Of a stretch of 64,000 nt of DNA, positions 1 through 64,000 are shown piece by piece. The notes beneath the pieces were generated by a model, which saw nothing but the letters and a program-made list of their open reading frames with translations, searched no databases and was not told the DNA's origin. The translations under genes and the position numbers were made by a program. Positions within the stretch are counted from its first letter, which is position 1. Every line of letters begins with the position of its first letter. This DNA comes from Dipteris shenzhenensis (lineage: Eukaryota), in the NCBI GenBank assembly GCA_047967505.1, contig CM106538.1. One strand, 5' to 3'.

Positions 1-2719
1 TTCGAGGACATATCCAACAAGTACCATGTGAACCTACATTTGGAGGCAGAATATGCAAGCACACGCTCTTTGGGATATAGTGGAACTCCTCAAAGTGTGC
101 TCCACAGTCTTTGATTGCAAGGGAAGAAGCATCTTGACCTTTGGGTGGATGGAAACTTGTATCCTTTAGACCCTACCACCCAAAAGAGTCCTCCTTTTTA
201 TACAGTGCATGATGTTGTTCGGTTTGTTGGCAAGGGACATGCTGGATTGCTCGGTTATTGCAATCGATTGAACTATTCTCAGACATTGGCTATGCAAGCA
301 AGCGAGGTGCAGAGAGCCCAAGCAGAAGAACTTGCACATTTGGGAAATATTACTATTGTGGCAATGCATAATAGTATGCAGGATCTCCAATTGCAAAACA
401 AAGAACTCAGTGACAAAGCACATACACTGGACTTGGAGCGACATGAATTGGAAGAATCAATCCAAAAGCTTGCTGAAAGCAAACAAGATTTGGAAAGGTC
501 TATCTATGGCCAAGTTGAACGTGCTGTGGAGAAGGAACGAGAGAAGTCGATAGAACGAGTACAAAAGTTGAAGGGAACACCTTTGGGACTGAAGGAGAGG
601 GAAAGACAATTGCAATCTATGGATACATTGTCAACCAATAATGGTGCCCGAAAGAGGAGAATATGGGCTGCAAGGTTAGTTCCCCAAATTTTCAATGAAA
701 TTTCTTACCCCAAAATATTTGTCGTGTTGCATTCTTTCCACTAAGACTCATTTGTACTCTAGGAATTTCATGGAGGATGTGATGGGAACAATGGAAATGG
801 ATGATAGTGATCCTTCATATGTTCTAAGAAGTTTAATAAAGCCAAGTGATGTCATGGAAGTGTTGAAGGACCCTAGACAAAAAGGGCTATGTAAACAAGT
901 TGCTAGAGAGGTAATGAAGGATTTCAAGGGCCTCGTCCAAGCAAAGGAGGTGCTTGGAGCTTGTGATGCTACTGGTGTAAGTCGTGAAGCTTACAACTCT
1001 GTTTTTAAAATTTTCAAGTCTGCTATGGAGGAAAAGTATAAGATATCTACAATGCCATTGCCAACACCGTGGTCTGTAAGGCTTGCACGTCAAGAAACAA
1101 ACCAATGTGCTAGAGAAAAGATTGGAGGATACCATTGTGTACGTGGCACAATGACTTGGAAGAGTAAAAAGAAATCTGGCATCCAAATGTTTGAGATGAA
1201 TGCTTTCAATAATGTTTACGTGGATGTAGAGAATTTGCAGAGAGCCATGGTCAAATTCTATGGGATGAGACAAGAAGGTAAGAGAAATTCCCTCCACATT
1301 CAACTTTATTTCTTCTGATTTCTATATCCTTACTGAATTTCTCTTTCATTGTATAGATGGCAAGCTAGTATTTGTTATAAAAATGGATGAAGCTCAGTTG
1401 GTAAAAGAGCACAAGCTAGAGACGGCGGTGAGCATTTGTATTATGAACGACACCTTGCGTTTTGCTCAAGGGGATGAGGAATTTGAGCAGGGTTTCTCAG
1501 TCCAATCTGAGAAGGATATATGGTGGCTTGTAGCCTTTGAGACCCCAAAGGAGTGCCATGAGACATTGAAGTGGGTTTTGGAGAGAACCGGCATCCCATC
1601 GACCACTCTCAGAAGATGCAAAAGGGAAGCCTACAGTGGGAAAATGGCATCCTTTCTTGCAACCAAAGTGCAACCCCTGATCATCACAAAATGGATCCTA
1701 AGTGGGACCCCATTCTACCAATTCCATTGGAGTGGGTACACATGTGTACTTTGCATGTTGAGTTGCGTATACTTGATAACTTACTCTATCTCCATCTAGT
1801 TTATGTTTGGAATTTGAGGCCATAGCAAGTATCTGCACAATGCATTGCAAAAGCTGAAGAACTACGATCACTAATGGGACTTCACGGAGGCAATGTGAAG
1901 CTTAAGCAGGACAAGAAACAATTAGGAAAGACACAAAATCTTCCTGCTAAAGTGTCCATGGGTGGACGAAAGGCAAGGAGGTTCTTGTCCAACCACAATG
2001 CTAATAAAGAAAAACATACATTGGCTCAAAGCACCCTAGGTTGGGAGTACTAGAAAGATTTGTGTGAGTGCACCACAAATCAAGCTTTACATCCGTGAAT
2101 TGCTACTTTGAGAGCAAAACTGTGAACAAAGCTTGATGCATTTATAAAGTTGCTTAGACAAGGTCAAATAGATGAGCTTTATTATCAGAGATTCAGGACA
2201 GCATTGGGAGAATTCATATCATTGATGGTAGAAGCATGGGGGGAGTCACATATTACACATTACATGGTAATCCTCCTCAGGTTGAAATTTTGTGCTTTAA
2301 ACTTGAGTCAATTTATGTTTCTAATACAATGTTTTTCTTTACAGCATATTCTTTACGCACATGCACCATGGTTTGTGGAGCAATGGGGCCCTCTGTCCAT
2401 TTGGAATACTCAAGGAATGGAGAAATCACACTACAGAGCAAAGGCAACATATTTCAAGAATACAAGGCATGGGGGTGGTATCGCGCGAAGCAATGCACTA
2501 CACGAAATGTTCGATTGGTTTTATAGATGTCTAGAGGATAGGACTCTCAAGCGCGATAAGGTAGAGGTCTCAAGTCTCACAAAAGCAGTTCAACATGTCA
2601 AGAAGACAAGGAGATGTGCTACTTAGAAGCCCTCAATAGGGAGCCAAGGGGTTGCGCTTTGGCTGCAACGTAGAGTCAGATAGGGGAGGCGTTGGGTCCT
2701 AAGAGAGCCCCAAATGTAA
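1..2719 (+). pseudogene. Spliced Transib/RAG1-like DDE transposase (5' end outside window; stops, frameshift and probable internal deletion)
   Basis: Frame-preserving GT-AG introns at 675-762, 1278-1356 and 2267-2344 join ORFs 115-744, 695-1318, 1383-1799, 1571-1825 and 2150-2626. Spliced motifs in RAG1/Transib order: FVIKMDEA (candidate first Asp, 1386), CTLHVELRILDNLL (His 1754), SMGGRKARRFL (cf. RAG1 MNGNFARKL), ITHYMHILYAHAPWFVEQWGPLSIWNTQGMEKSH (cf. RAG1 [34 protein letters not shown]; Glu 2420). The second Asp region is not found near 1600. Confidence 0.78.
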
Positions 2720-2912
2720 AATGTTTGATGAATAAAGTTAACACTATTTTGAGTCAATTATGGATTCCAAAATTCACAAATTTGTTTGGAAATTGTAGAA
2801 TTGCATGTGCGACATGGCAGGGTGGAGGCGTGAGGGTTGGGAGGGAGGGTGGTGAAGGTTAAGTATTATTGAACTGGCGACAAAAGACTGGGGGGGAGGA
2901 GGTGCACTAAAA

Positions 2913-2982
2913 AAACCCTAATTTAAAAGAAAAACCCTAAAGTGCTTTAAAAAAGACTATATAAAGCACTTCAAAACCCTAA
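2913..2982 (+). promoter_or_regulatory. Putative core promoter of the H3-like gene: three telo-boxes and a TATA box
   Basis: AAACCCTAA at 2913, 2932 and 2974; TATATAAA at 2958-2965; ATG at 2997. Confidence 0.55.
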
Positions 2983-2996
2983 AATCCCTCATTTCT

Positions 2997-4060
2997 ATGG
3001 CACGAGTTAAACAAACTGCTAGACACACTGGACATCGTTTAGACGCTACCCGTTGTCCTCCTCACAATGCCATGGCCTCCAAACACACTGCAAGCCCCAG
3101 TGGCCAAGAGGGCAATGATCACCAAGGATCTAAAGGCTGTTCTCCTCATCAGGAGTCCAAGGAACGCGAGTCCCCACCATCCAACTCAGATCCAAGCACG
3201 ATGAGGGGTCCTCTCAGTCCTTCCACACAATTAATCATGGAAGTAGAGAGGTCTCCCGAGAGGGGCAAAATAGTCCACTCAATCCTGATCAACTGCCCCT
3301 CCCTCCTCCGTGGGGTCCTAGCGTGGAGCATCTAGACCAACAAGGGGAGCAAGAAAGAAAAAGAGAGGAGATGGAGAGATTACAGGGGCCACAACAAGAG
3401 GAAGTATTTGGCGGGCTCGTAGATATAATGAACCTTGGCCCCAATCCTCTAACCAAGCACACTGCACGGAAGAGCACCATCAACCCTCTGTGCCTTGAGA
3501 TGATCAGATATGAGGAGCCTCTAGTACGAGCTGATCAAGAGCCTCAACCTACTGTCTCACAGCCGCGTGAAAAGGAAAAGAGACCAAGGACAAAGTAGAC
3601 CCCTAGGCGCGAGAGGCCACCTCGAATGACCCAACAGACACAGGAAGAGGAGTCTGAAGAGGTGGTTGCAAGGGAGGAGAGGCGAAAGAAGTTCAAAGCA
3701 GACAAGCGGCCATGGAGCCATGTCCAAAGGCCAGTGCAGGGTCCCCCAAAGATTAAGAAGCGCAAAAAATCAGGAGTGAAGGCACTTCAGGAGATCCGCA
3801 AGTTCCAAACCACTGTGGACAATCTCATTCCCCGTGCACCCTTCCAGCCTGTTGTACGTGAAATAGCACAGCATTACAAGAGTGATGTGCATTTCACTTT
3901 AGGCGCTATGGGAGCAATTCAGGAGGCAACGGAGCAGATGACAGTAGGTCTTTTTGAAGACGCAAACTTATGTGCTATTCATGCCAAAAGAGTAATAATG
4001 ATGGACAAGGACCTTGCACTCGCCAAGCACATCCGCTCCGATCCCTCCCTTAGGCCCTAG
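2997..4060 (+). pseudogene. Divergent histone H3-like gene with a ~250-aa N-terminal tail (one frameshift near 3265, TAG at 3596-3598)
   Basis: Starts MARVKQTAR. C-terminal histone fold [12 protein letters not shown]...[19 protein letters not shown]...QEATE...[26 protein letters not shown]. ORFs 3323-3598 and 3626-4060 are in one frame, separated only by TAG. Confidence 0.9.
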
Positions 4061-4240
4061 ATGTTTAGGCTCATTTGGTGTAACCTGAATCATTTTGTAA
4101 ATCTCTGCCCTTTGAGGCTAATGAATCAAAGATATTTTTATGTTCTATTACTGTTCCCATGTTATTATACATGTTACGTGATGCTTTCCATCAGTTTATG
4201 CAAGTTTAGTGTGAATTTCAGTGGTCAAATGATGTTTTTT

Positions 4241-4461
4241 CACCACGCGGCAGAAGGCAAATGTGTTCGGCATCGTGCGGGGAGCCCAAAAATGGCAAAA
4301 CCCACTATGGCATGTATGGGGCCTATTTGCCCAAAAATGGCAAAACTCGCTATGGCGCGTATGGGGCCAAGTCAAACAGGCCCCATACGCGCCATAACGG
4401 GTTTTGCTATTTTTGGGCTCCCCATGTGATGCCAAACAAATTTGCCTTCTGTCGCGCGGTG
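4241..4461. repeat. ~220-bp inverted repeat (hairpin/MITE-like) with CAC...GTG ends
   Basis: 4241-4324 (caccacgcggcagaaggcaaat...tatggggcct) is the imperfect reverse complement of ~4378-4461. An extra internal copy of the cccaaaaatggcaaaac..tatggggcc unit is present. Confidence 0.85.
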
Positions 4462-4685
4462 AGATTCTTACTGGATTGCTCAGAAATGACCATTATAGCG
4501 CAAATATTTATCTGATCGCATGCTTTTGAACAGAATAGTGAATGAAAATAGTAATGCCAACAACAATTAAAGTTACAAAATACAATGACAGTATAAAATA
4601 AATTTTATAAAAAAACACAAAATGGGGCACTGTATCAAAAGTATAGCTGTATTCATATAAAATAAAATTTCTATACAATAAGGCT

Positions 4686-6178
4686 TCAAAGCCTTTCTCT
4701 CTTCTCTAAAACACTAAGAGCATCGACGGGCTTTGAATTCCCAAATACACTCCTAGCTCTAAACCTAGTCGATAGAGAGTCATTACTATTGTCATTGCTG
4801 GCCAGGGACATGGCTGCTGCCGTCGATGCCATACCTTGAAAATTGGTTCCAAAGGCATTGAGGGCAGCCATGCGGTTCACCAAAATGACCTTGTCAGCAT
4901 TGCGATTGATGTCAGCATGACCAATGACTCTTGACAAGGCCTTGCACTTCAGGAGGTCATTAGTGCCATGTGGAGAAAACTTTTTGTGGATAACCACAAA
5001 GCGCTCTTTTGCTTGGCCAAGGTAATGTGCCAGTGAGTGATCTCGACCGAAGCTACTACGAATAAGGTGTTGCCGAGATGAGAATAGGTCGACCTCAAAT
5101 GCCTCCTGCAACAATCCAACATTACATTAGAATTCCATTAAAGCAAAAGTATACCAAGAGAGGAGAAATTCAAAGCTGATAGTTTCTTACCACTATGGAG
5201 TCATCATGGTCAATCCCTTCCTCTTTGTTAATGAGGATGGATCCAGAGGCCTCCTGCTGTCTGGAGTGAGATGTGGAGGCTTCTTCTAGAACATCAGGTA
5301 GGTCGAAGTAGATTGATGTCTCTGCATCTTTGATTTGGGCCACTGTTAAAGCAAGAACCTCTTCTATTGAATCATCTGCTCCCAATAACCCAGCTTCTTG
5401 CATAGTTGTGTCCACCTCGTATCCACACAAGATACCAAGAGATTCATCCTCTCGGAGACCAAACATAACCTCTATGTCATGGAGAAAGAGGTATTGTTCT
5501 CCATCGACAGGAAGGGGAGCAAGAAACCATATCGATTTTGCGGGGTCAACAGAGGTGGTGCCCAAGGTGGATGGAATTTGAGAAGTAGAATGGGGTTCAA
5601 GAGGTCGCTAGAGTACTTCCATGGCCAATGCAGCTTCCTGCTCCTTAGCTTCTTCATCTATGGGCTCTTCATTATAGATGTTGGGCTCATCTATAGAAAT
5701 AAGAGGATCGGAAAGGGCAGGGGCAGGGTCAAGGCTTGAGGTCGAGGCCTCCTCTTCCATTTGTCCCTCCTGGAGAAGGAAAATAAAGGTCATTTCCCAA
5801 GATAGTTAGGAACCTATTTCTTGTGTTTTCGATGACTCCACATGCTAGGAGGTCATCAGTGTGCACCTCCCTAAACCCTAGGGGTGTGAGCTGAGCTCGA
5901 AAGCGATCTAAACACTTCACAAACCTGGGTTCTTGATTGAACAAGTACTTCAAATAATCAATTGGGACCCATCTTTTTGTAGACTCATCAAGTTGATATG
6001 CAAAACTCGCGATGTGGTCTTGCATGTACTTGATGAGGTCTTCAAAGTCATCTCGGGCTCCCAAGTAGGTGCCTAGGACATCTATGCTCTTATCAAAGAC
6101 TGGAAATAACTCCTCCTCTCTATCAATTAATGGAGTACGGGAGATGAAATCGTGGAAGGCAGACCTAGCAGAATCCAT
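4686..6178 (-). pseudogene. Orphan protein gene (~470 aa) within the Transib-like cluster
   Basis: ORF 6178-5729 shifts frame near 5790 into 5793-5608. TAG at 5608-5610, then the same frame continues through 5565-5191. A phase-0 GT-AG intron (5190-5106) joins to 5105-4686. TATA-like sequence near 6250. Confidence 0.6.
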
Positions 6179-6411
6179 GGTATTTTGGTAGCGAGGAGAA
6201 CTATGGCTATGATAGTGAAACTTTGAAACTAAAGTAGCTTTATAACCTATATATACCCAAATGTTCTAAATATAAAAAATAAAAAGAATTATAAATTTTT
6301 TGGGAAAAACTTGACATTGACATGAAACAAAACCATTCAAAACATCAAAATTAATTGCACCACTATTAATTGGAAAATGTCAAAATCCACAATTGTTCCA
6401 CCCCACATTTT

Positions 6412-7688
6412 CTAGACAATCTTCAATATTGCAGGAGGGATAAAAGTGGCACTATGCACGAGCTTCTTTGCACGTTTTCCTACCTTTTCACCATTTAAGG
6501 TAAAGTGAAAGGACTCAGACATGCCATCCTCCATGACCAATAGGTGTTCCCGCACGTCCCTGAGAGTCCTCTGTGACATGACAGTCACATTCTTAACATC
6601 TCCTAAATGAGAACCAATACATAAACTTACCCTTGTATTATCATCATCGTTAGAGTCAAGGGGGAGCCAATTGTCACCTGTTTTCTTCCAGCGCCTATAT
6701 TGGAAAGGAAAATATAACATTTGGCGGGAGATGTGGTACTTGACAACCACATTGTCCTTACATACATGGCATTGAAACATATCACCCTTTTGTTCACCTG
6801 ACCTGCTTCCCCAATTCACCCCAAGCGATTCCTCAAGGGCATTCTCATGTAGGCACTTGCATGACCACATGGTTTTTGTTCTGTGCATCTGGATATTATG
6901 AAAACAAGAAGCAAAAATGTGCAGAGGCATAAACCAAGACAACCTTACCCATTTAGAGCCAAATGTAAACTTCATGGCCATGCCCACATCCTTTGCAATC
7001 TTTTCCTTGTATGATTGCATTGTTCTTGTGTCCACCATGCTACAATTCATGTCTTCAAGTTGTGGTGTTGCAATGCATTGAAGATGGCCATAGCCTGATG
7101 CCGTCCTTGGAGTAATGTACTTGGCATTATACCAATAGATATTTCTCTGTTTCAAAGCAGAGGACTTCTCTCTATCATGCATTTGCCTTCCTAAATCCTC
7201 ATGAATGGCAGTAAACTTACCTAAGAAGCACTCGATTGGTTCCCACTCCTCAAAGTCTGAAGGAAATAAATCTGCTATGCACAAGTGCTATTTCAAAATA
7301 CAATTTCAAACTGACTCATTACACTGGTTCTATTTCAAAATACAATTTCAAGCTGACTCATTACACTTCAAAATCTTACACAAAATGCAGACTTACAATG
7401 CGATGGTATTGTCGATTGTTTGTTGGACAGAGGAAGGCGCATGTCCTTCCCCATGTAGATGTGTTGCACCTTTTCAAGCAATCCTTTCTTCCCAAGCTTG
7501 AACTTCATGATGTGGCCCTTCCATTCATGCAAAAGATCACCTCGTTTGCTCTTGGGAAGCTTATGTGGACCCTTGGCAGATCCTCTCATGACTATCCAAT
7601 CATTCAAGCTGTAGGTGCAAGGCACCCGTTCACCCAGTGCATTTTTGCTCCTGTGGGACACAGAGTACATGTATGGTCTCCTCACCAT
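6412..7688 (-). CDS. BAH-domain protein (two exons), possible ubiquitin-like C-terminal domain
   Basis: Exon 7688-7397 (TYSLNDWIVMRG...WKGHIMKF...KVQHIYMGKD) splices via a GTAAGT donor at 7396 and an in-frame NAGNAG acceptor at 7275/7272 to LFPSDFEEWEPIECFLGKFTAIH. This matches the BAH pattern Y-x-x-x-D-x-V...ELF-x-S...P-x-E-C-x-x-G-K. The true start could lie further upstream. Confidence 0.62.
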
Positions 7689-7809
7689 GCTTGTACAAAG
7701 GTCACAATAGCAATAGTGGACTAGAAAGTGTAGCTTGGAGGGAGAGAGTAGCTCCGATAGAGGGAGAGAGAGGGAGAAGGGATAGAGGGTGTAGGTGAAC
7801 CTTGAGAGA

Positions 7810-8050
7810 TGCTCCAAGAGGTGATGTAGCTAGGAATGGAGGGAGAAAGAGTAGAGGGGGATGAGCAGCTGCTCCAAGAGGTGTTGTAGCTAGGAATGGA
7901 GGGAGAAAGAGCAGAGGGGGATGAGCAGCCACTACAGGAGGTACTGTAGCTAGGAATGGAGGAAGAAAGAGCAGAGGGGGATGAGCAGCTGCTGTTGTAG
8001 GAGGTGCTGTAGCTAGGAGTGGAGAGAGAATGAGCAGTTGCTACAGGAGG
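7810..8050. repeat. ~60-bp purine-rich tandem repeat, about 4 copies
   Basis: Repeated gaggtg..gtagctaggaatggagggagaaagagcagagggggatgagcagc units. Confidence 0.85.
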
Positions 8051-8559
8051 TGCTGGAGAGGGAGAAACACAGTGGACCCGAGCAGGAGGGGGCAAAGAAG
8101 ATGCCAAATGCATTCCCACATTTGAAAAATGGAGGGAGAATGGAGCTGGACCAGAGAAGAGGAGGGGGCAGGCCTGTAACAAGCTGAGAGGGGGGGAAAA
8201 TTTGCCCAGAAGGGCCCACCGCCTCTTGAATGACTTGAAGGTTTGTTTGAGGGAGGTGCATATGGGAGAAGGGTCAAGCATGGGTTGAGGGGTGTGGGGG
8301 GGATGGTTTAAGTGGTCCCCAGTGTAAGAGGAGTAGCCAATAGGGGCTATTTGCAAGTCTGCCCACCCTCCACCTCAACATGGCATTGCCCCACAAAAAG
8401 GAGCACTCCCATTGGTACACCTCAAATACCTCACTAATCCCTTGAAATTAGGAAACACTAATTGGGGGCCCTTTGGAGACCCCAATTCTCCCCTAATGCT
8501 TTTATGAACTCGTCTTCAATGGAAAGAAATGTCACCGCTTATTGATGTCTTCCTTATTC

Positions 8560-9250
8560 ATCATCCATTCAGTAAGATACCCACATGTATTTTATATTTG
8601 AGCGTTACGATTGTGACCATGGATTTGTATGTCATAGCTATTGTAGAAGTGGCTTAGGTTGCCCCTCAAATTTTCCTTGAAAACCTCAAAACATTCTTAT
8701 TATGCTTCTCGCTGTCACAAGGATATTATGTTGAGGTGATGAGATTTCTAAGAGGCAAAATTTTTGCCATTTTGACATTCTAGGAGTTAAACTTGGTGGC
8801 TATCTTTTGGCCCATGTGTTTGGTTGTGTTTCAAGAAAAACATCCCTTCTAATAGTACTTTGGTTGTAAACATTGAACCCGTTGAGGAAAGAATACATCT
8901 CATGGCTGGCTACAACATCAATGATAGAATCAAGGAAGGAAATGGAAAAAGGGTCAATCACGATAGACGCTTTGAGCCAATGGTAATCCACAAAATCCCA
9001 TAGCTTCCTATTACTATTGGGGACAATTATGATCCTCCATGTGGCCCGGTCTATAGAGTATGTAAAACCCACTTTCAAAAGTTTATCAATTTCTTCCTTG
9101 ACCTTATTGGCATAGTTAGGGCTCATCTAATAGCATTGTAATCACACTGGTTTGGCATCATCTTTGAGCACAATCTTGTGCCGGTAAAGCTAAGGATCAA
9201 TGCATTCATATCAGTGTAACTCTGAGAAAAAACGTCGACAAAGAAACTGA
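8560..9250 (-). mobile_element. Ty3/gypsy reverse transcriptase fragment
   Basis: MSPNYANKVKEEIDKLLKVGF...IVP...VDY...DPF...YSFLNGFNVYNQ, a degenerate RT N-terminal half. Confidence 0.8.
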
Positions 9251-9559
9251 GGAGGCTTTGGTGGGTTGGGAGCAAGCATTTGGTCTTTCAAAAAATGCAG
9301 GTTTATATTATAAAGTAAAAAAGAGACCAGCTTTTACATCAAAAGTTCTCTACCCCTGACCAATATTATCAGGGAGAAGTAACATAGGGATTTATCATCC
9401 AAAACAGGTCGAACTGAGTTACAAAGTGTAAGTGTTAAACATAACATGTCAGATTGTCTCCTCCTTCGGCACCACATGAGTGATGACCTTAATGACCATA
9501 GTACCCACCGGGATGTGCATACCTACACTTCTGTTCCTTCTCAAGATGTGCTCTCTTGG

Positions 9560-9725
9560 AGCACTAAAGGGACTCGAGAAAGAGTTCCCTTGACATATTT
9601 TTGTTGCGCACCTTGACAGATGCACTTGTAGGATCCACTGATGAGATGGAGTGCTAAAGGGACTCGAGAAAGAGCTCCCTTGACATATTCTCATTGCGCA
9701 CCTTAAAAGACACACTTGCAGGAGA
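9560..9725. repeat. Two-copy ~90-bp direct repeat
   Basis: ctaaagggactcgagaaagag(t/c)tcccttgacatatt...tgcgcacctt occurs twice. Confidence 0.8.
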
Positions 9726-10087
9726 ATGTGTACTTGTCCTTCTGAGCCTTACCTTCATTTTCTTGTAGGAGATGGGTCTCTTGAAGAAGGTAATTGGGGA
9801 CAAGCAAGTTATTCTCCTTCTAATCCTTACCTTCATTGTCTTGCAAGCTTCATCATGGCCAACCTTCGTGCTCGAGTGCTCTATTACTACCTCTCACTGC
9901 TTCTTGTTTTTCTTGGCATCCCCTTCACTGCTGCTCCTTAGTGACTACCAGATGGTGTTCATCACCTTGAGGCAGATTATTGGGAACTAAGTTGCATTAA
10001 TCCGCTCGATTTTTTTTTCGATTTGAAAAAACCCGAGAAATCGTGATTTTCCCGAATTAAAACGAATCCAACGATTTTTCCTAATTT

Positions 10088-10275
10088 ATTCATACGAATA
10101 AGTTATTCGTACAAATAAGTTATTCGTACGAATAAACCTTTCGTACGAATAAACCTTTCGTACGAATAAGTTATTCATATGAATAAACCTTTTGTACGAA
10201 TAAACAAGGTTATTTGTACGAATAAACATAGTATAAATATGAAACAACTGTTATTTTTGGTATTCATACGAATAC
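10088..10275. repeat. Cluster of palindromic TATTCGTACGAATA-type repeats (likely TE subterminal repeats)
   Basis: About 8 variants of (tat)tcgtacgaataa in tandem. Confidence 0.8.
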
Positions 10276-10449
10276 ACCCAGCTATATTCTTGAGCCACCT
10301 GCTTGCCTGCTTGCCACCTCTTGGTTGCCTACTTGCTACCTCTTGCTTACTTCCATACCTACCATCTCTCGTCATAGGTACCTTATTGTACCTTACTTTT
10401 ATTATAGTCTTTCGTTAGTAATCAATGTTTCTCTCTCTTGTTTTGTTTA

Positions 10450-11186
10450 AGACTGGCACTCATCTCTCTTAGGAGAGTTGTGTTGCAATCTTTTTAAATT
10501 GTTTAATATTTATTTTGTATTGTATTTAAGTGTGTGTCTAGACAAGCTGGCACTCATCTCTCTTGCGAGAGTTGTGTGTTGCAGTATGTTTTTGTCTTGT
10601 GTTGCAATTTTAATTATAATATAAATAATTATCTTTTACTTGAGACTGGCACTCATCTCTCTTAAGAGAGTTGTGTGTTACAGTCCAAGCTTAGTGATGT
10701 TTTCATAGATGCTTACTCTGGCACTCATCTCTCCCTTTAGAGTTATGTGTTACAATCTAAGTTTAGAGATATTTTCAAGTACTTAGTCTGGCACTCAAGT
10801 GTCTCTTGATAGTTGTGTGTTGTAGTCTAAGTTAGATATCATGCAACGTTGTATTAGACACTTAGTTTGGCACTCAATTGTCCCTAGATAGTTGTGTGTT
10901 ACAGCCTAAGTTAGAAATCATGCGATGTGCTTTTAGACACTTAGTCTGGCACTCAACTGTCCCTTGATAGTTGTGTGTTGCAGTTGAATCCTATTGTTAG
11001 ATGGTGAAGTCCACGATTAGGCTATACCTAGGTCATTTTTTGTATTTTGATTTTCTATAGTATGTTACATGATTTGAGGCTTGAGCTTGAGTTGAGAGGT
11101 TATACCTAAGTAATTTCTTAGACTGCTTGCATTGATTTTCTTATTACACCTGGCACTAAATTCTTTTTTGAATTCTGTGTTGTAGC
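10450..11186 (+). repeat. Spaced ~38-bp repeat array (8 copies) upstream of kinase 1
   Basis: CTGGCACTCA-N-GTTGTGTGTT(G/A)CA near 10452, 10547, 10645, 10718, 10788, 10867, 10946 and, degenerate, 11150. Confidence 0.85.
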
Positions 11187-11200
11187 TTACTGCATATGAG

Positions 11201-13010
11201 ATGGCTCACGTAGGTGAGAAGAGGAAGTGTCAACAACCTGATCTCACAAAGTCTCAGAGGAAGGTGTTGAAAAACGAGAATGTACACTTCTTAATGAATG
11301 TCGATTAGGACATCATTGAGACAGCTTTCCAAAATGGTGAAAGTGGTGTACAAAATTTGGTGAGGACAATGGTAGCGCATGGAGGGAGGACCTTGTGTGA
11401 TCAATTTCCAGATGTTTTCACAGTAGAGTCTATAGACCAATATCTGTACCACTTAGCGATGGAGGGCCGACGATGCCTCGGTCAAATAGATCGAGACATA
11501 AAATTATGTGACACAAAGTGGGAGGGTCCTACTGTAGATGCCAAGGTCACGTACATCAAGAATGCGTGGCAAGGTTACAAAGGCAAAGGAGCTGCCTCGA
11601 CCTCCCTTCCATCAATGCACCCACGTCCCCAAGCACAGCCGCAACCACAAGCATCAATGCACCCACGCCCCCAATCAGATGCTGCATTACATCCACCACA
11701 ACCACAAGCACTAATCCACCCACGTCCCTAGTCATATGTCGCATTCCACCCAACACAGCCACAAGCACCACTGCAGCCACGCCATGCGTATGCACCAGTG
11801 CATCCACCACAACATGTCGAACCCCGTATCCCTTTTTTCCAATATCTTTCATACCTAGAAGTTCCTCCTCCTTTTTCACATCTCCTAGCACATGCATGAT
11901 CACATTTCACCACATCTTTTGTGCCTCCTATCGCACACGCAGACCAGGTTTCATCTCTCGTATTTTTGCCTGCACCACAAATGCACAATTTATCTGCACA
12001 AGTAGATACATTCCCATCTCCTTCATTCTCGCCTGCACAAGCACCACGCACATCACATGGCTTGTGTGATCATGTAGAAGTGCCAAGACCCATGCGGCCC
12101 ATACTGCTTCAGCAACGAGACATCCGATTCACACCTAGTGCAGTTGTGGGCACAGGTACGAAAGGAACAGTCAACATGTGCAATATTCTTGTCGCTCCCT
12201 TTGAAAGGGACAAGATTTATGCATGTAAGGTGCTGAGGGTTTCTGTGTCCGTGGATGCATTGAAGGCCAGTGCATTGGAAGAAGCCACATGCTTGGGCGA
12301 TGTCGTACATCCGAGCATCATCCGGGCAATAGGTCTAGTCCATGACGATAACCCAATGATACTATTTTCGTTCTAGAATGGAATTGGAAAGATGGGTAAC
12401 CTATCTCGGACATGACAAAAAGCGACCATCTTCGGTGTTTCACAGAGATGATGCGGAAATGCCTGCTAGGGTCCATCAGCATGTATTTGATATTTTAAGT
12501 GCACTAGTTCGCACTATTCATTACATGCACCAACACAATGTCCTGCATAATGATTTGCATGTGCAAAACATTATGCTACACTTCTCGGAGTCATCCGAGG
12601 AGGTGTATCTAGGCATTTGTGATTGGGGAATGATGACCCCATGCAGCACTAGAAAGCACCATCCCGCATTACTCAGTGACAGCCCCAACACTGTGCGAAG
12701 CTCCATTGCTAGGTTTCGTCACGTTGCTCTAGAGTGCCTTTGCACCAATCCCCCACCTTTCGATGTTGCACAGGATGTGTATGCCATGTCTCATCACATC
12801 CTGAAAATCTTGGACATTTGTGCACCATCGCCAAGTACGAGGCCTGCAGAAGCTGTAATCGGGCGTTTGTGACGATTTGCAGTTCAGGGAAAGTCAACCA
12901 AACCGAATAGACGTCCAAGTATTGCAAATTTTTGTGGGGTTTTTGACATTGCTCCAAGATGTGGTATACCGCTCAGTCCAAACCAAGGACTTAGAGCAGC
13001 CAATGACTGA
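11201..13010 (+). pseudogene. Atypical protein kinase with N-terminal NLS-like motif and Pro/Gln/His linker
   Basis: One frame from ATG 11201 (MAHVGEKRK) through ORFs 11357 and 11921, broken by stops at ~11306, 11729, ~11897 and 12374, then a frameshift into 12378-12872. Motifs VGTGTKGTV, YACKVL, HPSIIRAIG, HNDLHVQNIML, ICDWGM, VALEC, DVYA, PNRRP. Confidence 0.85.
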
Positions 13011-13119
13011 GTCTTTCTTGGATGCCAAGATGTAACATGAGTGACCGATCATGGAACTTGTAACATTTTTAGTTTTATATATCATCCACTCCATTGTTCG
13101 AACAATTTGTATATTTACA

Positions 13120-13330
13120 GTGACATGATAAATGATGCGATAAGTAATGTTTAAATATTGTTTGTATAAGTAAATGATGCGATAAAAATGATGATCCAAT
13201 TGTCAAATATGATAAATGATGCAATAATTAATGTTTAACTATTATTTGTATAACTGAATGTTGCGATAAAAATGATGGTCCAATTTTAAAATATGATAAA
13301 TGATGTGACAATAAATATTTAGATATTATT
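13120..13330. repeat. AT-rich tandem repeat containing aaatgatgcgataa
   Basis: About 3 degenerate ~70-bp units between the kinase and ORF2. Confidence 0.65.
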
Positions 13331-13433
13331 TGTATAGGTTTAATATTATTTAATTGTTTAATATTATTTAAATATTTAATATTATTTGTGGTTACAAATT
13401 AATTTTATCTTGTTATCATTTTTTAGGCTAAGT

Positions 13434-14312
13434 ATGCGTATGGAGGGAGATAACTTAGAGAACATTCTCCCACAAGATCCTCCCCAACCAGAGCAACCTC
13501 CAGTCGAAGAGGGCCCACAAGGTGCTTTTGTGCCTCAAGAGGCTAATTTAGCAGACCAGCTAAATCACGCCGAGGCTCAGGCTATCTTACAAGCGCAAAG
13601 AGAGATGCTGGGCAAAGAGGGACTGGGTATTTTTGTTGCTGGTCCAGTGGATGACGATACCATGCAAGGCGACCCGGTCTCTTCTCGACAAATACAGAGA
13701 CTATGCCCATCAGAGTTCGTAAGAAACACCTTGTTTCTTCGTTCAGGAAGTGCTAGGAATAAATATGCAGAGCCCAAGTTGTCAGACTTGCGGCATAAAA
13801 CCCTAGCCCACATCCTTCTCCAACGATTCATAGAGGTGGAAGGAAGCATTCCCAATAACCAACAAATACCCATGTATTTCATCCAACAGGTGTATGTTTA
13901 CGACATCTTGCATCGACGCATGGATTGGAATGACAAGCATCACTTGTTAGGAACAGGAAAGGGGTGTCCTGCAGAGCGCAAGCGAGCAAGGACAGAGAAC
14001 AGAGAGCCCGTGTCTCAGAGACCTCGTGTGCTAACTCCCCATGCACACAGTGTTCTTGTTGACTTGGCCACATCTGCCATACCTCTCCGTCAACAAGGTG
14101 TTACTGCTGAGGAGTTACAAGATCGCGTTGCATCACAAGCCAAAGAGATCGAGGACCTACAAGCACGTGGACAGACGTTGGATTTTGAGCTTGCATGCTA
14201 TAGACAGTCCTCTGGAGATTTGGATGCAGCTGAGGATACTGATATATTTGATTTTGAGGACCTCACTAATATAGATTCAGAGGGTGTAGGACAAGCACTC
14301 AGGGAACAGTAG
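13434..14312 (+). CDS. Intact orphan protein (ORF2 of kinase-hAT unit) with C-terminal coiled coil and acidic tail
   Basis: Uninterrupted ORF, ATG at 13434/13440. Its core (KLSDLRH...FIEVEG...VYVY...MDWNDKH) is similar to 37373-37530. Confidence 0.65.
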   Translation: MRMEGDNLENILPQDPPQPEQPPVEEGPQGAFVPQEANLADQLNHAEAQAILQAQREMLGKEGLGIFVAGPVDDDTMQGDPVSSRQIQRLCPSEFVRNTLFLRSGSARNKYAEPKLSDLRHKTLAHILLQRFIEVEGSIPNNQQIPMYFIQQVYVYDILHRRMDWNDKHHLLGTGKGCPAERKRARTENREPVSQRPRVLTPHAHSVLVDLATSAIPLRQQGVTAEELQDRVASQAKEIEDLQARGQTLDFELACYRQSSGDLDAAEDTDIFDFEDLTNIDSEGVGQALREQ

Positions 14313-14392
14313 ATGTGGATCCTACTACATAATTATGTACATTGTAAACTTCATATATAACTTTATAATACTCTTCTTCTGCAACGATGGTT

Positions 14393-14782
14393 CAAGTGAT
14401 ATAAGTGAGTTAAGTGGACTAAGTGATTTAAGTGGTATAAGTGATCTAGGTAGACTAGATGATTTAAGTGACTTAGTGATTTAAGTGGACTAAGTGATTT
14501 GAGTGATCTAAGTGAATTAAGTGGTATAAGTGATTTAAGTCGACTAAGTGATTTAAGTGGTATAAGTGATCTAAGTGGACTAGGTGATTTAAGTGATTAA
14601 AGTGATCTAAGTGAACTAAATGGTATAATTGATTTAAGTAATTTTCTATGGAATTAAGTGATCTAAGTGAATTAAGTGGTATAAGTGATTTAAGCAGACT
14701 AAGTGATTTAAGTGGACTAAGTGATTTAAGTAAACTAAGTGGTATAAGTGATTTACGTGGTTTTCAATGGATTAGGTGGACT
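14393..14782. repeat. 10-bp minisatellite (AAGTGATTT/AAGTGGACT/AAGTGATCT variants)
   Basis: More than 30 degenerate taagtg(a/g)nnn units. Confidence 0.9.
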
Positions 14783-15199
14783 TGTAAAGTTAATGCAGAA
14801 ATATTAAAATATATCGACGTGAATTAGTGCACATAATAGCTAGATCGACCCTTGAGACTTGAAAATATAAACTTCGATTGCGAATATTCGATTATTCTTT
14901 CCAACTTTCTGATATTCCCTTCGATGTTGCCTTGAAAGTATTTGCAAGTCACAAGGTTGTCTCTAACTATTATGTATACCAAAATCATCCACAATCTCAA
15001 TAATTACAACACAACATCGCTTGTAGCCCACAAGGTTCTAGATTTCAATACAAAAGGAGACGAGCATATGCGCGCTCCCATCGCTTGACATATTCTCCCA
15101 TCCATCCCCTCGCATACAACATTATATCCGATATAATTAGAGCTTCATCCACCGCTTCTATTACCTATCATATTCTTCTATCACTCTATATTGCATTCA

Positions 15200-16370
15200 A
15201 CACAGGCACAATATCGTCTATCTCTTCGACTTCGCTGTTGTCACTGTGAGTAGCTCAAGCTCATCTTCCTCTTCATTGAATGCACCCTCAACAAATAATT
15301 CTGTAGTCAATCGTTGTCCAACAATTCTCATTACAACGGCTTCGCTTGCTGCCCTAGCCGCAACGTTAAATCCTTTCAGCAATCATAGATTTCCAAAGCA
15401 AAATACCAAATCTGTAGCTCTTGATGGCTTTAAGCGATTGCGTCTCTTAGAATGAATAAAATCGTAATGCACTCCAATTTCGCTCACATGCACCTGATGA
15501 TGTAGCAACAGAGAGCACACGAGTTGCAACATGCTGTAACTCCAATTTCTCTCCACCATATTCCTTCCACTAAGTAGGTGCAATAGTCATCTTAATAGCA
15601 TCAAGATTCCAAGGATCTCCAAAAGAGCCTTCGTGATTCGTATATCTCACTCGTTGTTGGTAGGCCAGTTTTCCTTGATCTCCAGGAAGTAACTTTTTAC
15701 AAACCTCTCGAAAGTTTCTTATGACTTCAGGATTCTGTGATTGAGCATGCATTTGATATTGTGGATGTACTGCAAATGCAGCTCCATGCAAAGGGGTGTG
15801 CATTTGCTTCCATCTCTTATCATCCAAATATACCACTTGTTGCTTCTCCCTAGGAGCAAAGCGCATAAATTCTTTAACTTGTCGTATTGCTTCTGACATC
15901 TTCCAATACACTTTACCCATAACAAAGGCATCAGCATCAACCATCCTCAATACTGTTACAAATGGTTCTAGACCTTCTTTTATTCTTTCAACATTTTTCT
16001 AGAATAGAGATGATTGTACAAGATGTACACATTTAGAGCCTGGTATTGCACACTGCATCTTTTTTTCTAGCCAATTCGCCCATCGTCTATCAGCAATAGT
16101 CTCGCTTGACACACTTCCAACAATCTAGCAAGAACTAGAAAAGAAGTGGCAAATCTAGTTTGACAAAATTGCCTGAGTTGCTTGACAGAGTGCTCTCTGA
16201 ATACTGCATGCAAGTATTGATGACTCTTTGTAAAACTCACTACAACGTTAGCATCTTGCAGTACAGGTTGCACAAATGGTAATCGTCCAATATCCTTCAA
16301 CAATAAGTTGAGAGTATGAGCGCCACATGGCACCCATGTCAGAGTGGGATACTTTGCCATGACCATCTCA
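15200..16370 (-). pseudogene. hAT transposase (DUF659-type), C-terminal two-thirds
   Basis: WVPCGAHTLNLLLKDIG (CxxH), QTRFAT, RWKQMHTPLHGAAFAVHP, and the dimerisation region ...ACERNWS...RRNRLKPSRATDLVF. Confidence 0.88.
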
Positions 16371-19300
16371 CCTGCACATGCATGTGCGTGCATGTGCGCA
16401 TGCACACACATTTTTTTGTGAAATCACACACGCTAGCATGACTACATGCACACACACACATTTTACTCCAAAAAAATCACACACACACATGCACACATCT
16501 CCCTGACTCTAACCCCAAAACCACCACTTTGTTGTAAGTTGGATAGATTTTAAAAAACACCATAAAGGTAATCCATTCATACACAACACACACACAAACA
16601 CACATTAATGTAGCTCAATAATTGTATCTCACTTTCTCTCTATCACACACACACACACACACACACACATATTTTTTTTTAATGAATTGTTTCTTGCACA
16701 AGTATACATTCTCTCCCCCACAACCCCCAGCCCTTGTCTTTTTGGCCTCTCTTGTCTTTACATAACCCCCCTAACTTTGTCCCTCCAGTATGTAATCACT
16801 ATCCTAACTTCCCTCCCCCTAATATTTCTATTCTAAGAATGATTTAATCCTTGGTTTATAAGCCCCCCTACCATCTGTTTTATTTTGTCTCTTATTTCCC
16901 CCTTTTTTATTTTTTATAATTCATTTTATACCTTTAACTAACCTTTTTCTCCCTCCCTTTTCTTTTATTTCATTCCCTCCCCTCTTACACTTTTTTAACA
17001 CTAATATTTAGTAATGATTTTTTCCTACTATAGAATATTATTAATAGTTTATTCTTTTTTTCTTATTAGCACTTTTTAGGTTCCCTTTCCCCCATCCCCA
17101 AACCCCAACCTCACCCACCTCTTTGTTTTTTAATTGACATACTGTAATTTTCTCTCTTCCCCCTTATTTAACCTCTAAATTTGATTATACCCGTTGTTGA
17201 TGCTAATTAACCCCCTTAGTACTTAAACACACTTACACTCACACTTATATAATAAAAAGCATTCAACATGCACACTTATCTAATCCTAGAGCCCATAATT
17301 TTATTAACCACCCCTTTAACCCTTTATATGTGGCATATACCCCCCTACCCTATCTCTTTTTATGATACCCAATTTACTATTATATTTTGCTACATCCCTA
17401 AGCGAACTTTAACGCTTTCTTGTTGCACCGCCTTTTCTCTTGCTCACGACGACTATTTACTTCCTTCTTTTTATGTGGCCTATCGCTCTTCTCGTTTACT
17501 TCCTCCTTCTTAGCTTTGTGCGCAGCTCCTCCAACTTCTTTTCAAACTTGCTGGCTTCTCTTAAAAGTACATGGCATCGTCTTGTAACTACTCTCTTGGA
17601 ACTACAAGCTCAGGTCGCTACTCTTCTACAACCACACACACACGTACTCGGTTGATCTTGGTTATCCTTCTCGTATGCTATCCGCTTACACGTACTTGGT
17701 TATCCGCATGCTTTTTCATTTGCTGGCTTTGCTTTTGCTTACTGCATCTCTTCTGATTTTGAAGCTCTCCTCACAGCTTTTGCTTCTGCTACTTCTGCGA
17801 TCGTACATGCTCCGTTGTTCTTCTCACGTCCTTTTACAAGTCATTTCAGTTTCACTGCCTACATTTGTAAGATTGTAGTGTCATGGAGAACTTTACCGAG
17901 TCTTGATGTTATTCTGTAACAGGCTTGTTCATTGTCTTTATACGTCACTTACGCAGGTTCTTATTGTGCTAGAGACTGCTGGCTCTACTGCCTTTCCACA
18001 TTTTGAGTTCTATTTTTAAGCACTGCTTTTCACGGATGTTGGTCTACTAATTACTCTTACACAAGTCTGCGGATCACCCCATGCTTTGGTCATTGCATGG
18101 CTTTTGAGCTCACCGACTTCTGAGCTTCACTTTGTGCTTGTGTAAACCTGTGTGTGTACTTGAAGCTAGCTGACTTTTTTAGGTACACCTGGTTCGCCGT
18201 TTTGTTCTTGATGTTCTTTAGTCTGGCGCATGGTTTCGGTATGCCCACCTCAGAACTGTCGGCCTTACATAACCTGCGCTTCCATTCAACCTCTTCTTTC
18301 TTGCAACTTACAAGGCTCCTTCTCACCACCTTTTGCTGTTGCCTCATTAGTCTAGTCTTCCGCCCTTGATCCTTGCAAACTTTGTATTATTACGTGAATA
18401 AGATCTTAGTATACGCATTTAGATCTTGGCTTTGTAATTAGTTCGTATTCTACGCCTTCTCCTGATCTCATCTATTGCGTAGTTAGTGCATGATTTCTCA
18501 TTATTGCTGCACGGGTTGCCTAGACTACCCCCTTGGCTCAAACCCTAATAGGCGCAGCTTAAAAGCTTTCCTCTCAGCCCTTGTTTGACACCTAGGGCCC
18601 CTCATTTTGCCTTTTATTATTATATGTTCTACCTTTATATATGTTTAAAATATATATACTCTTATAGTTATAATGATACTCTTATGTAGTTACATATATG
18701 TATATATATATTGATATATATATTTATTTCTTTTTTTCATAAAAATTCTTTTATTTTCCCTTCACGTCATTGGCCTCCAAACCCCTTCTATAGGTTTGGG
18801 TGAAAACATATATGTATTTCCTTATTTATACACTTCTATGTTTGTTTTCATATTTTCTTTATAAGGTTATGTCTTTTGTATTTTATATATTGATGCTATT
18901 TATTTCCTTAAATATACACATCCATTTATTATTGTCTAAATCTTCTTATATAGATATGGCATTTTTTTAAAGGCATGGTACAATTGTTAGCCATCAGATT
19001 TTGTACGCTTCCTTTTTTTTATAAATATATATATAGATTTAAGCTTTTCCCTCTATCTATGATTTTGTTTTTATTTACTTTTGTTGACTATATATTCAAT
19101 TATATATTGATATATGTTTACTTTTTGTCCTTTCCTTTATGATTATGTATATATATGATAAGAATTATTTTACATTTTTGCTATCACGTACTAAAATCTC
19201 ACCCTTTTAGTAATGATGTTTGTGTAATTTTTTAAAAATTAAGAGAAGCTATAATGCAAAATAGGATTGAGCATTAATGAACTATTCTAAAAGGAGCTTA

Positions 19301-19763
19301 ATTATTTATTGTGTCTTCTACTCTTCCATGTTGATGCTCTGCTTTGTAATTAAAGCTTTCAATTTTTATATTTCTACATTAATTTTTCATTTTTTCCTTA
19401 ATTATCCTTCATGGGAATGGAGTACCCCCCATCTTTAATCCATTTGATTTGTTTGGGAAGCGGATTACTCCCCTTCTGTAAACTAATCTATTCATGCATT
19501 TCTTCACTCTTGGGTGATTACCCTCCTTAAGTGTTTTTCACAATTCGGAATACTTTACAGTGAAAACCCCCGTTATGTTCTTAAATTACTTTAGGCCCCT
19601 TTTTTAAAAAAGAATTCTGAAAGGTTTGTGCATGTTCTTTGGTAAAGCGATAACAAGCCAGGGGATACATGCATTACCTGTCTACCCAAATTCAAGTTCA
19701 TTGTTCTAACAACTAGTTGGTTTGGATGGTGGCAGAGGTAAGTGGACCTCAAACTCAATATAA

Positions 19764-20220
19764 AGAAAAATTCTTTTGCCAGCTCGCCTATTTTCTTTTT
19801 TATAAAAGTTTTGGATTGCAATATTGTCAAAAGATACTTCAATTTAGTTTTATTTATTTATATTTTCCAACCAGTGCTTTTTGATCCAAATGATTGAATT
19901 AATTGTATGGTTCATTTATTGATGGGATTATTAAATCTAAACACACACACTGATCTCCCAACTAGTCTTTGGTCGAGCTAGTACCATACAAATAATTCAT
20001 TATCATTGGATAATTTTAAGCATGTTAAATATTTGTCTTTAGAAAAATTCTTTTGCCTATCCTCCTTTTTTCTTTTTTAAATAAAAGTTTTGGTTTTCAA
20101 TATTGGTAAAGGGTACTTCAATTTAGTTTTATTTTTCCAAACGAGTGCTTTTTTATCCAAATGGTGGAATTAATTGTATGGCTCATTTATTGATGAGACT
20201 ATTAAATCTACACACACACA
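19764..20220. repeat. Local duplication of ~185 bp (19764-19950 and 20041-20220)
   Basis: Both copies run agaaaaattcttttgcc...cttcaatttagtttt...gaattaattgtatgg...ttaaatcta-(ca)n. Confidence 0.8.
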
Positions 20221-21091
20221 TGTGAAGAGAGCTTATTCCATGAGATCTAGATATGAGCTTTATGTGGTATGTCAATATCAAGTTGACTTGTTGATCATAT
20301 CATCATTTTGTAGCCCACTTGCCACTTAGTGAGGATAATGGAAAATTTTATTACCTAGAAGATGAGAAGAATCAGAAAAAATCTAATGTGATCCTCATGT
20401 ATTGTCATTAAGTGGGTTCACTTTTAATCATTATGAATTTGCACGTGTTTACTAATTTCCTCTCTTTTTTGTTATATTTATTTTACCTTGATACTTTTGT
20501 GGGTGTGCCTTTAAGAGAAAAGTTACCCATAGTTTCTTGTATTATGGTATAGTTGATGATAATAGGATGTCTCAAAACTCACTATGCTACCAAGTTAAGA
20601 TCCCTTTTACAAATGTGCCTCAATATGAGTGATGTACCTCAATTTGTGTGATGTATTACAAAAGGACAAGGTCACGTTTTAGGGATTTTCAATTGTCATT
20701 CATAATTGACAAACACTTTTACCATAAGAAAAACGTGCTAGCAAAAAGGGAAGGTAAGGACACAATAAAGGAAGAGGATATGGTGCATGAAAGGGAATTG
20801 AAAGGATGGAGAGATGCGTTGAGGACTCCTTGAATAGACTTGTTGACTAATTGGAAGGGAAAGAGGGGTTGGTGGTGGTAGTGGTGGCTCCATGTGCTCG
20901 ATGGGCATGATGAAGGGTTGACATAGAAAGAAGATGACATTGCACGATAACCATATAAGCCAAGCTTCGATCAAAGGTGGGGGCCTAGGTGGTGGTGGCT
21001 AGTTAGTGATGTCATAGTGTAAGCATTCGGCCTTGGAATGTCAATTATGTATGAATGAGATTGGGATGTGTGTGTGTGTACATGCGTGCAC

Positions 21092-21092
<1 letters not shown>

Positions 21093-21125
<33 letters not shown>
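21093..21125. repeat. (TC)n microsatellite
   Basis: Direct observation. Others: (CA)n ~16644-16669, (TA)n ~22024-22051, (TC)n(AC)n ~37948-38003, (GA)n ~62287-62318. Confidence 0.95.
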
Positions 21126-21127
<2 letters not shown>

Positions 21128-22022
21128 CTCATTATCAAATTACAGCAAATGAAAGCCCCCTCCTTAAAGCATGGAAACCCCTAGTAATGCCTCAGTCCCT
21201 TCAAAGACACCTCAGGCATCATCTATCACACAATATCGTGTTCAGATTGCACAACCAGCCCATTTCAGAGCTTTTGCATTATGGGTCTTTTGTGTCATGT
21301 GCCCTTTCAGTGACTTGGACCACATCCTATATCTTCTACGTGAGGCATATATGTTTTTGTTTGTGCTGCACACACCCTCTCTAGATATATATAAATGTGT
21401 GACATATATTCATACGTATTTATATGTATATGGGGTCGACTTTGAGAGTGGGGGATCTTCCATCATTATCCTCGAATTCATATTGACCGTTAGGTGGTCA
21501 GAGGTTAGGGTCCAGAGATGGGTTGGATGGTAGTAACGGTGGTACCAATCGTACCCTCTCCTTGTTCAAAAACCCACCGTTGTGCCCAGTCGGAACAAAA
21601 GAAGTGAAAATGAACGAAAATTAGTTGCTTGATGTAGGAGATTCCCAGGTAGAGCTACCAATCATAACATCTCTGTGGAACTCACGCACACACTAAACAC
21701 ATACACCCGTTTTGATCACCAGGCCAGAGCACGAGGGTACAAAAAAAATGTAAAATTCAAAAAGTGTATTGTTGATTTACCAAGCAACTGGGCAACAATG
21801 GCCCTGTGAGTTTTCACATAGTGTGACAATAGAAAAGTGTGTACACACTGTAATTGCCATGTATTGAATCTTTACTTGGCCAGCACTAGAGCGTTTTACG
21901 AAACTTTAAAATCCTATGAAGCCATGTGGCACATTCTAAGCCGGTAGATCAAGTGGCCTATTACTAGCTACTTACAATATTCTTAGCAACTGGCCAAGCA
22001 TTCTAGTTTACTTTCTATTTCG

Positions 22023-22054
<32 letters not shown>

Positions 22055-22791
22055 CTCTTTTTTTTTTTTTAAGAACATGAAAATTTTTATTATAAAAAAA
22101 TAGTGTATTGTTTTTGTGTTGTACTGAAATTGAAAGTGCGAACAAAGTCTCCATAGGGGGTGACCGAGATAGGATCGAGAGATGCCGGGGGACGTGAGCG
22201 CAAGATTGGGACCGACACGAGGAAGTCGGGTGGACTTTTTTTATAAAAAACAAAGAAAGTGTGTTGTTGACAAAGGAGAAATGAAATGAAGATGAAGGGG
22301 CGAAATGAAATGAAATGAAATGAAAGGAGAGGCGTAATGAAATGAAAAAGGTTCCAAGCTTCGCCATAGCCATCCATAGCCATCAATAGAGAGCTCGCCA
22401 TCGCCATAGCCAGCAACCTCCGAGCTCGCCATAGCCTCCTCCTCCTTTCCTCCTCTCTCCCTCCCTCCCTCCCCCGCCATGCATTCCCTTCCCCCCCCCC
22501 CTTCCGTCGCCCCCTTTCTTCCTTCCCCCCTTCCCATTAGCGCTCCCGTCTTCCCCCCTTCTTCCCGCTCGCCCTTCGTCTCCCTTCAACATCCGCGGCG
22601 TCCTACTACTACCCCCTTGACGGCCCTTCATCCACCACAAAATTCAAGGTGAGCAGGACTTCACCGATTCGAATATCTCTGCGTCGCGACCCTCTGAAGT
22701 ACGGGAGCTCAAGACAACGCCTTGGTGGCTTGAGCCTGAGAACTTGTTGTAATTACCGAGCGAAGTGTAGTCGCCAGCAACCTATTCGATC

Positions 22792-25215
22792 ATGGCAAGC
22801 TTGTGGGACGATGATCGCGCTTTGCTGGAGGCCTTCGTGGGGTCGCAGTATGAAAATACCCTGTGGCTTGAATCAGAACAATCCATACCTGTTGCCGGCA
22901 CTGGCGCCATCGAAGATAGCCTTCCCCAACGGCTTCAAGCCATTGTGGACAATTCTCCACAGAGCTGGACTTATGCCATCTTCTGGCAGCTCACGTACTC
23001 GAACAATGGAGAGCAGGTTCTGGGTTGGGGAGATGGGTACTTCAATCCCAAAGAGGTCGAGCAAAGCGATCGTGCAAGGCAGATGGCAGCGAGCGAAGTG
23101 GATCAGCAGCGGAGGAGAATTCTGCGAGAGCTTCAATCTCTAGTTGGCGGGGATGACTCCACAACGGCAGGACTGGATCTGGAAGCCGATGTGACGGACA
23201 CGGAGTGGTTCTACTTGGTGTCGATGATCTACTCGTGCCCCCTTGGTACAGGAACACTTGGGCTGGCTTACGCGACCTCGCGATATCTCTGGCTCAGAGG
23301 TTCTGATCAAACCCAGAAACGCGATTGCCAAAGGGCTGAGCTTGCGCAGAAATTCGGCATTCGCACAATTCTCTGTGTGCCAACCTTAACTGGCGTCGTA
23401 GAGCTCGGATCCACCGATTTGATCGACGAAAATGTGAGCTTTGTGCACTACGTAAAGAATGCCTTTTCCGATCCTTCATGGGATGATCCTTCGACCTTGT
23501 TTCCGAAAGGCGATGTCTCTTTCTTGCCCAGCCCTGTCCATGGCTTCTCTTCGGCAATCTCTGACGCTCTACCCAGCTCTGCCTTCCCCGGACATCTGTC
23601 TAGCTCCGTTAATGGGCTTGCTTCGAGCCAAATTTCCAGGAACTCCACACCGCCGAGGATGCAAGAATTCGACTCCTTTTCAGCAAAAAAAAGGCCACTA
23701 TCAACTGGTGGCAATGAAGCAGAGTCTATGCAGGGGATGTTTTCAAAGGTACCTTCGTATTCTGATATGATGTTCTCGGGAAACGAGGCAGATAGATTTT
23801 TACCAATGGCATGGCCTTCGCCCCTTCAGAAGCTGGGCGGGGGTGAGGAGGACATGTTAATTGCGATGAGTGATACGAAGGCCGCACATTCTGAAAGCTC
23901 GCTCTTGACTCAGAGAAGCGAGGTAGGAGACACGGCCAAGTATCCAGAACATAGGCGACTCACTCCTGATCTGCAAAGCTGCAACCAGGTGACAAGGTGC
24001 CCGGATGTTCAGAGGTACAGCCAATCTGCTGCAAACTTTCCTGAGATACAGAACTACAACCATCCGGGGAAGCCTCCTGAAGTTCACATCTACGACGACA
24101 CCGCTGTTCACGCACCTGCTGCACTTGGCTACTGCGACACTATAAATGCCCCAGACATGCAGAGCTTTAGCAGCTTCATGAAAGCGCCAGCTGTTCAAGG
24201 ATACAGTCATCCAGTGAAAGTATTAGAAGTCCAAAGTTATAGCCAGGGTTCAAAGGTGTCGGAGATGCAAGGCTACAAAGTTAATTCAAAGGCCCCTGAA
24301 GTTCAAAATAGCGTTGTAAACCCTTCTCAAAACTTGAGCTGTAGTCACCCCACGAAGAGCTCCTCCACTTTTGAGGAAGTAAGAGTGCTAGCAATAAGCA
24401 AGCAGACTAGAGAAGATAAATTTAAAGGGGGTTTCCCTCATGAAGACAGCTTGTCACTCCCAGTCCATGCAGCTTTACGCTCCAGTGTGGAATCAGAACA
24501 TTCAGATGTGGAGGCGTCCTTTAAGGAAGCAGAGTGCAGTGAGGCAGTGCAGGAGAGGAAGCCTCGGAAGAGGGGCAGGAAGCCTGCAAATGGTAGAGAG
24601 GAGCCTTTGAATCATGTCGAGGCTGAGCGCCAAAGGAGAGAGAAGCTGAATCAACGTTTCTATGCTTTAAGGGCTGTGGTTCCGAATGTGTCTAAGATGG
24701 ATAAAGCTTCATTGCTAAATGACGCTGTATCTTATATCAATGAGCTTAGGTGCAAGGTACAAGATCTGGAGATTGAAAAGAAAAACCTAGTCACCCAATT
24801 AGAGGCAAGTAAAAAGGAAATGATTTCTCCGGCTGTTACCTCTGCAGTGTTTCAAAATTCTGATCATGGAGAGCCTTCTATGTGGAGTGTAATAAAAGAA
24901 CAGAGCAGCTGCACTACAGTCGATGCAAAAGGCAGCAATGCAGTTCCATGTTCACGCTGCAGAATGGCAGTTAAAGTACATATTTGTCGAAAGGAAGCCA
25001 TGGTTCGTGTTGAAAGCCCAAGAGAAAGTCATCCTGTTGGCAGGGTTATGGCAGTGTTGCAAGAGCTCCAACTTCAAGTTCATCATGCAAACACGTCCAC
25101 AGTCCAAAATATGGTTTGTCAGACAATACTTGTCAGGATGAGGGGTCCTAATTTTTTCACGGAAGACCAGCTCATAGCTGCTATCTCAAGAAGAGCACTT
25201 GACTGCACTTGCTGA
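22792..25215 (+). CDS. MYC2: MYC2-like bHLH transcription factor (clade IIId/e), intronless, 807 aa
   Basis: bHLH-MYC_N/JID domain (LPQRLQ...SWTYAIFWQ...LGWGDGY...[13 protein letters not shown]...GVVELGST), [60 protein letters not shown], and a C-terminal ACT-like domain. Confidence 0.95.
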
Positions 25216-26956
25216 GACAATGGCATCCTAAGATGATAACACATATCTAAGAAGGTGATTAGAATGAGTATCCGAGGCCAACAACAGAAGCACTTGCATG
25301 TCAGGCTGGAGCTATGATAAACTGTCTGTGAAACTTTTTGAAAGATATTATTAGATTCAGAAAGCAGATTTCATAGCTATCAGGCTACATTGTACTCCTA
25401 AGACAAGTCTCTAATTTCTAGTAGTTGTAAAATGCAAAGAGTTGTAGAAGCACGATCATCTGCATCTTTAAACATTTTTAAGCTGAGCAAGTTTCCATTC
25501 CACACAATTTACAAAATACTGTAAAGGGGATAAAGGAGATGTGGAAGGGTGTTGCTATTATTATGCAGCTGTTATTTTGCCAGTCCCATATGAAAAATAA
25601 CTCCTACTCACCATGGACATCTCCTCTTGCTCATGCTTAGTGTTGTCATGCAGGCCCTCTTCCCGTATCACTGCCACCTAGCCTGAATCATCAAAGCCTG
25701 AACTGGAGTTTAGATATAGAGCTCTACTAGGACCAAACATAACCATGGCTAATTTTCCTGTTTGGGGAGTTTATACTCGCAGTAGGGTAGAGTCTGTTAT
25801 GCTATTTCAACAGGGATTGGAATTGGCCACACGCCATCTGCCTTCCACATCACCTGACCATATTGCATGATCATGGGCTTATTACTGGCTGTCATGGACT
25901 GATGGTGATGATGGGCTTGGCTTGCTACTGACTGTTATGGATTGGAATACAAGCAATATAATAATAAAAGATACTCCAAATGAAAGCACGTTCTCTATTA
26001 ACAACTTAACCTCCAGTAACTTTTCTATGCTGCTTATCCTTTGCATAGCAGCGTGCTTTATCATTGTGTGAGCTATGAAAATGTTGAATATAGATCTCTT
26101 TGTGCTTTGTCGATGATAAGACTAGCTAACTAATGAAGGATCAGATGACAGTCAAACTCGGTAGAACCATCATCTGGACAAGGTCTAGTGCATTCACTTA
26201 TGGGCATATTTGCACACATTTGGTGCCTGGCGGATGGATTTTAGACCAGACTTCAATGCAGATCGGGTTGGATTGCTATTAAAGGGGGAGCAAGAGCATG
26301 AGCCAATAACTGGTGATATGCATGAGGAACTGCCATGGCATGAACTCTCAATGGAATTGGTAAACGTGGTGCATTACCCCCTCGCCAATGTGAGCATAAA
26401 CCTTGAAGCAATCCAAGAATCAGTTAAGAGGCCATAGCCCTATGTGAAGCGCATACATGCACGTTGTATACGATTCTGACCCCAATAGCCACACGTTTTG
26501 ACTGTCAGGACATCGCAGTGGGTGTCTAGCAATTGATCCAAAGTGCCCATGCGGTGCAGGTAATCAATGGCCTTCATTTCATAATAGATCATAGCTTCTA
26601 CTTCATGTTCTCAGCCCTGTGGGCAGCCGGGATTCATGATCTTTTCTGATTCTACATGTTCAACAGCCTTTCTGCCAGTTGACAATGTGGCCAACTATGG
26701 CAATCTCAGATAAAGTGTGATTAACATCCATGTAGCAGCTTCAGATAGTGATTGGCTGGCAGCTTGAGATACTGTTTGGCCGACACACTATTGTGTAGGT
26801 GAGTCCAATATGAAATAGTCCTACTCACCATTGACATCTCCTCTTTGCTTGAGCTTTACTGTGAACTAACAGTCAAAACATACAAACCATTGAAAACGCT
26901 ACCCATTGATGAACTTTGCATGCTGCATGCATAATAGGTTAATGGATATGGTTACA

Positions 26957-27696
26957 CTGAAACCAGACTTCAGATAAACTAAAGGGCGGTGAATAAATAT
27001 TAACCAGCAAGTACTACTGTTTCTGCCACTTAGAGAAAACTTTCAGCAACACAAACAGAACATCGAATGCACAACGGGGAGCTAGATTGCTCCTGCACAC
27101 AAACCAGACACCAGATTGGCCCCAAACCTTGGCGCCCCTTTTGGTAGTTATTTATTTCTTTATTCAGAAGGCAAAATTACAGCAAAGCTAAATGCCCTTG
27201 CACATGTCCAAACATAGCCCAAATGAATCTCAACACTGGCAAGCACAAGCAACCTGCTACTCAGCCAATCCTTGGCTTAAAAAGGCATCCAAATCTAGTG
27301 CATGATACATGGCCAACAGTTCCAAAAATCCCATCAATACCTACAAGGTAGAATCACCCTTTTCATGGCTGTCCAAGCATCAATCCCTCAGACACACAAA
27401 GATTGCACACAGCCTGGAGCTGTTACTAGCAGCCCGACTCAGCCACAACTCTCACAGGTTGTTACTAGTGCCAAACCCTCCTGGGGATGCTCTAGCTGAC
27501 AGGGAAAAGAAAGCGACTCTCCATGTAACCTGCCTGATAGAGAATTCTGGAAGCAACTCTGTTGTTGTTCGGAGAAGCACACAACACCTTGCTTAGGCCC
27601 ATGGAATTAATACATTGGATTAGCTCTTTTTACAATTCTAATCTATAAGAGGCCAAAGCTACTCACAGGTCTAGAAAATTTGGAGTCCCCATGACA
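26957..27696 (-). repeat. LTR (probable 3' LTR of the gypsy element)
   Basis: Begins TGTCATGGG on the minus strand directly after a polypurine tract (~27698-27710). 26957-27500 is homologous to 33555-34087. Confidence 0.7.
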
Positions 27697-27764
27697 TACC
27701 CCTCTCTTGAAACCTTGGCTAAACAATCTCGTTTTGCACTCAAGAACTGTAGTACATGAACAAA

Positions 27765-28355
27765 AGCGTCGCAGAACGAACCAGGCATAACCAACATTGC
27801 AAAATGAGCAATGAATAACCGAAGTTGCAGAACAAGCAACGCATAACTAACATTGTAGAATGAGCAATGCATAACTAGCAGTGCATAATGAGTAGAGCAT
27901 AACTAGCATTGAATAACCAGCATTGCAGAACGAGCAACCTATAACCAACGTTGCAAAACGAGCAATGACTAACCAGCATTGCAGAATGAGCAACACATAG
28001 CTAACAGTGCATAAACAGCATTGCAGAACAAGCAACACATAACCAACATTGGAGAACGAGCAACGCATAACTAACATTGGAGAACGAGCAACGCATAAGC
28101 AGCAGTGCATAACGAGCAATGCATAACCAATATTGGAGAACGAGCAACGCATAACTAACATTGGAGAACGAGCAACGCATAAGCAGCAGTGCATAACGAG
28201 CAATGCATAACCAACTTTGAAAAACAAGCTATGAATAACTAGCATTGTAGAACGAGCAACACATAACCAACATTGCAGAACGAGCAATGAATGGCCAGCA
28301 TTGCAGAACGAGCAACTCATAACTAACATTACAGAACAAGCAATGCATAACCAGT
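27765..28355. repeat. Tandem repeat (~28-bp gcagaacgagcaacgcataaccaacatt family) in the gypsy 3' region
   Basis: About 20 degenerate units. Confidence 0.9.
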
Positions 28356-31300
28356 CGTGCATATATAATTCTATAGAGCTCGAAATACAAGCCATATACT
28401 AGTGCATATCAACAATGTCTAGTAAACTGATCATAGAAGTCCCATGGCAGATATACCGTGAGCAAGCGGTACCTTGGGTGAGACATGAAGTGCCACGAAG
28501 TGACTTCTAGATAACTAAGCCTCTCTGTACCGAGGGAGTGGAGGTGCTACCCCCTCTTGAGCATTAGGCAATGATCCAGTATACTTGTGCTTTGTTGAGC
28601 CTGAAGAGCCACAACCGAAGTCGGCTCAAGATGAAAAGCCTCCATGTAGAGATGCAATAACTGCTCATCCTCCTCCATCCACCTCGCATTCAATGGTGAA
28701 TAGTTACGAAACTTTACCAAATAGCGATGGGAAACTCTACCTCGGACTTTTCTTTTACTATGTGCCAAGATCTATTCTTGAACCAAGATCTCATCTAGTT
28801 CCTCTACCTCTCGTTGTTCCTCATAAGGCATATTTTCTAGCACATCACCATCAAATGGCTTTAGGAGACTCACATGAAAGGCATTGTGAATCCTCCAATG
28901 ATCTGGTAGCTTCAGCTTGTACATCACTAATCTTCTGCAAGACCTAAAAGGGTCCATGGTATCTCATAGTGAGCTTGGCATACACCTTGTTTTGACCCTT
29001 CCGAGTTGTCAACCTTGCTTTCTAGAAACCCAAAAGAACCATACAATCTCGGCAAATATTGATTCACGGCAGTGCTTTTTAGCGGTTTTATTTGCTTTTC
29101 CAGAGTCCTTTGGAGAGCTAATTTGATCTTCTTATATGCCTCATCCAAATCCTCCACATACTTGTCCACCTCAAAGATTTTATCCTTCGTATGCAAAATG
29201 GGTTGGACTTTCCTCCCGCCTTCCATAATTTCAAATGGAGCCTTACCTATGGAAGTATGCATTATATTGTTATAAGAAAACTCTGCCAGTGGCAAATCCA
29301 ATTCCCATTTTGCTTTATGATATGAGACATAACACCTCAAAAGATCAAGGATAGTGGAATTTGCTATTTAGACTGCCCATCTGTTTGTGGATGAAAAGAA
29401 GATGAGAAATTCAACATGGTGTCCATATTTTCAAAGAGTCCTCTTCAGAATAGAGTCACCATGCGTGGATCTCTGTCACTAATGATAGACCGGGACATCC
29501 CATGGTATTTTAATATATTTTTCATGAATGACTTTGCCAATTGATCTTCTGTAATTTTCTTCCTCACCAGAATGAAATGGGCCTGCTTACTAGTTACAAA
29601 TTATAGTCCATATACCATCATGTCCTATTGGTGTTCGAGGAAGATAAAAAATACAATCCATGGCAATGATCTCCCAATGTCTATCAGAATAGGCAATAGC
29701 TGTACCAATCCTCCCGGTGTCTTTTGCTGGTCATACTTGATGTTATGGCAAATGGTGCATGTCCTAACATAAGCCTAATATCCCATCTCAAAGCTGGTCA
29801 GTAAAAGAAATGCTCGATTGCTTTCATTGTGGCATCAATACCTCTGTGCCCTGCATACGCTAGAGCATGACTTTCAGTAATAACCTTAGGCTTCAACTGC
29901 TTTGTGACACAAAGACGACCATGCATTATAACAAAACAATCTTTGAGAGTATAATGCTCATGCCTCTTTCCATCAGATAGCTTGTCATACTGTCCAAAAT
30001 CCTCATCCCCTCCAGATCGTTCCTTCATGGCATCCATCTCATTATGATATGCAATAGTGACAATTGAAACGTGAGATTTGTTTGACATTGCATCAGGCAT
30101 TGGTTTCCTCAATAATGCATCAGCAACAACATTCTTATTGCCTGGTGCATGCACTATCTGAAAATGGAACATAGACAAAAAATTTCCCAACATATATGTT
30201 TCTCTGCTAGCTTTTGCTAAGTGAGAAAGTATCTCAAAGAGGATGATTTGTCTAGATATAAAAGTCAGCACCAAGCAAATAGTGCTTCTACGTAGAAAGA
30301 GAATGAATTATAGCCAACATCTCTTTCTCATAAACCTGAAAAGCTATAGCACTCTACTCTCATAAGCAACCACATGTTCATCTTGCATAAGAACCCCCCC
30401 AATAATATTCCCGCAGGCATCACACTAGACAGCAAAAGGTTTTTGAAGATCTGGCAAGATCAACACAAGATCGGAGCACAGACTTTCCTTCAGCTCTTCA
30501 AAAGTTGCAATTTCTTTTTCAGGCCATCTGAATGGCCTTCCCTTTTTTGCAATGCATATAGAGGTGAAGCAATCTTAGCAAAATAGCAGATGAACCTCCT
30601 ATAGTACGAGCATAATCCCAAAAAGCTCCATACTTCATGGACCGTTTTTAAATGTGGCCAAGATTGGATTGCCTCAACCTTAGTAGTGTCCATGTGCACT
30701 CCATCCTTAGATATGATGTGCCCTAAAAAGTGAATCTCATGCATGAAAAACTCACTTTTATTTGCACTAACAACCAACTTGTGCTTCTTCAGTTCTATGA
30801 ATGCAGCTACCAAAGGCTTTCTATGCTCTGCCTCATCTTTCAAGAACACTTTAATGTCATCGAAGAAAGTGCCCACGAAATAATTGTGCTCTCAAAAAAT
30901 TATGTCCATCATCCAATTGAAAGTGGCAAGGGCATTAGTAAGTCCAAATGGCATAACAAGGAACTCATACAAGCCAAAAGTGGTCCTGAAAGCTGTCTTG
31001 TGCATGTCTTCAGGCCATATACATATCTAATGGTACCCACTCTTAAGACTAAATCCCCCTAAATTATCCAAGATGTCATCTATTCATGGAATAGATAATC
31101 TATTCTTGGTGGTTGTCTTATTCGGTCCACAATAATCAATGCACATCCTCCATTAACCACCCTTTTTCTATATCAAGAGAATCGTTGAACAAAATGGAGA
31201 GAAACTAGACCAAATCAACCCCTATCTCATAATCTCCCCTTGTTGGGATTTACTTACTTTGTAAGGTGGTATGTCTTATATCAATGGCATGATCCTCAAG

Positions 31301-33554
31301 CATTTTTTATGGAAGTCCACATTTTATCCAGAAAAACAATCTTGAAATTGGAAAACAAAATTAGTCCACTTGCCCAAAATTTATATGAGAGGAAGTATCT
31401 TCTGGCTGTATTTCTTTTGCAAAAACCATATATGCATAATATGTTTTTTCTTACATAAGAAATAGCCAACGTGGATGCAATAGGGATATTGACTCTCCTT
31501 TGAGTTTAGCATGCAATTCATGAGTCTTGCCCCTATGTGTCAGAGTAATATTCCTACTAAAAAAGTCTACAATGACCCAAACACGATGGCACCATGACAT
31601 ACCCAACAATACACCACAACCACCCCAAGGCATGATAGAGAATTCTTCAAAATATGTATAGCTCTAAATGTGTAACCGAAGTTTTCCAATAATGGGAGTG
31701 ACCGGTACACACTGTCTTGGACAAGCCAAGCCTACTTCACTCAATGGCCCCATTTCCTCTACATGGATTCCAAGTTTACCCGCCAACTCTGGAGATATAA
31801 AATTTTCTTCAGCCCTTGGATCAAAGGAAATCAGACATTTAATCAAGCACTTTGCCCCATGCTCGGCATAGGTCTATGGCATCCATACTTGCTTGTTCAC
31901 TAATCACACCAGGCATCAATTCAGCAATGGGCTTGGACTTCCTGCCCCTCCTCATGCCCATCATTAGTAGGCACATTTCTTTTATGGTTTGGGCATTCTC
32001 TAGCTTGATGGACTTCTTCTTTGCAAAGAAAGAATTTATGAGCTTCCATTAAGGCTTTCTTTTCTTCAGTGGGGATAACCAATTAAAACTTGATTTATTA
32101 CACCTCAAACCTGCAACAAAAATAACCTTGGAAGGCTTGATGAATTTTTCTTTCTTTCTAAATTCATTTGTCTTACTACCTTTGAAGCCACTGAAAGAAC
32201 ATATGTTGTGTTGGCATACTTGATCTGTTGTGACATATTAGTCACCATAGTTTTAGTGAAATAATCTCAAATTTCTTTTGACAGCCCACAACAATACTTT
32301 TCAACTTGCTCAGACAATGGCACATGCCTATAAGAACTAACGGGTAACAAAGCTTCCCAGAATTTCTTATTGTACTCTTCCCAGTTATAGCAATTGTTTG
32401 CATCCAATTTATGCCAGGTTGTCATGATATCTATCTCAAAAGTGGTAGTCCATGCAGCTACTAAAAACACATATTCGAAACCAACCCAATTGACTAGCAC
32501 CCTACCCTACAAAAGCAAATTGGTCCACCATTGTAATGCGTTTCCCTTCAAGAAAGTGGCTGCCTTCTTGATTTTGGAAGACTTAGTAAAGTTTCCACTT
32601 GAATAGCTTGCATCACACTATTGGATAAAAGTTAGAGCCTTCAATGTATCTTGAAAACTATTAAAGGTCTCCAATTTCATGACTGCCCCAACTTCTTTGA
32701 AGTCTTTAAGTTTCCCCTTGGAGTCAAATTATCATATACCAGTGGTTGTAAAAGCAGAGGCTGCACAAAATTTACCTCATTTTGAGCACTTTTATTGCTA
32801 CTCGCCATGGGCTTACCATTCCAAATCCCCTTTCCTACATTGCTACTAGTACAGTCTCCCATATTACCATGCATCCAAGTCTACATTCCAAACTCCATTC
32901 CAATATTTCCATACATCATATTAGGCACTCCAGTTTTCATTCCTCCAAACATTTGTCCTTGAAAACCTTGCATACCAAGTTGAAAACTAGCAAGATAATA
33001 CCCAGGAATTCTACCACCTTGCATAGGCTATCCAACCATAGCTTGAGACATTGAATCTCCTTCAAAATATCCTGGATTCATAGAAGCTTGAGGACACAAT
33101 CTCACTGCCCTCGATTCATAAACTAGAAATTGTTTCGGTGACCATTCAAACTAGCACCAGTGCCAAAATCAGAATGTGGCATGGGAGCATCCTGTGCATA
33201 ATGCATAACTAACAGTTTATCACTAGGCCACTGGCTATAAGTTTTCTTCTTAGGCCTTGGAGGAGCACTAAGGAACTTTGCAAACCGTGCATCCTTAGTG
33301 AGTTGAGCTAGCATTCCCACGACACTTACCAAATCATGCTTTAAACATGACATCTACATCATCATCTTCTCTAGCCTCTTTGTCCACACCAGGCTAGGAT
33401 TGCTCTTCTTAGGAAGACTACAAATCTTCCTCCCAATCACTTTCCACATGTTTCTCTTAGCTGCAGATAAATTCCCACAAATAGTACTTGCCCTAGCAAC
33501 AACCACATGCTCACGTCTTCAGGATGATGGTGATATCTTGACAATGGAACCAAC

Positions 33555-34090
33555 TAAACCAGCCTTTAGATAAATTAAAGAGCAATGAATAAATCTTAAC
33601 CAGCAATTACTATTATTTCATCCACTTAGAGAATACTTTCAATAACATAAAGAGAACACAGAATCCACAATGGTGAGCTAGATTTCTCCTACAAAAAAAT
33701 CGAACACTCAATTGTCCCCAAAACTTGGCTCCCCTTTTGGTATTTCTTTATTTTCTAATTCACATTACAGCAAGGCTAAATTCCCTTGCACTTGTCCAAA
33801 CACAATCCAATAGAATCTCAACACTGGTAGGCTCAAATAACCTGTAGTTAGCCAATCAATGGCTCAAAAAGTCATCCAAATCCACAGCATAATCCATGGC
33901 CAACAGTTCCAAAAAATCCATTGACACCTACAAGGTAGAATCACCCCCCTCCTGGTTATCCAAGCATCAATCCCTCAAGGTTGCACACAACCCAGAGTTG
34001 TTACTAGAAGCTTTGACTCAGCCACACATCTCTCATAGGCTATTACTAGTGCCACCTTTGTTTCCCTCCTGGGGATACTCTAGTTGATAT
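33555..34090 (-). repeat. LTR-homologous segment (probable part of the 5' LTR)
   Basis: Colinear, diverged match to 26957-27500, e.g. ccaacagttccaaaaa...cctacaaggtagaatcaccc. Confidence 0.75.
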
Positions 34091-35059
34091 TAACCTTTTG
34101 AAACGTTTTCAAATGTTTCAATACAGATGAAACAGATTTCATTTTGACTATACAATTCTCTCCCTTACAGCTCTCCCCTAGAGCCTATGACACCTCAAAT
34201 AGGGAGACAATGCAACCTAACTAGTCTATGTACTCAAATCCAAAAGCATGGGGCCAACACAATCCAACTCGGCTATGATCTCAAAAGCGTAATAATAAAT
34301 ATAGAGTTAAAGAAAATAAGTTTTCCAAAAAGATAAAACATTTAAGTTACAAATCTAATTACAAGGGAATTTCCACTACCCAAAGGATAACATGAGAGAC
34401 ACATTTACCCAAGGAAAGTCTAAGAGTGCAATTGGTGCCATGGATTGCATATTCATGTAATCACATGATTTTTCTTGTGATTATGTGTCGTGATGAAATA
34501 TTTCATGCATTCATGATTACAATCATGGATTTACACTATCAAGTGGCCTTGACCTGGAAACCGGATAATACTGGTGGTAATAGAAACACTATCGGTGCTA
34601 TCTTGGTACCGGCGGTAGATATAATAGTACAATCGGTAGTGTGACACATTATTACTGGTAGTAGTAGTAACCATACCCCCAGTATTTTTACTACCGCCCA
34701 TAGTTTAAGTATAACCACTGGTAGTAGTAACACAACTGGTGGTATTATGATTCTTACCGCTAGTGGTAATACTGCTATCGGTGGTAATCCTTAAACTACC
34801 AACCGTAGTACTACTGCCCCAAAATATATGCCAACCGCCGGTTTCATTTTCTACTAACAGTGGATTGAGAAGAGGTATCTTCCTGTCTCCTGTCTCCAAG
34901 TCTTGGCTGAGGGTCTTGGTCCAGGAAGTGGTTCCTAGTCCCACGTCCTAAATAGGATGGGGGGCTAGTTGGAACCATGACCTAGAACTAGGTTTCCTTG
35001 GCCCTCCACATAAGGGGGGGGGATTTTAATCAAAATTTTTAAGAAATTATCTTGCATTT

Positions 35060-35210
35060 CTTGCATGCATGCATTGAAAGAATCATTTGTTGCATGCGTG
35101 CATTAAAAAAAATCATTTGTTGTGTGCGTGCAATGACATAATCATTTGTTGCATGCGTGTAGTGAAAGGATCACTTGTTGCATGCACTGAATAAATCATT
35201 TGCATTTCAT
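35060..35210 (+). repeat. ~30-bp tandem array (aatcatttgttgcatgcgtgca) upstream of kinase 2
   Basis: 4-5 copies sharing a TGTTGCA core. Confidence 0.8.
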
Positions 35211-35352
35211 GTAATTAAAAAAATTAAGAATGCATAGGCTGGGAGTTATTGTCAGATGTCTGCCTGCTCACTATTATGTGACAACTACATGTATTTGCTA
35301 GTGTCAAGCAAGAAAGCTTTCCGCACACACACATCAAGATCTAATCGCAAGC

Positions 35353-36496
35353 ATGGCCTCAACCGTCGGCACTAAGCGAAAAGTAGGGGAAGAGCTAAGT
35401 AACGGCGAGTGCATGAGAGTGATGAGAAGCATTTGGGATGCTTTTTTTATTAGGATGTGCAGACTACGTCACAGGGAGGAAGATTCAAGTTGGTGAGAAA
35501 ATCAGCTCAGGATCCTATGGCACTGTTTTGAAAGTGCGGTTGGTAGGAGCTGCAGCGTTGCCATATCACATGGAATATGTTGGAAAGAAGTACAAGGGAA
35601 ATATTGGGACACATACACGAGAAGCAAGGAGAGAACAACTCATACAGATTTTACACCCAGTCCTTATACGTGTGATCGCAGCAACCCAAGAAGAGCCACT
35701 GTGGACCATCACACCATACTTTAATGGTGGTAGCTTGTTGCAATTCCTTCAAATTTTGCCAATGGACCAGGGCAGGTTCACATGCTACTTCCACCATGTT
35801 CTCAGAGGAGGAGCGAATCTAATGGCCACAACAAGTCCTGGGGAAGTCCTAGCTACATTGGAGAAGGAAGATGTTGCTCGAATCAATGTCTTTTGTGAGA
35901 ATGTCCTCCATATCATCTATGCACTTGTGGATGGTTTGGGAACGCTGCACACAAGAAGGTGGATGGACATAGACCTACACCCAGGCAACATCTTATTGGA
36001 TTTTATTAGAAAGTCCAGATGGCGAGTAGGCATCATAGACTGGGGGATGGCCATGGACTTCTCAAAGAGTCGAAAGGAATTCAAGCATCTGAAGAAGCAG
36101 TCTTTGGAGACAGATGCCGAGTTTGCTGAGAGAGTTTGTAGGAAAGAGGAAGAGCATGGGTGGAAAAAGTGGCTTGCACCAGAGCTACAAGAAGTAGTCT
36201 TAAGAGGAAGATATACATGCCATGCAGATACCTATGCATTAGGATGGATCATTGTTGAGATGATTAAATTTTTTGAAGATGCCTGGGGCTATCTTGAGAA
36301 TGATTGAAAAATGCCTCCCTCTCATGTTATTAATGCCATTAAGCATCATGCGCATGAACAAATGATGCATCGCATTGCCGATCAAAGAAAGCCACCTGTA
36401 GAGACCGATGATATCTTAAAGAGAGTAGAATTTGAGGGACAGTTGGCTATGAGGCCTATGGAAGAGATGACTCTTGCCCTTAGGCTTGCAACATGA
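35353..36496 (+). pseudogene. Atypical protein kinase, same family as 11201-13010
   Basis: ATG 35353 (MASTVGTKRK), frameshift near 35440, then ISSGSYGTV, YVGKKY, HPVLIRVI, PYFNGGSL, DIDLHPGNILL, IIDWGMA, WLAPEL, HADTYALG. TGA at 36305, with in-frame continuation 36311-36496. Confidence 0.88.
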
Positions 36497-36897
36497 GCCA
36501 CATTTTTGCCTTGTACTATTTTTGGGACACCATGTGTCTGTCAAACTTATCGTAGTAAAGTTCTTGTACAAAAACAAAATTATTGGGCTTGAAAGAATTT
36601 ATAATTAGAAAAGATGCCATTTATGTTGTGGATGTACAGCCATTTATATTATGTAACGATTGCAACATTTGAAAGCATTTATCCAAGATTGCAACATGTA
36701 CATTTTACATAGCATATGTAACATCTTCATCTTTCATCGAGCATATTGCACGTAACATATGCATCTTGTGTCCTATCTCACATAAGATGAACTCAAAAAT
36801 GTTGAATTCGATGAATGCAGACTTTGCATATTGTACTCCAAGCATTTATCTATACTGTGCTATCCGAACTATAGTATTCGCACTATACTATCCAATA

Positions 36898-37816
36898 ATG
36901 TCACAAAAGGAGAGGATACTCCTCCTCCGCACAAGGAGGAGGATGTCTCCAGAAGAGCAGGCAAGCATTTATTGACACAAGAGGAGGCTAAAGAGGAGGC
37001 TCGATGTGACGAGCATCAATGGTTATAGTTCAAGCGGCTACGCAACGTTGCCAATGCAACACTCAAGCATGTGCTACAGACTATTGCGCATACATCCATG
37101 TACGCTCAACCTGGAGATCTGTATGTTTACTAATTCAATTTTTGTTTGAAGATATTGTCAATAAGTATCTAACTAGAATCAACACCATGTGCATTGGTTT
37201 TGTATGCATGCAATGGAAAGAAGTAAACAAGCTAGTCTCCAAACAAGAGCTCCAAGCAATCTAGCCCTTAGAGGCAGATGAAGAGGCAGCTTCAGCCAGT
37301 CAGGCGAGGAGATGCAAAAGAACAGAGGGAGATGGAAGCACCCCAACCGAAGCTTTAGACCAACACAGGAGGTGGAAGATAGCCAATTGCTGAGACGAAC
37401 GGATTCGGCAAAATGCTAGGCAAATCTACATTGAGGTATATGGAAAGCCCCCACACCATAATGAAGTGGTGATGTACGTGCACTTTATTAAGGGTATACA
37501 GGTGGACCTCTCCTCTTATAACGACAAGCATATGCGAGGTTGTACAGAAGCTGATCACAATTGTCCAAGGCATTGGAGGGTGCACATTTCAAGACCTCCG
37601 CCTCTACCTTGTGCCCACAATCTCCACGGACACCACATCTACATGTACGAGGATATGCACATCACCCATTTTTTGAAGTATCGCTCGTACATCACTCGGC
37701 TCACTTCACAACAGCTGGACCGCTATGCAGTCCTTCATAATCATTTGCACTATGCAATCCCTAAATCCATCACATGCAATCCTAAAGTCAGATGCCTCCA
37801 TCACATGCAATCCTAA
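36898..37816 (+). pseudogene. Degenerate homologue of orphan ORF2
   Basis: 37373-37530 reads WKIANC*DERIRQNARQIYIEVYGKPPHHNEVVMYVHFIKGIQVDLSSYNDKH, which aligns by eye to the 13434-14312 core. Confidence 0.55.
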
Positions 37817-37947
37817 AGTCATCAATTGGAATGGTTTCAATAGAATATTTCATGATAAATATTTTAAGGAAGGCTATATAAAGTAAACTTTAAAAGCATT
37901 TTCTATTTGCCATTGAAATATAATTATATGCACTTTCATCACAAGCG

Positions 37948-38007
<60 letters not shown>

Positions 38008-38374
38008 TAAAACTTATCTCTAAAGTCATTAAAGAAAAATGTTACCAAAGACAAGAAATTAAACTTTGCACATGCTTCTTCTACACGTCATCGCATAGGA
38101 TTATATTGCATATCAGACAGAGTGGTATGCCAGCTGCTGTGCTGTTGATCAATTGAACTTGGTCAAGAGCACAACAATTGGCATTACCACCCAGAAGCCT
38201 ATGCGATGGTGGCGACATGAAAGAAACAAAGCCCAAACCCTAAACACAAGATATTTACAATGCACAACAAGACAATTCTTATTCAACCCTAAACCACAAC
38301 CTGCAATCAAAAAACAAGAACACATTCAAAATACAATGAGACATTCAAAACCATATTGCCATCATTGCCACAAT

Positions 38375-40500
38375 TCACGAGTCACTATCCTCATCACGTT
38401 CGTCATCAATGTCTTCATATTCAGACCCATGTGAAAGGTGAATATTATTTCCTTCATCTTCATCAGCTTCATCCTCCTCATCGCTATCCTCCTCGGATGT
38501 TGCACCATCAGTCCTAGTTTCATCCTCTTCTTGAGGTTCTAGAATCTGCAACAATGGGACTGCTTCATATTGTATAGCATCAGGCCGGATATCATAGGTC
38601 CATTTTAGAACTTTCTCCTCATATCCCACATCTCCTAATGTTTCTAGGATTTTATGATTGGCATAGATGTACACTAACTTCTCAGCCCGATCCTCTAGAA
38701 GTCTATTTCATAAAGTACTATGAGTGTACTTGTAATGACTCCAGTTTCTTTCTAAGCCTGAGTTTGAGCATGTTTGAGAAAGAACCCTCATTGCAATTGG
38801 GCGTAGAAACTCACACGTGCCACCATTCATCATCCACCATTTCCAAGCAAATGTAGTTTCTGCCAGAAACAACCACTCCTTGCATCGATACTTGGCTAAT
38901 TCGTTACAACACTTTGCAAACTCATGGTTGTAGGCATAATACCATCGCACCACCTTATGAAATTCATGCATAACAATTGGGATCTCTTTGGGCTTCATAT
39001 TCCACCATTCGGGGTCTAAAAGGTACCCAACATTATGCAATGGATTATGAGCTTGCTCTCATCATAGCCTAAACAATTGCCATAATTCCTTGTGTTTTGT
39101 AGCATTAAATGGTCTTCTCTCATTCTCTTGGCCCCGGAGAGTAGGGGGATTCCTCGCAATAAGAGCTTGCTCAATACTCCAAAAGTGCATCCGTGCTTTT
39201 CTGATTGTTGGAGACTTTGAGTCTAAAGCCCTAAGCACATATAAAACAGGTTTCATAGCATTAGCAGCATCCTCAAACTGTTTCCATAATGCAAGGGATC
39301 CCAATGTTTCTTTCAAGTCATGCATTTTCTCCTTTGTTGCCCTATCGGTCAACTCTGACATCCATCATTCAAATGCATCACAATGAAATGTCTCTATAAG
39401 AAAACTCCTATTTTCACTAGTGATTGCAAAGTGCAGAAGTACGTAGCAAATCTCATGGTTGCAGGCAATTGCAACATGGTAGTACCATCTAGAGACATAA
39501 AGATTGCTTCAAGATGTTGCTTTGATCGTACTAACTTGATGACGTCTCAAGCCTCACAAACAATCTCTTTGAACCATGGCACTTGTTTATACCAATCTTT
39601 CAATGCAAGATTTAAAGTATGCGTACAGCATGAAGATGCATATAAATTGCTATACTCCCTTCGCAATATTCTACCTGCCTTTTTACAACTCTTGGCATTA
39701 TCCATGACAACCTGAACAACCTTTTCAGGGCTTAAATCTCTTAAAACCTTTAATCAATTGATGTGTGGAAGGCCTCCCGACATGGTGATATAACCATCAC
39801 ATTCAATAAAGCATGGTGTTTTATGCTTGTCCACCCATCTGAGACAATTGTGCATCTGGTGTTATGCAATTGCTCGAAAATGCTACGATTTATGTGCTCT
39901 TTCTCTTCTGCATATGCCTTATCTAACAATGACATATGCAATGTGTGGTAAGAAGGCGGCTTTGAAGCCCGGCCCATAGTTAGCAATGCAATTCCATGCA
40001 GCTCTCATATCATCATTTATCGACCATACTCAATGGATATCCTAACTGCAAGATTGATCTACCAAGTACATATTGTGCATTCTCCAAATCTTGAACCTGG
40101 AGGCTCTCAACTATTATGGGTTGCCTCAAGTTAGGAGTAGCAGTTGTTGCTAATCTAGCTTCAGGAGCCATAGGTGGCGATCTATCTTGCATGCTAGTGT
40201 CCACATAAGGAGTTCTGGCATGGGAGTGTGCAACACTTGTACTTCCATCACCATGTATGCTTATAGACTCTACTCCACTTATACCTTGACTTTTCCAAAT
40301 CAATCTTCTTTGTATTTTTCCAGAACCTTTCAACAACTTCTCTATCAAGGTGTGAGCTACTCACGAGCTACTGTAGCAGCTCCTGGGTTTGCACAACATT
40401 GAATGCCTTTCTTGAGTCACCAAGCAAGTGGCCCCTTATGCTAGGTGCTCCCCTAGAATTTTGTATTCCACAATACTTGCATTTCCACTCAATGTAGTCA
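38375..40500 (-). pseudogene. hAT transposase with BED zinc finger, DUF659 and dimerisation domain
   Basis: WKCKYCG...RGHLLG (BED, ~40400-40495), KPPSYHTL, CTIVSDGWT, VMDNA, CCTHTLNL, LDPEW, WKWWMMNGG...MRVLSQTCSNSGLERNWS, acidic C-terminus. Confidence 0.92.
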
Positions 40501-40524
40501 CGAACAAGGATTGCATATTCATGT

Positions 40525-41405
40525 AATCTCCTCTCTTTTCCTCTTCCATCCTCTCTTTTTTTCTCTCTTCTCTTCTCTTCTCTCTTTTCCTCTTTTCACC
40601 CCTCTCTTATTTCCTCTCTCATCCCCTCTCTTGTGCTCTCTCCTTTCTTTTCCTCTCTTCTCCCCTCTCTTCTATTTCCCCCCCTCTTTCTCGCCTCTCT
40701 TTTCCTCTTCCATTCCCTCTTTTTCTTCACTCCTCTCTTCCCTTTGGGAGGTCACTCAATAATAAATGCGACTATCATGTGAGTTCAACATAATGACATA
40801 TTTAATTCCAGATTTTCTCACATTTTCACATAAAGAAGGGTGCTGGAAAAAGGATTTTGGAAAAACATTTACAGATTGAATAGGAAAAGGGTGCATTTTA
40901 ATAACAAAAAATTCATAGATAAGGGGTTTAAAAATAGGCCTTGAGCACATGCGATATATAGGGTTCATATATAGTGATACCCCTGAGTCTCTTTCTCCTT
41001 TCTCTTATTTTCACATTCTCTTATCCCTATTCTCTTATTTTCACATCCTCTTTCTCCCCTCTCTCTTTCTCTCTCTTTTCCTCTCTTTTCTCTTAGTTCC
41101 CTCCCTCTTTTCCCCTCTCTTTTCCTCTTCAATCCTCTCTCTTCCCCTTCCACCCTCTCTTTTCCTTCACTCCTCTCTTTCCCCTTTTTCTTATTTTCAT
41201 ATCCTATTTCTCCCTTTCTCTTTCTCTCTCTTTTCCTCCCTTTTCTCTCTATTCCCTCCCTCTTTTTCTCTTCCATCCTCTCTTTTCCCCTCTATATTCT
41301 CCCTCTTTCCCCTCTCTTTTCCTCTTCCATCTTCTCTTTTTCCCTCTCTCTTCTCCCCTCCCTCTCTTTCCCCTCTCTTTTCCTCTCATTTCTCCCCTCT
41401 CTTTC
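40525..41405. repeat. Polypyrimidine (CT-rich) low-complexity tracts
   Basis: 40525-40745 and 40990-41405 are almost entirely C/T. Confidence 0.9.
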
Positions 41406-42409
41406 CAAATAACAAATAACAAATAGAAAAGAGAGGGATACAACATAGACCATAACAAATATCCAAGAGGGGTTATAACAAATATCCAAGAGAGGGCTCC
41501 CTCTCATATACTAGAGAATATAATTACATTCTCCAAATCAGAGTACTTTATAAACTGTAATTACATTCTTCATCGTTTGGTCTTCGATGAAGTGCTACCT
41601 TCTCCTTTGTCATCTCTCTTCTTCTTCTTATCCTTCACCTCTTTTTTATTTTGCTCCTTAGCCCAAGGAGCTTCCTTGGGTGTTTGGCTTTCCTCTTGGA
41701 TCAAGCTGAGCATCTCCTCAATAGAATCCTCCAAGATCTTCCAATTGGTCTTGTCTTGGTCAAAATGATCCTTGCCCTCGGCATGTGCATGTGGACATAA
41801 ATGCGCTACAGAGAGCGATGGCACATCTACCTCCAAAATACATGCATTGTTGTGATTATACTATCATGCTCATGTGTTCGATGGCTATGATACTTTTTGC
41901 AACTCTTGATAACCAAGGCCCATATGCTAACAAACTTTGGTGGTATTATAATATCTTTTTTTCATAAGACATGCTATCTCTGTGTTTTTATCATGTACCA
42001 TGCATAAATGCTCCAAAAAATATGCATTGTTGTGCATGCGTCTACGATCATATATATGTGTTTGATGGATACAATACTTTGAGAAAGTATTTAAATAACA
42101 AATATCCCAATTTGGTTGGATTTTGATATCATTTGTGTCATTAGGCATGCATATTTTCGTGTATTTTAATCATGTACCATGCATAAGTGCTCCAAAAAAG
42201 GATATCATTTGAAATTTTGTTACACAATAGAACTGAAGATCCCCAAAAGGCACATTGAATGGAAAAATATAATATCTTTATTTATGTATTTATTTATTTA
42301 TATCCAAGAGAAAATCTGATGGAGCCATGAGAAACATCATGAGGAGCTCTGATATACAAAAATGCAAAGTCATGTTAACCCAATGCATCTAAGTTTCGTG
42401 CTTGCTCAC

Positions 42410-43410
42410 ACGACCGATCAATTTTTGATGTGCATGAAGCTTTGCAAGGACATGAATTTGAATATGAATAGGAGATATGGAAATTTTGTTTCCAATCCGA
42501 TACTGGGACATGCAGCAATAATTGGTCAATGTGTATTTTTATTATACCTAGGCCCTCTTACATAGAAAAGTTGGGCATTTTGACTTCCCATGATTCCAAT
42601 TGATGTCTGATGCCCATGAAACTATGTAAGCAAATGTAGCTAATTATGAATAAGATTTTATGAACTTTGGTACCAATCTGATACTTTAATATGCAGCTAT
42701 GATTTACCAATGCAAATGTTTTGTACGTGTATCCACCTGCATGTACAAGAATTCAGCATTTTGATTTTCTTTACTTCCAATCAATGTTTGATATACATGA
42801 AAATTTGAAAGATCATGAAATTGACCATCAATAAGAGGCATGCGAATTTGTTTCTAGTTGGATACTTTGACATGTGGTTACGGTCGATAGATGCATGTTT
42901 TTCCTACATAGTAGTGCCAACACGTACAAAAATGGGCCATTTTGATTTTCCACCCTTCCATTTGGTGTTTTATGCACATGAAACCTTGCAAGTGAATGTA
43001 AATGATTAGAAATGAGAGTCATGCAAATTTTGGCACTAATCGGATACTTGGATGTGTGGCAATATTCTACCTTTTTCTTATATAGAGGCACCCACACGTA
43101 GAAAAATGGGCCACTTTGATTGCCCACCCTTCCAATCGATGTTCGATGTGCATGAGACCTTATAAATACATTCAAATGACCAATAAATTAGAGTTGTGCA
43201 AAGTGTGATTCCAATACCATACTTAGACATGCAACTATGATCCACCTATGCTTATCTTTTCTACATAGAGGCACCCACATGTACAAAAATGGACGCTTTT
43301 GATTGCCCACTATTCCAGTTGGTGTCCAATGCACATGAAACTGCATAGTCACATGAAAATGACCAAATATAAGATCCATTTTTGTTCCAATTCCATTCTT
43401 AGACATGCAA
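42410..43410. repeat. Degenerate ~180-bp tandem repeat, about 5.5 units
   Basis: The anchor ttccaatt(g)atgt...tgcacatgaaac recurs near 42415, 42595, 42775, 42955, 43130 and 43312. Confidence 0.8.
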
Positions 43411-44579
43411 GTTTGACTACTTACTAGGGAAAATTTGTGTGAAGTGGAACAATGATCGGTTCTTGGTGGATATGTTAGGAAGCCTCACTATGGAAGAATA
43501 TAAATTATTGACTTGGTTGCGACCACTATTTGGTCTATTATATCATTTTCCTTCACCAACTGCTATGTGATAAATCCCCCTTCCTCCCAACTTGATATTC
43601 AAAAACTATCACTGGGAATTCATCATTGATAGCATATGATTAGGAGAATTATTGAGTTGAGAGTGATCCTTATCAGAGAATCCACATGATTGAGGCCCAA
43701 ACTCCCTACTACCATAGGGTTTCCTCAATCTACATTGTCAAATACCATTTAAGACTCAATGCATGGCTTCATAGTTACAAAGAAAATGTCATAATTAGTT
43801 AGCTTTAAAAGAAAAATACAAACACATAACAAAGATCCTTAAGGGGAGCCGCAGAGAGAGAAAGCAATGATAAGGGAGTGACGAGGCCTAGTAGAGTGGA
43901 AGGAGGGGAATGACAAGAAGGGAGTGGTGTGAGAAGGGATAAGCAGGGGAGTGGGGTGAGACAAAGAAGAGAGGAGGGGAGAATTTAAAGATTGAGGGAG
44001 GATGAGGCAGAGAAGGGAAAAGGAAAGAATCAAATGTACAAAAGCTGAGGAGGATAAAGCAGATAGGGTGATAGGGGATGTGATTGGCAGTGCAGATTGT
44101 AGAATAAAGGAGAGTGGATGCAATAAAGTTTCTTGGAATATTGTTTCAAAATATATTGGCTTGTGCGATATATATAATTTTTTGAATAGAAGTGAATGTG
44201 AATGTAGCTTGTTTGTTCCCTGAATTCTTTTACAGATCTTGAATGAGTGCCCTAATATGATTTGTAATGTGTTTAGGAAACCCATCTAGTAGTGAGGAGG
44301 AGGAAAGTACCTCGGATAGTAATGTAGAGCAATAGACCTCCTCCTCTCTTTTGGAATTTTTGGAGAATGTTTCTTTTGGAGACAAATTTTGTTTAAGAAT
44401 ACTATTTTTGCGAGAATTTTTGTATATGAAAACTCTTTTGGATATACATTTTGTACCTGAACACTCTTCTAGACCCAAATTTGGTATATGAATACTCTTT
44501 TGGATACATATGGTAATGTAACTTATGGAGATATATGATAATATATGATGAAGCCTTAAGTAGATTTTCTTTTCATAGT

Positions 44580-47400
44580 TTTAGTAAATTGAACTTGAGT
44601 TTTAAGTAGTAAATTGTCTTTTAAGTAAAGTGTAAGTATTGTCTTTAAAGTAAACTATCTTTCCACTTCTTACCCACTCTTTTGTTTGTGTTTGTTTTCT
44701 TGTTTGTGTCTATGTTTGTCCAATCCCCCCAAATTAGACATGTTAGCACGTTGCATGTTTGGAGAGTACGGACCCTATGTTCATGGGGCCCCTCATAGGA
44801 GGAGACATTTTGTGACAAAAAATGTAAATACAGTTTGCTGTACATGAGATGTGCTTGGAGTGAGCAGGGAGCTATATAGTGTGCAGTGGGTGTAGTTTTT
44901 TACAGTGTGACAACACCAAAATGTAAATGTAGGAGAGAGAAAGTAGAGAGAGGTAGTATTAATATTGTGGATAATCGGTGGGAAATTTGATACTAAGTGC
45001 TTGTGGTGTGCATTAGTGTGCAAAAAGTCTAAGTGTGGTGCATTAAATGCCTTAGTCTAGGTTTTGTGGGGAAACTTGGGAGTGGTAAAAAGGCAAAAAT
45101 GAGGTGGCTACTCAAGATGACGTGGCTAATTATGAGAGAAGGAGGACATGCATGCTCCATAAAGAAGGAAAGGGATCTTCTGGATGGCGAGTTGTAGCTA
45201 CATGGAGATGGCGGCTTGCAGAGTATCTTAGAAGGGGATCGTCTAGATAGAGCAAAAGTGTTACTATCTACACAAGCTGTGTGCCTAGTCTTAAAAAAAC
45301 CACGAGGCCATGATCATCATGTGAAGTAGAGGCACGGGCTATGGCACTTGTTAGAGGAGGAGGATGATTGTGCAAGGGGAGGGTGAGCTTCGGGGGGCTG
45401 TTGGGCTACAATATGTATTGGAGGCTTGTGAGCGACAGGGAGTCTAACGATGTGTGTGGCTGGAGCTTTTTGTGAAAAGGTTGGTGCTACTCTCTAGCAG
45501 GTAGTTTGCCTTGGAAGGAGGTACATGGCTATGGTGTAGCTACTGTGTAGTGGGAGAGCTTTGCAAGAGACAGATGGTGTGAGAGTAGAGGAGAGGGTCT
45601 AGTTGATGGAAGCTATGACACTATGTGGGGATCTTAGACGACGAGCAAGGAAGCTTGGATCCTGATGGGAGGTCAACTGCTGCTTGTGTGGAGCATTCTC
45701 TATGAGGTGAGGCTACTGTGTGGGGGGGATGGATCATAGGAGAAAGGATTGTGGATGTGGAGAGTTGAAGGTCCTTGGATGATAGATGCATGTGCACTAG
45801 GATTAGGAGAGTAAGTCCGGGGCTCTCAGTCTTCATGGATTGATGATAGGTAGTTACTTTGAGGTCAGTGACTTACTAGATAGAGGTGGGATTGCTACTA
45901 AGAGTTCTGGGTTACCTTGCATGAAGGAAGACATGTGTGCCTAGTCCTAGAGAGGAACCATGACATTAAGGCAACTTGACCAAAGTTCGTTGGCTGGTGT
46001 AAGAGAAGCGGCAACTAGAGGCTATCATAGCATGAAGAGGTGAGAGATAACGGAGGTGGTACATCAAGAGAACAGATGGGATATAGATGTATAGAGGCTA
46101 ACAGACGGGTCAATGAGTAGAAATGGGTCGAAGGCCTTGGCTATGAGCATGGATTGGAGAGGTCAACTGTTGATAGACAGGAAGCTTCTTGAAGGAGAGT
46201 GGAATCCCAATTGTGTGGCCTGGGAGAAGCTATAGATGCTTAGGAGATTGCCAGTAGCACTTGCTGGAGAGCTTAGAGAGTGAAATTCCAGCGAGAAGAG
46301 CTGAATTTGCACTAAGACAAAAGCTGTAGGCAACAAGAACCAGTGGCTGCAGTAAAAAATAGCCAACAAGTGACATCCAGAAGGCTTTTAAAAAAGAGAC
46401 TCAGTGGAGACCAGGAAGCTAAAACTAAGGAGGAAGTTTGAGGAGAAGAAGATATGTTTATAGTGTTTGAGATGCACCCTGATGTAGAAGAAATTTAGTA
46501 TCCTACAAGGTGGCAAGTAGAGGTGGTTCATAAAAGCTTTATTGAGGATCAGTGGACACTCATTATATAGGTGACAGACAAAGTGGTAGCAGGGTTGAGT
46601 TTCCCAACTGAAGAGTGGCTTGAAGAGCTTTTCGTACAGGATGAGGAGTGGGATGAACTGATTTTCCCTGATGAAGAGGATTTTCATGATGAGCTATATT
46701 CTATTAGCTTGTGTACAAACGAAGATTTTGAAAAACTTTGAATAAAGTGTATATTTTGTATTTTGAAAAACTTTGAATAAAGTGTATATTTTGTATGTGT
46801 TTTTGGATTTTTTGGCTTGGAATGTGGATGTAGAGAGTTATGAAGGCGTGTATTGCTCTATTGTTTTAGTCCTTCCATTTTTTTGGTGCCTCCATGGAGG
46901 AGTTTACTTTAGTTTATGATACTAAAAGAGTAGATGTTATGAGATGTCTTACAAGCAATGGGGAGGAATCTGGACATGAGAGTGATTCACTGTGAGTGGT
47001 GCGGAGGGTGTGGTCATAGGAAGGATAGATGCATTGAAGTCCAGCTACATGTGATATGACTCAATGCCAGAGTGCAGAGAGCTCTAAAAGTGCTTGCCCA
47101 CATAAGAAAGAATGCCCTTTGGATGCACAGTGAGCTTCTTCAGTAGTGTGATTGCTTTGTTGCTTTCTAGTTTTTGTTTTGGTTGAGATAGGATAGAGTG
47201 TGCTAGTTGTAGGATTGTGAGGATGGCAGACTTTCCAGAGTTTTGGGGACTTCCGTATGAAAATGCAACCAGGTTTCTAGAAAAGATGGAAATTGTATCC
47301 TTGATGAAGGATAGGTGAGCACCAGAGATTTTATTTCAGATCATGAGATATTGTTTACACGGAGATGTGAAAGCTTGGTTGTAGACCTAAGTCACTACTT
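44580..47400 (+). mobile_element. Retrotransposon LTR/5' region with the start of a gag ORF, interrupted by the copia element
   Basis: 44580-44805 matches 59575-59795. 46220-46385 and 46660-46880 match 51850-52200. Gag-like MADFPEFWGLPYENATRFLEKMEI...CLHGDVKAW at 47223. Confidence 0.6.
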
Positions 47401-47407
47401 TAAAGAC

Positions 47408-50400
47408 TGTTGATCTTCAGTAGCAAAATCTGGAGTATACAGTGGTGAGAGCAACCTTCCTTACATGGTTTGTGTAAGAAAGCAATACAACATCTGTGCT
47501 CAACAGATAACAAGATCTCGTACACAAGAGAGAAAAGTAGATAGTATGGAGAATCAAAAATTTGATTGCTGTAAACCTGATACAATAGATGGTGCTACCT
47601 CCCAACCATGCGCTCCTATGAAAGAAGCTTCGCTGGTGAGCTGGAAATAGTAGAGGACGGAGGCTGGATGCTAAGGAATCAGGGTTGCTGTAGCCAATGA
47701 TGAAATGGGCTTCATGGGCTTGCTCTTATATAGCCACCAGTCGTAGTCGATTAGTCTCAATTGGGCCGACTGGGCTGCCCAAAATGGTCGACTGGGGGTC
47801 GGTTCTGAAATAGCCACTGACCACACGATAGAACTGATGCGCAAAATAGACCAGCTAACCTACGGTCTCCGTTCAGCCTAGAGCCATCCGAGATCATCTA
47901 AGGATCCAAATGGGCCCCGCAACTCGAGAGTGGGTTGCCTTGATAAATGCTCCATCTACCCTCAGTGCGGTCAATCATGGAATGCCTTCTCGTACTTGCA
48001 TGTAGCCTAGTTGGCAATGTGCCAACTCCGTCCAGCCATCAAGCCATACATGGCCCCCATCTGGTGTCCAAACCAGGACCTACTGGATAACCGAGCTACT
48101 CAAATGCCTTCTCCTCATATGGGGGGCTTACAAGTAGAGTTAGCTGGTTCCAGCATAGTTCCACGAGAGTGGAGCATTGATATCTAATACCCCCCCTCAA
48201 TGTCCACTTGCAAGTGAACTTACTTTTTCGGCCTAATGCCCCCCTAATGCCAAGTCAATGAAGATGCCTCTCCAGCAAGTCTCTTCTAAGAGACTTTGTG
48301 AAGATGTCCGTAGCATTCTCTGTAGTCGAACAGTACACCAAGTTGACCTCTCCTTCCATGATGAGCTCACATACAAAGTGATATTGAATCTCAATGTGTT
48401 TTGTGCAAGCGTGGAACACAGGGTTCTTTGCAATCGCCATGCAACTTTGATTGTCACATGATAACTGTGTAGGCTTGTTCTGCACTGCACCCATGTCCCC
48501 TAAAATCCTCCTCAACCACACTGCCTCGCAAGAAGCAAAGCATGCTGGTTTGTACTCAACCTCGATAGAAGAAAGAGCAACTGTGGGTTGCTTCTTGTTG
48601 ACCCATGACACAACTCTAGATCTAAGTGAGAAACAGTAACCTGTCACTGATGTCCTGCTGTCCACGTCTCCTGCCCAATCCGAGTGCATCCTTGCCGTCC
48701 AATGGTTCTCCCGGGGCTTATTGGAAAACCTACTTAGTACACCAGTTGCAAAGCTGATGTCCAACCGCATGTTGCACAAGTAAATCAAGCTACCTACAAG
48801 CCTTCTGTACTTCACTTCATCCACCAGTGGTGATGAATCCTTGTTTGAGAGCTTCACATGAACCTCCATAGGGGTGCCAACTTCAACCATGCCAAATGCC
48901 TTCAGTATCTCTCCAGCATACTTCAGCTGTGAAATGAAGATCTGTTTTGGCTCTTGCCAAACTTGAATCCCCAAACAGAAATGCATCAGTCCGAGGTCTG
49001 TCATTTCAAACTCTCTTCCTAACAACTTCTTTGTCTGCGAGATCTTCTCTTCATGGTCCCCTGTTATGACAAGGTCATCCACATAAAGGACCATGATCAT
49101 ACACCTGCCTCCTTCTCTGAAGATATACAAATTTGCATCATATGGGCTCCTCCTGAACCCGTTTTGTAGAAAGTAGGCATCAATTCACTGGTACCATGCT
49201 TGTGGGGCTTGTTTTAGCTTGTAAAGTGCCTTCTTCAGTTTACAGACTTTACCTTCTGAACCGGGGATCTCAAAACCTGGTGGTTGTTCCACGTATACCT
49301 CCTCCTTGAGATCTCCATTCAGAAAGGTGGATTTTACATCCATCTGAAATGCGGGCCAACTTCTCTGGGCAACTAAAGCTAAAACACTGCGAATTGTGGT
49401 TAGTCAAGCTGTGGGAGAAAAAGTATCCTGATAATCAAAACCATGTACCTGTGCGAATCCTTTTGCCATGAGCCAAGCCTTGTACTTATCCAATGTGCGG
49501 TCGGACTTGTACTTGGTCTTGTACACCCACTTGGTGCCGATTACCTTGCATTTTGGTGGTCGATCCACATGGTCCCAAGTGTTGTTCTGCATTATGGAGC
49601 CATATTTTGACTGCATAGCCTCCATCCACCTATTATCACCCTGTGCCTCTTCAAGACACTTGGGTTCATCAGCACGGATCACCTCTGTCATCAAAGCATA
49701 GTTGACCAAGTGTTCTTGCGCCCTTCTTTGCTTCTCTAATCTCTTGGACCGGCGGTGTTCGGATGGTTCCTCCTCAATGGCTGGAGGTTCTCTGCCATCC
49801 AAAAGCTACTTTACCCACTTCAGGAATAGTTGTTGCCATTGTGGTTCTGCAAGCTCTTCTTCCTCTTCTTTATCTTGAATCCTCCCAAGCACTATTGGGG
49901 GAGTTCGGTCTGCTCTTGGTGGTTGTACTGGATGGATATCCTGGTCCTGGTTGTCTGGGAAGGAAGCATCCTCCTCTAATTGATGTGGCTATTTTGAGAA
50001 GACCACATCACGACTTACTATTACCTTCTTGGTAACAGGGTTATAGAGACGGTAACCCTTCGCCTCTTCATTGTAGCCTAAGAAAATACACTTCCGGCTC
50101 TTCAGTTCCCATTTGGTCCTGTTAGCATCAGGGACATGCACAAAACAGTCACATCCAAAAACTCTGAAATGTGCAGCTGAAGGTTTCTTACTAGAAAAGG
50201 CCTGCAGTGGAGTCATCCTATTCACAGCCTTCATGTAGCTATGATTCAGAATGTAAACTGCTGTGTTACATGCTTTAGCCAAGAAAGTCTTTGGCAAATC
50301 TTTCCCTTTCATCATACTCCTGCCCATTTTGCAGATGACACACATCTTGCATTCTGCTACTCCATTTTGTTGTGATGTATGTGGCAGGGGTTTCTGCCTC

Positions 50401-51850
50401 TTGATCCCGTGACTTTTGTAGTAACTTTCGAATTCAATTGATCTCCACTCTGTCTAATCTCAACTTCTTCACCTTCCTCCCCAATTCTTTCTCGACCATT
50501 ACATGCCATTTCTTGAACTTACTAAAAGCCTCGTCTTTAGTCTTCATGAAGTATATCCATATCCTTCTACTGTAGTCGTCGATCAACATCATGAAGTAGT
50601 AGGAACCACCCAAAGCTTCTGTCTCCATCTTTTTGCAGAGGTCCGTGTGAACAAGCTCTAGAGGAGCCTTTGCCCTACTGGCCTCCTTAGGAAAGGGATG
50701 CCGATACTGCTTGCCCATCATGCAAGCTTCACATACATCGGGTAGATCTATAATTTCTTGTAGGTATGCAATCATTCCACTTTTATACATCTTCTTTAAA
50801 GAACTAAGGTTTAGATGACCAAACCTCTCATGCCACAGCTTAATCTTCTTCACATTGGCTGAAGCACTGAAAGTTGAGAGTTCGTAGATGTTGCACTGTG
50901 TACCTTTACCAATGACCTTCCCTTGAAGATCCAAAATCTATGCGCCATTCTTATCGAATTGAACTTTGAGGTCCCAATCCATGATTGTAGAAACGGACAA
51001 CAAGTTCCTCTTGATATTTGGCACATAAAGAACGTCGGACAATTGTTTTACAACTCCATGTGACTTGAGAGCAATCGTACCTTTTCCTTTTGTTGGGACA
51101 TTTTGCATCATTGCCGATTGCTACCAGGATGTCATTCCCTACCGGCTGTAGAGAGGTATACCAATCCTTTCGACAGGTCATGTGGTGCGATGCACCACTG
51201 TCAATAATCCAAGGTTCATCCACAGGTACATGAACTGCCTCCATACAAATCTCCTCAATTGCTACAAACAGCTCTACTGGTACTGCCTGCGTGCTATTGC
51301 TGGACTCTTTCTTTACTCAGTTCTTCTCATATGCAATCTTCTTCTGGCACTCATTCTGCTTGTGCCTTGCCTTGTTGCAATAGAAGCACTTGATCTTCTT
51401 CTTTCTCTTTTTATCATCAGAAGAAGATGGGTTACTAGAGTCCTTACCCTTACCTTTCTTTGATCCAGTGTAGAAAGCCGAATCTTCTCCAGTCCTCATC
51501 TTTTGACGCATCTCCTCCTCCAGAAGCATGGCACTGAAATCCTCAAACTTGAGGGACAAATTTCTATTTTGCATATTCAGTACCATAACAAGACCTTCAT
51601 ACTTTAGTGGGAGAATCCATATGCACCTTCATGCTAGATTCTCACTGGTGATGGTGATGCCAATTGCAGTCATTTGATCGTGTAGATTCTTCACCCTGGT
51701 GATGAACTTCTCTGCCGATTCAGACTCAGACAGTTTCTTGTTCGTGAGTTGAGTCTCTAGATTCTGAATCCGTGTCTGATTCGTGGTCTTGTACTGATTT
51801 TTCAAGACCATCCATGCCTCCTCCAGTGTGGTGACATGTTGAATTAATAG
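47408..51850 (-). mobile_element. Degenerate Ty1/copia LTR retrotransposon (5' end missing; 3' LTR ~47408-48189)
   Basis: Gag, zinc knuckle CFYCNKARHKQNEC, protease WIIDSGASHHM, LWHERFGHLN, integrase LELVHTD/IDDYSR, RT (WVYKTK, LYVDDL), RNase H (SDWAGD, CDNQS, KHIEIQYHF). PPT at ~48190-48200. Confidence 0.93.
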
Positions 51851-52620
51851 GGGAGGAGTTGTAGATGCTGAGGAGATTTCCAATAGCACTTGCTAGAGAG
51901 CTTGGAGAGTGAAATTGCAGCCAAAGGAGCTAAATTGGCACTGACAGAAGCTGTGGGCAGCAAGAACTGGTGGTTATAGCAAAAAATAGCCAATAGGTTA
52001 CATCCAAAAGGCAGTTATTTTCCCTAATGAAGATGATTGGCTTGATGAGCTGTATTCTATTTGCTTGTGTACAAATGAAGATTTTGAAAAACTTTGAATA
52101 AAGTGTACATTTTGTATGTGTTTCTAGCTTTTTGTGGCTTGGAATGTGGATGTAGAGAGTTATGAAGGTGTGTATTGCTCTAGTATTTTAGTCCTTCCAA
52201 CGTCATGGGTTGTACTCTCAAGAGGACTTTCTTTCCTCTCAGCCGCGACTCCTGAGGGGCCTACCTCTACACCTACCCCTGGGTGGACTCCCCATAGGCT
52301 AACTCCTCTCGGGCCTAACCCTTTGTCTACCCCTCAGGGAACTCCTTTACTATAGCAGCCTATGCCTTCGTCGGGAGTCCGACGAGTTTGTTGCATCCAT
52401 AAGTGACACGGAGGCAACAAAATTCTTCTCTCTCTCATCCCAAAGGACCTCAGCTATGCCCTCTCCTACACCCGTTGGGGGTAGGTCAAGGACATCGATG
52501 GCTTTACCTACTCGATAGTCGTCCCCTGTAGCCCCTTTCGAAGGGTCATCACCTCGGTGTACCCATCATAGGTCTAGAAAGAGTAGTAAGGCCATCGAGG
52601 CTACTGTGGTGGTATGAGGG
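51850..52620 (+). repeat. Dispersed LTR-family fragments
   Basis: 51850-52200 matches the 46.2-46.9 kb segments. 52200-52620 matches 59797-60185. Confidence 0.75.
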
Positions 52621-53159
52621 ATGTAGACGAGTCAGCACACTCAAATCCCTACAGGTCTCCCCTTCCTCATGAGATGCAGTACTAGTCAGGTCCCTTATCC
52701 TCATAGGCCGCAGCACCCCAGAGACCACTCACTCCCTTACTGTGCACTCCTTAACCCCTTGCTCTATCTCTACTACTCCATCCACCGCAAATCCTTTGGA
52801 CTTTGTTTTTCCCCCGATGACATTTCCTACAGAGTGAACAACATTGGGGAGGTTATACAGGATGAGGACGAGAAGGTGGTTACAAGATACATGAGGAGGT
52901 TGGTGAGCACCCACTTCCCCAATGATGTATTCAAACCTTGGAACCAATAGGACAAAAAGCCAAGGATGCCTACAAGAAGCCCTCAAGAGACAATTAGGAC
53001 AAGCCAGGGTGGGCGGGGTATAGAAGGGCTGTCAGGATAGGAGCCAGGGCATGGTTTAAGGAGAAGGAGAGAGGAGTCCACATCGATTCGAAAAGGGTGG
53101 TGGACGTCATGTGAGTATACCCTATTCCTCTTCATTATTATTTTACTATCACCATTGTC

Positions 53160-53594
53160 TTACTTCAGTGGATTTGCCATTTTGTAGCACATTTCCATTA
53201 TTTTGTAGACTTTCTTTCCAAATTTGTAATGTACACCTCCGCATTTGTAACATTTAATTGTGATTTTAATGGAAAAAATTTTATGTGGCGCAGGATGGGA
53301 CTGAAACAAGCCCCATCCTCTCCCACATATCTTTTTTTTAGCTTCTGTAAAAATGTTGGTATATACTGATGCCTGTACCGACACTGCACTATCTGTATAT
53401 ACTGACACGTACACCAATGCCCATACTGACATTGTCGAGCATATTTTACTGACAGTGACATCGACTCTTGCACCAATGGTTTCTTTGCAACGTCCACACC
53501 GATGGAAATTCTAATACTTTCCACTTGTTAAAAAAATAATTTCTTTGTATTTAGCATCGCTATTAGTGTTGGAAAGAACCCATGTCTTGTAGTG
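53160..53594. mobile_element. CACTA (En/Spm) element end
   Basis: TCTTGTAGTG at 53585-53594 is the reverse complement of CACTACAAGA. It is preceded by tac(c/t)gac-type subterminal repeats. No partner end was seen. Confidence 0.65.
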
Positions 53595-56500
53595 AATTTC
53601 CTCGTCATTTGATATGGATCTGCTATGGAATTTCAGAAAACCTTTTCATATTATTTTTTGTTACCAAATGTTTACTTGGCATTCGCAAGACATATCCTTG
53701 TAAGTTTAAGTGGTAGCTAAATTGTGGGTCATTCACCCTCATTAAATCTTTTAATGATAATTTAGGTTGTCACTGTCATTAATATACCGAGATATTTCAT
53801 AGAATTTACCTCTTTCAAATATTCTGATAGTAGCTATGCTATATTGGTATCAAAGCTCAAAAAATGTTTTGGCCTACATCTTTTGATACTATTGTCTTAA
53901 GGTGAAAATTATAATTATACATGCTGGCTTTCCTTGTGATTTCCTTTATGAATTTCGTTCTCTCCCATGACCCTTTGTTCTACTACACTCCCTCCATTCT
54001 ATGAACTTTTGTTCCTTTCACTCCTGGAGTGCATGAAGCTTTTCTGGCTTTACGGGTTTCGACCATGGAAGTCTCTTTTGGTATGGAGGTATTGTTGAAT
54101 TTCAATAATGATACTTTGTCACATAAAGCTTGACCTAGCATTCACAAGACATGTCCTTCTGAGCTTAGCTTATTGGAAAAAAACATGGCATTACTTATAT
54201 TTTTCATACCCTTATGTAGATTTGTAATTTGTTGTGTTAGAATTCTTAGTCTTTTAAATTAATTCCACATTTTACTTGTGTGCCAGGTTGGTTTTGAAAG
54301 GTACCATATTTGTAGATAGCAATTTCTTGGTGTGTGAAGAAATAGGTCGAAGAGTAAATTTTCCATATGCTGTATTGGAATTCATTGCCCATAAAATAAA
54401 TTCGAGATTTTCCCTATGTGCCAGGTTACTTTTGAAACCTACCATTAGTTATAGCCTTTTCTCATACACTAGTGTAGCATATGTATGGGGTTCTATAGCA
54501 TATCACTACCATTGTACGCATGCTATCATTGTGTCATGCAAGTTTTACATAGAACTTGTCACTTAGATGCTATAATTTACTTTATGTATTGAATACCTTC
54601 ACTTTATTTGGGAGACCTTTACTTTGTAGACACATTTGATACATGAATTGAACCATTTCCAAAATTTTGAAATATACTATTGTGCCCTTAGATGATTTGC
54701 TCTGAATGTAGAGGGTTGAGCACAAGCTATACTTAGAATTAATTTTGTGAATTGGTGATACCTGGCATTATTATCCAAGAGCACATTTTCAAAATGTAAG
54801 GGGTTGAGGACAAGCTCCCCTTAGAATTATTTTTGTGCATCAGTAGTAGTTATTTTGTAATTATTCTAATGTATTACTTTCAAAAATTGTGTAGTTGAGC
54901 ACTAGGGGTTTGTATTCTAAAACATGTATAATAAAAAATGTTGGCATGCTTCATTCACCTTGTGAAGTTATTTGGATAGTGTTCTCACTATTGTTACTAT
55001 GAATACATGAACGTTGCTACGTGTCATTATTGGTAATAATGATTAATGTGGAGTAAAATAGTTTGAATATACATGAGTATGGTATACTTTTGAGGTGCTC
55101 TTAGAGGGTTTTTTGTTGTTACTTGAACAACTTCATGATGTCTTGTACTTTTGAGGGTGTGGATTATGATGTCGATGAAAACTTCAAACAACTTTATCCT
55201 TTAAATAATTGTGTGTGCTTGTGCTTATCTTACAAGCTCAATTTCCACATCTCCTAATGCACTTCAAATTCTAATTTGTTTTCTATGTAAAGTATATTTC
55301 CCTAAACATATTGAACAAATTGGGAAGTCATGGGACACATTCACAAAGGATGAAGGTTTGGATGAGTTGTATCCCAATATTTATGCATGGAGGCATATAT
55401 CAAAAGTTTGAATGAGGGATGAAGGTTTGGATGAGTTATATCCCAATATTTAAGCATGGATGAATATATTGAAAGTTTGGGAGCATTTACCTTTTGTATC
55501 TCTCCATTTGATCCTCCCAATTATAAAATGTTTGTTCAAACTTTTAACTTTAAAATTGAATTGTATTGTCAGCAATGGAGGGTAAAGGATTGCAAGTTTA
55601 AATGCTCAAATGCATTCACCAAAGTAACAATAATGGAATTTGTGATTACAAGAGCTGACAAAAACATTTACCCATGCACACTTTGCAAGGAATTCAACAA
55701 GAAAAAGTTATGGACACATGATATGCTAGAATTGTTTATAAAAAAGATTGACATGCACAGACATACCAAGGAAGACAAATTCAAAGGTATAGCCTCACTT
55801 AGAGGACATGGGACTACAACTGGTAGCATCAAAGTTTCCTTGCTACATGTATTTGAAGGTCATGTCCCAATTCATCGACAACTCCAATGTTAACACCAAT
55901 GTCAAAATATCTTCACTTACAACTTTGCTATAGTGTGACAAGCTTTCAACCTTCTTGATCTAGACTTCAATCTTCTTGTCATTCAAGGGCCAATCCACAA
56001 TTACCAAGGGCTGGACAAAAAGATATAGGGCTTAGTGGACTTCTCATCCCGCAAGCATAAGGGACGAATCCCTTTTGGAGATATCAAAGATCCCGATCTA
56101 GTGAAACCTAACCTAGTGCTAAGATTCCTTACAAGAGTCAAGCTTTTAGTTCACCACAATGTCTTCTTTTGAGTCTCCTACTTTGGCTCCATAATCCAAC
56201 ACATCACCCCCATCAATTGGTAAAATTATTTGTTCTTTGAATTGCACACCATCTACACACATCATGACCAAGAGATCAAAAATCCACAATAATAAAGTGC
56301 AAAAATATTATTAAACTAGCTATTGACCTCGTCGGTGAATTGAGAACTTAAAGGGCCTTGCCCATTTAGGCCTCGTTCTCCTCCCCAATTTATCACTCTA
56401 CAATAGAGTACTATGAGCTTAGCTCAAGGGATGTAAAAAGAACTAATAAAATGGAAAGATAGTTTATGGAAGTGATGGCTAGTCTTCAATAAACAACCAT

Positions 56501-59500
56501 GACTATATTCAAGTGGTGAAAGGAGACAAAAATACTCACATCCATCGAAATATTCCTCGCCAAGTTCAATAAGAGCTAGCTAGAATAGGATTTGGTAGTG
56601 GAATAGGTCCAAACAGTATCAATTAAATCTGTGGGTAAACTACTAAGGCTAGCAAGAAAAAATGCCCCAATAGACTGCCCAAGACCTTTAACTTTGACTA
56701 GCTCAAGTAGAAGTAGAGCTGGAGTCAAAAAGATCTCGTTCGGAATATTGGAGAAATGGTGTCAAGATTATCAGAACCAAGCTCCCATAGATTTAAAAAT
56801 TTATGATAAGATGGAGGCAAATTTTTCATCTTTTTGATAGGTAGTTGAGTAGGGAAATCAGGGCCTTACACGCTCAAGTAAGAAATGACTAAGAATGACA
56901 TTGGTATCCCTAGTAGTGCCTAGAATGAGCTTAGCAATCTAGCCAAAACTAGATAACTAATGAGAAGAGGATTTCAATAGTCTTCTAGTAGCATGTGCAT
57001 GATTAGTCATGTAGTCCCTACACCCACACACCATAGAAAACACATTACACTATAACATCACAACACTCACCACTGCCTCCATATAATATCACATCAACCT
57101 TACTAACCCACTTCCCCAAAACTTTATCATGACCATCGTACAATGCCATTTTGAACCTTTATCATGACCATCGTACAATGCCATTTTGAACATACTTACC
57201 CAATTATTGTTGTGGTCTTCTTCAGTGGAAACTTATTTTTTTTGTAGGAATCAAACATCTCCCTACTCCCTCCATATCCCATACATTTGAATTTTAGAGT
57301 ATGGTGCCAGATACTGCGAAAGTCCACAATTTTTCTCGACGATGAATATATTTTGGTCTACTGACTTGGAGTCCTGGCCCTGTAATAAACATTCCTAGGC
57401 TGAAGGTCTTGGTGGTTGCAAGATCATGAGTGCCAAGAGGCAATCCAAACAAGAGACTACTTAGTTTACAATCACGTCAGCCAATATGATCCCAATGGTA
57501 TAAGCATTTTGTATAATAGTGTCTTAGAAGCCACATGGAAAACATCATGGATTATTTTTTCAAGTTAGTTTCGGTAAGAAGCTAAACTTTAATATTGGCA
57601 TCAAAAGTTAGTATGCCCTAATAAAAATAAATGTTCGAAACATTCGCCAGGATTTGAAATTTTTATGCAAAAGAATTTAAAATTTCGCCAGGATTTACAT
57701 TTTTTCCTTCAAAATTCAAAAGAAAATATACAAAAAAGTACTAAATTCCACCCCTACACAACATGCTTCAATTAGGTTTCTCTACCTTTCAAACCATGCA
57801 CATGGCTTACCTTGAGAGCCTAACAGAGGAAGAGGAGGACACAAAACTAGCTATTTTTTGCATCTACAAAACCTCCTACCCAAGGAGATGATGATGAGTC
57901 CGCCTAATCAAAACCACCCTAAATCTTCTCAATTACACATGTACTTAAATAAGCCCATTCAATCGATCCACTCATAATACATTGTCTTTAACATTCCCCC
58001 TAACACTACTTCCCACACCACCACCACAAACACACCCAGCAACACATCAGACCAACACACATCCACTCAAATAGGATCCATGAGCGACTTGCTAGGGCCG
58101 TTGACTTCGACATCTCAGGTGGACATTGATGCAACCCTCCTCCAAAATACCCTATTCCTAGATCTCTTGTTGGAGGAGCCCATTCAAATACCACCAACTG
58201 ATCTTCCAATCTAGGAGTAAGATGATACATTTCTCATACAAGGTGATGACCAGTCACGAGCAAAGCCTACTCCATCTGATCCAAAGTGGCATCAAATTCT
58301 TCACTCCTGACTTTGAATAATATCATAGACTTGGGCATATGGAAGGGAAAACTACAAAGCTTCAACCTCCGCATGGAAAACATCATGGAGGTTGGAGCTC
58401 TAACCAAGTTCATAGAACAAAGCTTCAAAAAATGGAGAGCCGCACATCCACGTAGAACCCAAGGAGGATAAAAGTGCCAATCATATCCAAAGTCCCTATT
58501 ATAGATACGAACAATGATCTGCAACCTACATGGTATATTCCCATTTTAAAGCAGCCAGATTTTGGGCAGTTTATTATTGTTCCAGCCACAACCGCCAAAC
58601 CCATCCTACCTATATGCCTCTTAGATGTAGGTGAAATTGGGAGGAACTGTAGGTGAGTGACCCTAATCTACAATACAATTTTCATCTCTTTTATTTTGCA
58701 AACTTTTGTGACCACTCATGGGTTCATCTCGGTACATTTTTTCCAACTTATATTTATTTTGTGGTGGGACAGATTCCCCAAAAGGGCAACCAACTTTAAA
58801 TAAAAGCACCACAACCTTTATTATGAACTAGTATTTGACCTTGATATAGGACCAACTTTCAAAAAAATGCTTTGTATGTATGCCAAAGTTGCATGCTCAT
58901 TACATCAAGATTTTGCGGGTATGTATGACACTAGATTCCCAAAGCCCCATCATGGTTTTTGTTGAATCTTGAGGTCAATTCATGAGTGGGTGTAGTGAAT
59001 CAAAAAACTATTTTAGAGGCATTTTTAGGCCACCACACGATGCACTGGTGAGTGAGATTTTGAATTTGGAGTGGACTTGCTCTCTCACTAGAAATTTTTT
59101 GGTGTAATGATTACCACACTAGCATAATAACAAGACACAATCTATCAAAACTTGATGTTCTAAACATAGTAGAGCTCAACACAACATGCATGTAGAGCAA
59201 ATCTACCCTCCTTCATGCAATCTCTATGTTGCATCTTGTGCTATAGACCATTCACAGTCAGTCCTGATTGCATAGCCTAGTGGTTTACTCTCTGGCACCT
59301 ATCATCTACCTCTAGCTTGCCACCTATCATATACATGTAGGACGATGAGTGGTCCTTTTCTGTACCTCACTACCTTTCATTTACCCACAACTTTTTCACA
59401 TTGGTACAAGGATAACATACTTAAATAATCCAATCATGTAGATCTAGAATCAGAGAAATCCATGCTTAAAGCATGTGTGCCTACCGCGCTAACAATGTGG

Positions 59501-59574
59501 TGATCTCGGGGGGTGCACTACTAAGCATTATGCTACTTGTCATCTATGTTGATAATTTGATCATCACAAGTGAT

Positions 59575-60185
59575 AGTAGTAAATTGAACTTGAGTTTTAA
59601 GTAGTAAATTATCTTTTAAGTAAAGTTAGTGTAAGTATCTATTGCTTTCTTCTGCTTCTTACCCGCTCGAGTATTTGTGTTTGTTTTCTTGTTTCTGTTT
59701 GTGTTTGTCCAATCCCCCCAAATTAGACATGTCAGCATGTCGCACGTCCGAAGAGCACGGACCCCGTGATCATGGGGGCCCTCGTAGGAGGAGACTTCAT
59801 GGGTTGTACTCTCAAAGGACTTTGATTCCACTCAAGTGACTCTTGAGGGGCCTACACCTACGACTATCCTTGGGTGGACTCCCCACAGGCCAACTCCTCT
59901 CTAGCCTACCCCTACGACTACATCTCAGGAACTCCTTTGCTAGTAGCACATTGCTTCGTCAGAAGTCCCAATGAGTTTGTCGAATCCATGACCGACGTAG
60001 AGCCAACAAGATTCTTCTCTCTCCTATCCTAGAGGACCTCAGCTTTTCTGTCTCCTACACCCCTCGGGGGTAGATTAGGGACATCGATGGATTTACCTAC
60101 TCGACAACCGTCTCTTGTAGCCCCTTCCGAGGGGTCATCACTTGCGCGTACCCATGGTAGGTCCACAAAGAGTAGTAAGGGTCGA
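59575..60185 (+). repeat. Composite of two dispersed LTR-like repeats
   Basis: Left part matches 44580-44805; right part matches 52200-52620. Confidence 0.75.
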
Positions 60186-60189
60186 ATAT

Positions 60190-61082
60190 TGGTGTCACAT
60201 CACAAAATAAATATTGAATAAATGACAACAATGGCGAGGAAGGGTTGGTCACATGAAACGGGAGGTTTTCAAAAACTAGCGCAACCAATCCTTGAGCCTA
60301 TAAAGATCCCATGCGAAAAGGCATTAGTTGACGTCACGATGGGAGATGTGAAGACAGAGAGGACAAGGAATCGCTCTAGTCAGATGTTTAAGCAGGAGCT
60401 GTTTGTTCTAGTTCGGCTTCTCCACGCTGTGAACTTAATCCGCTATTGTATAACCGAGAGAGGTAGCATCTAATGTTGGTACTTTAGACTATTGGTTAGT
60501 AGAGACGCTCTATATATCTTTCTGAATTCTAACATTTTGCATTAGATGAAGAAATTAGAAATGGATTGATGTTGCGGACACTTAAGATAACAACCACAGG
60601 TCTATCGAGATGGTTGATTTGGATGAGCGCCAATGGACCAATTTTTCAAAGTGATGGGCACATGTTAAAGATCTTTCTCAACATTGCTTTGTTGCCTGTG
60701 CTATTGTGGGTGAGTGTTGCTGTAGGGGAAGGCATACTGGTGTTCGAGTACATGGTGCATGGCGACTTGCAATACAGATTGTACCCTGCAGCACATGATG
60801 TCTACCAATGCCATGGAATAAACACATGGCAATCACCGTGCAGGTGGTGAGCACTTGAAATAATTACACAAGGAGGCTCGCCCTCGCATCGTGCACATGA
60901 ACGTAAAATCAGCCAACGTACTACTAGACGAGCAAGACAATGCAAAGCTCTGCGACTTGGGATTCTCATCGAAAGCAGGCCCAGAAAGCAGCGTATTCCA
61001 CTCCACCATAGTGACAGTGAATGGATTACTGGGGTACATGGATTCGCAATACCAGAAGATAAAATCCATGCTGTGGAAGTAG
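60190..61082 (+). pseudogene. Receptor-like cytoplasmic kinase (RLK/Pelle) pseudogene fragment
   Basis: FKQELFVLVRL...LIRYCITER, then GILVFEYMVHGDLQYRLY, then LHKEARPRIVHMNVKSANVLLDEQDNAKLCDLGFS...GYMD. Frameshifted and truncated. Confidence 0.8.
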
Positions 61083-62283
61083 CTATGGGATTGGGCTCTC
61101 AGGTCTCAATCTTTCTCTTCGCTTAGGAGAAAAGTAATAGGCCATTGACAACTTTACTAAACAATGCCACTAAAGCAGGCACATATGGAGCACAAGTAGA
61201 AGCCTACTAGAATTTGGAAGTAGCAAACAAGGCAAAGTCAAGGTTTGCAACACAGCAATGCCTACCAGAGCCCACAAACAACCAACAAGTCAGATACACA
61301 CAGATACAAATTCGTCAATGTTGGATATTTAGGAGTCTCCAACTCCAAGTATGCTTGTGCTGGAAATTGCCCAATAGGCATGTCAAAGAATGGGCCTAGG
61401 TCAAGGACAATAGCTTGATTCTCGCTCAACAATTCTCCTTCAATTTTGAATTCAATTTTCATTCCATGACGGCTTGATTAGAATAGTGATCAATGCCCAT
61501 CTAACAAAAATAGAAAAATAATTTATGTTCAAGCAGTTACATTTGGTTGACATGCCCGTTCACAAAAAGCATGGTTCTAATTGTACCAAACGTTGTTCCA
61601 AGGGTTATAACACAGCTCCATGTCCACTTAGGACTACTTTCACATTTCTCAACCTTGTTGATATTCAAAATCACACCATTATGGATGTTAAGACAGTGTT
61701 CGGTGAATTGCATGCCATCAAAAAGTATTTATCTTGAAGCTATAAGTTGTTAAAGTCTAAGCTAGGGACTCCATCTCTAAAAGGAACAAGGAAGACTAAT
61801 TACTTTATATTTGACAATTCCATCAAGAGAATAATATTCCTATTTGAATTCTACAAAGGGATAGTTCCATTTGAGTATATTTGAGGAAATGTTGATTTGC
61901 TAGCCATATGAGAGCGTGTATCTATGTGTATGTGGCATGTAGTGTTACTGTACATGTGTGTCTCTATGTATGTGAATGTTTATGTTTATGTTTGTGAGCA
62001 AAAACACAAAAAAGCACAAATTATACATGTACATATACGTTCATATGCACACATTAACACATATCAAATGCACATGTAGATAGAGACATACACACTCAAA
62101 AATGACCAAAGTATCAACACACATGTGCAAGTGCATAGGCACATCATGACATGTGTCAGAGGCAAACATACACATGTACACTTATATGAGCATACATACA
62201 CTTGAGCGTGTTTGCACATGTAATGTATGCACTGTGTGGGTATACACACGTGTATATTTATGCATATAGCAATGAGTTTCCAC

Positions 62284-62323
<40 letters not shown>

Positions 62324-62629
62324 GAACCAAAAGAGTTTTCCTCAAGTAAAAGCAATGAACCTAGATCCAATTTGAAAACACAATAAAAAGCATTCGAATA
62401 TTTATAAATAAAGTCTCAAATTGTATTCCTTGAAATTAAAGGCAACCTAGGGTCTCAATGTTGAGACCTTGCAAGTGACTAAGGAGTCCTAGACATGCTA
62501 TATCATCAATTCTTCATACACAACTATATATACACAAGAAATTTGGGACCATGTGACAAACTCATATGGGAACAGGTCCCAAGAAATCAGGTCCCAAATT
62601 TCTTGTTATGTTAGAGATCCCTTGCAATC

Positions 62630-63515
62630 TCTGTTTGTCACATAACAGCAAGGGAGCTCTGTTCCTGCAAACGGTATTTACGACTACTTCTGTCGAATCG
62701 GAATTTACTTATACAACCACTGGCATTTGCTGCTGCGCAACATTGGTAGCCTGATTACTAGCCGTGGAGCTGCCTAGTTCCTCACGTTTGCTTAAAGCTT
62801 TGATTACGTTAATCGTGTCGGAATGTTCTGCAGCGGATTTTTGCAAGGAGCGTATATATTGGATTGCGGCATCTAGAAGGCTACACCTGTCGAGCTTTTG
62901 CCATCACAATATACAGCAAAAATATATAAGTCTGGGTCAGCCTCGGCGGTCCGATCTAATCTTTGACAGCAAGCTTATCAAAACATTCAAGCGCGTTCTC
63001 GTGCCTAGATCTTTGTGTGGTCTATCTCACAGAGTGGGTGAGATGGTGATTTAGGACGAAACAATGGAAGATTGTCATACCCTTTGCGATTGTTCCTGTG
63101 GCAACATTATCTCCAACCTAGAGAACAATCTGTTTATATTTTCGCGTCGCAAGCTTTCCTTGACTACACGGTCTCTATGACAAGCATCTCTCCGGCTCAA
63201 AAGTCCTTGTCCTTCTTCAACGGAATCACAGGAAATCACATGTTGTCCCTCCGAGGGCCCACCGATTTCTTGAATCTGGCTTCTAGTTGGATGCAGATAA
63301 CTTAGCCCAAGATGAGAGGAAATCACATGTTGTCCCTCCGAGGGCCCACCGATTTCTTGAATCTGGCTTCTAGTTGGATGTAGATAACTGCGCAAGATGA
63401 GAGGGCGGCTGCGATCGAAGTGTGAGGGCGAGGAAGTCTCGAAGGCGTGAGGGGAAGGGTAAGGACAAAAGACGGAAGGAGAGGAAGTAGAGCTGTGAAA
63501 GACGGGGTTGATCAT
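62630..63515 (-). pseudogene. bHLH transcription factor pseudogene
   Basis: DRVVKESLRRENINRLFSRLEIMLPQEQSQR, phase-0 intron 63080-62895, then LDRCSLLDAAIQYIRSLQK. Followed by an ACT-like start (VVV*VNSDSTEVVVNTVCRNR) with an in-frame TAA, then truncation. Confidence 0.72.
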
Positions 63516-63855
63516 GGGCGATATCTGGGGAGAGAGGAGACCAGGGCGGGAGGGAATTAGGAGATGGGAGAAGCAGTAGAAGCTCGTCGACAGAGGCCAT
63601 GCAGGACGTAAGGAGAAGATGGCAACTGGGCATTAAACTTGTAAAACGCCAGGAGAAGCTGGGCGATGTAATTACTATGGACTGTCAATTGTTGCCATGC
63701 GGGTGAGAGTCTGGGGAGAGAGGAGACCAGGGCGGGAGGATGGGAGAAGCAGTAGAAGCTCGTCGACAGAGGCCATGGAGAAGATGGCAACTCGGCATTT
63801 AAACAGCAAGGAGAAGCTGGGCGATGTAATTTCTATGGACTGTCAATTGTTGCTA
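63230..63855. repeat. Two local tandem duplications
   Basis: Near-identical 87-nt-period duplication at 63230-63390; diverged duplication 63523-63700 vs 63710-63855. Confidence 0.85.
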
Positions 63856-64000
63856 CGTACGACCTACAGAGTGTCAATGTGCTTACTTATGCCAATGTAC
63901 CCCAAAAGAGCCATACAATTAAATGTCGTCGTACCATAGAGTATGTCTCTAAAAGTTCCCAAACGGTCATGCTATATGTACTTCATGCAATTTTTAATTG

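Follow-up and report, generated by a model that had tools for sequence, protein, structure and literature searches.

Two decayed kinase, ORF2 and hAT transposase clusters in a fern genome suggest a transposon lineage with its own kinase

Gene content and arrangement of the two copies

The window, a 64-kb stretch of fern DNA analysed over its full length, contains two clusters of the same composition: a protein kinase gene and a second open reading frame, ORF2, on the plus strand, and a hAT transposase relic on the minus strand (Table 1). Copy 1 extends over approximately 11201-16423 and copy 2 over approximately 35353-40595. The two lie on the same strand, ~25 kb from each other, and have the same gene order and orientation, as an earlier note on this DNA had claimed. 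Exactly two kinases with the DLHxxN and DWG motifs and exactly two DUF659 hAT relics were found in the window, and these are paired 1:1 in convergent orientation; the number of unpaired kinases or relics is zero. Based on the coordinates of the parts, the DLH site lies ~1.2 kb from the ORF2 block in copy 1 and ~1.4 kb from it in copy 2. The corresponding distances from the ORF2 block to the C-terminal end of the transposase are ~1.3 kb and ~0.9-1.0 kb. Four collinear blocks are common to both copies: a head of the form MA-x-VGxKRK, the kinase, ORF2, and the transposase.

When 495 ORFs of at least 50 aa were searched against the window, the kinase and the transposase were the sole cross-matches between the copy 1 and copy 2 regions, and no homology was detected between their flanks. 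Between the kinases, identity is 33% across 93 aa (E 4e-7); between pieces of the transposases, it is 33% across 97 aa and 25% across 118 aa. Protein identities of only 25-33% bear out the proposal that the copies are too diverged to be matched at the DNA level. Assuming that hAT relics are placed randomly in 64 kb, we roughly estimate the chance of a convergent relic at most ~2.5 kb downstream of a given kinase at ~0.04, and of such a relic at both kinases at ~0.002.

Both kinases and both transposases contain stops or frameshifts; of all the parts, only the ORF2 of copy 1 is undecayed. In copy 1, disruptions occur at ~2 per kb in both genes. In copy 2, they occur at ~1-2 per kb in the kinase and ~4 per kb in the transposase, a difference that is not significant by a rough Poisson estimate. 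Other transposon debris is abundant throughout the window, and the DNA separating the copies holds a pair of LTR-like repeats (26997-27593 and 33593-34054) that encloses an integrase fragment.

Table 1. Features of the two copies, with positions in the window.
Feature	Position	Strand	Remarks
Copy 1, far-upstream cluster of palindromic 17-bp repeats (TTCGTACGAATAA-type)	10082-10225		9 matches with at most one mismatch, 8 of them in 10089-10272
Copy 1, upstream tandem array	10443-10985	+	~72-79-bp unit, each ending TGTGTGTT(G/A)CAG; 4 TGTTGCA sites
Copy 1, kinase, first coding block MAHVGEKRK...	11201-11305	+	terminated by an in-frame stop; a 45-nt GT..AG stretch may mark the end instead
Copy 1, kinase N-terminal domain	11309-11731	+	collinear with the N-terminus of database relative P0094
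Copy 1, kinase domain	11900-13007	+	DLHVQN at 12552, then DWG; Pkinase 25.7 + 41.3 bits
Copy 1, ORF2 (orphan)	13380-14312	+	310-codon open frame; ATG at 13434 gives 292 aa
Copy 1, internal 9/18-bp tandem repeat	14394-14763		between ORF2 and the 3' end of the transposase
Copy 1, hAT transposase relic	15374-16423	-	DUF659, E 1.4e-10; 3 frame segments, 2 stops
Copy 2, upstream tandem repeat	35055-35185	+	29-bp unit, 4.5 copies; 3 TGTTGCA sites
Copy 2, kinase, first coding block MASTVGTKRKVGEEL	35353-35397	+	frame differs from that of the kinase ORF
Copy 2, kinase	35426-36496	+	DLHPGN at 35972, then DWG; Pkinase 56.6 bits
Copy 2, ORF2 relic	37265-37816	+	homologous block 37352-37624; in-frame stops 37262-37264 and 37391-37393
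Copy 2, hAT transposase relic, near full length	38375-40595	-	residues 30-688 of P0076 correspond to 40520-38591

Kinase, ORF2, transposase, and repeat sequences

The DLHxxN motif occurs at exactly two sites in the six-frame translation of the window, those of the two kinases, and DWG follows each. Downstream of DWG, the kinases have LAPE or VALE, an APE-like motif, and His replaces the usual Lys of HRDLKxxN in both catalytic loops. The alignment of the kinase family (A2) shows no variation at D205, W206, and G207 and hardly any at N188. Judged from these residues, the predicted catalytic Asp and Asn, the predicted Mg-binding Asp, and the APE-like motif are kept in both kinases, each of which thus has the Pkinase motif set. 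Pfam Pkinase (PF00069) spans 11900-12373, 12360-12869, and 35426-36304; the cut-off of 31.7 bits was passed by the copy 2 kinase and by the C-lobe piece of copy 1 (41.3), the N-lobe piece of the latter (25.7) falling below it.

The VGxKRK motif likewise occurs exactly twice in the six-frame translation (11210 and 35365), on the plus strand and upstream of a kinase in each case, 3-4 residues past an ATG. Thus, the kinase subfamily motifs and the N-terminal VGxKRK that the earlier note described as shared are indeed common to the two genes, and both occurrences of the latter in the window head the kinase genes. The KRK amounts to no more than a short basic patch, and the nuclear kinase acting on host silencing that the earlier note put forward is speculative. 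P0094 and P0068, both full-length relatives, do not begin with this head; in the relative P0033, VGxKRK is present at residue 38.

The copy 1 kinase has a frameshift at ~12373-12375 and an in-frame stop at 12870-12872, past which the relatives P0042, P0094, and P0096 align, up to 13007. Its N-terminal domain aligned to P0094 with a Smith-Waterman score of 73, a value attained in none of 500 shuffles (mean 27, maximum 45). The copy 2 kinase is a 293-codon ORF with a premature in-frame stop at 36305-36307; P0002, P0068, P0007, and P0011 align across this stop, and the C-terminal tail of the family runs to ~36487. A putative 55-nt GT..AG intron would bring the first coding block of copy 2 into the kinase frame.

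Residues 124-225 of the copy 1 ORF2 (of 13380-14309) aligned to the homologous block of copy 2 with a Smith-Waterman score of 63, the match spanning only ~100 residues. This score was unmatched in 500 shuffles (mean 37.9, SD 4.3, maximum 57). In addition, the match at the collinear place in copy 2 ranked first among 58 real-sequence segment-strands of the window, the runner-up scoring 47. The homology claimed for the second ORF is real but weak, and tblastn of the whole window at E ≤ 1e-3 did not detect it. For the copy 1 ORF2, Pfam gave no match even at E ≤ 5 beyond SlyX at E 0.1, and neither a word-based search (1439 candidates) nor Atlas returned a relative outside the window. A single-sequence AF2 model of this ORF was poor (pLDDT 36).

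Both relics at the distal ends of the copies encode a DUF659-type transposase, the core feature of the hAT superfamily, and we take them to be of the Ac/Tam3/Tip100 kind of plant hAT. The DUF659 cut-off of 34.7 bits was passed at 16070-16423 (41.5 bits), 39550-39753 (56.4 bits), and 39753-40004 (49.1 bits), with E values of 3.6e-15 and 6.5e-13 in copy 2; the relative P0076 scored 139.9 bits. In the copy 2 relic, a zinc-finger-like N-terminus is followed by DUF659 and a putative hAT C-terminal region, and its aligned pieces contain four frame changes and five stops, including a TGA at 38708-38710. Dimer_Tnp_hAT (PF05699) matched 38711-39058 of copy 2 at 15.7 bits (E 0.014), short of the cut-off of 21.4 bits, the domain being split by a stop. 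P0076 passes the same cut-off at 23.2 bits, and the copy 1 relic aligns to that part of P0076. Specifically, copy 1 covers only residues 318-671 of this 754-aa relative; the N-terminal 317 residues are gone, and CA/TG simple sequence occupies their place. Identity to P0075-P0077 is 41-47% for the transposase of copy 2 and, over its longer pieces, 22-30% for that of copy 1. P0076 is intact in 21 sequences at ≥90% identity, many of them on contigs of 2.4-2.7 kb. The motifs SDGW, C..H..LNL, and ERNWS, found in P0076 and in copy 2, are presumably of the transposase type.

Upstream of the kinases, the earlier note had described a TGTTGCA repeat array shared by the two copies. The heptamer is indeed enriched, with 31 sites in the window versus 14.9 ± 3.7 expected, and none of 100 shuffles reached 31. 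The array itself did not prove to be shared: the core of the copy 1 array (10637-10984) consists of 4.6 copies of a 79-bp unit, that of copy 2 has a 29-bp unit, and by inspection the two have at most 7-8 bases in common. The evidence from a shared array is weak because these are unrelated tandem repeats. TGTTGCA was also rejected as a transposase-binding-type motif and as a sign of array homology, the contexts of the sites showing no longer consensus. The TTCGTACGAATAA-type 17-bp repeat had nine matches with at most one mismatch, versus 0.44 expected, and eight of the nine lie within 10089-10272. This palindromic cluster could be a subterminal-type repeat of copy 1.

A joint scan for 8-bp target site duplications (TSDs) and terminal inverted repeats (TIRs) yielded three candidates for copy 2, versus 0-5 in 20 shuffles, and four for copy 1, versus 2-11 in 20 shuffles. 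Similarly, a generic inverted-repeat search around the units found no TIR pair above background. The ends by which the earlier note hoped to delimit whole units thus did not emerge from the shuffled background in these two old copies, of which copy 1 is truncated. As no TIR or TSD was found, mobility of the trio as one unit is putative.

Kinase relatives and origin of the trio

The DLHxxN/DWG kinase family is tiny, with 67 matches among 1,835,955,588 proteins, and 36 of these are shorter than 200 aa. Repeat-derived genes typically form such small and mostly fragmentary families. Those relatives that have names come from ferns of the genus Adiantum, which has several paralogues. The copy 1 kinase groups with P0094, P0042, and P0096 (support 97/91), and the copy 2 kinase, which shares 60% identity with P0001, clusters with P0003 (98/94). 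The two kinases of the window therefore belong to separate clades and are not mutual nearest relatives. Since the kinases fall in different clades and the transposases in different sublineages, kinase and transposase appear to have diverged in parallel. Moreover, the 293-codon kinase and the 310-codon ORF2 are still open at 33% identity, so most of the divergence would have accumulated under selection, before the copies died.

Relatives of the kinase were found at 15 loci on metagenome contigs, four of which are high-GC and probably encode bacterial kinases. Neither a hAT nor an ORF2 match was obtained at E ≤ 1e-2 on these 15 contigs, most of which have flanks of 0-2.5 kb. Pfam searches of the flanking ORFs yielded just a sub-threshold SAD_SRA in L002. 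In one kinase clade (L004, L005, L006, L008, and L009), the gene lies in a complete repeat unit of ~3.17 kb that has no transposase and is 93-99% identical across the five contigs. The kinase family is thus not bound to hATs throughout. On viral contigs, none of 53 pattern matches was confirmed, and an Atlas search with P0068 returned generic kinase clusters only.

The two copies are collinear in three homologous blocks, have decayed in common, and are deeply diverged in the kinase pair as well as in the transposase pair. An accessory-gene hAT lineage fits this linkage and similar divergence better than chance adjacency or Pack-type capture does. In our best explanation, which we hold to have an even chance of being right, the clusters are two ancient, independently decayed copies that represent diverged sublineages of one composite hAT-type family carrying a kinase and ORF2. 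Tentatively, and with somewhat less than even confidence, we further propose an old fern hAT lineage that stably encoded the DLHxxN/DWG kinase and its partner ORF, kinase and transposase having co-diverged into sublineages. The earlier note's proposal of an old hAT lineage with accessory genes is supported insofar as the trio is linked twice and its kinases and transposases are similarly diverged; the kinase clade in the hAT-free repeat stands against it. Overall, the pair of trios suggests, short of proof, a transposon lineage with its own kinase.

In the ancestral unit, one strand would have encoded a DUF659-type hAT transposase that cut and pasted the element, with a zinc-finger-like head, a DUF659/RNase-H-like core, and a hAT C-terminal dimerisation region. 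The opposite strand would have encoded, converging on it, an atypical eukaryotic-type kinase with a DLHxxN loop, a putative Mg-binding DWG, an APE motif, and the basic MA-x-VGxKRK head. A small orphan ORF2 would have completed the unit, and all three genes would have moved together within one pair of transposon ends. By analogy with the kinase ORF of ciliate TBE elements, the kinase may have served the element, for example by phosphorylating either its transposase or a host factor involved in chromatin or silencing.

An ancient segmental duplication of a host block comprising the kinase, ORF2, and a hAT-derived gene or relic, followed by decay, could have produced the same pattern without there ever having been a kinase-carrying transposon. 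The composite-element reading draws on just two copies, which share a strand and are separated by 25 kb, a layout that would also fit an ancient local duplication. Later insertions, such as the LTR-like pair and the integrase fragment, could have separated the duplicates, and the scan for TIRs and TSDs gave no candidates above the shuffles. However, each kinase of the window is closer to a database relative than to the other, as the clade supports given above indicate, and likewise for the copy 2 transposase; a single local duplication was therefore not the last common event. Nor is there any flank homology beyond the three coding blocks. Duplication would also require very long selection on both blocks, including on a transposase with intact catalytic-type motifs, and then total loss. 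We consider this origin unlikely; were it correct, the locus would hold merely two pseudogene clusters.

Alternatively, the kinase and ORF2 might form an independent multicopy or selfish pair, or some other repeat, with the hATs as mere neighbours brought in by co-accumulation in repeat-rich DNA or by a preference of hATs to insert nearby. The self-contained ~3.17-kb kinase repeat, the presence of a hAT on 0 of the 15 kinase-bearing contigs, and the wealth of unrelated transposon debris in the window are all consistent with such an arrangement. Yet it leaves unexplained why the two kinases agree in the side on which the hAT lies, in its orientation, and roughly in its distance, and why the window has no unpaired members; in addition, the decay loads of kinase and transposase are of the same order within each copy. 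Mere adjacency thus seems rather improbable to us. Finally, we give little credence to two dead paralogous host clusters in which a domesticated hAT transposase, the kinase, and ORF2 were functional partners in microsynteny: the intact P0076 in its 21 sequences could be a conserved expressed gene, but its pattern equally fits a recently active transposon, both window clusters are pseudogenes, and P0076 and copy 2 keep the motifs that we take to be transposase-type.

If the composite-element reading is correct, dedicated accessory genes would be on record for a hAT for the first time, and plants would have a counterpart of the TBE of ciliates, which bears a kinase. The element itself would encode the means to control transposition or host defence by phosphorylation, and eukaryotic DNA transposons would be able to keep their own regulatory enzymes, as so far documented mainly for ciliate TBEs. 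Such a lineage would offer a handle on the control of transposition or on the countering of host silencing and would account for how a tiny, odd kinase family of fern genomes arose.

Comparison with known systems

The hAT is the textbook one-gene cut-and-paste transposon, and to our knowledge the described hATs carry that one gene, the transposase. Like plant hATs, the relics of the window have DUF659 and, putatively, the hAT C-terminal dimerisation region, and P0076 has both; unlike them, both copies have a kinase gene and a further ORF accompanying the transposase. In the article texts searched, no hAT was described as carrying a kinase, and PMC6431247 contains neither term.

In Pack-type or transduplicating elements, as here, host-like coding sequence adjoins transposon sequence. 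Pack-type capture yields fragments in non-autonomous elements and does not recur. The kinase gene of the window, by contrast, is collinear over its whole length with full-length relatives, namely P0094 in copy 1 and P0002 and P0068 in copy 2, and the trio recurs in two deeply diverged copies. Random capture of this type would fit such recurrence less well, as had been argued.

PIF/Harbinger elements have a second ORF, which is Myb-like. Together with MULE and CACTA elements, they resemble the proposed unit as plant TIR transposons that stably keep an extra coding region, recurrently across families. They differ in superfamily and in cargo, a protease or Myb-like ORF rather than a kinase and an orphan ORF. 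The protease cargo is the ULP1-like region that plant MULE and CACTA elements are described as carrying (PMC2528002).

In its mode of working, the proposed unit would come nearest to the telomere-bearing element (TBE) of Oxytricha, likened here by its description, as an analogy and not as membership. TBE elements form a Tc1/mariner family with three ORFs. TBE differs from the proposed fern unit in its transposase superfamily and host kingdom, and its kinase ORF also has a zinc finger. Like the proposed unit, TBE is described as a cut-and-paste DDE transposon that encodes, besides its transposase, an ORF with a kinase domain and a small ORF of unknown function (PMC4724952).

Architecture of the two trios

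The gene order, orientation, kinase motifs and VGxKRK head that an earlier note had described as common to copies 1 and 2 were confirmed using Pfam, tblastn and a six-frame motif search. In the six-frame translation of the window, DLHxxN and VGxKRK each occurred exactly twice, the latter each time right after an ATG and upstream of the kinase. The KRK head lacks the length to qualify as a nuclear localisation signal. Using 15 translated pieces as tblastn queries against the window, the kinases of copies 1 and 2 (kin1 and kin2) were 33% identical over 93 aa (E 4e-7), and the transposase pieces were 33% identical over 97 aa and 25% over 118 aa. Searching the window with 495 ORFs, each of at least 50 aa, revealed the kinase and transposase as the sole cross-region matches and no homology between the flanks. 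Thus, the window contains exactly two such kinases and exactly two such hATs, in one-to-one pairs of the same order and orientation.

Homology of the second ORF (ORF2) was also borne out, over ~100 residues only. In a tblastn search of the window, copy 1 ORF2 had no match in copy 2 at E ≤ 1e-3. Local alignment to 37352-37624 scored 63, a value reached in 0 of 500 shuffles (mean 37.9, sd 4.3, maximum 57), and this collinear site ranked first for ORF2 among 58 real segment-strands of the window (runner-up, 47). It is on the shuffles and the rank that the homology is based. The ORF2 frame of copy 2 contains in-frame stops. Overall, the trio observation is real and beyond chance, with one weak element.

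Features of the two copies and of their surroundings
Feature	Position	Strand	Remarks
Copy 1 VGxKRK head	11201		MAHVGEKRK
Copy 1 protein-kinase domain	11900-12373 plus 12360-12869	+	Pfam
Copy 1 ORF2	13380-14312	+	310 open codons
Copy 1 DUF659 (plant hAT transposase core)	16070-16423	-	Pfam
bHLH-MYC_N/HLH/ACT-like (plant ACT-like domain) MYC-type bHLH transcription factor	22771-25212	+	814 codons, intact, intronless; between both units
Direct repeat pair	26997-27593 and 33593-34054		55-71% protein-level identity, several frames
Tandem array, 28/56/84-bp	27771-28363		Inside direct repeat pair
Gypsy-type integrase fragment	29798-30304	-	Inside direct repeat pair
Copy 2 VGxKRK head	35353		MASTVGTKRK
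Copy 2 protein-kinase domain	35426-36304	+	Pfam
Copy 2 DUF659	39550-40004	-	Pfam
Repeated blocks	44624-46916, 51825-52593, 59640-60154		54-90% identical in translation; around Copia-type relic
Copia-type relic	48255-49181; 50434-50934		RVT_2; gag_pre-integrs/rve
Second HLH signal	63075-63629	-	Weak

The shared upstream TGTTGCA array of the earlier note is the weak element. The heptamer is enriched in the window (31 sites versus 14.9 expected), but the arrays are different tandem repeats, with units of 79 bp in copy 1 and 29 bp in copy 2, and the contexts of the sites had no longer consensus in common. Copy 2 (35088-40235) contained 12 sites versus ~1.2 expected from the window-wide shuffle mean, mainly on the + strand at the left side and mainly on the - strand from 36487 onward. 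Approximately 1 kb upstream of the copy 1 kinase, palindromic 17-bp repeats of the TTCGTACGAATAA type formed a dense cluster (10082-10272; 8 sites versus 0.44 expected window-wide), which resembles subterminal transposase-binding repeats. A mirrored cluster was not found on the opposite side of copy 1. In copy 2, the transposase is directly bordered at its 5′ (zinc-finger) end by a long CT-rich low-complexity tract (40530-41400), which may conceal the terminus of the element or have taken its place.

The window is plant nuclear DNA with much transposon debris and a GC content of ~0.33-0.50. Elsewhere it contains Copia-type (RVT_2, gag_pre-integrs/rve) and gypsy-type (Integrase_H2C2) fragments. 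The direct repeat pair and its contents are probably an old LTR retrotransposon immediately upstream of copy 2, and the repeated blocks probably represent LTRs or pieces of nested retrotransposons.

Decay and relatives of the trio genes

Only copy 1 ORF2 is unbroken; all other trio genes of both copies are disrupted. The copy 1 kinase is collinear with P0094, a 460-aa kinase relative, in its N-terminal domain (score 73; 0/500 shuffles), N-lobe (score 89; 0/500 shuffles) and C-lobe (E 2e-32). Three lesions interrupt it: the first block is followed by an in-frame stop, the frame shifts at ~12373-12375, where an intron has no room, and a further stop, at 12870-12872, lies where relatives continue reading. 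The copy 2 kinase ORF has 293 codons, and its stop at 36305-36307 is premature because Adiantum relatives align across it, to ~36480. By our reading, splicing out a 55-nt GT..AG stretch, a putative intron, would be needed to bring the VGxKRK block of copy 2 into frame. The copy 2 transposase spans residues 30-688 of P0076, a 754-aa transposase relative, in frames -3, -2, -3, -2 and -1, with five stops within the aligned pieces. The copy 1 transposase matches residues 318-671 only, with two stops, and has simple sequence instead of the N-terminal part.

Exhaustive HMMER searching of 1,835,955,588 proteins yielded 67 relatives of kin2 at E ≤ 1e-3 (14 at ≤1e-10, two at ≤1e-30), extraordinarily few for a protein kinase. 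DWG was present in 37 of these, D[LIVM]HxxN in 25 and both in 18; 36 were shorter than 200 aa. All named relatives belong to two ferns, Adiantum nelumboides and A. capillus-veneris, so that the window probably derives from a fern or another seed-free plant. In fold, the family is unremarkable among eukaryotic kinases: its top PDB matches, phosphorylase kinase gamma among them, aligned between the catalytic loop and subdomain IX. Judging from the retained catalytic Asp, Asn, DWG Asp, VAIK-like Lys and APE, the kinase was probably once active.

A maximum-likelihood tree was calculated from 34 rows: the two window kinases and 32 of 101 fetched proteins, namely those spanning the catalytic loop through DxG plus 35 or more residues to either side, the rest being excluded. 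On an unresolved backbone, kin1 grouped with the relatives P0094, P0042 and P0096 (support 97/91) and kin2 with P0003 (98/94). Thus, kin1 and kin2 each have a closer relative than the other. When read through, the C-terminal part (227 residues) of the copy 2 transposase had three relatives among 561 longer candidates (41-44% identity), whereas the copy 1 transposase was only 22-30% identical to these over longer pieces. The two hATs are therefore from different sublineages, parallel to the kinases. P0076 contains both DUF659 and Dimer_Tnp_hAT, and many of the 21 sequences in its cluster are intact.

Origin of the trios

The best-fitting explanation is a composite hAT family that would have carried the kinase and ORF2 and split into old sublineages, two of which would each have left one insertion in the window; this proposal is about evenly poised between right and wrong. 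It fits best because kinase and transposase diverged deeply and in parallel, because each has closer relatives elsewhere, and because long open frames persist at only 33% protein identity. A host block duplicated locally in the distant past would account for the common strand and 25-kb spacing of the copies, but the kinase tree and the absent flank homology make this origin rather doubtful.

The old hAT lineage with accessory genes proposed earlier gains from parallel divergence and identical architecture, but not from the search for ends or from kinases elsewhere. No inverted repeats framing copy 1 or copy 2 were found. A joint scan for 8-bp duplications (≤1 mismatch) beside TIRs matching at ≥10 of 14 positions gave three candidates for copy 2, versus 0-5 in 20 shuffles, and four for copy 1, versus 2-11 in 20 shuffles, none above background. 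Scanning metagenome contigs with the kinase family alignment identified 15 loci, 11 with a GC content of 0.42-0.50 and four, probably bacterial kinases, of 0.67-0.73. None of the 15, most with short flanks, had hAT pieces or ORF2 at E ≤ 1e-2. Five (L004, L005, L006, L008 and L009) were copies, 93-99% identical, of a ~3.17-kb unit whose kinase belongs to a clade related to the window's family. As L008 and L009 are rotations of one another and L009 has a 128-nt overlap between its two ends, the unit is either a tandem repeat or a small circle. Besides a proline-rich minisatellite, its sole content is a kinase ORF of 480-820 codons, with no transposase, so at least one related clade has a multicopy kinase without a hAT. 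This unit favors neighbouring yet independent repeat families, an explanation rendered distinctly improbable by the identical architecture of both copies and the lack of any unpaired member.

A host cluster with a domesticated transposase is very unlikely, as both clusters are pseudogenes. Chance adjacency is unlikely: if relics were randomly placed, a rough estimate of the probability that both kinases lie within ~2.5 kb of a convergent, same-family hAT is p ~0.002. Seen here in two copies for which no transposon ends were found, the composite hAT family is plausible but unproven.

Comparison with known systems

In its transposase, the trio does not depart from ordinary plant DUF659 hATs. No kinase-bearing hAT was found described in the literature searched, in which subscription journals were thinly covered; one may be published elsewhere. 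If confirmed, the trio would be a variant hAT element that we did not find described, within a known kind of element. Plant MULE and CACTA elements have ULP1-like regions and PIF elements a second ORF (PMC2528002), which shows that plant TIR transposons can keep additional coding regions. Oxytricha TBE elements encode a 42-kD transposase, a 22-kD unknown ORF and a 57-kD zinc-finger/kinase ORF (PMC4724952), likewise a trio of transposase, further ORF and kinase ORF. However, TBEs are Tc1/mariner elements of ciliates, and their relation to the window's trio is one of analogy, not membership.
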